DNA of 64,000 bases from an uncultured Bacteroidales bacterium (GCA_963818295.1 CAWFRW010000021.1:1794-65793); one strand, 5' to 3'. Positions 1-64,000 are shown, counted from the stretch's first letter. Notes: generated from the sequence alone by a model not told the origin. Made by a program: numbers and translations.

Positions 1-621
1 GACATATGACTGTCAGAATTGCCGAGATCATCAATCCGTTTATATGGAGTGCTCGTAAAAAAATATGCAGTGAGCGGAATCAATCCTCCGACAATATATG
101 AAATACCTATTGTTGCAGCGCTGTTCCTGGCCCTGTTCACATCGGGCTTTTCAAGGCCCAGTTCATATTTCATCATGAAATCAACCCATTTATGCTTATC
201 TTTTGCCAGTTCATCTGCAATAATATTCTGTGTTGCCTGGTTCAGTCCATATTCCTCAAATATCACCCTTACCTCGCTCTTCTCTTTTTCTGGCAGATTT
301 TCAACTTCATCGTATTCCCTTTTCAGTTCTGACTGATAAGTGTTCCTGTTCTGTCTTTCCTGCAAGGTATCCGCCAAGTCCCATTGCAATGCTTCCTGCA
401 ACAATCTCAGCAATACCGGCTGTTATTACAACCGCATTGCTGTGAACTGCCCCGCTCAGACCTGCAGCAAGTGCAAATGGAACAGTCAGTCCGTCAGACA
501 TCCCGATAACAATATCAGTAATAAAAGCCGAGCTTCCCAGATGTTCTTCAAAATGAGTGTCTTGTATTAGCAGGTGCCAGATTCTGTATCCATGGTATTT
601 TTCTTTGTTTATTTTCATCAT
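1..621 (-). pseudogene. VIT1/CCC1-family iron/manganese transporter; 3' end runs off the window; frameshifted
   Basis: ORF 307..621 has the VIT-type core (GMSDGLTVPFALAAGLSGA..AGIAEIVAGSIAMGLGGYLAGK). My minus-strand translation below 338 continues in another frame (YQSELKREYDEVENLPEKEK...IGISYIVGGLIPL). Deleting one A of the AA at 338-339 restores EQEH-YQSELK. A second break lies near the A7 run at 57-63. Confidence 0.8.
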
Positions 622-648
622 TAGACTATTTCACAATTAATTAATATT

Positions 649-1297
649 TCACGTTTGTTTCTTTTTTAGCTCTTTCATCAGATCTTCAAGATAGTCAGTC
701 TGAATCTCCTGGATCTCAAGCAATTTCTTGTTCTGATTGACGATCATGTGATCAATTTTTTCACTTAACAGCTTTATTTCAAGCTCAGCCTTAAGATTTA
801 TTTTATAGTCATGTTCTGCTCTCTGTCTGTCTTTCTGTTCCTGCCTGTTCTGGCTCATCATTATTATCGGAGCCTGTATTGAAGCAAGACATGAAAGGAT
901 AAGATTCAGAAGTATGAATGGAAACGGATCGAATGGTTTAACTGTCAGCACCCAGATATTCACTCCTATCCAGAAGAAGAATAAAAGAAAAAAATGTTAT
1001 TATGAAGGTCCAGCTGCCACCAAAAGTAGCTATTCTGTCAGCCATTTTCTGACCAGCAGTAAGTTTTACCTCAATGTCGTCTTCTATATTCTCGGTGAGA
1101 ATGGAATTGTTCCTCAGTGCATTGATCACATCTTTGTCAATGGCATCGATTTCGCCTCTCTCCTGTTCAATAAGTGAGCTCAGATAGATCCTTCTGTAAT
1201 GATTTAGCTCATCCAGGGTGATTGAACAATCCTCAGCAAAATCGGGATGATCTTTTTTTATCAGCAGGTACAAACCTTCCCGTGATTTCAGATGCAT
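649..1297 (-). pseudogene. DUF1003-family membrane protein; one frameshift near 940-960
   Basis: ORFs 938..1297 and 649..963 together give the DUF1003 pattern: ADRIATFGGSWTFII..., then FDPFPFILLNLILSCLASIQAPIIMMSQNRQEQKDRQRAEHDYKINLKAELEI. Confidence 0.75.
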
Positions 1298-1392
1298 GTA
1301 CTGCCTCTCCTTTTTTGATCTCTTTTTTTGTAATGCAACTTATCATATTCAGTTGAATTTTGGCTATTAAGTTTTAAACTAATAAATAACAT

Positions 1393-2968
1393 CTATTTTG
1401 GCAGAAATGATTTTGCCAGAGCATCGCTGTCTTTATACTTCTTCATTAAATCAGCAAGCCGTCTGTGAAGATCTGTTCTGACTGAGGAGTACGAAGGGTC
1501 GTTGTAGACATTCTTCATCTCCAGCGGATCAGTCTTCAAGATCAAATAGTTCCCATTCATCAATATCATAATAATAATGTATCAGTTTATACCTTTCAGT
1601 GCTTATGCCATAATGGCGTTTAACCATATGCGAACCCGGGTATTCATAATAATGGTAGTAATGCTCTTTTCTCCAGTCTGAGGGTGTATTACCTTTCAGA
1701 ATATCGGAACCATGCTCCTTCCCTGCATATCGGCTGGCACTTCAACTCCTGCCATTTCAAGGAATGTTTCAGCAAGATCAATATTTGAGACCATATCGTT
1801 ATTTACACTTCCGGCCTGAGTAATCCCCGGCCATTGAATAAGCAAAGGTGTCCGGTATGATTCTTCAAACATCCATCTTTTATCAAACCATCCATGTTCT
1901 CCAAGATAGAAACCCTGGTCGGATGCATATATTACAATTGTATTCTTATCAAGTCCGTTTTCTTTAAGAAAATCCAGAACCTCTCCGACACTTTTATCAA
2001 CTGCTGCAATGCAGGCCAGGTAATCCTGAAGATATCGCTGGTATTTAAAGCGTACAAGCTCATTTCCTTTAAGTCCGGATTCATAAAATTGCTTGATTAT
2101 AGGATCATAAACTTTATCCCAGGCTTTCAGCTTGTTCAGGATTCATCCGGCCGAGTCCGGTCTGATTCATTTTGGACTTGATCCTTGTACATCTTAAGAT
2201 CCTCTTCGAGTCTCATAGTCTTTTCAATTGTCATATCCTGTGTTTTCTCAGCAGTTCCCCTGCCGGAATAGTCATCAAAAAGTGTTGAAGGCTCAGGAAA
2301 AGTGACATTTTTATAAAGACTAAGTTCATGTGGTCCAGGCTGCCACTCACGGTGAGGTGCTTTATGGTGCATCATAAGCATGAAGGGCTTTCCAGCGTTC
2401 ATTAGCCTCATTCATCCATTTAATGGATTTTTCGGTTATTATTTCAGTTACATAACCTTTCTCGGTGTGTGTGCCATCTTTATTTATGAAATCAGGATTA
2501 TAATAATCTCCCTGACCGGGAAGTATTTCCCAATGATCAAAGCCTGTTGGGTCAGATCCAAGGTGCCATTTTCCAATTATTGCAGTGTTATAGCCTGCTT
2601 TCTGAAGCAATTTTGGAAAAGTCTGTCTGGCTGCCGTCGAATGGAGCCTGATCCTCATTTGTCACAAATCCATTCAGATGGCTGTACTTGCCTGTAAGTA
2701 CAACTGCCCTGCATGGTCCTGATATTGAATTTGTTACAAGACATCTGTTGAACCGCATGCCGCTGGCAGCAATCCTGTCAATATTTGGTGTCGGGGCATA
2801 ATCTTTCAGAGACCCGCCATATGCGCTTATTGCCTGATAAGCATGGTCATCACTCATTATGTAAACAATATTCGGCCGGCGCATGGCTTGTCTTTTGAGA
2901 ATAGATCATTGGTGCGATAGCAGTCAGTCCAAGAGTGGCTGCTATCTTTAAGTTTTGGATGCCGTACA
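1393..2968 (-). pseudogene. Sulfatase (N-sulfoglucosamine/GlcNAc-6-sulfatase-like); at least 5 frame breaks
   Basis: Signal-peptide start at 2968 (MYGIQNLKIAATLGLTAIAP). ORFs 2588..2884, 2362..2658 and 2136..2411 carry IVYIMSDDH, the active-site stretch NSISGPCRAVVLTGKY, and GKWHLG. My translation of 1393..2135 continues ([15 protein letters not shown]...[21 protein letters not shown]...LPK stop at 1393). Confidence 0.8.
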
Positions 2969-2978
2969 TAAAAATTAT

Positions 2979-4454
2979 TTAACTATTATACCTGCTTTGC
3001 GTCTTCCGGAGCCACGGATTGCCCGTAATATCATCCCCAAGGTCCTTTCTTGCTTCTTCTGCAAGCGCTTCAAGCTCCTTGACTTTTTCAGGGTATGATT
3101 CAGATACATCATACCATTCACCCGGGTCCCTTCGCAAATCATAAAGCTGTTTGGTTTGTATTGTTTCCGAGCCTGTAGGTCCTGGCCAGCCATCTTTTCC
3201 CGGTTTATGGAACCTGTAAGCCTGATAGCTGGTATGAGGCAATACAAGTTTCCAGTAGTCCTGCTGAACTGCCTCGAGACTGTTCTCCTGATAGTAGTAT
3301 AATAAATTATGCCGCGGTGCTGCATCCTTGTCTCCTATTAATAGTGAAAGTATGCTGACACCATCAATTTTCTTCTCAGGAAGAGGCGCTCCGGTTATCG
3401 CTGCAAGTGTAGGCAAGATATCTATTGAACCCGACAATTTATTGCAAATTTCACCGGCAGGTATTATACCCGGCCATCTCATCAGGCATGGAACCCGTTG
3501 TCCTCCTTCCCAGTTGAGCCTTTTCCTTCACGCAGGCCACCTGTTGTTCCGGCATGATTGCCAAAATTAAGCCAGGGTCCGTTATCGCTTGTAAATATTA
3601 CAAGGGTATTTTTATCCAGACCATTTTTTTCAAGAGCTTTCATTATCTCTCCCACCGACCAGTCCACCTCCATCATTACATCGCCAAACATCCCCTGTTT
3701 GCTTTTTCCCCTGAATTTATCAGAAACACCAAGTGGAACATGTACCATTGAATGAGGAAGATACAGAAAGAAAGGTTCCTTTCGGTGCTGTTCAATGAAT
3801 CTGACAGCACGTTCAGTATAGGTTGTGGTGAGCTTATCCTGATCAGAAAGTGTTCTCACCTCTCCTACTTTTTCATTGCCCTCAATCAGTGGCAGTACCG
3901 GGAAACGCATCTTTATGCTTGAAGTATCCTTTTCTGCAATAGGTATGCCATCATAATCAACAGGCCACATGTCATTCGAATATGGAAGTCCGTAATATTC
4001 ATCGAAACCATGCTGTAGCGGCAAAAATTCCCGCTGATGGCCAAGATGCCATTTACCAATAATTCCGGTATGATATCCTTTTGTTTTCAGCATTTCAGCA
4101 ATGGTGGTCTCTTCACTGTTTATACCCACTCTCAGACCATGGCATCAGGGCACCATGTATACCTACCCTGTTTGGATAACAGCCTGTTAACAATCCTGCA
4201 CGTGAGGCGCTGCTCACAGCCTGTGGTGTATAATACCATGTAAACTGCATGCCCTGACATGCGAGACGGTTCAGGTTTGGCGTATCGTACTGATTGGCTC
4301 CGGTCCTTCCAATATCACCATAACCCATGTCATCCATTAAAATCAATACAATATTCGGGGTACACTGCTTAAATGCAGGCGTTTTCTGGGCAGTGGCGCT
4401 CATTGTTACAAAAGAAGCCACGCTTATGCCCAATGCCGATTTTAAATCTATCAT
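2979..4454 (-). pseudogene. Arylsulfatase A-like sulfatase; two frame breaks (near 3482 and 4120)
   Basis: Three consecutive minus-strand ORFs: 4113..4454 (signal peptide, ILMDDMGYGD, AVSSASRAGLLTGCYPNRVG), 3482..4129 (GKWHLGH, TSDNGPW) and 2979..3482 (LYDLRRDPGEW). Confidence 0.85.
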
Positions 4455-4557
4455 ATTTTTTAGTTTACAGATTCAGAACCTTGTTCTGCCGTCATTTTTT
4501 ATCTTTGCAAGCAGGTCTGACAACTCTTTTACAAGATCAGGGTTGTGTCTGGCTACA

Positions 4558-5997
4558 TTAAATTTCTCCGCCCATATCACTGTTCATATTATAAAGCTGG
4601 GGAGCAGTATCGTTTCCGGTTTCTGTATTTGTGTTAATCTGCAGTCTGGGACCAGGACCAGGTTCAATAAACTTCCAGTCACCGCTGATGATGGATAATC
4701 TTCCTGAATGTTCAACAAGCCAGTCGCGGCCCTTTCCTGTCCTTCCAAGAAGGGCTTCTAACTGGTTAAAGCTGTCAGTGCCATCATTTTGGGAGAGTTG
4801 TTGTCCGGTAAGACTGGCAAAAGAAGCCATCATATCAATCTGACTCATAAGAGCATTTGATACTCCGGGGATTATCTTTCCTTTCCATTTTGCTACAAAT
4901 ATTACCCTGGTCCCCCCGTCAAAAAGGCTGTACTTGCCGCCTCTCAACGGCCCTGCAGGCGAATGGCCTTTCAGCAGTTCAACAGCTTTGTCCTTGTATC
5001 CGTCGTCAACAACAGGCCCGTTATCACTCGTAACTATTATAAGTGTGTTTTCAGATAAATTCAGGCTATCGATTTTATCCATTATCTGACCGACGCTCCA
5101 GTCAAATTCCATTATTACATCTCCTCTGGCTCCCATTCCGCTTTTTCCTGCGAACCTCGGACCAGGAACTCTTGGAACATGAATATCGTGGGTTGAAAAG
5201 TACAGAAAGAAGGGTTTATGCCTGTTATTCTCAATGAATTTAACAGCCCTGGCGGTAAGTACTTCGGCAATATTCTCATCCACCCACCTGGCTGATTTTC
5301 CCCCACTCATGTATCCTATTCTGCTTATTCCATTGACAATTGTCATGTCATGCCCGTGGCTGGGATGCAGCTTCAGCAGTTCAGGATGGTCCTTGCCGGT
5401 TGGTTCTGAAAGAATGGGTTTATCGAAACTTACTGTGATAGGGTCTGCAGGATCGAGATTTACAACCCTCCTGTTCTCAACGAATACACACGGAACTCTG
5501 TCTCCCGTTGCGGGAATTATGAAATTATAATCAAAACCTATATCCATTGGTCCTGAGGATATTTCACCATTCCAGTCAGCCCCTGTGGCAGGACCAAGGC
5601 CCAGATGCCATTTTCCGACCACCCCGGTGGCATAGCCGGCTTTCTTCAGAACTGATGCAATTGTTGTTCGTCCGGGGAGGATAATTGCAGGTGCATCACC
5701 TGTAAGAATTCCTGTCCCGGTTTTACGCCAGGCATATTCACCGGTGAGCAGCGAATACCGCGATGGTGTGCAGGTAGAAGATGTGCAGTGGGCATTTGTG
5801 AAACGCAAGCCCTGCAACGCAAGCCTGTCAATATTAGGAGTTGTTACCCTTGTTGCACCATAACAGCTTACATCACCATATCCAAGATCATCGGCGTATA
5901 TCAGGACTATGTTCGGAAGCGGATCTTTGTTACTGCACGAGACAGATGCCAAAAGCACAAAGGCTGGTAAGAGGCTGATAAAAAAACTGTTTTTCAT
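4558..5997 (-). CDS. Arylsulfatase, intact; Cys-type FGly motif; signal peptide
   Basis: 479-aa uninterrupted ORF. Contains IYADDLGYGD, SSTCTPSRYSLLTGEY (C-x-P-x-R), GKWHLG, TSDNGP, and an N-terminal lipoprotein-like signal (LLASVSCS). Confidence 0.9.
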   Translation of the reverse strand: MKNSFFISLLPAFVLLASVSCSNKDPLPNIVLIYADDLGYGDVSCYGATRVTTPNIDRLALQGLRFTNAHCTSSTCTPSRYSLLTGEYAWRKTGTGILTGDAPAIILPGRTTIASVLKKAGYATGVVGKWHLGLGPATGADWNGEISSGPMDIGFDYNFIIPATGDRVPCVFVENRRVVNLDPADPITVSFDKPILSEPTGKDHPELLKLHPSHGHDMTIVNGISRIGYMSGGKSARWVDENIAEVLTARAVKFIENNRHKPFFLYFSTHDIHVPRVPGPRFAGKSGMGARGDVIMEFDWSVGQIMDKIDSLNLSENTLIIVTSDNGPVVDDGYKDKAVELLKGHSPAGPLRGGKYSLFDGGTRVIFVAKWKGKIIPGVSNALMSQIDMMASFASLTGQQLSQNDGTDSFNQLEALLGRTGKGRDWLVEHSGRLSIISGDWKFIEPGPGPRLQINTNTETGNDTAPQLYNMNSDMGGEI

Positions 5998-6092
5998 TTT
6001 AAGTTTTAACTCGAATACCGGGCAGAATTATTTTTCTGCGGATAGCCTAAAATTAAAACTTTAAAACGAAAAACAGTTCGTGTATCTGATTA

Positions 6093-7757
6093 TTAATATG
6101 AATCATTATGAACACTTTTTACAGCTCTGCCTGACGGATCGATCATGTTCTTGAAAGAGGCATCCCAGGCTATTGCTTCCGGGGTGCTGCAGGCAACTGA
6201 AGGAACCGATGGTACACATGATGCCGCAGAATCAGATGGAAAATGCTCAGTGAAAATGGATCTGTAAAAGTACTCCTCCTTAGACATTGGAGGATTGATC
6301 GGGAACCTGTATTTTGCATTTGCCAGCTGTTCATCTGTCACCTCTCTGGCTGTCAGGGCCCGTAGTGTGTCTATCCAGTTATATCCTACTCCGTCTGAAA
6401 ACTGTTCCTTCTGTCTCCAGGCTACACTGGCTGGAAGGTAGTCCTCGAATGCTTTTCTCAGAACCCATTTTTCCATCTTCTCCTTTGTAATCATCTTGTC
6501 CTTTGGGTTGAGACGCATTGCGACATCCATAAATTCCTTGTCGAGAAAAGGCACACGTCCTTCCACTCCCCAGGCTGCCAGTGATTTGTTTGCACGCAGG
6601 CAATCGTAAAGATGAAGTTTGCTTATCTTCCTTACAGTCTCTTCATGAAAAGACCGGGCATCCGGAGCCTTGTGAAAATAGAGGTATCCTCCGAATATCT
6701 CATCTGCTCCCTCACCCGAAAGAACCATCTTCACTCCCATTGATTTAATAACCCGTGCAAGAAGGTACATGGGTGTTGATGCTCTTATCGTTGTAACATC
6801 GTATGTTTCAATGTGATAGATTACATCCCTGATTGCATCAAGTCCCTCCTGAACAGTAAAATTAATTTCATGATGAATAGTGCCAATATGATCAGCAACC
6901 TTCCTGGCAGCTGCAAGGTCGGGCGAACCTTCAAGTCCGACAGCAAAGGAGTGCAGCTGTGGCCACCAGGCTGCTGTTTTATCTTCTGATTCTATTCTTC
7001 TTGGTGCAAATTTCTTTGCAATTGCTGAAACTATCGAGGAATCGAGACCGCCAGACAGAAGAACTCCATACGGCACATCCGACATTAACTGACGGTGAAC
7101 GGCAGCCTCGAGAGCATTTTTCAGATCGTCAATACTTGTCTCATTCTTCTCAACTGCTGAATATTCCATCCAGTCTCGTTTATACCATGGGGTCATTACT
7201 CCCTCCTTGCTGTACAGATAATGACCCGGAAGAAATTCCTGGATCTTGTTGCACACCCCTTCAAGGGCCTTCAGCTCAGATGCCACATAGAAATTCCCAA
7301 ATTTATCCCATCCTATATAAAGAGGAATAATCCCTATGTGATCACGGGCAATAAAATAGCAATCCTTCTCCCTGTCGTACAAGGCAAAGGCAAAGATCCC
7401 GTTTAGTTCCTCAATGAAAGCGGGCCCCTTATCCCTGTAAAGCGGCAGGATGACTTCACAGTCAGAATGTGTTAGAAACTCATATGAATCTTCATAGCGC
7501 TTGCGTATATCCTGATGGTTATAAATTTCACCGTTTATTGTAAGTATCAGATTTTTATCTTTACTGTATAAGGGCTGTTTCCCTGACTGCGGATCGACAA
7601 TCGATAACCTTTCATGAGCAAGAATGGCTTTCTCACAATAAAATATACCAGACCAGTCGGGTCCGCGATGCCTTATTCTTTTTGACATTTTGAGTACACC
7701 TTCCCTTAGATCCATATGGCTGGTTTTCAGATCAAAAACACCTACAATTCCACACAT
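6093..7757 (-). CDS. asnB: Asparagine synthase B (glutamine-hydrolysing)
   Basis: 554-aa intact ORF starting MCGIVG (N-terminal Cys nucleophile). Has the PP-loop SGGLDSS and full-length colinearity with AsnB-type sequences. Confidence 0.95.
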   Translation of the reverse strand: MCGIVGVFDLKTSHMDLREGVLKMSKRIRHRGPDWSGIFYCEKAILAHERLSIVDPQSGKQPLYSKDKNLILTINGEIYNHQDIRKRYEDSYEFLTHSDCEVILPLYRDKGPAFIEELNGIFAFALYDREKDCYFIARDHIGIIPLYIGWDKFGNFYVASELKALEGVCNKIQEFLPGHYLYSKEGVMTPWYKRDWMEYSAVEKNETSIDDLKNALEAAVHRQLMSDVPYGVLLSGGLDSSIVSAIAKKFAPRRIESEDKTAAWWPQLHSFAVGLEGSPDLAAARKVADHIGTIHHEINFTVQEGLDAIRDVIYHIETYDVTTIRASTPMYLLARVIKSMGVKMVLSGEGADEIFGGYLYFHKAPDARSFHEETVRKISKLHLYDCLRANKSLAAWGVEGRVPFLDKEFMDVAMRLNPKDKMITKEKMEKWVLRKAFEDYLPASVAWRQKEQFSDGVGYNWIDTLRALTAREVTDEQLANAKYRFPINPPMSKEEYFYRSIFTEHFPSDSAASCVPSVPSVACSTPEAIAWDASFKNMIDPSGRAVKSVHNDSY

Positions 7758-7990
7758 AAAAAAGTTTTTTTGAGTATAAATTATTAATACAGGTTCAAAT
7801 TTCAGGCAGCAAATCTAATAATAAAATTGAAATAAAATATACAAATTGATATTATTTATATCTAAATGCAAATAATATATAAGTTATATTGCCGTTTTAA
7901 TAGAAAATATATACTTATTATATTGTTTTTAATTAATTTATTAACATAATGAATGACGGATACGGAGTCTGAAGACTGCAGTTTAGATGC

Positions 7991-8031
7991 GGCGAAGTCG
8001 GGAGACTTCGCCGAACAAGTTAGACTTCGCC
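7991..8031. repeat. GC-rich palindromic element: perfect 9-bp hairpin plus a third arm copy
   Basis: GGCGAAGTC (7991-7999), GGGA, GACTTCGCC (8004-8012), and a further GACTTCGCC at 8023-8031. It sits in the AT-rich divergent intergenic region between asnB and the first propeller gene. Confidence 0.5.
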
Positions 8032-8154
8032 TGATTCGATCATGAACGATCAGTTGTTAAAAATTATTAATTTATGTGTTGACAAAGCTATTAATTGTCA
8101 TCTCTATTCCTCAGTCATTCATGAATTTTCTATATTGCGTTCCTTAAAGAAAAT

Positions 8155-9411
8155 GTGATTTTTAGTATGGATTATTTACGGTCATTACTTGCAACAGGAA
8201 TAATTTTTTTATCAATGACTCCTTCCGGAGCGCAAAAACCTTATGGATGGCTGGGGCCAGACCGGTCAGGCATTTATCAGGAAACAGGATTGCTGAAGGT
8301 ATGGCCAAAAGCCGGCCCTGCACTGCTATGGGAAACAACTGACATTGGCTCAGGCTACTCAAGCGTGACAGTTACAGAAGACGCAATCTATATAACCGGC
8401 AGACGGGGCGAAAATGATATCCTGACAGCTTTCACCCAGGATGGCAGAAAGAAGTGGGATGTGATCTATGGAAAAGCCTCCGACAGCAATTACCCCGACA
8501 GCAGGGGAACAGCGACAGTATCGGGAGGCAGGCTGTTTCTTGTAAGCGGCATGGGCGATCTTGTTTGTATCAGCAAGGATGGCAAGATAATCTGGTCGGT
8601 AAATTATTCAACAAAGTACAAGGGAGTAACACCTGATTTTGGAATATCTGAATGCCCGCTTGTTGTGGGAAACAAGGTTATTGCAACTCCCGGTGGAAAG
8701 ATAGCTGCAATGGCTGCCTTCAATACTGAAAATGGAAATCTTATCTGGGAGACTCCCTCCATCGGGGATGTAACACAATACGTAAATCCGGTTCTTATTG
8801 AGTCGGGAGGTAAAAAACTGATTGTGACTCTGTCAGCGAAATATGTCTTTGCAGTTGATGCAAATACGGGCAAATTGCAGTGGAAATTCGATTATATGGC
8901 CGAGTGCACGGCTCCCGAGTGGAGATTTGCCCATATAAACACACCTATCTTCCGTGATGGCTGTTTATTTATTTCAAGCGGATACGATAAGTATGCAATT
9001 AAGCTGAAATTGAATCCTGACGGCTCTTCACCCGTTGTTGTATGGAAGAATGAAGAACTGGATCCTCATGTAGGCGGGGCAATACTTCTTGGCGATTATG
9101 TATACGGTTCCAATTATGAGTCAAGTTCATACGGGAAATGGATGTGTGTAGACTGGAAGACAGGCAGAACTATGTGGAAAACAGATTGGTATACCAAAGG
9201 TTCGCTTATTGCAGCCGACGGGATGCTCTATTTTTATGAAGAGAAGAACGGACATGTCGGACTCGTCAGGCCGGGACCCGAAAAGCTTAATGTTGTGAGT
9301 GAATTCAAGATTGCAAAGGGGAATGGCCCCTACTGGGCGTATCCGGTGATTGATAAAGGAAGATTGTTTATCAGACATGGCAGTTATCTTGCCGTATTCT
9401 CAATAAAATAG
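8155..9411 (+). CDS. Secreted PQQ-like (BamB-like) beta-propeller repeat protein, paralog 1
   Basis: Intact ORF. The more likely start is the ATG at 8167 (MDYLRSLLATGIIFLSMTPSGAQ signal peptide). The N-terminal motif GWLGPDRSGIYQETGLLKVWPKAGPALLW closely parallels paralog 3. Repeated ...G.L.A.D..TGK..W blades are present. Confidence 0.8.
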   Translation: MIFSMDYLRSLLATGIIFLSMTPSGAQKPYGWLGPDRSGIYQETGLLKVWPKAGPALLWETTDIGSGYSSVTVTEDAIYITGRRGENDILTAFTQDGRKKWDVIYGKASDSNYPDSRGTATVSGGRLFLVSGMGDLVCISKDGKIIWSVNYSTKYKGVTPDFGISECPLVVGNKVIATPGGKIAAMAAFNTENGNLIWETPSIGDVTQYVNPVLIESGGKKLIVTLSAKYVFAVDANTGKLQWKFDYMAECTAPEWRFAHINTPIFRDGCLFISSGYDKYAIKLKLNPDGSSPVVVWKNEELDPHVGGAILLGDYVYGSNYESSSYGKWMCVDWKTGRTMWKTDWYTKGSLIAADGMLYFYEEKNGHVGLVRPGPEKLNVVSEFKIAKGNGPYWAYPVIDKGRLFIRHGSYLAVFSIK

Positions 9412-9501
9412 GTCTTCAATCCTGTTTATAAAGGAAACTATCTGCACCTTTGCAGCCATTTTCAGGATCGAAATTTTTATTGCAAAAATGAAATTTATTA
9501 A

Positions 9502-10942
9502 TTGGAAAAGAGAAAGATAATAATAATAAGTCTGTTTATTACAGGGTTTCTCAGCCTGCTTCTATGGTGGCTGGTTAGGGATCAGCCATTGATTGTATCG
9601 GAGAGAATTCCGGGAATGGATAATCGCCCCAAACAGGAACCACGTTCTGATTCAGTCATAATAGGACAATATTTTGACACCCTTGGTGCTTTTGATGAAT
9701 TGATGCCGGGCGATTGGCCAAGGTTCAGGGGAGCCGATTTTGATAATATAAACAAGGATATCACACCTCTTCGCGAAAAATGGGACACATCAGGACCAAA
9801 GATAATCTGGAGGACAACCGTTGGAGAAGGCTATGCAGGACCGGTTGTTCATAATGGCAGGGTCTATCTTCTGGACTATAATGAAAGAAAAAAAGCTGAT
9901 GTCCTCAGGTGTTTTTCCCTTGCCTCGGGCAAAGAGCTCTGGCGAAGATGGTATTACGTAGAGCTTAAGAGGAATCATGGTTATTCCAGGACAATTCCTG
10001 CAGTCACAGATAAATACATTGTTACTCTTGGTCCCAGATCACATGTAATGTGCCTTGATCCGATAACCGGCAATCTCCTGTGGAAAATTGACCTTGAACG
10101 TGAATATGGGATACCGGGAAAAGAGAAGGGCCGCATCACTCCTGATTTCTATTCCGGGCAATGCCCTCTGATCGATAACGAGGTTGCAGTGCTTGCTCCC
10201 GGAGGAAAGGCGCTTATGATAGGAGTGAGTTGCGCCACAGGAAAAGTCATCTGGAAGACTCCTAACAGAGACTCGCTGAGGATGTCACACGGCTCGGTCA
10301 TTCCAATGGTGCTGCACGGGAAGCGAATGTATGTTTATAATGCTGTCGGAGGTGTTTGCGGTGTCTCCGCTGAAGGAGATGACATTGGGAAACTGATGTG
10401 GCAGACAACGGAATGGAGCCCTGCGACAACGGCAGCCTCTCCCCTGTTCCTTGGCAATGATGAAATTGCCGTTTTTGGAAGTTACGGCGCGGGTGGCGCA
10501 AGATTAAAAATCAATTTCAGCGGATCTGAGTTTTCCGCCGTGCTTATGGAACAACATAAAGCCACAAACGGTATTGCAAGCGATCAGCAGACTCCTATTA
10601 TAACAGGTGATTTTATCTGGTGCCTGATGCCTGAGAATTCCGGTGCCGCTTAAAAAACAGCTCGTTTGTTACCACAGGTCAGATCTGCTCACCCCCGTTT
10701 GGTCAAGCGGAAAGGAAAACAGATTTGGACGGGGACTGGGACCATACATAATCAGCGGAGATAAGATGTATCTGCTTGATGATGATGCAAAACTATACCT
10801 TTTCAGGATCCAGGATAAGAGCATCACGCTGCTTGACAGTCATAAAATTATTAATGGCATCGAGGCCTGGGGGCCAATGGCAATTGCCGGACATTATCTC
10901 ATTATGAGGGATGCAAGAAATCTGTTATGCCTTGATATTTGA
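9502..10942 (+). pseudogene. PQQ-like beta-propeller protein, paralog 2, with N-terminal TM anchor; one frame break near 10640-10650
   Basis: ORFs 9502..10653 and 10643..10942 are colinear with a propeller (WPRFRGADFDN..., CLDPITGNLLWKI, ...LIMRDARNLLCLDI). TTG start with the hydrophobic N-terminus IIIISLFITGFLSLLLWWL. Confidence 0.75.
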
Positions 10943-10955
10943 AAAATTCAATTAT

Positions 10956-11876
10956 ATGAACAAAAAATTTGCGTCGGTTTTTTCAGTTTTGATAATTGTT
11001 GTTTTCATAGCTTATATCGTATACGATACTGCGCGGCCATCCGCAGATAATAAAGATCTGGTTGCCGTTCGACCACACGACAGCATCCCCGACAAATGGA
11101 AGATAACCGGTGAACTGCATGTGAGTGAAGGCTCACTTAAAGCGGTAACCGTTTCATCTTCAGGCAACATATATATAGGAGGTGAATCATTTGTATCGTG
11201 CTATACTGTTGATCTTAAACAAGTTTGGACTCTGAAAACGCCTTATCCTGTCACCTCACTCTCAAATTCAGGGGATACAATTTTTGCATCTACTGTAGAA
11301 ATGATACTAGTTATTGGCACTGATGGCAGGATGAAAGATGAATGGGGTCCGTTTGAAGACAAAAGTTACATTACCTCTGTTGCATCAAACCGGAACAGGG
11401 TCGCTTATGCAGATGCTGGCAACAAAATGGTTGTACTCCTCGACAAACAGGGAAGGGTGGAGAAAATTATAGGTCAGAATGACGGACAGTTCGTTTTGCC
11501 GAGTCCATACTTCGATGTTGCTCTTGATGCAACAGGAAATTTATATGTGGCAAATACGGGGCACAGACGAATCGAAACAAGGTCACCTGATGGAAGGCTG
11601 ATCAGTACTTTCGGCGAGCCGGGGATGGCCCCCGGTGCGTTCTGCGGATGCTGTAACCCAGCACACTTCATCCTGACTCCGAATGGATTTGTCACATCTG
11701 AAAAAGGAATAAACAGGATAAAGATCCTCGGAAAAGAGGGAGGATTTGTTGAGTTTGTATCCTCCGGAAAAAAATTCGTCCCCTCTGTTCCACTTGACCT
11801 GGCATCTGCAGACGGAAATATTATTTATGCTGCAAACCCTTATGATTCAAAACTTTATTCATTTGTAAGGAAATAA
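10956..11876 (+). CDS. NHL-repeat six-bladed beta-propeller protein with N-terminal TM/signal anchor and a CGCCNP motif
   Basis: ATG at 10956 (MNKKFASVFSVLIIVVFIAYIVY). NHL-like blades (LPSPYFDVALDATGNLYVANTGHRRIE..., GINRIKIL, IYAANPYDSKLYSF). Unusual Cys cluster GAFCGCCNPAHF. Confidence 0.7.
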   Translation: MNKKFASVFSVLIIVVFIAYIVYDTARPSADNKDLVAVRPHDSIPDKWKITGELHVSEGSLKAVTVSSSGNIYIGGESFVSCYTVDLKQVWTLKTPYPVTSLSNSGDTIFASTVEMILVIGTDGRMKDEWGPFEDKSYITSVASNRNRVAYADAGNKMVVLLDKQGRVEKIIGQNDGQFVLPSPYFDVALDATGNLYVANTGHRRIETRSPDGRLISTFGEPGMAPGAFCGCCNPAHFILTPNGFVTSEKGINRIKILGKEGGFVEFVSSGKKFVPSVPLDLASADGNIIYAANPYDSKLYSFVRK

Positions 11877-11937
11877 TGCAACTGATAAATTACATAATTA
11901 ATTAAATTTGGAACATTAGGAAAATTAAACCTTTAAC

Positions 11938-13162
11938 ATGATTCATATGACAAGAGTGATTTTTTTATCCCTGATTGTAATATTAAGTACCAGTGCAAGT
12001 GCGCAGGATGTTGCACAATGGCGTGGACCTGACAGGAATGGGATCTACACCGAAACCGGACTTCTGAAAAAATGGCCTGATGCAGGCCCAAAGCTGTTGT
12101 GGCATTTCGATGAACTTGGCGACGGGCACACTTCAGCTGCTGTGACCGGATCAGGAATTTATACTTCAGGAATGGTTAATGGAACATGGTTTTGTTTTTG
12201 CACTTGACCTCTCCGGAAAACTGCTCTGGAAAAAGGAATATGGAAAGGAATGGGCAGAAAACTGGAACGGTACAAGGTCAACCCCTCTGGTGGTAGGCGA
12301 CAAATTGTATGTTCTGAGCTCATACTGGAAGCTTGTTTGTATGAATACTTCAAATGGACAGATATTATGGTCAGCAGATCTGGAGAAAGATTACGGTGCA
12401 AAAAACAATGAATGGGGAATATCCGAGAATCTGTTATTCGACGGAAATGTTTTGTATTGCACACCGGGTGGTTCAGGTGCGAGCCTTGTGGCTCTTGACA
12501 GGAATTCCGGCAAACTTATATGGAAAAGTAAAGGAAATGGCAATAAATCAGCTTATTGCTCACCTCTGATGATAAAAATACAGAACCGGAAAATTATTGT
12601 CACTATGATGGAAAAGGCTGTCTGCGCGTTTGATGCTGAAACAGGCAAGGAACTTTGGGAGTATGAGCATATAAACGACACAGGTGTTCATCCGAATGTC
12701 CCTGTTTTCATAAAAGGAAATCTCTACTGCACCTCGGGTTACGGTAAAGGCGGAGAGATGCTCAGGCTGTCAGAAGACGGAACATCAGTCAAGGAGGTAT
12801 GGAAAACAAAGGATGGTGATTCCAGAACAGGTGGAATAGTTGTTCTGAATGGGAAAATTTATGTCTCGGGTGACAGAAACAAAAAGATCTTCTGTCTTGA
12901 CTGGGAAACCGGAAAAGTAATCTTTTCAACAAAAGAGATGGCTCCTGCAACACTGATCGCTGATGAAGGCTTGCTGTATCTTTACAGTGAATCAGGCAAG
13001 GTTTACCTGGTTGAGCCAAAAGCTGACGGTTTCAATATTCTAAGCTCATTTGCAGTTCCATTTGGAGCGAACCCTCACTGGGCGCATCTTGTGATTAAGA
13101 ATAAAAAACTATATGTAAGACACGGGACATCACTTATGGTTTACGATATTGCTGCAAATTAG
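11938..13162 (+). pseudogene. Secreted PQQ-like beta-propeller protein, paralog 3; one frame break near 12180-12200
   Basis: ORFs 11938..12207 (signal peptide, then QWRGPDRNGIYTETGLLKKWPDAGPKLLW) and 12179..13162 (FVFALDLSGKLLWKK...AFDAETGKELWEY...LYVRHGTSLMVYDI). Confidence 0.8.
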
Positions 13163-13232
13163 ATCCTTATCATGCAGCGGTCCGGAGGAATATTTTAAGA
13201 TGGCTTTAATTTCATTATAATTGGGGTGAGAT

Positions 13233-13397
13233 ATGACAAGAAATGATTTTGTTAGAAAAGTAATTCAGATTGGGCTTTTTGCCGCTCTCTCACTCGTTGT
13301 TTTTGCATTGAAAAACAGGATAATAACTGATGGGAATTGTTCATCATGCCCTGAGAATGGAAAATGTCCCGGAAAAAATTATTGCATCAAAAACTGA
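13233..13397 (+). CDS. Small (54 aa) single-TM protein with Cys-rich tail; hypothetical
   Basis: Not in the ORF track (under 60 aa). My translation is MTRNDFVRKVIQIGLFAALSLVVFALKNRIITDGNCSSCPENGKCPGKNYCIKN, with the stop at 13395-13397. A GGGGTGAG RBS-like purine run precedes it. It ends 11 nt before the ferredoxin gene. Confidence 0.4.
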   Translation: MTRNDFVRKVIQIGLFAALSLVVFALKNRIITDGNCSSCPENGKCPGKNYCIKN

Positions 13398-13408
13398 CAG
13401 GTTAAGCT

Positions 13409-13993
13409 ATGAGAGAGGAGAAGAATAAATATCAGACCAGACGCGATTTTGTAAAAAAGGCAGGCAGAATTGCTGCCGTATTGCCACTTGCAATTATTCC
13501 TGCTGCGCTCCTGAGAAAAACATCCCTCTCCGGATATGTATGGCAGATTGATCCGTTCAAATGTACTCAGTGCGGTCAGTGCAAGACCAACTGTGTTTTA
13601 ACACCCTCGGCTTCAAAATGTGTTCATGCATATCAGATGTGCGGCTTTTGCGATCTGTGCGGCGGATATCTGAGGCAGGGAGTCAAGACAATAAGTACGG
13701 GGGCGGAAAACCAACTCTGTCCCACCGGCGCAATTACAAGGAAATTTGTGGAGGAGCCGTATTTTGAATATACTATAAATGAGGATCTTTGTGACGGTTG
13801 TGCAAAATGTGTGAAAGGGTGCGGTGATTTTGGTAATGGCTCCCTCTATATGCAGATCAGGCATAACCTGTGTGTAAACTGCAATGATTGTTCAATTGCA
13901 AGAACATGTCCTTCAGATGCCGTCATAAGAGTTCCGGCTTTAACCCCTTATCTGCAGAAGGATAAAGGCAAGTCTGTGAAAAATGATTCTTAG
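13409..13993 (+). CDS. Tat-exported NapG-like ferredoxin with four [4Fe-4S] motifs
   Basis: Twin-arginine signal (TRRDFVKKAGRIAAVLPLA). Four Cys motifs: CTQCGQCKTNC, CGFCDLCGG...CP, CDGCAKCVKGC and CVNCNDCSIARTCP. Confidence 0.85.
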   Translation: MREEKNKYQTRRDFVKKAGRIAAVLPLAIIPAALLRKTSLSGYVWQIDPFKCTQCGQCKTNCVLTPSASKCVHAYQMCGFCDLCGGYLRQGVKTISTGAENQLCPTGAITRKFVEEPYFEYTINEDLCDGCAKCVKGCGDFGNGSLYMQIRHNLCVNCNDCSIARTCPSDAVIRVPALTPYLQKDKGKSVKNDS

Positions 13994-14031
13994 GGTTTTG
14001 TTAAATTAAGTTGAGAGGATAAGATTTAAGG

Positions 14032-15309
14032 ATGAAAAAAGCTCTTCCATATATTATATTCATATTGCTGATCGGCTGGCATGCAGTATTGTATGCGCAG
14101 GACAGGTTCCCAAGACCCGAATTTGAATCGGGTTATGTGTATGCCACGAACCAGATGCCTGCTCAGAGAAGCCAGGTCTGGGAGTATTTTGATGTGGCAG
14201 TACTGATAGTGGCGCTGTCAATTACAACATGGCTGGCGCTTAAAAAACGCTCGAGACAGGGTCTCATATGGATGTCTCTCTTTTCCCTCGCCTATTTCGG
14301 ATTCTACAGACAGGGTTGCATCTGTTCCGTCGGATCCGTTCAAAATGTTTCACTTGCCTTATTTAATGAGATTTACACAATACCTCTTACTGCTCTGCTA
14401 TTCTTCATAATTCCTCTTCTCTTCGCACTGGCTTACGGAAGGGTATTTTGCGCCGGTGTTTGTCCGCTTGGCGCTATTCAGGAACTATCAGGCATAAAAC
14501 CGCTCAGGCTTAATAAAAGCATTGAGATCATTCTTGCCTCGGTACCGTTTATATATCTTGCCCTTGCAGTCTTGTTTGCTGCTACAAACAGTCAGTTTTT
14601 AATTTGCAGGTATGATCCGTTTGTTGGCATATTCAGGCTGGATGCACCATACACAATGATTGTTTTCGGTGCGCTCCTGCTTCTGTCAGGAATATTCCTG
14701 AACAGACCCTATTGCAGGTTTCTTTGTCCGTACGGAGCGCTTCTGAACATTTTTTCAAGGTTTGCCGGTAAACACCTCACGATAACACCTGCTGAATGCA
14801 CAAACTGCAGACTTTGTGAGGAAGCATGCCCTTATAATGCTATACTGCCTTCCGATCCTGAGCCTCACAGGGATCTTCCTGACAAATCAAGGAAACAGTT
14901 TCTCCTCTATTTTCTTTTTATCCCGCTTTTTGCAATTTTCGGAGCTTTCATTGTGTATAACCTTGCTCCCGCTCTCTCGGGTGTTAACAGCAATGTGAGC
15001 CTGGCGAGGGAGATCAGGCTTGAAAAGAAAACAGGTAAAGAATCTCTTTCCAAGGCAGTTGTGGCATTCAAGGAATCCGGAAAGACAGAAGTTGAGCTCT
15101 TTGACGAAGAAAATATGATAATTGGAAAATTCCAGAAGGGTGCACCCTGGGCAGGAATTTTTCTTGGAGCATCCTTCGGCATTGGAATGGTTTCATTCAC
15201 AATGAAACGAAGAAGAACTGAATATAAACCACATCAGGGCAAATGCTACAGCTGTGGCAGATGTTTCAGATATTGTCCGATAAAAGTACCCAGCCAGAAT
15301 GAAATTTAA
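14032..15309 (+). CDS. NapH/MauN/NosR-C-like integral-membrane polyferredoxin
   Basis: Multiple TM helices carry the family CxxxCP motifs (RVFCAGVCPLGA, RPYCRFLCPYGA). There are two soluble 4Fe-4S motifs (CTNCRLCEEACP, CYSCGRCFRYCP). Confidence 0.8.
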   Translation: MKKALPYIIFILLIGWHAVLYAQDRFPRPEFESGYVYATNQMPAQRSQVWEYFDVAVLIVALSITTWLALKKRSRQGLIWMSLFSLAYFGFYRQGCICSVGSVQNVSLALFNEIYTIPLTALLFFIIPLLFALAYGRVFCAGVCPLGAIQELSGIKPLRLNKSIEIILASVPFIYLALAVLFAATNSQFLICRYDPFVGIFRLDAPYTMIVFGALLLLSGIFLNRPYCRFLCPYGALLNIFSRFAGKHLTITPAECTNCRLCEEACPYNAILPSDPEPHRDLPDKSRKQFLLYFLFIPLFAIFGAFIVYNLAPALSGVNSNVSLAREIRLEKKTGKESLSKAVVAFKESGKTEVELFDEENMIIGKFQKGAPWAGIFLGASFGIGMVSFTMKRRRTEYKPHQGKCYSCGRCFRYCPIKVPSQNEI

Positions 15310-16994
15310 CATTAAAGATAAAGACATCAGTATACTAAAAGTTATCAGCCAGGTTGCGGGTGGCTTTACGCTTATTGTTGCACTGACGATGATTTTAAGC
15401 CTTATACAGCTAAAAACGATCAAACCGCTTGACAGCCCTGCCCTGCTGTCAATCAAGGAGCAATATGACAAAGATCCTTCCAATGCAGCTCTGGCAGCCC
15501 AGGTCAGGGCGATGGACCTGATGGCTAGGAAAGCCTATTTTTCATCCCGGTGGCAGGTTGAAACCGGTTCATATCTTTTATTGGCCGGCGCTGTGATCTT
15601 TATCCTTAGTCAGCGGCTGATCTCTGAAAATGAAAAGGTGAAACCTGTTCTGCCAGGCCCTAAAACTGAAACCAATGCACAATCTGAAAAAATAAAAAAA
15701 TATCTTCTTGTTACAGCTACAGTGATTTCGGTAGCAGCTATCGGCGCATCCTTTATTCTAAGGTCAGAACTGCCTGATCCTTCAAAGAAAACAGGCATGG
15801 CTCAGGGTTCCGGGAAGAAGGGCAATGGCTCTGCTCCCAAACCTGACAAGACCAATTATCCCTTTTTCAGGGGGCAGGATAGCCGTGGTATTGCAGGAGG
15901 TTCGGGATATCCTACAGAATGGGATGGCGCCTCAGGAAAGAATATTGGATGGAAAATCCAGCTTCCTGGCACAGGCAAAAGCTCTCCCGTAATATGGGAT
16001 GACAAGATCTTCGTGACAGGTGCGGAAGGTAATCAGTGTGAAATTTACTGTATTGACAAAAAAACAGGTTCTGTACTTTGGACAGGGTCTGCTGTCAATA
16101 TTCCGGGTGAACCGGGTGAACAGCCAAAGATGGACAGAGAGGCCGGACTTGCTGTATCTACTGCTGCCACAAACGGAGAAGTAGTATGTGCCATTTTTGC
16201 AAATGGCAATCTTGTCTGTTTCGACCTTGACGGGAAGCAGAAATGGGCTAAAAATATCGGGGCTCCGGAAAGCAGTTACGGATATTCATCGTCGCTTCTG
16301 ATCTATGACAATATTCTTCTGGTGCAATATGACAGCAACACAAAAATATCACTTATAGGATTTGACCTTGGAACAGGTGAACAGAAATGGGAAACTATCC
16401 GTCAGGGCAGAACAGTATGGTCTTCCCCTGTTCTGGCATATTTTGACGGAACACCTCAGGTTGTTTTGAACGGAAATCCTGCTGTCAGCAGCTTTGATGC
16501 TGTCACTGGCAAACAGCTGTGGTCAGTGGAATGCATGAGCGGGGATGTTGCCCCCTCAGTGGCTGTTAACGCTAAAATGGCATTCGCAGTTACCGACTAT
16601 GCAAAGCTGACTGCGATAAAGCCTGGCACAGGCGCTTCGGTAGCATGGGAGGATAATACATTCACCCCCGATGTTTCCAGCCCGGTTGCCACGGATGAAT
16701 ATCTGTTCCTGTCTACAGGCAATGGTGATGTAGCCTGTTACAACGCAGAGAAGGGCGATACGCTCTGGACACATTATTTTCAGGACCAGTTCTATGCCTC
16801 ACCGATTGTGGCTGATGAAAATGGTATATCTTCTTGACAGAAGCGGCGTCATGCATATAGTCGAAGCAGGCTCTGGATTTAAGCTGATATCAGAAGCGGC
16901 CCTCGGGGAAACGGCAGATTGTACGCCGGCTTTTTCGGACAAGAAAATTTATATCAGAGGAAGTAAAAATCTTTATTGCATTTCAAAAAATTGA
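15299..16994 (+). pseudogene. Membrane-anchored PQQ-like beta-propeller protein, paralog 4 (about 170-aa 3-TM N-domain plus propeller); one frame break near 16815-16835
   Basis: The start overlaps the NapH-like stop by 11 nt. TM segments are VAGGFTLIVALTMILSLI, SYLLLAGAVIFILS and LLVTATVISVAAIGASFIL. The propeller begins YPFFRGQDSRGIA...WKIQLPGTGKSSPVIWDDKIFVTG (compare paralog 6). Removing one A from the A4 run at 16818-16821 joins ORFs 15299..16837 and 16794..16994 as ADEMVYLLDRSG. Confidence 0.75.
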
Positions 16995-19406
16995 AGCAGG
17001 CAGAATCAAATAAAGAAGAAAGCGGATGCGACTGCCGGCCGACCCCTGTTGAAGACATTACAAGGGCAGTTGATGAAGTTGTAAGCTATACAGGCAGGGA
17101 GCCTGAGAAGCTTATAATGATTTTGCAGGAGGTGCAGAAACGTCTTAACTATCTGCCTTCTGAGGCTTTGAAGCATATTTGCAAGGTCACAGATATTACG
17201 CCGGGCCAGATCTCGGGTGTTTCAACTTTCTATTCACAATTCAGACATATCCCTGCAGGAAAGTATACAATTAAAATTTGTACCGGGACTGCATGCCATG
17301 TAAAGGGAGCAAATTTTATCTCAGATGCATTTAAGAGGGTACTTAAAATTGATGAGACCATAAATACTTCACCGGATAATCTTTTTTCAATAGAGGAGGT
17401 TGCCTGTCTTGGATGCTGTACGCTTGCTCCTGTTGTACAGATTGACGGCAAAACATACGGGCATGTAAAACCAACTCAGATACAGGAAATTGTGGATGAT
17501 TTTTTAATTAATGGCGTAAATAATGATGCTGTTCCGGGAAAAGCTGACATGACTGATATCGATGCGGAGGTCAGGATTGGACTGGGTTCCTGCTGTGTCG
17601 CGGGTGGAAGCAAGGAGATCCTTTCAGAAATACTGGAGGTAAAGAAGAAATTTGACCTCAATATCAGCATGAAGCCTGTTGGATGTGTCGGAGTATGCAA
17701 TCAGACCCCTCTTCTGGAGATAGTAACAAAGGACAATGTCAGTTCCCGGTACACTAATGTCCGAAAGTACCAGGTTGAGGAGATCCTGCTCAAGCATATC
17801 AGGCCGCGTACTCTGAATAAAAGGATAAAACACAATATTTTTGATCTTGTTGATACATTTCTTTCAGATGATAAGCTTTCAAGCCAGATAAATATTTCCG
17901 ATGAACACAGGGAGAAATATCTCAATAATTTCCTTGATTACCAGATCCATATTGCAACAATTGACAGTGGTGTACTGACTCCTGATTCATATGATGAATA
18001 TTGTATGCTGGGCGGTTTTTCGGCACTCAGAAAATGTCTTAATGAATTGGATCAGAATAAGGATAATTGACATTATTACCGAAAGCGGTTTAAGGGGAAG
18101 AGGAGGCGCAGGATTTCCTACAGGCAGAAAATGGAGGATATCCCTTGGTTCTGAAGGAGAGCGGAAATATGTGGTCTGCAACGGTGATGAGGGTGATCCG
18201 GGTGCATTTATGGACAGGATGCTTCTTGAATCTTTTCCATTCAGGATCATTGAAGGATTGATGATTGCAGGTTATGCCACAAAAGCCAATGAAGGCATTT
18301 TTTATATAAGGGCTGAATATCCGCTTGCAGTATCGCGTATAAGGAATGCACTTGAACAATGTTATGCAATGGTATTCTTGGAGATAATGTCTGCGGAACA
18401 GATTTTTCATTCAATATCAGGATTTTTGAAGGAGCCGGTGCATTTGTCTGCGGTGAGGAGACAGCTCTGATTGCATCCCTTGAAGGGATGCGGGGAACTC
18501 CAAAAATGCGTCCTCCCTACCCTGCCATAAAAGGTTTTAAAGGACAGCCTACCCTTGTAAATAATGTTGAGACTCTCTCACTTGTTCCATGGATAATTAC
18601 CAATGGAGCAGAAGCATTTCAATGAAATCGGAACTGATCTGAGCAAGGGAACAAAAGTATTCGCTCTTGCCGGGAAAATTTCAAAAGGAGGTCTGATTGA
18701 AGTTCCTATGGGGATAACAATCAGGCAGATTGTTGAAAAAATCGGTGACGGTATTGCTGACGGAAGGAAATTTAAAGCAGTGCAGATAGGCGGACCATCA
18801 GGCGGCTGTATTCCTGCATCAATGGCAGATACTGAAATTGATTACGAAGAGCTTACAAAGATGGGTGCCATGATGGGGTCAGGAGGAATGGTTGTGCTTG
18901 ATGACTCTGACTGCATGGTTGATATGGCAAAGTATTTTCTGACCTTCACCCATAAACAGTCATGCGGAAAATGCACTTTTTGCAGGGTTGGCACGAAACA
19001 TATGCTGAATATTGTAACACGATTGAGTGAAGGAAAAGCAACTCTTGCCGACATTGAAGAACTTGAAAGTCTCAGCAAATCAGTCAAGGATGGCAGTCTT
19101 TGCGGACTCGGAAAAACAGCACCCAATCCGGTTCTTACAGGTCTGAGATATTTCAGGGATGAATATGAAATGCATACAAAGGGAATATGTCCGGCAAAAA
19201 AATGCCGTGATCTTATAAAATATGTAGTTACAGATAAATGCACAGGTTGTACCAAATGCTCCCAGGAATGTCCTGTAAATGCAATTCCGTTCAATCCTTA
19301 TGAGAAGCATGAGATCGATCAGGCAATATGCACAAAATGTGATAATTGCAGAATTGTCTGCCCTGAAAACGCAATAGAAATAGCTGATGTAAATGGCAAG
19401 AATTAA
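16976..19406 (+). pseudogene. Fused NuoE-like / NuoF-like NAD(P)H-binding flavoprotein with C-terminal 2x[4Fe-4S] ferredoxin domain; 3 frame breaks
   Basis: NuoE fold (CTGTACHVKG...ACLGCCTLAPV). A second thioredoxin-like domain (GLGSCCVAGG...VGCVGVCNQTPL). NuoF motifs GLRGRGGAGFPTGRKW, VCNGDEGDPGAF, GAGAFVCGEETALI and SCGKCTFCRVG...LCGLG. Tail motifs CTGCTKCSQECP and CTKCDNCRIVCP. Pieces are 16976..18070, 17991..18470, 18359..18625 and 18603..19406. The start codon is uncertain (TTG at 16976). Confidence 0.85.
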
Positions 19407-20475
19407 GTTAGACAATAAGGATTTTGAGGTCAGGGAAGGATCGACCATCCTTGATGCTGCCAGGGAGGCAGGATTTACAATACCCACTCTTTGTCATAAT
19501 GATGGATTGCCTCATTACACCTCATGCATGGTCTGCATGGTAAGGGACAACAGTACAAAAGGCTTTTTTGCCTCATGTTCAGTAAATGTTCAGGACGGAA
19601 TGGATATAGATGTTTCCTCTGATGAGGTCATATCTCTCAGACGAAAATCGACTTGAACTTCTGCTTTCGGAACATCGTGCTGAATGCGAGGCTCCATGCA
19701 GGATTGTTTGTCCTGCCGGATACAATATCCCTCTTTTCAACAGATATCTGGCCGCTAAGGATCTTGAAAATGCAATAAAACTGACGCAGTCAGAAATTGA
19801 TACAGACAACATTGCCTGCGATAAATGTGCCGGATACTGCGAAAATGCCTGCCGAAGAAAAAAAATTGATATTCCTGTTTCGATCAGGAATATGAAATTG
19901 TTCATATTCAGCAACTTATATCACAGGTGATATTGATCTTGAGCAGGTTGAAAATAACAATGCAGAAAAAACCGATCAGGAAAAGCCTGAAATCATCAAA
20001 AAGATTCAATTCACTAATCGGAAAAATGGAACCTGAAGAACAGGCTGAATGGCTTAAAGAGTGCATTGGGAATACAGAACGATTCAGAGAGATATCTGTT
20101 CCTGAAAATGCATATCTTGAAGCAGGAAGCTGCATGCATTGTGACTGCCGGGCAGCAGATGACTGCAGGTTAAGGGACCTGGCTGAAGAATTTTCAATAA
20201 AAAATCCGAGAGGTAAACTTGTAAATGCTCCGATTGTTAAAAAGATAAATTACAAGACCGGACTTGTTTTTGAAAATGCAAAGTGCATAAAATGCGGACT
20301 CTGTGTAAGATTATGTGAAGATTCGAAAGAAGAACCAGCACTGTGCTTTATTAACAGGGGATTTGTCAGCATTATTTCAGAACCTCTCACTGAAGAATTT
20401 GACAATATACTGAAAACAAAAAGCAAAGAAGTCATTGAGATTTGTCCGACAGGTGCATTGAGTCAGCTTAAGTAA
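19393..20475 (+). pseudogene. Iron-sulfur protein: NuoG/HydA-N-terminal-like 2Fe-2S domain, GltD-type helical ferredoxin segment and C-terminal Cys clusters; 2 frame breaks; no catalytic domain
   Basis: The start overlaps the NuoF-like stop by 14 nt. Contains MARIKLDNKDFEVREGSTILDAAREAGFTIPTLCH...SCMVCMV (2Fe-2S), ECEAPCRIVCPAGYNIPLFNRYLAAKDLENAI, CMHCDCRAADDCRLRD and CIKCGLCVRLCE...CPTGAL. I saw no H-cluster (TSCCP / MPC..K) or molybdopterin motifs. Confidence 0.7.
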
Positions 20476-20502
20476 TGCATTATAAATGAGATATCGGTAA
20501 CA

Positions 20503-21613
20503 TTGTTTATTTTTTTCATTGCCAATATCCTCAATGGCTATGCACAGACAGGTGAGTCTGAATGGCCTCTTTTCAGGGGTAAGGCAGATCTTTCAGGAAA
20601 ATCAGCAGCAGAACTTCCTTCATCTCCGGCTCTTTTCTGGACTATATCAACAGGTGAAAGAACAAAATCATCTCCTGTACTAAGTAATGGTACAATATTT
20701 TTTGGAAATGAAAAGGGAACTGTGATTGCGGCAGATACTGACGGAAAAATAAAATGGAAGTTTGAGGGAGGCTCCCCTGTTGATGCTGCCCCAATGGTTT
20801 TTGGCAATAAAGTTATCTTCGGTTCAAATGATGGTCTTCTGAGGGCCATTGACAGAATATCCGGTAAATTATTATGGTCATATGCAACTGAAAATCAGAT
20901 AGCAGGATCCGCAAATGTCTGGATATCAGGCAATAAATCAGGAATTGTTGTTGGAAGCTATGATTATTTCCTCCATTGTGTTGATCCTGAAAACGGGAAA
21001 CTGCTCTGGAAAGTTGAGACTGAAAATTATATCAACGGGACACCTTCAATTGCAAACGGGAAGATAGTATTCGGAGGGTGTGACGGTATTATGAGGATTG
21101 TTGATCCGCTTACCGGCCGTGAAAAGGATACAATAGAAATAGGTGTGTATATTGCCGCCTCTCCTGCCCTTTCAGCAGGATTGGCATATTTCGGCGATTA
21201 TAACGGCACCAAATATTGTCTTAATCTCGAATCAGGAAAGATTGTCTGGAAAATAACTTCAAAGGAAGAATCAGCTGCAATTACTGGGAATTCCTGCCAT
21301 CGGACCATCCTCAGTTATTATAGGAAGCGAAGACAAATACATTTATTGTTTCAATCCTAAGGATGGGAAATTGAAATGGAAATACAGAACAAACGGACGC
21401 GTAACAGGTTCTGCCGTGATTACAAACACAAAGGTACTGGCTGCAGGAATGGATGGATATATTTATATCCTGGGTCTTGCGGACGGGAAAAAAATATGGA
21501 GTTTTAATGCAGGAACTCCTGTAAGCAGTTCCCCTGCTGTAGTAAAAGGAAGATTCTATATTCTTACCGAGGACGGAAGGCTGATGGCTTTTGGAGAGAA
21601 GAAGAAGAACTGA
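20503..21613 (+). pseudogene. Secreted PQQ-like beta-propeller protein, paralog 5; frame break near 21340 and possibly in the signal peptide
   Basis: ORFs 20503..21360 and 21371..21613 carry WPLFRGKADLSGKS, repeated DG.L.A.D..SGKLLW blades and ...ILTEDGRLMAFGEK. An ATG at 20486 is out of frame (MRYR stop), so either the TTG at 20503 is the start or there is another indel. Confidence 0.75.
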
Positions 21614-21646
21614 AACAAAATAACAGAGAACCCTAAGAAATTATAT

Positions 21647-22942
21647 ATGAAGATTGTTTATCTGATTACAGGTTCAGGTGGGTCATTTTATTGCGGAAAT
21701 TGTTACCGCGATATGATCTACCTGAGAGCAATAAGAAATGTTCCGGGAATAAGCGCATCAGCAATACCTTTATACCTGCCGCCGGATGAAACAAATGAAG
21801 AAAGTGGCCTTGACAGGAATGTATTCTTCGGTGCCATATCGATGTACCTGAGGGAAAAAGTGCCTTTTCTGAGAAATATGCCTGCATTCTTCGACAAATT
21901 TCTTGACTCTGCACCAATGCTGAGGATGGCAGCAAAAAGGTCAGGCACAACAAACACTGAAGGTCTTGAGGATATGACGCTCAGTATGATAAAAGGAGAA
22001 AAAGCATTTCCCGAACAGGAACTCAGAAGGCTTGTCAGATATCTGACCGAAAACGGAAAACCTGATGTAATTCACCTTTCAAATGCACTTATAATCGGAC
22101 TTGCACGTCAGCTTAAAAGGTATATGGATGTGAAAATAGTCTGCTCACTACTGAATGAAGACGACTGGATTGATGAAATGGCTGAACCGTACAGGTCAGA
22201 TGCATGGAGACTCATAGCGGAAGAGGCGGGAAATGTTGACGCGTTCATTACTCCAAGCGCATATTACAGAGATTTGTTCAAATCAAAAACCGGCTATTCA
22301 GGAAAGAATGTCTATATAATCCCACTGGCTCTTGATTCAAGAAATCTCAATATCCTTCCTAAGAAAAACAACTTTCCAGCAGTTGGTTATTTCAGCAGAA
22401 TAAACTCCCAGAATGGTTTTGACAAACTTGTTGATGCATTTATTGAGCTCAGGAAAGGAAACAGATTGCCAAACCTTACTCTTCACGTTTCCGGGGGATT
22501 TACAGGCAGCGACAAATCCTTTATTGCAGAGCAGATCAGGAAGATAAAATACAATGGACTCAAAAGCTTTGTAAAAATCTATCCTGAATTTCAGGGAAAC
22601 AGCAAAGAGGAATTTTTTAGTGCCATTGATATAATGAGTGTACCGGTGAGGAAACTCGATGGATACGGCCTTTATATACTCGAAGCAAATGCCTCGGGGG
22701 TTCCTGTTGTTCAACCCGAGACCGGTGCATTTCCTGAAATCCTTGAAAGAACACAGGGTGGAATAACCTATTCACCCGATACAGCGGAGGGTCTGGCATC
22801 AGCCCTCGAAAAGTTGTTTGAAGACAACAGCCAGCGGATAAGACTCGGAAAGAAAGGAAGTGAAAATGTACTGAAGGAACTGTCACTTGATAAAATGTCG
22901 GGTGGTCTGGAAGTAGTATATAATGCAACAATGCGTAAATAA
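21647..22942 (+). CDS. GT4-family (GT-B) glycosyltransferase with N-terminal CxxC
   Basis: Intact 431-aa ORF. The C-terminal half has the GT4 signature (YILEANASGVPVVQPETGAFPEIL). The N-terminus is MKIVYLITGSGGSFYCGNCYRD. Confidence 0.8.
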   Translation: MKIVYLITGSGGSFYCGNCYRDMIYLRAIRNVPGISASAIPLYLPPDETNEESGLDRNVFFGAISMYLREKVPFLRNMPAFFDKFLDSAPMLRMAAKRSGTTNTEGLEDMTLSMIKGEKAFPEQELRRLVRYLTENGKPDVIHLSNALIIGLARQLKRYMDVKIVCSLLNEDDWIDEMAEPYRSDAWRLIAEEAGNVDAFITPSAYYRDLFKSKTGYSGKNVYIIPLALDSRNLNILPKKNNFPAVGYFSRINSQNGFDKLVDAFIELRKGNRLPNLTLHVSGGFTGSDKSFIAEQIRKIKYNGLKSFVKIYPEFQGNSKEEFFSAIDIMSVPVRKLDGYGLYILEANASGVPVVQPETGAFPEILERTQGGITYSPDTAEGLASALEKLFEDNSQRIRLGKKGSENVLKELSLDKMSGGLEVVYNATMRK

Positions 22943-22954
22943 TCATACTCAGGG

Positions 22955-23620
22955 ATGATGCTTACATTAAAAAATATATCAAAATCCTTTGTTCAGAGAG
23001 GAATTGTACTGGAGAATCTGTCTCTCGATGCAAAAGAGGGAGATACGATAGCAATAATGGGGCCTTCCGGATCCGGAAAGACAACACTGATGAATATAAT
23101 CGGGCTTCTTGAAAAACCAGATAATGGCTCTATATTCTTCCGCGACAAGGATGTGAGGAATTATACAGATGATGAATCTGCTGATTACAGAAACCGGAAT
23201 ATAGGCTTTGTATTTCAGGAACACCTCCTTCTGCCGCATCTGACTATCCGTGAAAATATCCTTCTCCCGATTCTTGCTGCAAAGCACACAAAAGCAGAAG
23301 CGGCATTAAAAGTTGAACGGGCTATGGCATTAATGGAGGAAACAGGTATTTCAGATCTGTCCGCCAAATATCCGGGGACAATTTCAGGCGGCGAAGCACA
23401 GCGTGCAGCGCTTGTCAGGGCGCTTGTAAACAATCCGTCAGTTCTGCTTGCCGATGAACCCACAGGATCTCTTGACAGCAGAAACGCAGAAATCCTGGGC
23501 AACCTTCTTTCAGAGATGAACCGCCAATATGGCCTCACGCTTATACTTGCGACTCATTCTGAAAAACTTGCTTCAAAAATGGCGCGGATACTTATCCTTG
23601 GCGATGGAAAATTAACCTGA
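22955..23620 (+). CDS. ABC transporter ATP-binding protein (LolD/MacB-type)
   Basis: Walker A GPSGSGKTT, signature ISGGEAQR, Walker B LLADEPTGSLD. Intact, 221 aa. Confidence 0.9.
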   Translation: MMLTLKNISKSFVQRGIVLENLSLDAKEGDTIAIMGPSGSGKTTLMNIIGLLEKPDNGSIFFRDKDVRNYTDDESADYRNRNIGFVFQEHLLLPHLTIRENILLPILAAKHTKAEAALKVERAMALMEETGISDLSAKYPGTISGGEAQRAALVRALVNNPSVLLADEPTGSLDSRNAEILGNLLSEMNRQYGLTLILATHSEKLASKMARILILGDGKLT

Positions 23621-23643
23621 AAAGCTGAACCAGAAAATTATAT

Positions 23644-26600
23644 ATGCTACCCGGGATCCTGAAGATAGTTATAAAGTCTGTTCGGTTTTATAAGAAACCG
23701 GTTGTATACCAGATTCTTATTGTTGCCCTTCTGTCGGCTGTAATTACGGGCTCACTTCTTACAGGATCCTCAGTCAGGAGCAGTCTGAGAAAATCTGCTT
23801 CTGAACATCTTGGAAATACCGGGATCCTGATCAGCTCAGGCAATCGTTTCTTTGCTCAGTCACTTGTTCCAAGGCTGGAAGATGATACAAGGCTGAATTG
23901 CACAGGACTTCTTGAAATACGTGGGTTTTGTCAGAATCTCGTTACCCAGGAAGAGCTTAGTAATATTCATATTTATGCTGTCACAAACGATTTTTTCAGG
24001 TTTCAGGGAGCAGATACCTTAAATATCAATCCGGGCGAGGCGGCTGTCAATGAGAAGATTGCATCTTCCCTTGGACTGAAAACCGGCGATGAACTCATCC
24101 TGCGTTTTAATGAGATAAGCGAAATTCCGGGCGATGCTCCGTTTGCTCCTGCAAAAGAAGAAGGCAGATCAGTAGTAATGAAGGTAGGTGCTATCCTGAA
24201 TGCCAATGAGTCAGGTAATTTCTCTCTTGCAATAAACCAGGCTGTTCCGGAAAATATATTTGTGAATATCTCAGATATTGCTGAAAATAAGGAGAAAACC
24301 TATAAGTTTAACAGATTACTGATTGAAAATAAGGATAACGTAAGTGCAACCGGGGTATACGATATCCTTTTAAAGCTCCTGAAACCTTCAGATATTGGAA
24401 TCAGTTTAATTCATACAGCTAAAACAGGAGGTATTGAACTAAGGTCAGAAAGGATATTTATTGAAAGCTCGCTTATAAATGAGATCCGGAAATGTATTCC
24501 ATCTGCCGCTCCCGTAATAACCTATCTTGGCAACAGGCTGTCGCATGGTTCATTATCTGCACCCTACTCATTTATTTCAGGGTTGCCACGCTCATTGTAT
24601 AAGGAAATTCCGGACGGGGATGGTATAATAATCAATCAATGGCTTGCTGAAGACCTGTCTGCCGGACCGGGAGATACTATTGCAATTTCATGGTATGCTC
24701 CTGATTCGCTTAACAGGCTTATTGAGAAAAACAATAATTTTTGTGTTGAACGAATAGTTGAAATGTCCGGAATATGGGGCGATTCGCTTTTGATGCCGGC
24801 ATTTCCTGGAATATCTGGCAGTGAGTCATGCTCTGACTGGGATGCAGGTGTTCCTGTCAGGCTAAATGAAATCCGCAGGAAGGATGAAGCATACTGGAAT
24901 CGATACAGGGGAACCCCAAAGGCATTCATAAATTATGATAAGGGGCTTGAGCTTTGGGGCAATAATTTTGGCCCTGCAACCGCACTTCGTTTTGCTGAAA
25001 ACATCACTGAGACAGAGGTTTACGAAAAGCTTTCCGGTCATCTTGATCCGGTAGAGAACGGTTTCGTTATCACGAATCTGTACGAAGAGTCACTCAAGGC
25101 TGCAAGTGAGAGCGTTGATTTCAGCACTCTCTTTCTGAGCCTCGGATTCTTTCTTATTCTGGCATCGTTTGTATTGCTATCATTCGCAGTCTCCACGTAC
25201 CTGGAGTCAAAGTACAACCAGATACGAACTTTTTTTGCCCTTGGTTTCAGAACCCTTTTTATAGAGAAATTATATCTGGCTGAGTCGGGTTTGATCTCCT
25301 TCACCGGTTGTCTTATAGGCTCAGTTGCCGGTTATCTTGTAAGTTCATTGATTATCAGATTATTAAATACTGTCTGGCAGGGAGCGGTGCAGACTGATAC
25401 ATTAAGCGCATATTTCAGCCTGACATCTGTTCTTACAGGCTTTCTTATCACTGTCATTATAGTCTTTATTTTTATTGCTGTAAAAATCAGAAAATATCTC
25501 AGAACTCTTAACAGGGAGAAAAAACTGGAGCACTCAGCTCCATCACGCATTCTGAATCTTATATTTCTTGCTTCATTGCTACTTATGACACTTGTGCTGT
25601 TTGTCCTGTCTTTTCTGCTGAAAGACCAGGAGATCATGCTGTGCTTTGCCTCCGGTTCAATGTTGCTTGTCTTCATGATAGTTTTATGGCGACAATACCT
25701 TATCAGCCCGTCAGGTATCGCGCCCGGGAAAAACAATTCAACCGGGAGATTATCCGGACTATACTTCGCATATTATCCGGCACATGCTCTGACACCTGTA
25801 TTATTCATTGCTGCGGGCATTTTTGCCGTTTTTATCACAGGGGCGAACAGGATGAGTTTTGACAGCAGTCACCTTAAGCCTTCCGGAGGTACGGGCGGTT
25901 TCTCGCTCTGGTGCGAGACTACGATACCTGTAAGATCAGATCTGACAACCGTTTCTGGAAAGGCAACTGCAGGTCTTGATGATGAACAGTTATCCGGGAT
26001 ACAAATTATTCAGCTTAAGAGGTTTGCAGGAGATGATGCCAGCTGCCTTAATCTGAATCATGTGACAATGCCACCACTGCTGGGTGCCGATGCCGGACAA
26101 TTCATTTCCAGGGGATCGTTTTCTTTCGCAAAAGCCATTAAAATGCCCGGGACCGAAAATCCATGGCAGATGTTGAGTTTGCCCCCTGCTAAGAATACGA
26201 TTTATGGAGTTGCTGACCAGACTGTTCTGGACTGGGGACTGAAGATAAAACCCGGAGATACCCTTATTATGAGGTCGGAGAGCGGACAGAAGCTTAATAT
26301 AATTATAGCTGCAGGATTAAAATCCTCCATCTTCCAGGGTTATGTCATTATAGGCATGGATAATTTCAGAAAGTACTTTCCATCAGTTGCAGGAAGTTCA
26401 GTCATGCTTATCGATGGCAATAAGCAATTTACAGACCTGTATGCCGGAACATTGAATGAACGTCTTGCAAGCTATGGTCTGAAAGTGGAAAGGACTAATG
26501 ACAGGCTTGCATCCTTTTATCAGGTAACAAATACGTATCTGTCGGTGTTCGGCGTTTTTGGCGCGTTGGGCATGATTACGGGTATTGCAGGTCTTGGCTT

Positions 26601-26910
26601 TGTGCTGTTGAGGAACTATAACTTACGCAAGCGGGAGTTCGCACTGATGATGGCTACAGGATTTAAAATCAGAAAAATAAGAAGCCTGATATTTTCCGAA
26701 CAGATGCTTATTCTGTGTGCGGGAGTTATCTCAGGTGTTTTGCCTGCCGCCCTGGCTACTTATCCCTCCCTGAAAAATAGTCCGGATGTTCCATGGATCT
26801 TCCTGTTATCAACAATAGTTTTGATCTTTCTCACCGGGACAATTGTCCTGATGCTTTCAGTTTCCTCAGTAACAGGTAATTCGCTTACCACAAGCCTGAG
26901 AAAGGAGTAG
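23644..26910 (+). CDS. Very large (1088 aa) FtsX-like ABC permease with two permease modules and large extracytoplasmic domains
   Basis: Uninterrupted 3.27 kb ORF. N-terminal TM followed by a long soluble domain, a mid-protein TM cluster (about residues 490-760) and a C-terminal FtsX-type 3-4 TM bundle (...LRNYNLRKREFALMMATGF...). Confidence 0.85.
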   Translation: MLPGILKIVIKSVRFYKKPVVYQILIVALLSAVITGSLLTGSSVRSSLRKSASEHLGNTGILISSGNRFFAQSLVPRLEDDTRLNCTGLLEIRGFCQNLVTQEELSNIHIYAVTNDFFRFQGADTLNINPGEAAVNEKIASSLGLKTGDELILRFNEISEIPGDAPFAPAKEEGRSVVMKVGAILNANESGNFSLAINQAVPENIFVNISDIAENKEKTYKFNRLLIENKDNVSATGVYDILLKLLKPSDIGISLIHTAKTGGIELRSERIFIESSLINEIRKCIPSAAPVITYLGNRLSHGSLSAPYSFISGLPRSLYKEIPDGDGIIINQWLAEDLSAGPGDTIAISWYAPDSLNRLIEKNNNFCVERIVEMSGIWGDSLLMPAFPGISGSESCSDWDAGVPVRLNEIRRKDEAYWNRYRGTPKAFINYDKGLELWGNNFGPATALRFAENITETEVYEKLSGHLDPVENGFVITNLYEESLKAASESVDFSTLFLSLGFFLILASFVLLSFAVSTYLESKYNQIRTFFALGFRTLFIEKLYLAESGLISFTGCLIGSVAGYLVSSLIIRLLNTVWQGAVQTDTLSAYFSLTSVLTGFLITVIIVFIFIAVKIRKYLRTLNREKKLEHSAPSRILNLIFLASLLLMTLVLFVLSFLLKDQEIMLCFASGSMLLVFMIVLWRQYLISPSGIAPGKNNSTGRLSGLYFAYYPAHALTPVLFIAAGIFAVFITGANRMSFDSSHLKPSGGTGGFSLWCETTIPVRSDLTTVSGKATAGLDDEQLSGIQIIQLKRFAGDDASCLNLNHVTMPPLLGADAGQFISRGSFSFAKAIKMPGTENPWQMLSLPPAKNTIYGVADQTVLDWGLKIKPGDTLIMRSESGQKLNIIIAAGLKSSIFQGYVIIGMDNFRKYFPSVAGSSVMLIDGNKQFTDLYAGTLNERLASYGLKVERTNDRLASFYQVTNTYLSVFGVFGALGMITGIAGLGFVLLRNYNLRKREFALMMATGFKIRKIRSLIFSEQMLILCAGVISGVLPAALATYPSLKNSPDVPWIFLLSTIVLIFLTGTIVLMLSVSSVTGNSLTTSLRKE

Positions 26911-27013
26911 CGGGGAGCGTAAAGAGTTAAGCTCCGCCTGGGGGTACGGAGGTGAAGAAGTTTAAAGTTCGGGGTTCAAGGTTCTTCCCGGAAATCCGCA
27001 ATCACTTCTACTC

Positions 27014-28372
27014 CTATTTCTTCCCTGCAGCAATAAGGTATTTCTGTGTTCTGAAATAAATCAAGCCTTCAGTGATTGCCGGAGCTGACATACATATATC
27101 GTTCAGCGGAATTTCGGCAAGCAGATTAAAACTGTCACCGTCCTTTATTATATAAACAGTCCCCTCTTCATCTGCTATATATATCCTGCCATCAGATGCT
27201 ACCGGAGAAGCAATAAAGCTTTTTGATTTGCCAAGCTTGGACTTGTATATCTCATTTCCGTTTGATGGATCAAGGCATACGACAAGGCCGTTCCAGTTTA
27301 CATTATATAAGCGGTTCCTGTAAAGGAGAAGTGTATGCATATAGGAACCTCCCCGGGGCAGACTCCATTTTACATATTCATTTGACGTGCTGTCCTTTGG
27401 CAGTGTGATATCTCCTGAAGCAGATGTTCTTATTGCAAGTATCGGAGAACTTTGGCCATGAGCGCTGTTCAGATAGATCATATCCCCGTCAACAATCGGT
27501 GTCGGGATCTGAATGTCTCCCCCGCCCGACATTCTCCATACCTCCTCCCCTGTCCTGAAATCATATCCTCCCCGGTTCCTGAAACCATTTACAACAACAA
27601 ATGTTTTGCCTTTATTTGTGTATATATTCGGCGTACACCAGCCCGGGTATTCATCCCTGCTTGTTTTCCATAGCTCTTTCCCTGTCTTTTCATCATAAGC
27701 TGCAAGAAATGAATTTTCCATAACGTCGCACTGGATAATCACAACTCCGTCATGAATTATAGGAGAACTTGCAAATTCCCATTCTGCACTTTTCTCAATA
27801 AAAAAAACGGATTGAAGCACTCCGAAATTTTTCTGCCACTGAAGCTTGCCGTTCATGTCATAGCAATACAAACCTTCGGAACCAAAAAATGCGACAACAT
27901 ATTTCCCGTCTGTGGCCACAGTTGTATTAGCATGAGTCGATTTGGGATGCCGTTTCATCGCAGGTATGCCTTTGCAGCTGGTCTCTTCCCATAATGATTT
28001 TCCGGAGTTTTTATCGAAACAGAGAACTTTCCATTCGTGTTCAGAGGAATCATCAACAGGTTCAATGTCGCCGTAGATCCCTGGCTTGAATCCCTTCTTA
28101 TCTGCTTTGCTGACAGCCGTAGTAATAAACAGCTTGTTATCCCAGATAACTGGACTTGACAAACCAAGACCGGGTATTTCGATCTTCCATCTTATATTTC
28201 GCATTGTTTGAAGATCAAAGGATTCAGGCAGACCGGCATTATCAAGTACTCCGGATGAAAGATATCCGCGGTAGGAAGGCCATTGCCTTGACGCCATTGT
28301 CTGCCCGGCAGCTGTCATGTATTGCATTCCTGCTAATAATATGATTAACAGCAATATGCGTATTATTTTCAT
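27014..28372 (-). CDS. Secreted PQQ-like beta-propeller protein, paralog 6 (convergent with the cluster)
   Basis: Intact 452 aa with a signal peptide. QWPSYRGYLSSG...IRWKIEIPGLGLSSPVIWDNKLFITT closely parallels paralog 4. Repeated ...D..TGKELW blades. Confidence 0.8.
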   Translation of the reverse strand: MKIIRILLLIILLAGMQYMTAAGQTMASRQWPSYRGYLSSGVLDNAGLPESFDLQTMRNIRWKIEIPGLGLSSPVIWDNKLFITTAVSKADKKGFKPGIYGDIEPVDDSSEHEWKVLCFDKNSGKSLWEETSCKGIPAMKRHPKSTHANTTVATDGKYVVAFFGSEGLYCYDMNGKLQWQKNFGVLQSVFFIEKSAEWEFASSPIIHDGVVIIQCDVMENSFLAAYDEKTGKELWKTSRDEYPGWCTPNIYTNKGKTFVVVNGFRNRGGYDFRTGEEVWRMSGGGDIQIPTPIVDGDMIYLNSAHGQSSPILAIRTSASGDITLPKDSTSNEYVKWSLPRGGSYMHTLLLYRNRLYNVNWNGLVVCLDPSNGNEIYKSKLGKSKSFIASPVASDGRIYIADEEGTVYIIKDGDSFNLLAEIPLNDICMSAPAITEGLIYFRTQKYLIAAGKK

Positions 28373-28375
28373 AAA

Positions 28376-29052
28376 TCAGAATTTAAATTTATAACTTAAA
28401 GAGATTATATGCAGGATAGAGAGATGAGGATATTCATCTCTCTGATAAATGTATTCAGTATCAACTATATGTTTCTTTGTGATCTTATATTCAAAGCCAA
28501 TAGTGGTTCTGCTTTTTTCGATAAGATTTCCGTCATTTCTGAAAATTGGCGTGAAAGTTTCAAAGGCTACATAAGGATTTACCGGAAAGTCAGGTATTTT
28601 ATACTCACCTTTCAGTTTCATCCTGCCATCATATTCTTCTCTGTCATCTGATTCATCCTCAACCTAGGTTCTGGCCATTAACTGAAGTCTTAACCTGTGC
28701 AGACAAAACAAAATGTTTCAGAGGAAGTGATCCTTTTATGTCTGCAAAGCCACTTATGGCGGATGTGATAGTAGTCATCATCTTCAAGATAATTGCCTAT
28801 CCTGTATGATCCTGCAAATCCAATATATTTGTTAAGGTTATATGAAGCCCCGAGTTCCAGGAACACCTGGTCAAGAGTAGAAGCATTGTCAAAAGTTCTC
28901 ACCATAACTGTTCCGTTGAGATCGAACTTCTTGCTGACAGATTTTTCAGCATTCACTTCGTACCAGAGTCCAAAATCGTTATCCTGTGCATAAAGAGTAT
29001 CCTGCAGTCAGGAGCAGGAGAATGAATAGAAAAGACAGATTTAATCGTCATC
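28376..29052 (-). pseudogene. DUF2490-like outer-membrane beta-barrel protein; several frame breaks
   Basis: My translation gives a signal peptide, then AQDNDFGLWYEVNAEKSVSKKFDL... ORF 28690..28956 follows, and ORF 28376..28621 ends ISLSYKFKF (aromatic C-terminus typical of OM barrels). Confidence 0.5.
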
Positions 29053-29734
29053 ATCATCTATCTTATGGCCTACCTGGTTTGAATGACTCACCATCTTGTC
29101 GGATGTTTCAAAGAAGATTGTGATATGACAAATGTCTTTCAGAAAATTAACCTCTCCTATTTCGATCCGGCTTATTTTACTTATCCCGGTACGAAGCTGA
29201 AGATCATCAATCAAGTTCCTGATGATGCTCCGGTTTAATGAGATTGATCTTCTCATAAATTATATTTTTGGATGATTCATGTCTTAGGAGCCACTTTCTC
29301 TCAAGACCGTAGGTTATGAATATTATTATAATATTTGTAAAAATAATCTCACTGATACTTGCAGTATTGGCCAGGGCATTTATTACAGAGATCCCGATAA
29401 TGAGAAAGAGGTAAGTCATCTCCTTTATTGGAATTGCATGTGTCCTGTATCGTATAATCCCGAAAATTGCAAAGAGGCCAAGAGCAAATCCTATCTGAAG
29501 CATCACATTTTCAAGAAGGAAACATAACAGGAAGACAATGCTTGAAATCAGTATATATGTAAATAGAAAATCCTTTCGCCTGGTGGTTGAAAAGTAGATC
29601 CATCTGACAAGAATAAGTATTACTATCAGGTTAAGGGCAAAACGTCCAGTCAGTTCAAGCAGATTTGCCAGATCTATGAATTCAATCCCTGAAAGCGATG
29701 ATTTATCAGGTGTAACAAGATCACTTATATTCAT
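29041..29734 (-). pseudogene. DUF4956-family membrane protein; one frame break near 29230
   Basis: ORF 29207..29734 (GLFAIFGIIRYRTHAIPIKEMTYLFLIIG) continues in ORF 29041..29256 (LIDDLQLRTGISKISRIEIGEV...DDDDD). Confidence 0.65.
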
Positions 29735-30539
29735 TTTCCAGTTTGTTAAGTAATAATAGTTTAGGTTTGATCATATTTTTTTTAAGGGTATCGGAAAGAA
29801 GCGCACGTCCGACACAATATTTGCTGAATCCTGAAGGATAAATGTTCAATTGTTTAATAAGGCTTTTAAAATGTGAGTGTCTGAGTAAGCTTCCTTCTTC
29901 AGTTCAGCAATAGCCAGGTATGGAAGTGATATCTCTCTCCATAGTTTTCCGGATCAGAGAAGGAGATATTAAAGTCAAGAGTTATTCTCTCTTTCAGTTC
30001 AAATCCGGCAAGGGTTATCCTTGTAAATTCGTTTGTAAGTGAAGGTTTGACAAGAGTGGAGCTGACAGGAAGGTATTTTTGAATAAAAGCTGAGGCTATG
30101 GGATCAAAGGATCCTGACAGTGGTTCATTTTCAATTCTCCATTTCACGGTCCGTCCTTTATTTGTCTTTTTCTTAATCTCAAGAAATGACTCATTCAGTG
30201 GCTATATATCTTCTGTATCTTATCTTATGCCTTGCATAATTTGCCTCTCACATGCTGGTAATAAAATAAGGAGTCTTCAGTGTCGAGATATGTCGTGGAA
30301 TAAGGCAGTATCCTCATTTTGTTTATTTCAAGAACATGATAATGGTTACCCAGAAGATTTATCAGGTCTGCCAGCTTTCGTTGTTTCAAAAACATATTTG
30401 AGTTCAATCCTGTTCATTAACCTGATTCCCGATAGTGCATCAAGATTAACCGGATTCAATCTGCCTAATTCATCTTCAATTGCGCTATTCTGGCTTATAT
30501 TAAACATCAGCCCGGCAATAATTATAAGATATCCATCAT
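29721..30539 (-). pseudogene. VTC-domain (polyphosphate-polymerase-like / CYTH-like) protein; at least 3 frame breaks
   Basis: My translation gives MMDILIII...RIELKYVF, then LKQRKLADLINLL...ILPYSTTYLDTEDSLFYYQHVRGK, then ESFLEIKKKTNKGRTVKWRI..., ending at a stop at 29721-29723 that overlaps the DUF4956 start. Confidence 0.6.
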
Positions 30540-30563
30540 TCCTCCTGGTCCCCTGAACATTTG

Positions 30564-31081
30564 TTATTCAGATAAATTATTGGAACTGTTAAATGTAGGT
30601 GTCTGCCATTTGAATGAACCTGTTCCGTCAGGATTTCTTGAAAATGACAGTTCAAGAGTCTGTCCGGGGTAAATTACTTTGTCTTCCAGAGTACCGTCAG
30701 GTGCTGATAGAAGCACCTCCTCTCCCAGCGAAGAGAGCTTGAAATTTGTATGAAGACCTACCTGCGCACTATCGTCATCTGCCCAGATGATCAGATATCC
30801 ATTGCCAGGAATTGTAGTGCCGGAAGGAAATTCCCATTTTGAGAAATGATCTTTATTATCGGAAAGAAAATAACCTGAGATATCCTTTTCTGAACCTGAA
30901 AGATTGATATAATTCTATCCAGTCATCATATTCACCGTCCTGATCCGGCATTATTGAAGTATTGACAGGAAGAAGCTCATTTATTACAATATCGCTTTTT
31001 GCCGGCTCATCAGGTTTCTTGCATGCGAAAAGCAAAACCGGAATTAAACAGACGAGAATAATATATTTTTGTGTTTATCAT
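30564..31081 (-). pseudogene. Lipoprotein with lamin-tail domain (LTD); frameshifted
   Basis: My translation gives ...LIPVLLFACKKPDEPAKSDIVINELLPVNTSIMPDQDGEYDDWIELY, then ISGYFLSDNKDHFSKWEFPSGTTIPGNGYLIIWADDD...FKWQTPTFNSSNNLSE stop. Confidence 0.6.
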
Positions 31082-31402
31082 AGCATTAAATGACAAATTC
31101 AGACAGATTAGAACAAATCACCCCGGTTTTAAGATGTGTCACAAATATAATATATGATTTCATAAAATCCTAATTGGAAATGTTTTCTTTATTCTATGTA
31201 TATTGCTGTATATCTTATTGATACAAATCACAATCCATTGCGTCTGATAATTTTTCAAACTGCAGGATGAATTTTGTCTCCGGGAATAATATTTAAAATC
31301 AGAGGCTATAATGAAATTTTCATGGCAGTATGATGGCTTAAAAAAATATTTAAATTTTAGTTACATTTGGCACCGGACTTTTTATAAGTTATAGATCAGC
31401 TC

Positions 31403-34400
31403 ATGCGTCAATTGCTGCTTTGTTTTCTGTTTCTGTTTCTTTCAGTAAGGTTGTATCCACAGGTTCTTCTGAATGAATTCTCATCTTCAAATATCAGCAA
31501 ACTCGCTGATGAGGACGGAGATTTCAGTGACTGGATTGAATTGTACAACTCCTCCTCCTCCGAGATCAATCTTGACGGCTATTTTCTTTCGGATACTGCT
31601 TCCTTTTTAAAAAAATGGATTTTCCCTGCAGTTCAGCTTAATCCATACTCCCACCTTCTCATTTTCGCCTCAGGTAAAAACAGGACGGAGCTTCCTGTAA
31701 CATTATAAGACAATTATATCAAGGGATGCAGAGTGGCGGTATATTGTCCCGGCGTCGGAAACTGGCAATTCATGGAAGAACATTGGTTTCGATGCCTCCT
31801 CATGGAATACGGGATCAGGTGGCTTTGGCTATGGAGACAATGATGATTCAACTGTTTTAAATAATATTACAAGTGTATTTATCCGTAAAGAATTTACAAT
31901 TACAAATCTTCAGAATATTGAGGAACTGGTATTGAGCATTGATTATGATGATGGTTTTGTAGCATATATTAATGGTCATGAAATTGCAAGAAACAACCTG
32001 GGAACGATCTCGCCTGTTCCTTTCAACCAGCTTACAGGAAGCCTCTCGCATGAAGCAACAATGTATCTGGGTGGATTACCTGAGAATTTTTTTGTCAAGA
32101 ATCCACAGACATTTCTTGTTGAAGGAGTAAATGTAATTGCCATCCAGGGTCATAATTCCGATCCGGCATCATCTGATTTCAGTCTTATCCCCATGCTTAC
32201 CATTGGCACGTTCGAATCAGGAGCTGAGGATTCAGTTCCTGATTATATTTCACTGAAGGGAAGAGAATTACATACAAATTTCAAAATCAGTGATGAGGGT
32301 GAGACTCTTATTTTATCGAGGCCTGATTCTTCAGTTGTTGACTCAGTCTCACCTGTTCCATTGCCTGCAGACCTTTCATATGGAAGGCAGCCTGACGGAG
32401 CATGATTCATGGCTCTATTTTGCACTTTCAACACCCGGGACATCAAATATTACAAAAGGTTTTAATACAATCAACAGCGATACAGTTATTTTCTCTGCAG
32501 CAGGCGGTTATTACCCGGGAGGTGTGACTATCGGACTCTCATCAGTCAGGTCTTTCAGATTCAATTTTTTATACTCTCGATGGTTCGGAACCGACTCTGT
32601 TATCCTCAAGATATCTGAGCCCCTTCTTCATTTCAGGCGGAAGTGTTGTCAGAGCGCGGTCAATAAAATCCGACAGGCTTCCGGGTCCGATAACAACCAA
32701 TAGTTATGTAACAAAAAGACATACACTGCCTGTAGTGTGTCTGAGTACTGATCCGGCCAACTTATGGGACTATAATACCGGTATTTATGTACTTGGCCCT
32801 CAATGCATCACCTGACAGCCCAAATTTTGGGGCTAATTTCTGGGAAGACTGGGAAAGAAAAGCGCATCTTGAATTATATGATGTAAACGGCGTCAAGCAG
32901 ATTGATCAGGATATCGGTATAAAAATATTCGGCGCATATTCACGTGCATTTCCTCAGAAATCACTGGCATTGTTTGCAAGGAAGGAATATGGCAAGGGTT
33001 CATTTGACTATAAAGTATTCAGTGATAAGCCAATTGAAAAATTTGAATCACTTATTCTGAGGAATGCAGGGAATGACTGGGGCCAGGCAATGCTGAGAGA
33101 CGGTCTTACATCAACAATTATCAGTGATATGGATGTTGATCGCCAGGCCTATCAACCGGCTGTGATCTATATTAACGGCGAATACTGGGGAATACTTGAT
33201 ATAAGGGAAAAAGTAAATTCAAATTTTCTGGCTGAAAATCATTTTGTAAATCCTGATAATGTAAATCTTCTGGAAGCTCGACGGCAGCAGCGTCCTTGAA
33301 GGCAAAACAGTGGCTACAGCAATCTTATAACTATCTGAACAACAATACTCTTGAAACTGACCAGAAATACAGGCAGGTCAGCAGTAAAATAGACCTGAAC
33401 AGCTATATGCAGTATCAGATGACACAAATCTATGTCAATAACAAAGACTGGCCCGGTAATAATATCAAATTCTGGAATACAAATGAACCCGGAAGTCTGT
33501 GGAGATGGATTATCTATGATACAGATTTCGGGTTCTCAATCTGGGAACCTGAAGCATATGGTTTCAACACTCTCAGGTTTGCCCTGGAACCGAATGGTCC
33601 CGGATGGCCTAATCCGCCATGGGCTACTCTGCTATTCAGACGAATGACATCAAATCAGGCGATTCAGAAATGAATTTTCAAATCAGTTTGCCGACAGGCT
33701 GAATACCAACTTTACCTCAGAAAATGTCAATGGCATAATTGATTCATTAAAACAGGTTTTTCTTCCGGAAATTAATGATCATCTGACCCGCTGGGAATTA
33801 AGCTATGATAACTGGCAGTATAATTATACAAACATAAAAAACTTTGCCACTTTCCGGCCCGATCTATGCAAGGATCCATCTGCGATCTGAATTTAACCTC
33901 GGAAAAACGCTTAAAATTAAAGTTGAAATAGACGATCCCGGAACCGGATATGTGAAGATAAACTCAATTGTTCCTGAAATCATATCCGTTTGACGGCATC
34001 TATTTTAAGGATCTTCCAATCAGGCTCACGGCAATTCCCGCACCAGGCTATAAATTTGTCAAATGGCAGATGGGATCACTAATATCTGATGATATTACAA
34101 TCGAATATTCAATGGCTGAACCCAGGAAGTTTCAAAGCCGTATTTGAGCTGGCCAGAAAGCCCGGATTATAAAATCGTGATTAATGAGATCAATTATAAT
34201 TCATCACCAACAAAAGACACAAAAGACTGGATTGAATTGTATAATGCAGGAAGATCGACTGTTAATCTGAAAAACTGGATAATAAGCGATGGCGGCCCTG
34301 AAACCGGATTTGTCTTCCCTTCAGATTATATCCTGGCGCCGGGAATGTATATAGTTGTATGTCGTGAAATGGCTGCTTTCAGACTTTTCTGGCCAAGGAT

Positions 34401-34952
34401 AACGAATACTGCCGGGGATCTTGAATTTGGTCTCAGCAGTTCAGGCGATGATGTAAACCTTTATGATCCGGATAGAAATCTTATTGATTTTGTACGATTT
34501 AGCACCACTGCTCCCTGGCCAGCTGATGCAAATGGTACTGGTTTATCAATTGAGCTGAGGGATCCTTTATCTGATAATAACATTGGACAAAACTGGAAAT
34601 CAGGCCCGAGAGGTGGCACACCCGGAACAATTAATTTCCAGACTGTTCCGTCTGATCCAACAGACGGTTCAACAGACGGATACTGCAGTCTTACCTGCTA
34701 TCCAAATCCTTTCAGGGATTATACAACAGTGAGGCTTGAAGTGACAGAAGCAGGACGATACAGGATTGAAATATTCGATATACAGGGCAAACCTGTAAGA
34801 ATTCTTGCTGACCAGAGTATTGAATCAGGTGATTATTACATTGACTGGGATGGCACTTCAAATAATAATTCCCCATGCCTGGCGGTGTATATATTATCAG
34901 ATTATCCGGTGAAAAGCAACATTTAAGCACCAAAGCAATATTCCTGAAATAA
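31403..34952 (+). pseudogene. CotH-family kinase-like protein with N- and C-terminal LTD domains and a T9SS C-terminal sorting domain; many frame breaks
   Basis: N-terminal LTD (VLLNEFSSSNISKLADEDGDFSDWIELYN). CotH core (ORFs 32787..33299 and 33296..33673: NFWEDWERKAHLELYD, LRNAGNDW, INGEYWGILDIREKV, NNKDWPGNNIKFW). Second LTD (34144..: IVINEINYNSSPTKDTKDWIELYN). T9SS tail (CYPNPF...; the alternative frame ends GVYIIRLSGEKQHLSTKAIFLK, stop 34950-34952). Confidence 0.8.
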
Positions 34953-35075
34953 AATTTCTCAATTCAATTTAAGATCCTCACCGGCACATAGCTGTTAATA
35001 ATTATTTCTGTAAGATATCTGACCATTTGAACAAATTGGTCAGACGGAATGTTATCTTTGCAGCTTTTTAAAGAA

Positions 35076-35730
35076 ATGGATAACTCAGGAATACTATACT
35101 GAAAAAGGAGCTAAAGGAGCAGCTGATAATCGAAGCGGCCCAGAAGCGGTTTGGCTGTTTGGAATTGAGAAAACTTCAATGCGGGAGATAGCAGAAGATC
35201 TGAATCTTATCAAAGGCTTCGCTGTACTACTATTTTCCTGACAAGGAGAGTCTGTACAGGGCTGTAGTTGAAAAGGAACAGGCTGAGTTTCTTGAAAGGA
35301 TCATGGAAAGGATTACAAGCATCAAAGAGGCAGATCAGTCTGCTGCGGGAATATGCACATGCACGTCTCTCCTATTTTCGCACATTACTTGAATCTAAGC
35401 AGGTTAAGACTTAAGATTCTATTCAGATCTGAAACCAGTTCTGAAAGATACGATGCATGGCTTTCAGGGAAAAGGAAAAAGAAATCATTGTAAAGATTAT
35501 TGAGAAAGGAATAGAGGATGGGATGTTTCTATTACAATGATGCTGACAAGGCTGCTTCGCTTTTTCTTGACTGCTGAAAGGTCTGCAGAATATCAGTATT
35601 TTAAACGATAAAATATCGCTTGGTACTTGACCAGCAGGAATATGACAGGTTTCTTGATAAGACAAATGCAGTTACAGAAATTTTTATCAGGGGATTGAAG
35701 TATAGATTCATTAATCAGATCAAAAAATAA
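35076..35730 (+). pseudogene. TetR/AcrR-family transcriptional regulator; multiple frame breaks
   Basis: My translation gives the HTH region GIEKTSMREIAEDLNLIKG, then SLYYYFPDKESLYRAVVEKEQAEFLERI. Later segments are scattered over three frames. Confidence 0.6.
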
Positions 35731-35757
35731 TTTATAAAATAAATTTCACAGAATTTT

Positions 35758-36778
35758 ATGAAAGCAGAATCAAAAGAACAACAAGTTAAGGGTATATATT
35801 CCACTGGCATGTAGTCATTATCTCGGTACTGGCAGGTGCATGGTACTGGTACAACGATTATACAAGATATATTACTACCGATGATGCACATGTGGATGCT
35901 GACAACGTAAGCATCGGTTCAAAGATATTAGGTCGTATATCTGCCATATATGGCAATGAAGGTGATTTTGTGACAAGCAGGGATCGCTTCTTGCGGATCT
36001 TGACAGCTACCGATCTGATCTCACAGAGGAACCAGTCACTGGACACTTACAAGCCCAGGCAATGGCCAACCTGGTTCAGTCTGAAGCAAAATACAGCTCG
36101 GACCAGAAAAGCATTAAAGTTCTGGAGATCAGTCTTGAACGGGCATACCGAGGATCTGAACAGGGCAAAAAGTCAATCTGAGGGAGGTGTAATAACAGCC
36201 GAGCAGTTCGATCACATTAAAAAAGGCATATGAAACGGCATCTGCGCAGCTCGAGGCGGCCAAAGCCCAGCTGACAGTTTCAAAATCGATGATATCAACC
36301 GCAGCAGCTGCTGTTGAAACAGCCGGAGCACAGGTAAAAGTTCTTGACACTCAGCTTAAAAACACAAGGTTATACGCTCCGTTCAGACGGCAGTTATTGC
36401 AAAAAGATGGCTGCTTCCGGGTGATGTTGTCCAGCCAGGTCAGTCAGTGCTTACACTTACAATAAGCAAAAATCTCTGGATAGTTGCGTTCCTTGAAGAG
36501 ACAAAAATTTCGCGATATAAGCCAGGGACAGGATGTGCAATATTTACGATTGATGCTTTCGACGGTGTAAAGTTCAGTGGAAAGTTTTTCTGGTAGGTTC
36601 GACTACGGCTTCTGTATTTTCACTAATTCCTGCAAATAATGCTTCAGGTAATTTCACAAAGGTTACTCAGAGAATTCCGGTAAGGATCTCAATTGACAGT
36701 GCAGATAATAATAAGGATATTTCATCATTCAATATCCTTTCAGGCATGTCGGCTGTTGTCAAGATTATCAGAAAATAG
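35758..36778 (+). pseudogene. HlyD/EmrA-family membrane fusion protein; multiple frame breaks
   Basis: Contains YITTDDAHVDADNVSIGSKILGRISAIYGNEGDFV (ORF 35892..), coiled-coil segments, ...QRIPVRISIDS... and GMSAVVKIIRK with the stop at 36776-36778. Confidence 0.7.
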
Positions 36779-36779
36779 A

Positions 36780-38409
36780 ATGGAAAGACGAAGAACTCCA
36801 TCTCACCGGATCAGGAGGATGGTAAGGGGCAGCAATTCGGCATTTCATCCAAGCCATTTGTCATACAAATGGTTTCTGCTGGCAAATATTATGCTCGGAA
36901 CATTTATGGCAGTTCTTGATGCAACAATTGTGAATGTCGGATTGCCAAAAATCATGGCATCATTTGGTGTCGGACTGGATAAGATCGAATGGGTTATTAC
37001 AGCATATATGCTTGCGATGGCTGTAATGCTTCCGACATCGGGCTGGCTTGCCGACAAATTTGGATTCAAGCGGATGTACTTTCTTGGTCTTATTCCTTTT
37101 CACCTTCGGATCAATGCTTGTGCGGAATGTCATCAAATGAAGACATGCTTATCGTCGCACGGATTATTCAGGGGCTTGGTGCGGGAACAATACAGCCGCT
37201 TGGAATGGCAATTATCACGCGTGAATTTCCGCCAAACCAGCGAGGAATTGCTCTTGGATTCTGGGCCATTGCTGCAGCAGCATCAGTATCGTTCGGACCG
37301 CTGATCGGAGGATTTCTGATCGACAGTTTCAGCTGGCAGCTGATTTTTGATGTCAACATCCCATTTGGAATTCTGGCGATGTTATTCACCATAATCATTC
37401 AGAGCGAATACAAAAGCAAAAAAAGAAGAAAATTCGATATTGTGGGTTTTATATCAGTCACAATTTTTCTTCCTCTTACACTTTATGCACTTTCAGAGGG
37501 AAATGCAGCAACAAATTCAGCAGGATGGCATGCACCATATATTCTTGCCTGCGCAGCTATTGCTCTTATTGCATTTGCTGTGTTTATAACTGCTGAACTA
37601 ACTGTTAAAGAACCACTTCTGGACCTGAGACTTCTGAAGAACCATAATTTCGGCATATCAAACATTATCCTGATAATTTTCAGTATCGGCATGTTCGGCA
37701 GCACTTTCTGATGCCTGTATATCTTCAGAATTCATTGGGTTATACAGCACTGCAGGCAGGATCTGTTTTCCTTCCTGTAGGGATAATTCAGGGAATCATT
37801 GCTCCTATCTCAGGCAGGAATCTCAGACAAGATGAATCCAAAACTGCCAATTTTTACAGGTGTCATTATTACTTGCATTCAGTTTTTACCTGAATTCCAA
37901 ACTGTCATTCCTTACTGAGCTGAACTCCATTATGATCTCACTGTATATCAGAGGTTTGGCTATGGGATTGATGTTTACTGCACTAAGCACAATTTCGCTT
38001 CTGGAAATATCACGGAAAAGATGGCTCAGGCATCTGCAATCACGAATTCGATACAGGCAGCTTGGAGGAAGCCTTGGCGTTGCAATGCTTGCTACATTAC
38101 TTGACCACCAGAGCCAGCTTTCACAGCCAGGTATTCGGAGGAGCTATGAAACCGGGTTCTGAAACATATCAGAATACATATAAATAATCTGAAGTATCAT
38201 CTTCAGAATGACTCCGGAAGCTCTCCTGCAAATGCAGCAAGACAAAGCCAGGTCCTCATGTATTCCAACATAAACAGGCAGGCTTTATAGAGGGTGTCAA
38301 TGATGATTTTCTGATCGCAGGCATTATAACCCTTATCGGAGGAATTCCAATAATCTTTCTTCACACAAAAAAATCAAAAATTCAAAATCTTCCTGCAAAT
38401 GAAAATTAA
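36780..38409 (+). pseudogene. DHA2-family MFS efflux transporter (EmrB-like); multiple frame breaks
   Basis: Contains LGTFMAVLDATIVNVGLPKIMASFG, TSGWLADKFGFKRMYF, IIQGLGAGTIQP and 14-TM-type continuation in ORFs 36693.., 36989.., 37711.. and 37860... Confidence 0.8.
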
Positions 38410-39751
38410 ATTCAATTTCAGACTCATACCCGATGATTCTTATACTGGGCATCCTGTTTAACAGTACATAGTTTACCGGTCAGCGTGCCGGTAGCTGACA
38501 GAAGGTATGCAGTCAACAGATTCACTGTCGCTTAAATACATTATACGAACGTGTTGTATCAACTTATCCGACTGTAAAGGTTGCAGAAGAAGCAATCAAT
38601 AATGCAGATGCCAGGATAGGGCTTGCACGAACAGGTTACAATCCTGAGTTTGATCTGACAGCTGCATTCTCAAATCTTGGTCCTGTAACAAAACTTTCGA
38701 TTCCGGATATGGGAACCTTTCAGCTTTATCCTGAAAACAATTATTCTGCAGGGGTAAATGTGCGACAGACAGTTTACGATTTTGGAAGAACCAGGAAGAA
38801 TGTATCTCTTGAAAGTGAAAATAAATCAATTTCAGTCCAGTCACTGGAACAGGTAAAACAGAGGCTTTCAGCTCTTGCTGTAAGTAATTTCTATACCCTC
38901 GCGTTTTCTGCAGGCAGCAATTAAGATCAAACAGGAAGAGCTCGATGCCCTAAAAGAACATCTAAGCTATGTTGAAAAAAAGATGGCCACTGGTTCTTCA
39001 ACTGAATATGAGGTTCTTACAACAAAGGTCAGAATATCGGCTGTTGAGAGCCAGGAAGTTGACCTGAATGCGGCTTTGACAAATCAGCAATCGGTTTTAA
39101 ACTCACTGCTTGGGAATGATCAGTCGGCAAGTCCGGTGGTAAAAACCGAGCTAGCCGCTGATATTCCGGCAATACCGGCAGATTCATTACTCTCCTATGC
39201 ATATCAGAACCGGGATGAGATGCTTATCAATAAAAGGAGGACAAATGCAGCTGAGATGAGATATGAGATTGCCAGTCTTCAGAATAAACCGATGGTTAAT
39301 TTACTTGCCACCGGTGGTGCAAAAAACGGATATATACCAGATCTTTACAAAATCACTCCAAATTATGTTGTAGGTCTTGGTGTAAGAATTCCGATATATG
39401 ACGGATCAAAAACCAAATACAACCGGATGCAGGCAAAATCCGCAATCACATCTATCTCATATGAATCGGAGTATACAAAACGAAACATTTCTACCGAACT
39501 GAGTGAAGCTGAAACATATATGTTTTCTGCAGGTAAAAAGGTAAGTCAGTATGAACTGCAGCTCGAACAGGCAATAAAGAGCATATTCGCTGGCAGAAAC
39601 AAGCTTCAGATCAGGATCAATAACAAACCTCGATCTGCTTGATTCCAACACTTCTGTTTCAGAAAGCAGGCTGCTACTGCTAAAAGCAAGAATTGATTAT
39701 GCAGCAAGCGTATACAAACTTAAAGCTGCAATGGGGGAAAGACTATACTGA
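38399..39751 (+). pseudogene. TolC-family outer-membrane efflux protein; multiple frame breaks
   Basis: The ATG overlaps the MFS stop. ORFs 38709..38924 and 38983..39642 show the TolC repeat pattern (YPENNYSAGVNVRQTVYDFGRT, NGYIPDLYKITPNYVVGLGVRIPIYDG). Confidence 0.75.
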
Positions 39752-39781
39752 TAAAATCAGGTTAAAGGCATTCAGTCAGAT

Positions 39782-41114
39782 CCGAGATTAAGATCATGAC
39801 CCGGACCTGATATTACAAGCGCTGCTCCAAGGGCAGATGCATTCCCTATTTCAGAAGTCCAGACCTTCTTGTGATGCAAATTTCTCCTTTATGAGCCGGA
39901 TAAACAGTTTATTACTTGAAAATCCTCCGGTTATGTAGATATTTGAAGTATCATCATTTTCAGGGAGGATAAGATTTATTGATTCAATTGTATAATCGCA
40001 CAAGTTCAATCATCAGCTGGTGATATGCCTCCTCGTAGGTTGTAAATTCATACATATCTATCGAATCATTCAGATCCCGGATGAAGGAATATGGTTTAAA
40101 AAAGATCTTCCTCTCACCGTATTTTGCTTTCATTGCACTCAGCAAATCGTTGTCAGACTTTACTTTTTTAAAATAATCCTCCGGCTTTCCAAAATGTTCC
40201 GATATCTGTTTTGCAGCTGTTTCATGAAGATGCCCAAGCCAGAACCTGGATGATTTTACAGGTTGTCGTGTTATACTCATATAGCAGAGACAATCCCTGT
40301 CAAGCTGTTCAGCAGTAAGTATTTCAGTATTGAATGGATTCATATTTATGCACCAGGTTCCTGTTGACAGCAGAAGGAATTTTCCATTTCCTGCTGAGAA
40401 ATATGGAGCCAGAGAGGCAGAACTGTCGTGTATCCCTATTCCGACCAGAATTTTTTTCCCTTCGATCACAACTTCATTGACTGTATCAACCGGGACAGGT
40501 TCAGGAAATTCAAGTCCATAAGCCTCAATCCATGGATGATATTTCATGTTGTCGAAATCCCATAAGCCTGTATGGCAGCCTATTGAAGTGTGCTCTGAAT
40601 AGATCTTACCTGTCAGTGTATATGAGAGGTACTGAGGAAAATGAAGTATATGCCTTATTTTTGCAAAGATCTCAGGTTTTTCGGCTTTAAGCCAGAGAGG
40701 CTGCAATCCTGAATTGAGCATTCCAAGAGCCGGAGAAGCTGTTCGTCTGCAAAACTCATCCCTCCCGCCATATTTTTTGTAAAGGTTTTCAGAAATCCTT
40801 TCCTCCATTGGTTTCAGATAGTTGTAAACCGGAGTAAGTCTCTTGCCATCGTCATCCAGATAGACAACTGTGGCACCATACGTTGTAAAATTGACTGCTT
40901 TAAGGTCGTACTTATCAGAATTCACAAGCTCTTCGACTGATTCTTTTATCCAGCTCTCGATCAGCTCAATATCATCACATTCGAATCCATCATCATCTTT
41001 GATTTCGGCAAATCTCTGTTCTGTCTCAGCAACTATTCTGAACTCAGAATTGAAAAGAAGTAGTTTCTTATTTGTCTTTCCGATATCAAAAATGGCGATA
41101 ACTGTCTCTTTCAT
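39782..41114 (-). pseudogene. FGGY-family carbohydrate kinase, probably rhamnulokinase; frame breaks in the C-terminal part
   Basis: ORF 39984..41114 (IAIFDIGKTNKKLLLF...). My translation below 39984 continues in another frame with IYITGGFSSNKLFIRLIKEKF, then EIGNASALGAALV. It lies in the rha locus. Confidence 0.7.
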
Positions 41115-41151
41115 ATTATATAAAGCAAGTTTTTCTGATTAATTAGCAGGA

Positions 41152-41296
41152 GCTGTTGAAATAGTTCTTTTTTAGCCTCCACTCATGATAACTTCCTGGA
41201 TTTCAATAAGTCCTCCTTCGCCTTCGCGTAGCCGCTTCAGCGGAGCAAGGCTTGGGGATTTAGGGGTAAGCCAGAAGAGATGACTTTTTCAACAGC
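41152..41296. repeat. Inverted-repeat-bounded GC-rich element inside the rha operon spacer
   Basis: GCTGTTGAAA (41152-41161) and its exact complement TTTCAACAGC (41287-41296) flank 125 nt. That 125 nt contains CCTCCTTCGCCTTCGCGTAGCCGCTTCAGCGGAGCAAGGCTTGGGG. Confidence 0.4.
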
Positions 41297-41316
41297 CCTT
41301 AACAATTATTAAATAT

Positions 41317-42581
41317 TTATCTCTTTAGAAGCACCTCTTTTTCGTATTTTACTATCTCGCTTATATAATCTTCTCCTACCGGCACATTGTTTTTCAGACA
41401 GTAATAATCCCAGACAGCTCCGAATGGTTTTGATTTAAGCAGTTCAAGTAATGCAAGCCTTTCAAAATTCTTACCCTCTTCTTCATATTTCACAAGTGTT
41501 TTATACGGTTCAAGCAGTGCATACATAAATGCCATCTGTGCAGAGCGTGTACCAATAACATAAGCGCCTATCCGGTTCAGGCTTGCATCAAAGAAGTCGA
41601 GACCGACACTTACCCTTCCAAGAGCCTTGCAACGGACAATTTCCTGGACAATAAGCAACAATTCATCATTGAAAGTAAGTACATGGTCGCTGTCCCAGCG
41701 TACACCACGGGTCAGATGAAGAAGTATTTCATCAACATAGAGAAGAATGGAAGATATTTTGTCACCTACCTGTTCAGTCGGATGAAAATGTCCATTATCA
41801 AGGGTAATCATTGTATTGTTCTGAAGTGCATATCCAAGATAGAAATCATGTGATCCAACAACCATTGATTCTGAGCCGATTCCAAAAAGTTTGCTCTCAA
41901 CAGAATCCTTAAGATATTTTTTGGATATTTCACAGCAAAGATCTCATCGAGTGATTTTTTAAGCTGTTTTCTGAGTGTATTTCTGTCAACAGGAGTATCT
42001 TTTGAACCATCGGGTATCCAGATATTATGAACAGCAGGTGTACCCAGCTGTTTACCCATTTCTGCTCCAATTGCCCTGCATCTTTTTGTATGTTCAACCC
42101 AGAATTTTCTTATCTTTTCATTTTTACTTGAAAGTGTAAAACCATCATCAGCATATGGATGTGAGAAACAGGTGCAGTTAAAGTCGAGACCTATTCCTCT
42201 CTTTTTTGCCCAGTCGATCCAGCCCTGAAAATGTTTTGCTTCAATCTGGTCACGGTCAACCAGTTTGCCTTCAAATTCACCATAAATGGCATGAAGGTTC
42301 AGTCTTTGTTTTCCCGGAAGAAGCGACATTACCTTATCCAGATCGGCTCTCATCTGTTCAATTGTCTTTGCTTTTCCGGGGAAATTACCTGTAACCTGAA
42401 TGCCTCCACCACCAAGTTCTGCTCCGGGTTTTTCAAAACCACCAACATCATCTGTCTGCCAGCAGTGAAGGCTGATATTTACTTTCTCCATTTCAGCAAT
42501 TACCTTGTCGGTATCAACTCCAAGAGCAGCATATTGTTCTTTTGCAAGCTTATATGACTTTTCAATAACTTCTTTTTTCAT
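41317..42581 (-). pseudogene. rhaA: L-rhamnose isomerase; one frame break near 41830
   Basis: ORFs 41808..42581 (...ISLHCWQTDDVGGFE...) and 41317..41865 are colinear with RhaA. Confidence 0.9.
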
Positions 42582-42716
42582 GATTCAATCTTGATTTATA
42601 TTATACTAAAATTCAGTTTCTTAATTATATTTTCCATCCTCTGCAGCCTGTCTCCTTCCTTCGGTTGCAGAAGCAAAACACTGATTTGCCATCGTGCAAA
42701 TGTTTAAAGCCAGGCC

Positions 42717-43039
42717 CTATTCCATATAAAATACCTGTTCCAGCGGAATTGTGACAGGTGAATTATCAGGATTTGTTTCCATTATGTCGGCCATATATTT
42801 CCACCATTTTTTTACAATTTCTGTCTGTCCCAAGGTCCTGTGAGGAACTTGCGCCTGACTGTTCCTGGTAGGCAAATAAGTGTATTTGTCTCCTCATCAA
42901 GAAAAATAGAATAATTGCAAATACCTTCATTTTTGAGAAGCCTCACAAGTTCCGGCCATATCTCACTATGTCGTTTTCTGTATTCCTCTTTGAATCCGGG
43001 ATACATTTTCATTTTAAAACCAAATCTTTTTGTTTCCAT
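42717..43039 (-). pseudogene. rhaM: L-rhamnose mutarotase; one frame break
   Basis: ORF 42812..43039 gives [51 protein letters not shown]. It continues out of frame with FAYQE...KKWWKYMADIMETNPDNSPVTIPLEQVFYME stop. Confidence 0.8.
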
Positions 43040-43045
43040 ATCTAT

Positions 43046-44078
43046 TTAGCCTAATTTAACTACAAATGTTGAAAGAATAAGTATAAAAATGCCAAGGATC
43101 AGGACAATGATTGTTTTCCTCTTGACACCTTTCCATTCATTCAGGAAAATTCCCCAGATATTGCTTATTGCAATATTGAGAGCCATCAGTATGCTCCATC
43201 CGAAGACTGCCATGCTCTGCAGGCAATTTGCTTGAGCCCATTCCGAAGAAATGAAACTGAAGGAACCAGAGAAATCCTGCCAGGAAGGTAAAAAACAGAT
43301 TGTTCAGCAGAACGCTTCCTGAAACAGTATAATAATCCTTGTATGTTTTATTCTTTATATTAAGATAACCGCAATAGACCAGATTGGTAACAAATCCTCC
43401 AAGAAGAATAAATATCAGTGATGGATTTTTCTGGAAAAGAGGATTGGTACCATGAGCCAGAGCAACAGCTTCAATTGGTTTTCCTGATTCAAAGCCAAAA
43501 TTAAAGCAGGCACTCATCACACCGGCAAATATTGCAATCAGTATTCCTTTCTTAAGTGCAAATTCCTTTACAGCAGCTCTCTTTTCCTCTTCAGTCATCT
43601 CACCGCTTTTAAGTGCACCTGCATATCCTATTACTGCAATTCCTGCAACAGCAATTGATACTCCAACAATTGTAAGTATTCCTGCATGTTGTGGACAAAA
43701 AGATTTTCACCTGCAATTACCGGCGGTATCAGTGTTCCGAATGCAGCACACAGTCCAAGGGCAATACTCTGACCAAGAGCGACTCCCAGATATCTTATGC
43801 TCAGATCCGAATGTCAGTCCTCCGAATCCCCATAGAACTCCAAAAAACATTGCCATAAGCTTTGCTGACAGAGGTGCTTCATTTATTATCGGTAAAAGTT
43901 CTCCTTGGGGAACAAAAATATAGGCAAACAATATGGGTGCTATTAGCCAGGCAGCAACTCCCTGGCTTAGCCAGTATGATTCCCATGCCCATGATTTGAC
44001 TTTTTTAAATGGCACATAAAAACTGGCTGCACCAATACTTCCGAGTGCTATTAACAAGATACCTGCAAGTGGATTCAT
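43046..44078 (-). pseudogene. rhaT: L-rhamnose/H+ symporter; several frame breaks
   Basis: MNPLAGILLIALGSIGAASFYVPFKKVKSWAWESYW matches the RhaT N-terminus. ORF 43137..43598 covers the C-terminal half (LWFLQFHFFGMG). Confidence 0.8.
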
Positions 44079-44201
44079 TTTTTTAATTATTAGACTGAAT
44101 CGCAATTTAAGAACTTTCAGTAATGAAATTCAAATTTTCATCATTTTTTTATTCAGACATTTTTTTTAATCTTGATGAATATTTCTTAAACCAAATAAAC
44201 T

Positions 44202-46941
44202 ATGAAATCGCTCAGACTAATATTTGCTTTTCTCTGTTCTTCCGGAGTAGTTTCTGCACAGGATCTGTCTGTAAAGGATCTGACGCTCGAACACAAGAAG
44301 AATCCTGTAGGCATTGATATCTTACAGCCAAGGTTTTCCTGGAAAATTAGCGGAACAGGCAATAATATTCTGCAGACTGCATACTCTGTAAGGGTTGCAA
44401 CAAACGATAAATTTTCCTCCTCTGACATTGTATGGCAGTCAGGAAAAATTGAATCCGGATGAATCAGTTCTGCAGGATTATAAAGGTCCTGCTCTTAAAT
44501 CAGGACAGAGATATTTCTGGCAGGTAAAGATCTGGGACAATAAAGGAAGAGCATCAAAGTGGAGTGAAACAGCTTTCTGGGAAATGGGACTGCTTTCACA
44601 GTCAGACTGGAAAGCAAAATGGATTGAAATGCCTGGCGATACACTACGTTATTCACCCTCCCCTCATTTCAGGAAAGAATTCAGGGTTGAAAAAAAGATA
44701 GCAAGTGCAAGAGCTTATGTTACTTCACATGGCTTTTACGAACTGCATCTTAACGGGAAAAAAGTTGGCGATCAGGTACTTACTCCTGGCTGGACATCAT
44801 ATTCAAAAAGACTCCAGTACCAGGTATATGATGTTACAGCAATGCTTCAGACAGGGAATAATGCAATTGGTGCTGTACTTGGATGACGGATGGTACAGGG
44901 GTACACTTCCAAGGGGCTGGGCCAACTTTGGCAAACAGCTTGGTCTTCTGCTGCAGCTGAACATTTTATTCACTGACGGTTCTGAAATGACTCTCATAAG
45001 TGATGGAAGCTGGAAAGCATCAAATGATGGAGCAATCAGAATGAATGATATTTATAATGGTGAAACTTATGATGCCACAAAAAAACTCACAGGCTGGGAT
45101 CTGAGCGGTTACAACGATAAAAACTGGATAAATGTCAAGTACCGGAAATTATTCAAATAATAACCTGATCGCATCTGAAGGAGCTCCTGTAAGGAAAATT
45201 CAGGAGATTAAACCGGTTAAGATTTTCAGAACACCAAAGGGAGATCTGGTTGTTGATATGGGACAGAATATGGTAGGCTGGCTGAGGCTTAAAGGTTAAC
45301 AGGACCAAAAGGAACAGTTGTCACACTCAGACATGCGGAGGTTCTGGATAAGTTTGGTGAATTTTACACTACAAATCTGCGCTCTGCCAAATGTGAGTTG
45401 AATTATACCCTTGCCGGTACCGGTGAGGAGATTTATGAACCACGGTTTACATTCATGGGATTCAGATATGTTGAGATAGCGGGATTCCCCGGAGAACTGA
45501 CTGCCGATAATCTCACCGGAGTGGTTGTACATTCTGATATGCCGGTAACCGGAAGCTTTGAGTGTTCAAATCCGCTGCTGAACCAGCTGCAGCATAATAT
45601 TCAGTGGGGCCAGAAAAGCAATTTTGTTGATGTCCCGACCGATTGTCCGCAGACGTGATGAACGTCTTGGCTGGACAGGTGATGCTCAGGCATTTTGCAG
45701 GACAGCAGCATTCAATATGGATGTTTCAGCATTCTTTACAAAATGGCTGAAAGATGTTGCAGCAGATCAGCGACCGGGAGGCGAAGTTCCTGATGTTATT
45801 CCCGATGTTCTTAATCCGCAGGGCAGTCAGTCAATAAAACCATCTGCAGGCTGGGGAGATGTGGCGGTTATTACACCATGGACAATGTACCTTGTGTACG
45901 GCGACAAGAGGCTGCTCAGAACACAATATCCGAGTATGAAGGCATGGGTGGATTATATCAAAAAAGAAGCCGGTAATGATTATATCTGGCAAGGCGGCAG
46001 CAAATACGGTGACTGGCTGTTTTATCACCCGCCTGTAAATAATCATCCGGAACCTGATGGTTATACCGAACATGATTTCATTGCAACGGCATATTATGCA
46101 TATTCAACAAGCATCCTTGTTGCCGCTGCAAAGGAACTTGGAAACACTGAAGATGAGCTGATTTACGGTGCAATATTCAATAAGATAAAAGAAGTATTTA
46201 TCAATGAATATGTTACAAAAGCAGGAAGAGTCGGGACCAAGTTCACAGACATCATATGTGCTTGCCCTGATGTTCAATCTTCTTCCTGAAAATCTTCGTG
46301 AAAAATCTGCCGGATTCCTTGTTGAAGATATTAAAAAGCAGGGAGAATCATCTCTCGACAGGTTTTCTTGGAACAATCTATCTCTGTCATGTATTATCAT
46401 CATGCGGATATACTGATGTAGCCTATGACCTTCTGCTGCAGGAGACATATCCCGTCATGGCTGTATCCTGTTAAAATGGGTGCAACAACAATCTGGGAAA
46501 GATGGGATGGTCAGAAAACTGACAGTACATTTCAGGATGCCGGGATGAATTCATTCAATCATTATGCATATGGAGCAATAGGTGACTGGATGTACAGGAT
46601 ATCAGCCGGTATTGAAACCAAGAGATGCCGGTTATAAACATCTGATCATTCAGCCACATCCTACGGAAAAGCTTATCCTATTCAAAAGCAGTCTTTTGAA
46701 AGCTCCTATGGCCCTGTTGCATCAGGATGGGAAAGAAAGGAAATAAGATAATTGTGAATGTTAAGATTCCGGCCAATACCACTGCTACAATAATTCTTCC
46801 GGTAGATGAGCTTCAAAAGTTACTGGAGGCGGGAAAAGCCTTACGGATAACAAGATCTTTACTTCAGTAAAGACTGAAAATAAAAAATTATTAATTGAAG
46901 CAGGGTCAGGTAATTATACATTTGAATATCCTGTAGAATAG
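44202..46941 (+). pseudogene. GH78 alpha-L-rhamnosidase; about ten frame breaks
   Basis: Signal peptide, then successive pieces: PRFSWKI, QRYFWQVKIWD, AYVTSHGFYELHLNGKKVGDQVLTPGWTSY, FMGFRYVEI, DCPQ.RDERLGWTGDAQAF, TIWERWDG and NHYAYGAIGDW. Confidence 0.85.
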
Positions 46942-47001
46942 AAACAGGAAATATTGCTGGACTCAGCTATCTTCATTTACAAGAATAAAAGTTATTTTTG
47001 C

Positions 47002-47040
47002 GGGGGTGTCAAAAAATATTTTGACACCCCTGATTTTTTA
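47002..47040 (+). terminator. Rho-independent terminator after the GH78 gene
   Basis: GGGGTGTCAAAA (47003-47014), a 4-nt loop, TTTTGACACCCC (47019-47030), then TGATTTTTTA. Confidence 0.7.
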
Positions 47041-47054
47041 TCAATAGTCTCATA

Positions 47055-47959
47055 ATGAATCTATTAGAAAATCATACTGGTGAATTTGCCGCCTTGCTGA
47101 CAGCAATTTTCTGGACTGTCACTTCAATTGCATTTGAGACTGCCAGTCATAAAATTGGCACAATAGCGGTAAATATTCTCAGGCTGGTTATTGGTTTTAT
47201 TTTCCTGAGCATTTATGCATTTATCAGACAGAGGATTGTTCCTGCCGACAGATGCCAGCGCTGATAACTGGAAATGGCTTGTTCTTTCTGGTCTTGTAGG
47301 ATTTGTATTTGGTGATCTCTTTCTTTTTAAGTCATATACGATTATAGGATCCAGGTTTTCAATGCTTATTATGACCCTGGTCCCTCCCATTACTGCATTT
47401 TTCAGCTTTCTGCTCATTGGTGAGCGACTCACCCTTTTTCACGGTCTTGGAATGACACTTACCTTTGCAGGAATTTCAATGGCAATATTCGGAAGAACGG
47501 AAAAGGCGAAAAACTATCTCTTAAACTGGCTCCAAGAGGCATTTTATATGCACTGGGTGGTGCTGTCGGACAGGCTCTGGGACTGGTGTTAAGCAAAGTT
47601 GGGACTCAGGGATTACGATCCATTCGCCGCCACACAGATCAGGATCATTGCCGGTATATTCGGATATGTGGTGCTTGTGACTCTCCTGTCGCGCTGGGGA
47701 AATGTTCAAATGGCGCTCCGAAATAAAATTGGGAATGAAGTTTACAACATTTGGAGCCTTCTTTGGCCCTTTTCTTGGTGTATCCTTTTCACTCATAGCG
47801 GTTAAATACACTGAGGCAGGTGTTGCATCGACCCTGATGTCGCTGGTTCCGGTTTTCATTATTTTGCCTGCAGTTGTTCTTTATAAGGAAAAAGTAACCT
47901 TGCCTGAAATGATAGGCGCCCTTGTGAGTGTTGGCGGAGTTGCGCTCTTTTTTATGTAA
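47055..47959 (+). pseudogene. EamA/DMT-family transporter; several frame breaks
   Basis: ORFs 47055.., 47215.. and 47702.. give two EamA-type 5-TM halves (FAALLTAIFWTVTSIAF..., ...YTEAGVASTLMSLVPVFIILPAVVLYKE). Confidence 0.75.
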
Positions 47960-47977
47960 ATCTGACAGAGATTACAT

Positions 47978-48406
47978 ATGAAACCTGAAGAACTTAAAAA
48001 CCGGAATTTTGAAAATGAATTTGTCTATTCAACATCCAGGAGCAGCGGCCCCGGAGGTCAGAATGTCAATAAGGTAAATACAAAGGTTGAACTCAGATTC
48101 AGCATCAATAACACAATGCTTCTTTCTGATGAAGAAAAGGAGCTTATATTCAGAAAACTTGCAAAAAAATCAACAGCGAAGGGGAAATTATCCTGGTAGC
48201 TCAGTCGGAACGGACACAGCTTAAAAATAAAAAGCTTGGTAACTGAAAAATTTTATCTCTGTTATCTCAGAAGCACTCTACTTTACCACCCAAAACGAAG
48301 ATCAACACGACCGACTGTTGCATCTGTCAGGAAAAGGCTTGAAGAAAAACGCAGTATGGGAATAAAGAAAAAACTCAGGAAAATATACAGGAGACCATTC
48401 CGGTGA
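47978..48406 (+). pseudogene. arfB: Alternative ribosome-rescue factor ArfB (peptidyl-tRNA hydrolase, GGQ motif); frameshifted; end approximate
   Basis: Contains SRSSGPGGQNVNKVNTKVELRF. It continues out of frame as LVAQSERTQLKNKKL, with a basic C-terminal tail. Confidence 0.8.
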
Positions 48407-48623
48407 TTAGAATCCGTGCTGAATTATCTGAACTGATTTTTGATCGTACAGTAATTGATAGAGTTTTCGGAACATTGTTTGATAAAAAACAAATCATGCA
48501 ACTTTTAACTGCTTTCTGTTGTTCTTTTGATGTAAGAATTAAGTTGCATTTATCAAATTAAATCAGATTTGGTTTGCTTAATTCATTAATTTTGTAGTAT
48601 CTATAGGGAAGATTATATTAATA

Positions 48624-51600
48624 ATGAAAAGAATCCTGATTTTATTTTTTCTGGCAATAATTTCATCTCTTTCATTTGCCCAGACTGTACTCACAGTGAA
48701 TGGGCAAACGTTTTACAAGTACAAATACAGGATATTACGGAGGATACTAGTGTGTCCACGGTCTATCCAAACCACACTCACTTTCACAAATAATTTCATT
48801 TACAACTGTTAATTCATCAGGTTACCAGCTGATTGCCGGTGATGAGATTATCGGATCAAATAATAATCATCTTGACGGTGCTGTTATAACAGGGAACAGA
48901 TTCATCTGGAACGGGACAGATCCGGCAAATGTAAGCCAGACCCATGCTTTATTCACCGGGTATAATACCAATGTCATCATCAAATACAATTATCTCTACA
49001 GATCGCCGAACGGCGATCCCGAGAAAGTCTGCAGGGATGCACAATACATCAGGCGGCATAGCCTATAATCTTCTTGTTGATCCACTCGTAGGTGTTGTTG
49101 CAAAAGGGATGAATGATGTGAGGATTTACAACAATACTTTTTACAGCACAAAATCGCAGGCAGAAATCTGGCGGGGACTTATAGATATACATAAAAACAC
49201 TGATGACGGTCAGGATATCCCTCCACAGGAACCAAAATCTTCAATAATATCTTTTATACTGAAAAGGAGAGAGTAGATATAAACATTTATGAGCCTGAAT
49301 GTCTTGAGGGTTTTGAGAGTGATTATAATCTTTATTATTGTGCCAGTCGGGAAAAGGTCCCACGGTTTCAGATAGGTGCAACTGTATATACATTATGCAG
49401 AGTGGAGGCTTATGGGGTATGATGCTCACTCGGTGGTTATCGATCCCAATTTTGCTGATAAAATAGGCTTTGTGCCGACGACGCGTCTTGACTATGGAAC
49501 TGATCTGGGTTCTGAATGGCTGACAGGACTGGCAACTGATGCAGTATGGGGCACAACAAGCCCTGCAACTGCAGATCAGAATGGAACATGGCAGGTTGGT
49601 GCACGGATATTCGGTCCCGCAGGTATTCCAGTAACAAATATATCAGTCACCGGACAGGGAGGATCATCAGCAATCACAACTGATAACGGGACTTTACAGC
49701 TTAGCGCTGCCGTACTACCTGACAATGCCACAAATAAGAGTGTGGTCTGGTCAATAACAAATGGTACCGGACAGGCAACAATCAATTCTGCCACGGTCTT
49801 GTGACAGCAGTTGCAAACGGCACTGTTACAGCCACTGCGACAGCAAATGATGGATCAGGCATATCAGGAAATCTGGTTATTACAATTTCAAATCAGCCGA
49901 TACCGGTAACAGCAGTTTCTGTTACAGGAGCAGGAGGTGCTACATCGATTACCACTGATAACGGAACACTTCAACTGACTGCAACCGTTTTGCCTGCCAG
50001 ATGCTACCAATAAATCAGTTACATGGATCATAACAAACGGAACAGGTCAGGCAACCATCAGTACATCAGGACTTGTAACTGCTGTTTCAAATGGCACAGT
50101 TACGGCAAGGGCAACAGCAAATGACGGATCAGGAATTTACGGGACACTTCTTCTTAATATTTCAAATCAGACTATACCTGTAGGCAGTATCACTGTTACA
50201 GGGGCAGGTGGCAGTACAACAATTACTTCTGATAACGGGACATTACAGTTAAGTGCCGCAGTTACTTCCGGCAGATGCAACAAATAAAAATGTGACCTGG
50301 TCACTGACCAATGGAACAGGACAGGCTACACATCAGCGGGACCGGATTGGTAACAGCTGTTGCAAACGGTACTGTTACAGCAAGAGCGACAGCAGCTGAC
50401 GGATCCGGCGTCTATGGAACACTTGATCCTTACGATCTCCAATCAGATTGTTCCTGTTATCCGGCATCACTGTTACAGGTGCAGGCGGTGCAACCGTTAT
50501 AACAACGGCAAACGGAACCCTTCAGATGATAGCCGCAGTACTGCCGGATAATGCAACAAACAAAACAGTAACATGGACATTGAGAACGGAACCGGTCAGG
50601 CAACAATCAGTTCAGGCGGACTTGTGACAGCTGTCTGCAGACGGAACAGTTACTGCAAGAGCAACAGCCACTGATGGTTCATTAATTTACGGATCACTTG
50701 TAATTACAATTACAAGTCAGGTTACCCCTGTTACGAGTCATCACTGTTACAGGTGCCGGCGGAGCAACTACAATTATCGACAGATAACGGAACATTGCAG
50801 CTCAGCGCCTTGGTTTTGCCGGCAGATGCCTCCAATAAAACTGTTACATGGTCTGTCGAAAATGGAACCGGAGCAGCCAGAATAAGTGCCGGCGGAGTTC
50901 TGACTGCATCATCAAATGGCACGGTTACAGCAAGGGCAACGGCAAATGACGGAACAGGAATTTCAGGCACTCTTGTAATTACAATATCAAATCAGATTGT
51001 TCCTGTATCGGGCATTACAGTTACAGGTGAAGGCGGCGCCACAGCCATTTTCAATGATGACGGGACCTTACAGCTCATTGCCACAGTATTGCCACTCGAC
51101 GCAACATCCAAAACTGTAATCATGGTCTGTCGAAAATGGCACAGGAGAGGCTGTCATAAATTCTTCAGGTCTGTTAACGGCGATTGACAACGGGACAGTG
51201 ACTGCCAAAGCTGAATCGATCGACGGATCAGGAATCTACGGAACTCTGACACTTAACTATTTCAGGACAGATAATATCAGTGACGGATATCACTGTTGCC
51301 GGGGAGGGAGGTGTATCATCGATTACCTCAATAAACAGTTCCCTTCAGTTAATTGCAGAGATTCTTCCTTCAAATGCCACCAACAAGAGCGTTTCATGGT
51401 CAGTCTCCAATATAACCGGAGCTGCAACCATCAGTGCAGACGGACTGGTTACTGCTCTTGAGAATGGCACAGTAACAGCTCAGGCAACAGCCAATGACGG
51501 TTCAGGTGTGTATGGGACAATGAATATTTCAATTAACAGCAACGATCAGAAGCCTTATTCGGTTATTGTGACATACCGATGAAGTGACGATCATCTTTTA

Positions 51601-51778
51601 TGAAGATTTTGTTTCCTGCATTGCTGATCTGTACAATCTTCAGGGAAATCATGTTATGAGAAAAATTGTGGATACCGATACACTTATTTTCAATACATCT
51701 CACCTTGCTCCCGGACTGTATCTTATTGTTCTTTCAAGGGGAGATCTGCTGGCTGTTGAAAAAGTCATGATCCCTTAA
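48624..51778 (+). pseudogene. T9SS-sorted surface protein: signal peptide, parallel beta-helix-like region, 7 Big_2 repeats, Por C-terminal domain; many frame breaks
   Basis: MKRILILFFLAIISSLSFAQ; beta-helix-like region (HLDGAVITGNRFIWNG...VRIYNNTFY). The repeats are described in the next feature. The tail is LYNLQGNHVMRKIV...LAPGLYLIVLSRGDLLAVEKVMIP. Confidence 0.7.
49628..51540 (+). repeat. Seven tandem coding repeats of about 273-279 nt (Big_2 Ig-like domains)
   Basis: The unit is VTG.GG...ITTDNGTLQL.A.VLP..ATNK.V.W...NGTGQATI...GLVTAVANGTVTA.ATANDGSGI.G.L.I.ISNQ. Units start near 49640, 49916, 50187, 50464, 50740, 51012 and 51285. Confidence 0.8.
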
Positions 51779-51838
51779 TCTGACTGTGAGATCCATGAAA
51801 TGTTTTTTATGTCATCTCTTTAAGAAGTAAAAATTCCT

Positions 51839-53295
51839 TTATACCTCTTTAAGTTTCCACTTTCCTCTTCTGAATACCAGCCAGGCGATAATTGTCATAA
51901 GCGATTCAGCCACAACAATTGCAATAAAGACACCCTTCTTCCTTCATATCTGCTTTAATTGCAAGAATATATGCAAGAGGTATTTCAACCATCCAGAAGG
52001 CAAAGATATTTATTTTCAGAGGTGTTGAGGTATCGCCGGCTCCGTTGAAGGAGTTGACAAGTACCATTCCAAGCCCATAAGCTATAAAACCAATGCTTAC
52101 AATTCTGAGGCAGAGAATACCGGATTCTATTACATTTTCATTTGTGATGAACATACGGATAAAAAACCCGGGAAAGAGAATCAGTATCAATCCCTATAAC
52201 TCCAAGGAGGATCATATTTACCCAGCCGGTTACCCAAACAGCTTTTTCTGCTCTGTCAGGTTTTTTTGCACCAAGGTTCTGCCCTACAAGTGTTGATGCT
52301 GCATTACTTATTCCCCATGATGGAAGAAGTGTAAAACCGACAATGCGTATTGCAATTGTATAACCTGCAACAACCTCGCTTCCGAAAACTGAAATGATTC
52401 TGACAAGTGCAATCCAGCTTGTTGTACCAATCAGGTTCTGACCAATGCTTCCAAATGATAATTTAAGCAGTTTCAGCATAATCTGAGGATTGAAGTTCAG
52501 ATGCTTTAAAGAAAGCCTGATCCTTTTCTTTCCAAAGAACAGAAGATAGAATTGGATAAGAACAGCTATTCCCCTGCCGATGGTCGTTGCAACAGCTGCA
52601 CCTGTAACACCCATCTGGGGGAATGGACCCAGTCCGAAGATCAGACAGGGGTCAAGAATTATATTGATTATATTTCCTATCCAGAGCACTTTCATTGCAA
52701 CAGCAGCATCTCCTGCACTTCTGAAGATGGCGTTTATAATGAACAGCATCATAATTACAACATTTCCTCCCAGCATTATCCTTGTATAACCTGACATGCT
52801 GCCGGTAATATCTCATGAAGCTCCCATCATCTCAAGCAGACGGTCTGAGAACAAAGCACCGGGTATGCCTATGACAAGAGAGACAAATAGTCCGGTAAGA
52901 ATGGCCTGAAATGCTGTTCTGGAGGCTTCATCATTATTCTTTTCCCCTATCCGTCTCGATACCATTGATGTTGTTGCAGTACCAAGACCAATTGCAATGG
53001 CATAAATAATTGTAATCATTGATTCTGTAATTCCAACAGTTGCAACAGCATCAGCTCCGAGCTTTGACACAAAGAATATATCGGCAATCACAAATACCGA
53101 CTCCATGATCATCTCGAGCACTGCAGGTATAGAGAGCAGCAGTATTGCCCTGCTCAGCCGGCCTTCTGTAAAATCCTGTTCAGAGCCTGACACAGCTTCA
53201 ATTATATCTCTGAAAAGAGATTTTACATAGCTGTTTTTATGCTGTGCTCTGATTATTGAGAATCCATAGAATTTCTTTATCCAATTACTGAACAA
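51839..53295 (-). pseudogene. MATE-family efflux transporter; at least 3 frame breaks
   Basis: ORFs 52813..53295, 52138..52797 and 51906..52190 are colinear 12-TM MATE pieces ([43 protein letters not shown]). Confidence 0.85.
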
Positions 53296-53766
53296 AAGGA
53301 ATATGCCTTTTGTTAAAGTGCTTTATCTTTTCAAACAGACCGCTAAAATATCTCAAAATCGGCAATTAGGGCATCTGAAACAGTCAATATATTTTGGCAT
53401 ATTTTTTGTAAAAAAGTGCAGTCAGAATTTTAAATGAAAATACGAGAGTGTTGTAATTATGAGTTATTTATAAAAAAAATAATGCTGTTCGAAACAATAA
53501 TGTCAAAATAATACCAGTTATATGATTCAGATACTTATGTGAATTTAAAATTATGTAAAATGCACATAATCAATAACATAACTATATATCTAATCAACAG
53601 TTGTTAAAATGGTTGTTAATAAAATGCCAATTGTGTTAATATTATTGAGGGTCGAATGATATAATATATTTATAGATTATTTATTTTCGTCCAGTTATTT
53701 ACTAAAATCAAGTACTAATTTAAAAAAACAATTAAATCGAAAAGGTGAAAATTCTCATCATCTGCT

Positions 53767-55010
53767 ATGAATGCTAACAATAATGAGGCTACGACTCTCA
53801 ATGGAGAGAGTCGCCTCGTGGGTTGCTCTTCTGATGAAGAGCCTGGCGCGAAAACCACGATTTTTTCGCAAAACGAAATCCCAAACAAGTTAGTTAGCAA
53901 CCGAAGTTCGGAGTTCCTGCACCGCTACTTCCCCCTAACGACTATAGAATCATGGAATGATTGGAAATGGCAGCTTCGAAATGCTTATCACAAGCATCGA
54001 AGACCTAAAGAAAATCATGAAATTATCCGATAAGGAGATAATGGCTATTAATAATCTAAAAGGCCGTCTTCCGCTACGGATAACTCCCTATTTTGCCTCA
54101 CTCATTTATAAAAGTAAATATTCTGATCCGCTGAGGCGTAATGTAATTCCTGTTGTGGAAGAGTTGTTGCAGCATACAACTGAACAGTCAGATCCTCTTC
54201 ACGAGAAATCATTTTCTCCTGTAAAAGGTATTGTTCACAGATATCCTGACAGGGTTTTATTCACAGTAACACAGGTCTGTTCAAATTACTGCCGCTATTG
54301 TACCCGTTCCCATTCAGTCGGGAGGCTTGATAAGCTTGGAAGGCAGGATTTTGAAAAGGCATTCAATTATATTGCAGCTCATAAAGAGGTCAGGGATGTA
54401 CTTATAAGCGGAGGTGATCCGCTTACATTATCAGACGAGACTCTCGATTATATACTGTCAAATATCAGGAGTATTCCGCATGTTGAGATGATAAGGATCG
54501 GAACAAGGATTCCTGTAGTCCTGCCCCAGCGGATAACTGATAATCTGATAAGCATACTCCGAAAATATCATCCGTTGTTCATCAGCCTGCACTTCTCGCA
54601 TCCCTCAGAAATTACTGAAGAATGTGCAAAAGCCTGTACAAAGCTTGCTGATGGAGGATTTCCTCTTGGAAGTCAGACAGTCCTTTTAAAAGGCATTAAT
54701 GATAATGTTCCTGTGATGAAGGAACTGATGCATAAGCTGCTTATGATCAGGGTAAGACCTTATTATCTGTATCAGTGTGACTTAATACCCGGATCAGGCC
54801 ATTTCAGGACTACAGTTAAAAAAGGTCTTGAGATCATCAAAGGGACTCAGAGGTTTCACAAGCGGATATGCTGTTCCTACATTTGTTGTTGATGCTCCCG
54901 GCGGCGGAGGAAAAATTCCTCTGCTTCCGGATTATGTTGTTGAGCATAACGAGGAAAAGATTGTGATGAGAAACTATAAGGGTGTGTTGTGCGAATATCC
55001 TGAAAAATAA
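53767..55010 (+). pseudogene. kamA: Lysine 2,3-aminomutase (KamA-family radical SAM); frame breaks near 53985 and 54860; N-terminal extent uncertain
   Basis: Contains WNDWKWQLRN, LRITPYFASLI, DPLHE, HRYPDRVLFTVTQVCSNYCRYCTR (CxxxCxxC), ISGGDPL, IRIGTR.PVV.PQRIT, RPYYLYQCD and [24 protein letters not shown]. It is colinear with B. subtilis KamA as I remember that sequence. Confidence 0.85.
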
Positions 55011-55019
55011 GGCTGATAA

Positions 55020-56004
55020 ATGAAAGTTGGATTGACGTTTGATTTGCGGTCATGGTATCTTGACCGTGGTTATTCTATGGATGAAACTGCCGAATTTGAC
55101 AAGCAGGAAACAGTTGATGCTCTTGCGGATTCCCTTAAAACAATGGGTCATGAGACCGAACAGATAGGGAATGCTTTTCAGCTGATTGAGGCACTCGCTG
55201 CCGGAAAAAGATGGGATATGGTTTTCAATATTGCTGAAGGATTATACGGCGACGGAAGAGAATCAGTTGTCCCTGCAATCCTTGATCAGTACAAGATCCC
55301 TTATGTATTCAGCGGACCTGTAATAATGGGGCTTTCGCTGAACAAGCATCTGGCAAAGCTTATTGTTGCTGCTGCAGGCGTACCGGTAAGTCCCGGGCAT
55401 CCTTATCTCCGAATTGAAATGACCTCGGAGCGGATAAATCTGAATTATCCTCTGTTTATAAAACCGGTTTCAGAAGGTACCGGCAAAGGCATTACTGAAA
55501 AAAGCCTTGTGAATAATGCTGCAGGAGCTTAGAACAATGGCTGAATGGATACTGAATGAATTCAGGCAACCAGCCCTTGTTGAAGAATATCTTCCCGGCA
55601 GGGAATTCACTGTCGGCATTACGGGAACAGGTGAAGAAGCTGTTGCAATCGGAGGCATGGAGGTGATCTGCGCTGATAATCTCCCCTATTCGGTTGAAGT
55701 CAAGGAGAATTATCAGAATTATTGTTCATATGCTCCTCTTGGTGCAGATATAGCTGATGAATGCAAAACAGTTGCACTCGGAGCATGGAAAGCTCTCAAT
55801 GCTGTTGATGCCGGAAGAGTTGATCTGAAAGCCGACAGAACCGGAAGGATCTGTTTCATTGAAGCCAATCCTCTCGCAGGGCTTAATCCGGTTCATTCTG
55901 ATCTGCCAATATTAGCAAGGATGTATGGAATTGAATATCAGCAACTTCTGGAAATGATAATGGATGCAGCAATAAGAAGGAATAAAGTGGTGCAGACTGT
56001 ATGA
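55020..56004 (+). pseudogene. D-Ala-D-Ala-ligase-family ATP-grasp enzyme 1; one frame break near 55520
   Basis: ORFs 55020..55532 (MKVGLTFDLRS...AEFD...IPYVFSGP...LNKHLAK) and 55516..56004 (EEYLPGREFTVGI...IEANPLAGLNP). Confidence 0.75.
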
Positions 56005-56964
56005 AAAAATGCTGCATAATATATAATGAACCCCTCCCGGGAGCACTGGAGGATGAGCTTGATGTACTCGATCAGGTTGCCCATATTGAGCAACATCTGA
56101 TTGAAATGGGTATTCATGTCTCCAGAAAAGGCATTACCGAAAATTTCATGGCTGAGATGGCTGTTCTTGCGGATGAAAAACCTGATTTTGTCTTCAACCT
56201 TGTTGAATCGATCAAAAATAAGGGTGAGCTGAATTATTTTGTGCCGGCGCTGCTGAATATGTATGCAATTCCCTATTCAGGAAACTCGCTGGAATCTATT
56301 TTTTTCACTACAAGCAAAACTATTGCAAGCAGGATGATGAAGGATGCAGGTATAAATAATCCTGCTTCATATAAACCATCACAGATGAACCTCCTCAAAC
56401 CCGGACGAACGTATATTGTAAAACCGGTTTGGGAAGATGGTTCTCTTGGAATAACTGCTGATTCGGTCTTTGTATGTGCTCCCGGCTTTGAGGAAAAGCT
56501 CAAAGGCAAGGATGATGCACACTGGTTCATTGAAGATTTTATAGATGGCAGGGAATACAATATAAGTGTTCTTGCAGGAAAAGATGGACCGGAAGTTCTT
56601 CCTGCTGCCGAAATAGTCTTTCGTGATTATGATGATTCAAGGCCGAAAATAGTTGATTTCAAGGCTAAATGGGAAATGGATACCTTTGAATATGATAACA
56701 CCGTGAGGGAGTTTCCGGGATCTGATCTTGATCCGGAATTTATTGGACGGCTCAAGGAAACAGCAAAGAGCATGCTGGAACCTGTTTGGTCTGAAAGGCT
56801 ATGCAAGGGTTGATGTAAGGGCTGACAATAACGGAAATATCTTCGTAATTGAGATCAATGCCAATCCATGCATATCACCTGATGGCGGATTCGTTGCTGC
56901 CACACGACAGGCAGGCTATCCTTTCACAACCGTCCTGCAACGGATTATTGATGACTTAAACTGA
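56001..56964 (+). pseudogene. D-Ala-D-Ala-ligase-family ATP-grasp enzyme 2; one frame break near 56790
   Basis: The ATG overlaps the previous stop (ATGA). Contains IPYSGNS...SKTIASRMMKDAGI, IVKPVWEDGSLGI, EDFIDGREYNISVL, ...GYARVDVRADNNGNIFVIEINANPCISPDG. Confidence 0.75.
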
Positions 56965-56969
56965 TTGCT

Positions 56970-57338
56970 TTGAAAGGTTTTAATACTGTAATTCTTCTTT
57001 TTATGTCCAATTCATTCATGACAGTCGCATGGTATGGACATCTCAGACTAAGGACTATGAGCCGGTTTGAGAATCTCAGCCTGCTGGCAGTAATACTGTT
57101 AAGCTGGGGGCTTGCATTCTTTGAGTATTCCCTCCAGGTTCCTGCAAACAGGCTCGGATACAATGGTAACGGAGGCCCATTCTCGCTTGTGGAACTGAAA
57201 GTTATACAGGAGGTAATTTCAATTACGGTATTTGCCATTTTTACCCTCCTTGTTTTCAAAACAGAACATTTCAGGCTCAATCACCTGATGGGATTTGCCT
57301 TTCTTATCCTCGCCGTATATTTTATCTTCAAGAAATAG
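56970..57338 (+). CDS. DUF486 / small DMT-family membrane protein
   Basis: Intact 122 aa. MKGFNTVILLFMSNSFMTVAWYGHLR... is a typical DUF486 N-terminus with 4 TM segments. Confidence 0.8.
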   Translation: MKGFNTVILLFMSNSFMTVAWYGHLRLRTMSRFENLSLLAVILLSWGLAFFEYSLQVPANRLGYNGNGGPFSLVELKVIQEVISITVFAIFTLLVFKTEHFRLNHLMGFAFLILAVYFIFKK

Positions 57339-57340
57339 AC

Positions 57341-57791
57341 CTATTTAACAAGGTTTGAATTATAATAGGCAGGATTGCCTGTAACCTCCTCTCCCAGCCA
57401 GTCAGGAACAATATACTCTTCATTCTCCGATCCAAGTTCAATTTCTGCAATTACAAGGCCTTCATTTTTATCATGAAATACATCAACTTCAAATGTATGC
57501 CGTCCGGCAGGAATATGATATCTTGTCTTTACCACTTTACCCGGGATACAGATCTTCATAATCTGCTGATGCATCCTCAACAGGAATCTGAAATTCCCAT
57601 TCATTTCTGGCTATCGATTCAGATGTAAGCGGAGTCTTGATTGTCAGAAATGCCTTGTCATCAGCTATTCTGAGTCTTATAGTCTTATGCGGATCTTTTA
57701 AGAGATATGCCTGTGTTATTGAGATTTCTTTTACTGCCAGATGCCTGAATTCACCTCTGACAAGGAATTTCCGTTCTGTTTCAGTTGCCAT
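57341..57791 (-). pseudogene. CYTH-domain protein (CyaB/ThTPase-like); one frame break near 57560
   Basis: MATETERKFLV (EXEXK motif) starts at 57791 within ORF 57537..57968. It continues in ORF 57341..57604 (FEVDVFHDKNEGLVIAEIEL). Confidence 0.8.
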
Positions 57792-57934
57792 TTTTATTGC
57801 AAAGTTAATAATTAACATGAATTTGATAATTACAGTCAGATGAAGATTCTTTTCATTATCAGGAGAGTCCTCACTGCGCATATATTTTACTACTTTAGCG
57901 ATATCTAAAACCCCATTAACCTTTAGAAATAAGT

Positions 57935-58580
57935 ATGGATGTAAAAATTGAAGATACCTGGAAGGCAAAACTTAAAAAGGAATTTGAAAAGGAGTACTTT
58001 ATTAAACTGACTGATTTTGTAAGGGAAGAATACAGGTCAACATCTGTTTTCCCGCCTGCATCTCTCATTTTCAACTCATTCAACCTTTGTCCGTTTGAAA
58101 ATACAAAAGCTGTTATTATCGGACAGGATCCTTATCATGGTCCGGGGCAGGCTCATGGGCTTTGCTTTTCTGTAAGAGACGGGGTTGAATTTTCCACCAA
58201 GCCTGATTAATATTTTCAAGGAGATTGAAATGGATCTGGGGATTTCAAGGCCTTCATCAGGAAATCTTGAGAGATGGGCAAGGCAGGGAGTTCTGCTTCT
58301 GAATGCTACTCTCACAGTAAGGGCTCATCTGGCAGGATCGCATCAGAGAAAAGGATGGGAACAGTTCACGGATGCAGTCATAAGCTCAATAAACAGTGAA
58401 AAGCAGAATATTGTATTCTTCCTGTGGGGGGCCTATGCCCAGAAAAAAGGTGAAACGATCGACAGGTCAAGACATCTTGTACTTGAATCTGTCCACCCCT
58501 CTCCTCTTTCCGCTTCGAGAGGTTTCTTCGGGAACCACCATTTCAGCAAATGCAACGAATATCTGAAAGTCACACTATAA
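57935..58580 (+). pseudogene. ung: Uracil-DNA glycosylase (family 1); one frame break near 58200
   Basis: Contains [21 protein letters not shown], then [11 protein letters not shown]...[11 protein letters not shown]...HPSPLSA. Confidence 0.9.
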
Positions 58581-58632
58581 AACCAATCGACTGGCAATAG
58601 AAAGCCATTAACCGCGAAGTTCACGAAGGCTT

Positions 58633-58680
58633 AACGCAAAGTTCGCAAAGGACTTATCATCAATATCTTAACTTTGCGTT
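58633..58680. terminator. 11-bp-stem hairpin between convergent genes (possible bidirectional terminator / repeat element)
   Basis: AACGCAAAGTT (58633-58643) pairs with AACTTTGCGTT (58670-58680). It is preceded by CGCGAAGTTCACGAAGGC and the direct repeat GCAAAGTTCGCAAAG. Confidence 0.4.
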
Positions 58681-58692
58681 CTTAGCTGGTTT

Positions 58693-59848
58693 TTAGCTTT
58701 TTTCAATTGTCTTCAATGCCAGTGAAATTGTTTCCTCAAGTTCTTCATATTCCTCAAATCCGACTGAGAGCCTTATCATCCCGGGTTCAGGATATTTTGC
58801 ACCCCAGACTGCTTCCACAGGCATCAGAATTGTATGCGGGTCACCAAGTGTTGGAATAAGCTTGATTTTTTCCGAGACGAGCGACACATAAACCTATCCC
58901 TGCGGCTTCTCTTTGTATCAGCATCTTTCCCGGCAAAATCAAATGTGATCATACCCCCGTATCCTTTCTCCCCGAAAAGCTTAGCCGCAATATCATGGGT
59001 TGAATGGCTCTTCAGTCCGGGATACCATACTTTCCTGATCAGCTGATTATTTTCAAGGAAACCGCGCAAGCTTAAGAGCATTGCTGCACTGACGTCCGAA
59101 CCTCAGTTTAAATGACTGGATCTGAGTATGCAGCCTGTAAGCATCATCGGGACTGAGCATATGACCGACAAATTTCCTGTATTCAATCGCCGACTGCATT
59201 ATTGCTCTGTCATTACCGCACAGTACACCGGCTGTAAGGTTCCCGTGTCCGGAGAAGTATTTGGTTGCACTGTGAATAACAATATCTGCACCCTGCCTCA
59301 AGAGGTTTGAATAGCAAGGGAGTGGCAAATGTATTATCTACAATCACCTTTGATCCGTATTTTCCTGCTATTCTGATTACTGCTGAAACATCGGCAACAA
59401 TTAGCATGGGGTTTGAAATTGTCTCGATATAGACAATTGATGGCTTCAGTTTTGAAAGGAGTTCCTCGAATGCAGTCAGATCATAGTTGCCATTGGATGC
59501 AGTGAAGTAATGAATATCTATTCCTCTTCTTGATTTCAGGACTGATTCTATAAAAGAAATTGTTCCTCCATAGATCTCAGAGAAGAAAACCCATGGTCCG
59601 GAATCCTTGCCATTTTGAAAAACAGAGGTTGCTGTATCTATAGCAGACATCCCGGTCTGAGTCAGCAGCGCCCAGTTACACTTTTCAAGCTTCATGATCT
59701 CCTCTTCGGCTGCTACAACAGTCGGGTTTCTGTAACGCGAATAGATAAACAGTTCAGGATCTCTTTCATGTTCAGTTTCGCTGTCGAAAGCAGATTTTGT
59801 AGTCGCCGCATCAAAAAGTTCAAAACCTGCATCCCTGTACACAGGCAT
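58693..59848 (-). pseudogene. Cys/Met-metabolism PLP-dependent enzyme (cystathionine gamma-synthase / methionine gamma-lyase family); at least 3 frame breaks
   Basis: ORFs 59213..59848 (YSRYRNPTV...GMSAI...VIVDNTFATP), 59053..59328 (HSATKYFSGHG; the K is the PLP lysine), 58824..59081 and 58693..58887 (IRLSVGFEEYEEL). Confidence 0.8.
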
Positions 59849-59937
59849 CCTTGCACTGTTAATCCTCTTTCTTTTTCATCTCTTTATTTGGTTTATCAAG
59901 ATTATCTTTCAATCTGTTTATATTAAGTGGCTTAAAA

Positions 59938-60637
59938 TCAATGTAGAACAAAATCCTGTTGAGCACTTCCCCAGCCAGGAACAGGCAGATCACCGCTGTT
60001 TCCTGACTGGAGATCCCTGTAACAACAGATGGTTCCGGTTATTATGAGTAAAGCAATCCTCATAAACCTCATAACAGTTAACAGGCTGTTATTATCACGC
60101 AATCTGATATTCATTGCTGAAGAGGCCAGGCTGAGAACTGCAATAAATACGAAAGGCAAGAATTTTCCCTGTAAGAAATGATATTATAAGCAACCCTGTA
60201 ATGAAAGTCTGACCGCTATGGAGGAAAACGGATTTTCGCTTATCTGAAAAAATATATACGGCATCAATTGAAAAAAGCAATATGAGTCCTGTTATCGAGC
60301 TCAGCACAATAAGTACAGGCAGCTGAAGCATACCTGTTGCCAGTGCGAGCAGCGAAAAGATAATGAATAATCCGATTTCCCTGCTTAAGGGAGAGGATCT
60401 TATATTTCATAACCGCCTTCCATGCTCTTTTCTTTTTGCCAAGGTGAAATAATGCCGCTATCCAGGCCAGTCCAGCAGACATCAATCAGGTTAATCAGAA
60501 CAGGAAAATGGCCTCTCGATAAGTGCAATTAATATTTGTGCAACTGACAATGTTGCGAGAAAGCTGAAGACAATAAGGCTCCACTCAGGAGCGGCTATCA
60601 GCCTCTTTTTCCTGTGATATGTCCGTCCAGGAATCAA
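59938..60637 (-). pseudogene. DmsC/NrfD-like polytopic membrane anchor; frameshifted; boundaries approximate
   Basis: Hydrophobic ORFs 60264..60485, 60095..60331 and 59938..60159, plus my translation (EWSLIVFSFLATLSVAQILIAL). It lies immediately downstream of the DmsB-like gene. Confidence 0.45.
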
Positions 60638-61188
60638 ATGCCGGCTCCGGAACTAATAATTGTCGGAGCAAAATTATTGCCGGTTAACAATAATGATGGT
60701 TCAAGGTTTTTATCCGGAAACCATGTGATTGTCAGCAGAAACATCCTGGTCCATTCAGTTTTCCGTACCTTAGTGCTCCTGTAGGACAGGCAGTTGCACA
60801 GGCTGGCATCAAGCTCTTCCCTGAGCCTCTGATGGCAGAGATGACATTTGCCTATAACCTGTTCCGGAAAAACATACTTTGGTGCATCGTATGGGCAATT
60901 CCACTGGCAATACCTGCAGCCTATGCACTCAGAATCATCAATAACTATCGCACCTGTTTCAGCATCTCTGTGAAATGCGGTTGCGGGACAGCCCTCCATG
61001 CATAGAGCTTTTTTGCAATGATTGCAGGCGAGTGAGAGATTAATGACAGGAAGAGATGGCACTGCCTCAGAATTATAGGTATATATCATTCTGGGCTGTA
61101 AAGTCCACCTGTTTTCAATCATACATGCAGCACTGCATGCCCCGCATGCGACGCACCTGTTATGATTGAATATAAATCCCTCATTCAT
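60634..61188 (-). pseudogene. DmsB-like 4x[4Fe-4S] electron-transfer subunit; out-and-back double frameshift near 60760-60830
   Basis: Contains CVACGACSAAC, CNHCKKALCMEGCP and CIGCRYCQWNCP. The fourth motif is visible only in the +1 frame (LMPACATACPTGALRYGKLNG). Confidence 0.8.
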
Positions 61189-61191
61189 AAT

Positions 61192-63229
61192 TTAATCTGC
61201 TTTTTCAACTTCAACCATTGTATCATGAAATGCAGCTACCATAACCAATATCCGTCGATCTGCCCTCTGTCAGAAAATTTCCGCCTCCCCCTTCTCCAAG
61301 CCATATTCCGTTTGGCAAAACAATGATCCCGTGTGGAATTCTGTTGGATATTCTTGCTGTAGGTCTTTATCTCTCCCATGCCGGTTGAAGATCCTTATCC
61401 TGTCACCATTGAATATTTTGCGGTCTTTTGCATCGGCAGGCGAGATTTCGGCAGCCGGTTCAGGGACATTTGCCTTGATTATCTTCAGATTGCCAAATTG
61501 CGAATGGATGGTTCCTGCAGCATTTGGAGTAATAAAATTCAAAGGGTATCTGCTGTCATCACTATCAATCTCAATTTTATTAAAGGAAGGAAGCGGAGAA
61601 ATGCCCCATTTACTCTGAGCCTCAAGTGAGTACAGTTCAATTTTCCCGGAAGGAGTCATGAATTTCATATCGCTATAGGCTATCTGCTGAAGACCAGGCG
61701 CCAGAACCGGGCCATTTTTCAGGTCGGAAAGAGTGAGTTCCGAATAACCTTTTATCCTTTCTTCGAGCCATTTTTCAATATTCTCATTGCCGGGTTCAGG
61801 CAACTGGCTTTGTATCGATATTCAATCCCATCCTTTTAGCCAGATGATAGTATATTTCGCTCTCCGGCATCACACTCGCCCGGAGACTTTATTATTCCGG
61901 GTTTAAAACAAACATATGGTGACCAGTATGAACCTATTATATCAGATTGTTCAAAAATATCCTTTGCAGGCAGAATTATATCTGCCATTGAGGCAGTATC
62001 AGTCATAAATTGGTCGACAACCACTATGAATTCAAGTGCTGAAAAGGCTTTTCTGACAATGATTTGAATCAGGTGATTGCAGAACCGGATTGCCTCTTTC
62101 AATCCATGCAGCCTTAAGTTCAGGTCCTGTTGTTCCGGCCATATCTCTGCCAAGATTTGTCATTGATATTGTTCGCCTGAAGGGAAAATCTTTCTCAGGA
62201 TCAGGATAATATGAAGATGGTTCCTTCAGGTCGTCAAAAATATAGCTCTGCAGGTTTGCATAATTGAATCCTGCTCCCTGCTTTCCAAGATTACCTGTCA
62301 ATACAGAAAGCAAAAGAATTGATCTTATTGTCTGTCCTCCGTTTATATGCCTTTGCAGACCGTATCCGGGAATAATTGTTACCGGACCACCTGCAGCAAT
62401 CTGATGTGCAAGATCGGTTATATTCTGTGCAGGGATGCCTGTTATTCTTTCAGCATCCTCCGGTGAAACAGGAATTGATGCTCTGAATTCTTCAAAACCT
62501 GAAACAAAGCTTTCGATAAAGTGGTGGTCAATGCAGGTCTTCCCTTATGAGCACCCAGGCTGCGGCCAGGGCCAGTGCTCCGTCAGTTCCAGGCCTTGGG
62601 CTCAGGAGAATATCAGCCTTGTCGGCAGTTGGAGTGCGGAGTGGATCAATTACAATTACCCTGCATCCTTTTTCCCTTGCTCTGGCAATAAATGCTGTTT
62701 CCTGTATATTTGTTGCTGCAGGGTTTTTGCCCCAGATTATAATTGTTTTTGCATTTTCAAGATCCCATGGGACATTATGCTTTATTTCCCCGAGAGTCAG
62801 CCGTACTGCCTCCAGACCGGCCGGCCAGCAGAGATTGCCATATGTAGTTGTGGCTCCGCCGAATCCTTTCCAGAATGAAGAACCAATATCATTTGCAAGG
62901 CCTGACATTCCGCTGCCACGGTACCAGAGTATGCTTTCCGGACCATACTCTTCTTTATCGCTGAAAGTTTTTCAGCTATTGAATCAAGTGCATCATCAGA
63001 CAGTGATCTGCTCAAAGCTTCCGGAAGGCTTTTTTCTGAGGGGATGTATTATCCTGTCGGGGGAATGTGTCCTTTCGATATAGGAAAGGCCTTTTATGCA
63101 AGGACCTTCAGGTGTGGCAAGATTTCCCGGGTATGGAAAAATACGTGTTATTGTATTGTTTTCAACCTGCACCCTGAAAGAACAGGTGCTATAGCAATTT
63201 CTGGGGCAGGCAGTTATAAATTCTTCCAT
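61192..63229 (-). pseudogene. Molybdopterin (bis-MGD) oxidoreductase catalytic subunit, DmsA/PsrA-like, with no Tat signal; several frame breaks
   Basis: The N-terminal FeS motif CPRNCYSTC follows directly after MEEFITA, and an in-frame TAA lies immediately upstream of the ATG. Pieces are 62996..63229, 62528..62908 (IIIWGKNPAATN), 62032..62313, 61836..62153 and 61270..61803. My translation of the end gives GAAFHDTMVEVEKAD, stop at 61192. Confidence 0.8.
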
Positions 63230-63311
63230 TTAATCTTCGGGAGCATCCGGGAATTATGAGAACACAAGCTGTAAAAACTGACCTGAAATATAGAAAATAA
63301 GTTCCAAAGAG

Positions 63312-64000
63312 TCAGATAATATTGAGGCTATTTAACGGAACCCAACCTTTATTTCCATCTGAAAGCCTTATTTCAAGCCACTCTCCCACTTCATCTTCGA
63401 CTGACACCTTTGTTCCTTCATGCAAAACGAACAGGTCGGTTCCGCTGCTGTCAGGCGAACTTTTTCCACTGATCATCGGAGTCGTTATTATTGCCTTATG
63501 ACTGTCATAAACAAGGTATTTATTCCTGGAAGAGAAAACAAAGGATGCAATGCAGATCACAAATAATGAGACTGCAAACCAGAATCCAATGACCTTATGA
63601 CTATATTTCGGAGAGTAGATATAGAGTGAAAGGAATAACAGCGAAAGGATAAAAGATGGTTAAGCTTATTCTTGCCCACAGGTTGGAGGATAGAAAGAGT
63701 GATACAAAATCATACCATTTCACAAAAAAGAGCTCCGGTATCTCCTGAAATCTGTCAACAGTAAGCGTACGGGCAATCTGAAGATTATAGTTGATATCTT
63801 CATCAGCAGGATTGAGAAGCGCTGCACGTTCATAAAAAAGAATTGCCTGTGGAATATTATTAAGTTTAAAATATGCATTTCCAATGTTATAGCAGAGGCT
63901 TGCGGAACGGTAGCCTGTATTATAGACCTCAGTCCAGGACTGGAGAGCTTCCTTATAACTTCCGGTGGAAAAGTAGGTTACTCCCTGGTTAAATTTTGTG
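63312..64000 (-). pseudogene. BatE-like TPR + TM + SH3 protein; 5' end outside the window; frame break near 63650
   Basis: The C-terminal SH3-like segment is GEWLEIRLSDGNKGWVPLNSLNII. My translation upstream gives TPR repeats (YNIGNAYFKLNNIPQAILFYERAALLNPADEDI). Confidence 0.6.

Follow-up and report, generated by a model that had tools for sequence, protein, structure and literature searches.

A conserved Bacteroidales gene cluster of beta-propellers, iron-sulphur proteins and an ABC-FtsX transporter: a possible membrane-spanning redox machine

The window analysed here, a stretch of 64,000 nt from an uncultured Bacteroidales bacterium, carries a tight + strand gene array between positions 8155 and 26910, which is faced by a convergent propeller gene on the opposite strand (Table 1). 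Judged by orthology to intact loci, the array comprises 14 genes and not the 15 consecutive genes counted in an earlier note on this DNA. Much else in that note holds, namely the array itself, the convergent seventh propeller, the domain content, the paralogies and all of the quoted junctions (10942/10956, 13397/13409, 15299/15309, 16976/16994, 19393/19406, 22942/22955 and 23620/23644). What does not hold is the treatment of the genes as unbroken: about nine single-base frameshifts, silently read through before, leave six of them without an intact ORF. The resulting fragments are still 74-93% identical at the amino acid level to intact orthologues in locus L001, without in-frame decay, and the entire window is similarly fragmented, housekeeping-type genes included, as are several other MFD-labelled loci (L018, L022, L031). 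For this reason, and since the indels are of single bases and other loci have unbroken orthologues, the frameshifts are probably assembly errors rather than decay; function in this organism therefore presupposes such errors.

Table 1. Genes of the cluster and frameshift sites, in window coordinates.
Feature	Position	Strand	Description
P1	8155..9411	+	Secreted PQQ_2/BamB-like eight-bladed propeller, 418 aa; Pfam PQQ_2 E 2e-28
P2	9502..10942	+	PQQ_2 propeller anchored in the membrane by its N-terminus, about 480 aa; core component
NHL	10956..11876	+	Six-bladed propeller, membrane-anchored, 306 aa
P3	11938..13162	+	Secreted PQQ_2 propeller, P1 paralogue; variable accessory
Cys4 peptide	13233..13397	+	54-aa single-pass membrane peptide, C-x2-C-x5-C-x5-C
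NapG-like	13409..13993	+	Tat-signal ferredoxin (T-R-R-D-F-V-K), Pfam Fer4 families, predicted periplasmic
NapH-like	14032..15309	+	Membrane polyferredoxin hub; Pfam Fer4_5 E 1e-15
P4	15299..16994	+	Three TM helices, then periplasmic PQQ_2 propeller, about 565 aa
BfuC-BfuB (NuoE-NuoF type) fusion	16976..19406	+	About 808 aa; predicted NADH/FMN site and six Fe-S sites
BfuA-like FeS protein	19393..20475	+	About 360 aa; 2Fe-2S, GltD-type clusters, Nqo3-type cluster
P5	20503..21613	+	Secreted propeller of regular PQQ repeats, about 370 aa
GT4 glycosyltransferase	21647..22942	+	Pfam; conserved N-terminal G-S-G-G-S-F-Y-C-x-N-C-Y-R-D
ABC ATPase	22955..23620	+	LolD/MacB/FtsE type
FtsX permease	23644..26910	+	Duplicated, 1088 aa, 10 TM, YbbP/MacB-like
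P6	27014..28372	-	Convergent secreted PQQ_2 propeller; paralogue of P4 propeller domain
P2 frameshift	near 10645
P3 frameshift	near 12185
P4 frameshift	near 16818
NuoEF frameshifts	near 18055, 18366, 18621
FeS frameshifts (two sites)	near 19650 and 19906-19978
P5 frameshift	near 21281

Pfam searches recovered the predicted families throughout the cluster. PQQ_2 was matched in six proteins (P1-P6), and the NHL protein gave a weak match to Pfam NHL and matches to NHL domains in the PDB at E 1e-20. The NuoE-NuoF fusion carries 2Fe-2S_thioredx, Complex1_51K, NADH_4Fe-4S and Fer4, the FeS protein Fer2_4, Fer4_20 and Fer4_Nqo3, the NapH-like protein Fer4_5 plus Fer4, and the downstream genes GT4, ABC_tran and two FtsX domains. 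From the Cys motifs along this putative wire we estimate ~20 Fe-S clusters, together with a complete Bfu core. The reported absence of a cytochrome, molybdopterin, copper or hydrogenase subunit stands, with no CxxCH (heme c) motif in any cluster protein and no molybdopterin, copper or hydrogenase domain in the Pfam search of these proteins. None of the NCBIfam models reaches its own cut-off on cluster proteins, and scores for the PQQ-dehydrogenase, BamB, NapH and NosR families all fall below theirs. The propellers thus fail the models of PQQ dehydrogenases, with which the earlier note had set its reading in contrast, and in none of them was a recognisable redox cofactor site found.

All six PQQ_2 propellers begin with a common W/F-P-x-F-R-G motif, and pairwise identities of 37% between P1 and P3 (E 7e-91) and 26% between P4 and P6 (E 6e-49) bear out the paralogous pairs proposed before. 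Among related loci P1 (0-3 copies), P3 and the Cys4 peptide are variable accessories. Along its entire length P2 shares 35-40% identity with its orthologues in high-GC lineages, and the AF2 model of an orthologue (pLDDT 77) has a BamB-like fold. In P2 the motifs K-x-x-H-G-x-x-R-T-x-P, GQCP, M-x-H-x-S and Q-x-T-P are invariant across lineages, and their His, Arg, Cys, Met and Gln residues make a candidate active site, two of the motifs sitting on low-confidence loops of the model. The NHL protein has a vicinal cysteine pair within F-C-G-C-C-N-P, at about 11640-11660, of which G-C-C-x-P is invariant across lineages (FCGCCNP 58, FCGCCAP 9 and FSGCCAP 1 in Bacteroidales; FCGCCNP or FAGCCGP in distant lineages); this pair is the most plausible redox-active site. 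With few residues invariant across lineages, P4 looks like a scaffold. Orthologues of P5 adjoin ABC-FtsX in L087 and L088, and those of P6, 70-74% identical, occupy the matching convergent position in L062 and L078.

The NuoE-NuoF type protein carries N-terminal 2Fe-2S and C-terminal 2x[4Fe-4S] domains, and its best PDB matches, which span E 1e-160 to 2e-198, are NfnB 9n5u (E 2e-198), 8oh5 chain B and HydB. It keeps the ligands of the B2 cluster, including the hallmark histidine that is wanting in non-bifurcating homologues (PMC9304861). These features identify it, at the level of sequence, as a fused BfuC-BfuB belonging to the Bfu enzymes, which are electron-bifurcating (HydC-HydB / Stn-like), and for this reason ferredoxin is probably a co-substrate beside NADH. 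Its BfuA-like neighbour matches 9n5u chain A (NfnA), 9bov chain A and 8oh5 chain C over residues 1-180, the match being limited to their cluster-bearing N-terminus; it is without any catalytic domain, and its high-GC orthologues have an additional Rossmann insert of about 175 aa. The BfuC-BfuB fusion is missing in L062, L078, L079, L086 and L087. The Bfu module is thus an optional part of the cluster, and NADH/ferredoxin input is therefore not essential to the core.

At the centre of the cluster lie the NapH-like hub, with two CX3CP and two [4Fe-4S] motifs, and the NapG-like ferredoxin, whose 17 Cys suffice for four [4Fe-4S] clusters and whose RR-x-F-V and Cys motifs are conserved (48-64% identity to distant-lineage orthologues). 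The NapH-like family comprises 392 representatives at E<=1e-30, and in 10 of the best 150 NapH and P4 form a single polypeptide, collinear with the two window genes (42% and 33% identity). A NapH-like::NuoE fusion adjoining NuoF and BfuA was also found, in L083, where two adjacent genes are without a Pfam match. The C-terminus of NapH leads into either cytoplasmic NuoE or three TM helices followed by a propeller. NapH-type proteins keep their clusters facing the cytoplasm, and NapG depends on Tat to reach the periplasm (PMC5449189); taken with the fusion partners and the Tat motif of the NapG-like protein, this makes the predicted topology self-consistent. Four invariant Cys mark the Cys4 peptide in about 70 of the 80 Bacteroidales loci; it is missing from several distant loci, and L085 encodes an analogous 79-aa Cys4 peptide. 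The ABC ATPase is 41% identical to its L086 and L087 orthologues. The permease, whose two periplasmic domains measure 457 and 237 aa, has full-length orthologues at 26-31% identity, some with MacB_PCD. GT4 is conserved in the Bacteroidales loci and adjoins ABC-FtsX in one distant fusion-type locus.

Across 80 species-level Bacteroidales loci the order P2-NHL-Cys4 peptide-NapG-NapH-P4-NuoEF-FeS-P5-GT4-ABC-FtsX is nearly invariant. The set recurs in permuted orders on contigs of 58-71% GC, of which at least one is labelled Planctomycetota, and it is in these other lineages that NapH-like and P4 are joined in a single chain. Conservation of the neighbourhood, which the earlier note had proposed to examine in support of a functional module, thus extends well beyond Bacteroidales, and accidental adjacency is ruled out by this synteny and by the gene fusions. 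Together, the conserved co-localisation and the NapH-like::P4 and NapH-like::NuoE fusions argue that the cluster is a real functional module. A literature search found no description of it, and no characterised locus matches its composition, as had been supposed.

Several known systems nevertheless resemble parts of it. The Clade II nos cluster groups NosGH (or NosR), the periplasmic beta-propeller enzyme NosZ and the NosDFY-NosL ABC transporter, and so likewise combines NapGH-like electron supply, a periplasmic beta-propeller and an ABC transporter; however, the propellers described here have no cupredoxin domain or His-rich CuZ-type site, the transporter is of FtsX/MacB and not NosFY type, and the NosR model reaches a score of 52 where its cut-off is 1000. 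In the methylamine dehydrogenase cluster, MauM/MauN (NapG-/NapH-like) are neighbours of a beta-propeller subunit and of a small subunit rich in Cys, a similar grouping, but here there is no MauG-type heme protein or TTQ light-subunit homologue and the propellers are PQQ_2/BamB-like. The transporter shares with YbbAP/MacB type VII ABC systems a LolD/MacB-like ATPase, a duplicated 10-TM FtsX with large periplasmic domains and, in orthologues, MacB_PCD, although sequence similarity is weak (E 0.01-0.03 to YtrF and YbbP structures) and the permease differs in its size, its large first periplasmic domain and its setting in a redox cluster. The model of P2 aligns structurally with BamB (E 2e-17; TM 0.52-0.54 by query, about 0.7 by target), and its next distinct fold match is Acidithiobacillus tetrathionate hydrolase (E 3e-15). 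Both are cofactor-less PQQ-like eight-bladed propellers to which P2 is about 14% identical; unlike BamB, the propellers of the cluster are not lipoproteins.

Further likenesses concern the redox proteins themselves. In NapGH of E. coli and Wolinella succinogenes, too, a membrane protein of the Fer4_5 type, bearing two CX3CP motifs and having its [4Fe-4S] clusters on the cytoplasmic side, goes with a Tat-exported ferredoxin that has Cys for four clusters and serves a periplasmic partner (PMC5449189). Yet NapH models score far below cut-off on our hub, which has two more TM helices parting its two [4Fe-4S] motifs; no nap genes are present, and their place as partners is taken by propellers, a Bfu module and an ABC transporter, while other lineages join the hub itself to a propeller or NuoE. 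With the Bfu family (HydABC, NfnABC/StnABC, NiFe-HydABCSL) the cluster shares the BfuBC core with FMN, C1, B1-B5 sites and B2 histidine (PMC9304861), as well as a BfuA-like subunit with N-terminal clusters. The cluster departs from that family in the fusion of BfuC to BfuB and in a BfuA that lacks H-cluster and pterin domains and, in Bacteroidales, a flavin domain as well. The role of 'third substrate' apparently falls to a polyferredoxin in the membrane that leads on to the periplasm, an arrangement that is not among the Bfu types in PMC9304861, where neither NapH nor polyferredoxin is mentioned.

Our preferred reading, to which we give a probability of about 0.55, is that the cluster encodes a single membrane-spanning redox machine running from NADH and ferredoxin (or quinol) through the NapH hub and NapG to a propeller/NHL platform. 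The genes present, their motifs for cofactor binding, the conservation of the set as a whole and the fusions are observed; from these we infer the machine's topology, direction of electron flow, Cys pair role, substrate and terminal reaction along the following lines. The cytoplasmic Bfu-type module (FMN and six Fe-S sites, plus the BfuA-like protein) would oxidise NADH, probably with reduced ferredoxin, and feed the [4Fe-4S] clusters on the cytoplasmic face of the NapH-like hub in the membrane; where the module is missing, the hub may draw on quinol, as canonical NapH does. From the hub, electrons would reach the Tat-exported NapG-like ferredoxin in the periplasm; to our knowledge, the route across the membrane is established for no NapH-type protein. 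NapG would in turn supply a membrane-tethered platform of cofactor-poor beta-propellers, comprising P4 (attached to the hub), P2, P5 and NHL, with the vicinal Cys-Cys pair of NHL as its most plausible redox-active site. The MacB/YbbP-type ABC-FtsX, with GT4 in some lineages, might handle the platform's own periplasmic or membrane-embedded substrate.

Other readings of the same genes have to be weighed. The Bfu module and hub could form an NADH/ferredoxin:menaquinone oxidoreductase whose main job is feeding the quinone pool, with the NapG-like protein and propellers as a separate quinol-oxidising branch or mere assembly or stability factors. Canonical NapGH is a quinol dehydrogenase (PMC5449189), and for Bfu enzymes a quinone has already been predicted in the part of third substrate (PMC9304861). 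NapGH is retained in variants without the Bfu module, and must therefore have another electron source there, such as quinol, and L083 contains NapG, NapH::NuoE, NuoF and BfuA, whereas none of the genes around these was identified as a propeller. We nonetheless consider this reading unlikely: propellers, NHL and ABC-FtsX are kept with NapGH in propeller-type loci (ABC-FtsX not being adjacent in several high-GC loci), the P4-NapH fusion is hard to explain if propellers are bystanders, and no quinone-binding site is demonstrable. Less probable again is that the cluster serves transport or envelope biogenesis, such as extracting or modifying a lipid or glycolipid, by ABC-FtsX, GT4 and BamB-like scaffolds, the Fe-S proteins being only a redox sensor or gate. 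The modelled fold of P2, nearest BamB, would suit such a role, as would the very large periplasmic domains of the YbbP/MacB-like permease, the conservation of GT4 in Bacteroidales and one distant locus, and the scaffold-like P4, but ~20 estimated Fe-S clusters with a complete Bfu core are a heavy investment for a sensor, and in several high-GC loci the redox core and propellers stand with no ABC-FtsX or GT4 next to them.

Reversed electron flow, in which a periplasmic low-potential donor would be oxidised on the propeller/NHL platform and electrons run through NapG, NapH and Bfu to NAD+ and ferredoxin, is more doubtful still. An Fe-S wire has no intrinsic direction, and Bfu enzymes are reversible, some being bifurcating in operation (PMC9304861); against this, the donor would need a potential near -400 mV for bifurcation to ferredoxin, the cluster proteins show no cofactor that could serve a periplasmic oxidase, and variants without the Bfu module would be left with no obvious acceptor but quinone. 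Least probable of all, and very improbable, is that the cluster does nothing, as an accidental assemblage or an array of pseudogenes decaying in this genome. The frameshifts in six window genes would fit decay, but the fragments remain highly similar to intact orthologues amid window-wide fragmentation, and synteny in 80 species and distant lineages, with gene fusions, speaks against it. If the membrane-spanning redox machine that we favour is real, its net effect would be to let the cell dispose of reducing equivalents, or use them, beyond the cytoplasm with no need of heme, molybdopterin or copper.

The cluster lies in a tight array of plus-strand genes at 8155-26910 of the window, followed by a convergent propeller gene (ORF listing, translation). 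Every gene junction quoted in the earlier note is correct, and the domain content described there is borne out by Pfam; its fifteen plus-strand genes come down to fourteen when genes are assigned by orthology to other loci. The proposed paralogy of the PQQ_2 propellers, here P1 to P6, holds as well, with P1 and P3 37% identical (E 7e-91) and P4 and P6 26% identical (E 6e-49), and the view of the cluster as heme-free agrees with the finding of a CxxCH motif in none of its proteins. An Rfam scan of the whole window found no riboswitch or other RNA hinting at a ligand, and a promoter/terminator scan of the window stayed at chance level, Bacteroidota promoters being outside the models of that scan.

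Features of the window cluster, gene content of distant loci and BfuA-like proteins with a Rossmann insert (P1-P6, propellers; NapG and NapH, the NapG-like and NapH-like proteins; NuoEF, NuoE-NuoF fusion; FeS, BfuA-like protein; double colon, gene fusion)
Feature	Sequence	Position	Strand	Basis
P1, PQQ_2 propeller	window	8155-9411	+	Pfam
P2, PQQ_2 propeller	window	9502-10942	+	Pfam
NHL propeller	window	10956-11876	+	Pfam
P3, PQQ_2 propeller	window	11938-13162	+	Pfam
54-aa peptide	window	13233-13397	+	
NapG-like Tat-signal ferredoxin, 17 Cys	window	13409-13993	+	Pfam
NapH-like Fer4_5 polyferredoxin	window	14032-15309	+	Pfam
P4, PQQ_2 propeller, three N-terminal TM helices	window	15299-16994	+	Pfam
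NuoEF, NuoE-NuoF fusion	window	16976-19406	+	Pfam
FeS, Fer2_4 + Fer4_20 + Fer4_Nqo3 protein	window	19393-20475	+	Pfam
P5, PQQ_2 propeller	window	20503-21613	+	Pfam
GT4, ABC ATPase, 1088-aa double-FtsX permease	window	downstream of P5	+	Pfam
P6, PQQ_2 propeller, convergent	window	27014-28372	-	Pfam
Divergent PQQ_2 + NHL; NapG, NapH::P4, NuoEF, FeS	L081/L082			
PQQ_2, 340-aa NHL-like, NapG, NapH::P4, NuoEF, FeS	L084			
FtsX, PQQ_2, NHL, 79-aa Cys4 peptide, NapG, NapH::P4, NuoEF, FeS, PQQ_2	L085			
ABC, FtsX, PQQ_2, NHL, NapG, NapH::P4; no NuoEF	L086			
P5-like, ABC, FtsX, PQQ_2, NHL, NapG, NapH::P4; no NuoEF	L087			
NapG, NapH::P4, NuoEF, FeS, ABC, FtsX, P5-like	L088			
410-aa protein, GT4, ABC, FtsX, PQQ_2, NHL, NapG, NapH::P4, NuoEF, FeS	JGI contig			
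BfuA-like protein with insert	L081	15502-17127		
BfuA-like protein with insert	L084	15427-17010		
BfuA-like protein with insert	L085	15436-17004		
BfuA-like protein with insert	L088	10833-12377		

What the earlier note overlooked is that six of the window genes have broken frames. Set against the intact orthologues of locus L001, P2, P3, P4 and P5 are each shifted once, NuoEF three times and FeS at two sites, making about nine single-base frame changes, at approximately 10645, 12185, 16818, 18055, 18366, 18621, 19650, 19906-19978 and 21281. The shifted-frame fragments retain 74-93% amino-acid identity to the L001 orthologues, and fragmentation extends throughout positions 1-64000 (e.g., 2979-4129, 36693-37711, 41317-42581, 45624-46289, 52138-53295 and 59213-59848): a sulfatase is split into two ORFs, RhaA is half-length, spanning 257 of the 417 positions of its profile, the genes for rhamnosidase, MFS, MatE and a Cys/Met-PLP enzyme are also in fragments, and the longest ORF between 28.5 and 64 kb has 384 aa. 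The same breakage occurs in three MFD-labelled loci (L018, L022, L031), while the majority of related loci are intact. Taken together, fragment identity, window-wide breakage, the other MFD loci and the single-base nature of the indels make assembly consensus errors (pervasive indels) more probable than locus-specific decay, and on the same grounds we rejected pseudogenisation as the cause.

Scanning the NapH-like membrane polyferredoxin (hereafter the hub) against species-representative genomes returned 536 relatives, of which the best 80 loci, each from a different species-level genome, were used. Nearly all of these best 80 carry Bacteroidales, Bacteroidota or Rikenellaceae MAG labels, and many are labelled as fen, peat, lake-sediment, digester or similar samples. 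The gene set which the earlier note had proposed to look for in related genomes is syntenic in the Bacteroidales loci and recurs, permuted, in distant lineages. Within Bacteroidales the order (tblastn and ORF assignment) is near-invariant: P2, NHL, Cys4 peptide, NapG-like, NapH-like, P4, NuoEF, FeS, P5, GT4, ABC, FtsX. Contig ends account for most absences; P1 and P3 are present in 0 to 3 copies per locus, and a P6 orthologue (70-74% identity) occupies the same convergent position in two (L062, L078) of the three loci reaching that far. Since L062, L078 and L079 retain other genes but lack NuoEF and FeS, the cytoplasmic module is optional, and single components can also be lost, as in L062, which has no NHL gene, and L079, which has neither P1 nor P2, both also being among the loci with no Bfu module (NuoEF plus FeS).

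Searched exhaustively, the set of 50%-identity representatives contains 392 NapH-like relatives at E<=1e-30, and in 10 of the best 150 of these the hub is fused to a propeller. The fusion proteins (973-1136 aa) consist of a NapH-like protein followed by a complete P4, TM domain included (E 1e-69 to 1e-112), and one of them, P0145, is collinear with both adjacent window genes at 42% (NapH-like) and 33% (P4) identity. Fusion loci lie on contigs of 58-71% GC, and one fusion carries the NCBI label Planctomycetota. The order in Bacteroidales is a circular permutation of that on the distant JGI contig, and pairwise identities across lineages are 35-40% for P2 and 26-31% for FtsX (both full length), 48-64% for NapG, 53% for NuoEF, 41% for ABC and 30-32% for P5. 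Judged by their sequences, the genes of the distant loci show specific orthology to those of the window cluster. A second kind of fusion is found in L083, from a Phycisphaerae MAG (GCA_028706835.1; L083:1759-8176), where a NapG-like gene accompanies a NapH-like::NuoE fusion, NuoF and a protein with Fer2_4, Fer4_20 and Pyr_redox_2 domains; no propeller gene was identified among its neighbours, two of which, directly adjacent, gave nothing in Pfam. This set has the look of a membrane-anchored Bfu complex of the Stn/Nfn type. Permuted synteny across lineages and two kinds of gene fusion show the cluster genes to be one functional unit with the NapH-like hub at its centre. The Fe-S chain and the propellers very probably form one physical complex.

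The surroundings of the cluster differ between lineages. Two distant loci of about 71% GC, L086 and L087, miss the Bfu module; just downstream, L087 encodes a GDSL-lipase, TPR and FGE-sulfatase protein, and L086 encodes TPR/HEAT-like and LRR proteins. In the window, an asparagine synthase gene, asnB (6093-7757, minus strand), is divergent from P1, and its product shares 97% identity with that of L001; roughly half of the Bacteroidales loci have the gene next to the cluster, no distant locus does, and it is probably an inherited neighbour outside the system. Flanking sulfatase and AsnB genes were rejected as system parts because they are kept only in close relatives and not in distant loci. Just downstream of P6, on the minus strand (28376-29734), lie DUF2490 fragments and a DUF4956 protein; by tblastn the latter has no match in the 80 related loci, most of which end short of that region. 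Further along are a lamin-tail-domain protein with Por_Secre_tail, a type IX secretion C-terminal sorting domain (34144-34926), consistent with a Bacteroidota origin, and a rhamnose-utilisation region with fragments of FGGY sugar kinase, L-rhamnose isomerase and alpha-L-rhamnosidase (39984-46289) which, with the flanking sulfatases, suggests a polysaccharide-degrading Bacteroidales host.

The hub of the window contains two CX3CP motifs (CAGVCP, CRFLCP) and two [4Fe-4S] motifs (CTNCRLCEEAC, CYSCGRCFRYC), at the same positions as in the L001 orthologue, and a Tat-exported NapG-like partner is predicted adjacent to it, with the Tat signal T-R-R-D-F-V-K and cysteines sufficient for four clusters. 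Against the NapH/MauN models it scores 64.1 bits (cut-off 213) and 53.6 bits (cut-off 234) (TIGR02163, NF007013), and against NosR/NirI, a label that some sources assign to it automatically, 51.6 bits (cut-off 1000), the match being confined to the C-terminal half of that model and the periplasmic FMN-binding domain of the family being absent. Neither the cluster nor any of the related loci examined contains nap (nitrate reductase) or mau genes. NapH clusters have been reported on the cytoplasmic side and NapG as Tat-dependent and periplasmic (PMC5449189); the predicted arrangement of the fusions, in which the hub C-terminus leads either to cytoplasmic NuoE or, by way of three TM helices, to a propeller, fits this topology. 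An exact-sequence look-up of the window protein gave no recorded match, and public metagenomes hold more than 7,700 NapH-like relatives at E<=1e-5 among scored candidates, the best 120 all at least 78% identical.

The closest solved relatives of NuoEF are NfnB (9n5u, E 2e-198), chain B of 8oh5 (the StnABC transhydrogenase) and of 9bov, NiFe-HydB (7t2r) and HydB (7q4v, 8a6t, 7p5h), whereas the match to complex I NuoF is far weaker. A NuoF-type FMN/NADH domain (Complex1_51K, E 8e-30 and 4e-10) with the B1 [4Fe-4S] site (NADH_4Fe-4S, E 5e-32) is joined by a BfuC (NuoE-like) C1 cluster (2Fe-2S_thioredx, E 5e-49), by Fer4_21 and Fer4 at the C-terminus, i.e., the B3/B4 2x[4Fe-4S] sites (Pfam), and by a B5 N-terminal [2Fe-2S] region, residues 198-276 aligning to the N-terminal domain of NfnB and of chain B of 8oh5 and 9bov. 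In an alignment of the L001 orthologue to 7t2r_B, the B2 [2Fe-2S] ligands C438, H525, C531 and C536 are kept and C476 is replaced by Ser, at a position where some two-thirds of BfuB sequences have Thr (PMC9304861); the window fragment of this region also has DCMVD and EMHTKGICPAKKC. The B2 histidine is conserved in bifurcating BfuB and missing from non-bifurcating homologues (PMC9304861). By every sequence feature tested, the window NuoEF is a Bfu-family core. FeS matches chain A of 9n5u (NfnA) and 9bov and chain C of 8oh5 over their first 180 residues only, the part that bears the clusters, and also has an Nqo3-type ferredoxin domain (Pfam); it is therefore a BfuA lacking a catalytic domain. 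High-GC FeS orthologues carry an additional Rossmann insert of about 175 aa (FAD/NAD(P); NAD_binding_8/Pyr_redox_2), missing in Bacteroidales exactly between residues ~182 and 202; the distant JGI contig has the short form (345 aa). In Bfu enzymes, BfuA is the electron link that connects the core with a third substrate (PMC9304861), and the membrane hub is the only candidate for that substrate here.

As the earlier note held, the propellers are not ordinary PQQ dehydrogenases. They score 18-65 bits against the PQQ-dehydrogenase model TIGR03075 (cut-off 480 bits, 530-position profile) and measure 370-565 aa, anchors included, and we rejected true PQQ dehydrogenases on scores and sizes. BamB orthologues were likewise rejected, with sub-threshold scores of 20-148 bits against the equivalog TIGR03300 (cut-off 285 bits) and no lipobox: no Cys follows the signal peptides, and P2 and P4 are TM-anchored. 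P2, the best-conserved propeller, has the cross-lineage invariants K-x-x-H-G-x-x-R-T-x-P, G-Q-C-P, M-x-H-x-S and Q-x-T-P, and a close orthologue modelled with AlphaFold2 (pLDDT 77, pTM 0.78; low confidence in two of the invariant loops) folds as a BamB-like propeller of eight blades. After BamB, the model's next distinct match among structures is a cofactor-less tetrathionate hydrolase, at fold level only (TM ~0.54), and the P2 sequence has no match in the PDB. P5, a highly regular PQQ-repeat propeller, resembles tetrathionate hydrolase only at repeat level, and P4, with few invariant residues, looks like a scaffold. The six-bladed NHL protein (pLDDT 39 in AlphaFold2 without an alignment) is membrane-anchored and has an invariant vicinal cysteine pair, within F-C-G-C-C-N/A-P in Bacteroidales and F-C/A-G-C-C-x-P in other lineages; the F-A-G-C-C-G-P of L086 and L087 retains the pair and has lost the first Cys.

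The permease matches FtsX in two stretches and has ten TM helices; its periplasmic domains measure 457 and 237 aa. Its likeness to YbbP/YtrF is weak, and orthologues carry MacB_PCD. The ABC ATPase is closest to LolD, under the equivalog cut-off (212 bits vs 308). With its large periplasmic domain and LolD/MacB-type ATPase, the predicted transporter has MacB/type VII features. The GT4 gene (21647-22942) encodes an unusual and strongly conserved N-terminus, M-K-x-x-Y-L-x-T-G-S-G-G-S-F-Y-C-x-N-C-Y-R-D, at the place usually taken by a glycine-rich loop in GT4 enzymes.

Cofactor motifs, a conserved gene set and fusions tying the hub to NuoE and to a periplasmic propeller are the groundwork for a model of an outward electron conduit, to which, as a whole, we give a probability of roughly 0.55. 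From what is known of the families, the Bfu core would take electrons from NADH, probably together with reduced ferredoxin, BfuA would deliver them to the cytoplasmic clusters of the hub, and the hub would hand them to the periplasmic NapG-like ferredoxin; Bfu-less variants would draw on quinol, like canonical NapGH. The NapG-like protein may then reduce the propeller/NHL platform, the Cys-Cys pair of NHL or the invariant P2 loops being the most plausible site, and the MacB-type transporter may present or remove a substrate that is periplasmic or embedded in the membrane. For the terminal substrate our guesses are sulfur compounds, disulfides or quinone-like humics, on the weak hints of a fold likeness to tetrathionate hydrolase, the Cys pair, the MacB-type partner and the habitats in sample labels. 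Going further, we tentatively propose a possible unrecognised class of membrane-bound Bfu complexes, in which confurcation of NADH and ferredoxin would feed a heme-free NapH/NapG wire and a propeller-borne periplasmic reductase (the NHL Cys pair) whose acceptor, handled jointly with the MacB-type ABC transporter, would be insoluble or embedded in the membrane, for example elemental sulfur/polysulfide or humic quinones.

Other readings of the same genes have to be weighed against an outward conduit. The Bfu module and hub could be a respiratory NADH/ferredoxin:menaquinone entry point with the propellers as bystanders, but fusions and permuted synteny count against this and make it unlikely. The same two observations speak against accident or decay as the origin of the arrangement, which we consider highly improbable. 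An envelope or transport machine equipped with a redox sensor is a poor fit, the investment in Fe-S proteins being heavy for a sensor role, and we find it quite improbable. Reverse flow, from a periplasmic donor to a bifurcating core, seems slightly more doubtful still, given that no oxidase cofactor of any kind is present.

In its proposed working as a periplasm-directed Fe-S wire, the cluster resembles NapGH and NosGH, yet by curated thresholds its proteins fall outside the NapH, NosR, PQQ-dehydrogenase and BamB families, and no NCBIfam model reaches its cut-off for any cluster component. A nos or nap accessory cluster was rejected, with no NosZ or NapA and no copper or molybdopterin domains. 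Our literature search found no description of this gene combination, and the Bfu survey makes no mention of NapH or polyferredoxin and leaves 17 clades unassigned (PMC9304861). We rate the cluster as known kinds of modules assembled into a system without a described counterpart.

If the tentative reading as a membrane-bound Bfu class is true, the cluster would be a fermentative electron sink that has gone unnoticed, although common among Bacteroidales from peat, sediment and digesters and also present in Planctomycetota. It would add a new type of output to the Bfu bifurcating family and a new set of partners to NapGH-type modules. Furthermore, the natural NapH::propeller and NapH::NuoE fusions offer defined structural targets for heme-free transmembrane electron transfer of the NapH/NosR type. 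Should electrons from NADH and ferredoxin reach the periplasm by this path, fermenters would have a disposal route that is omitted from models of carbon flow in these habitats.
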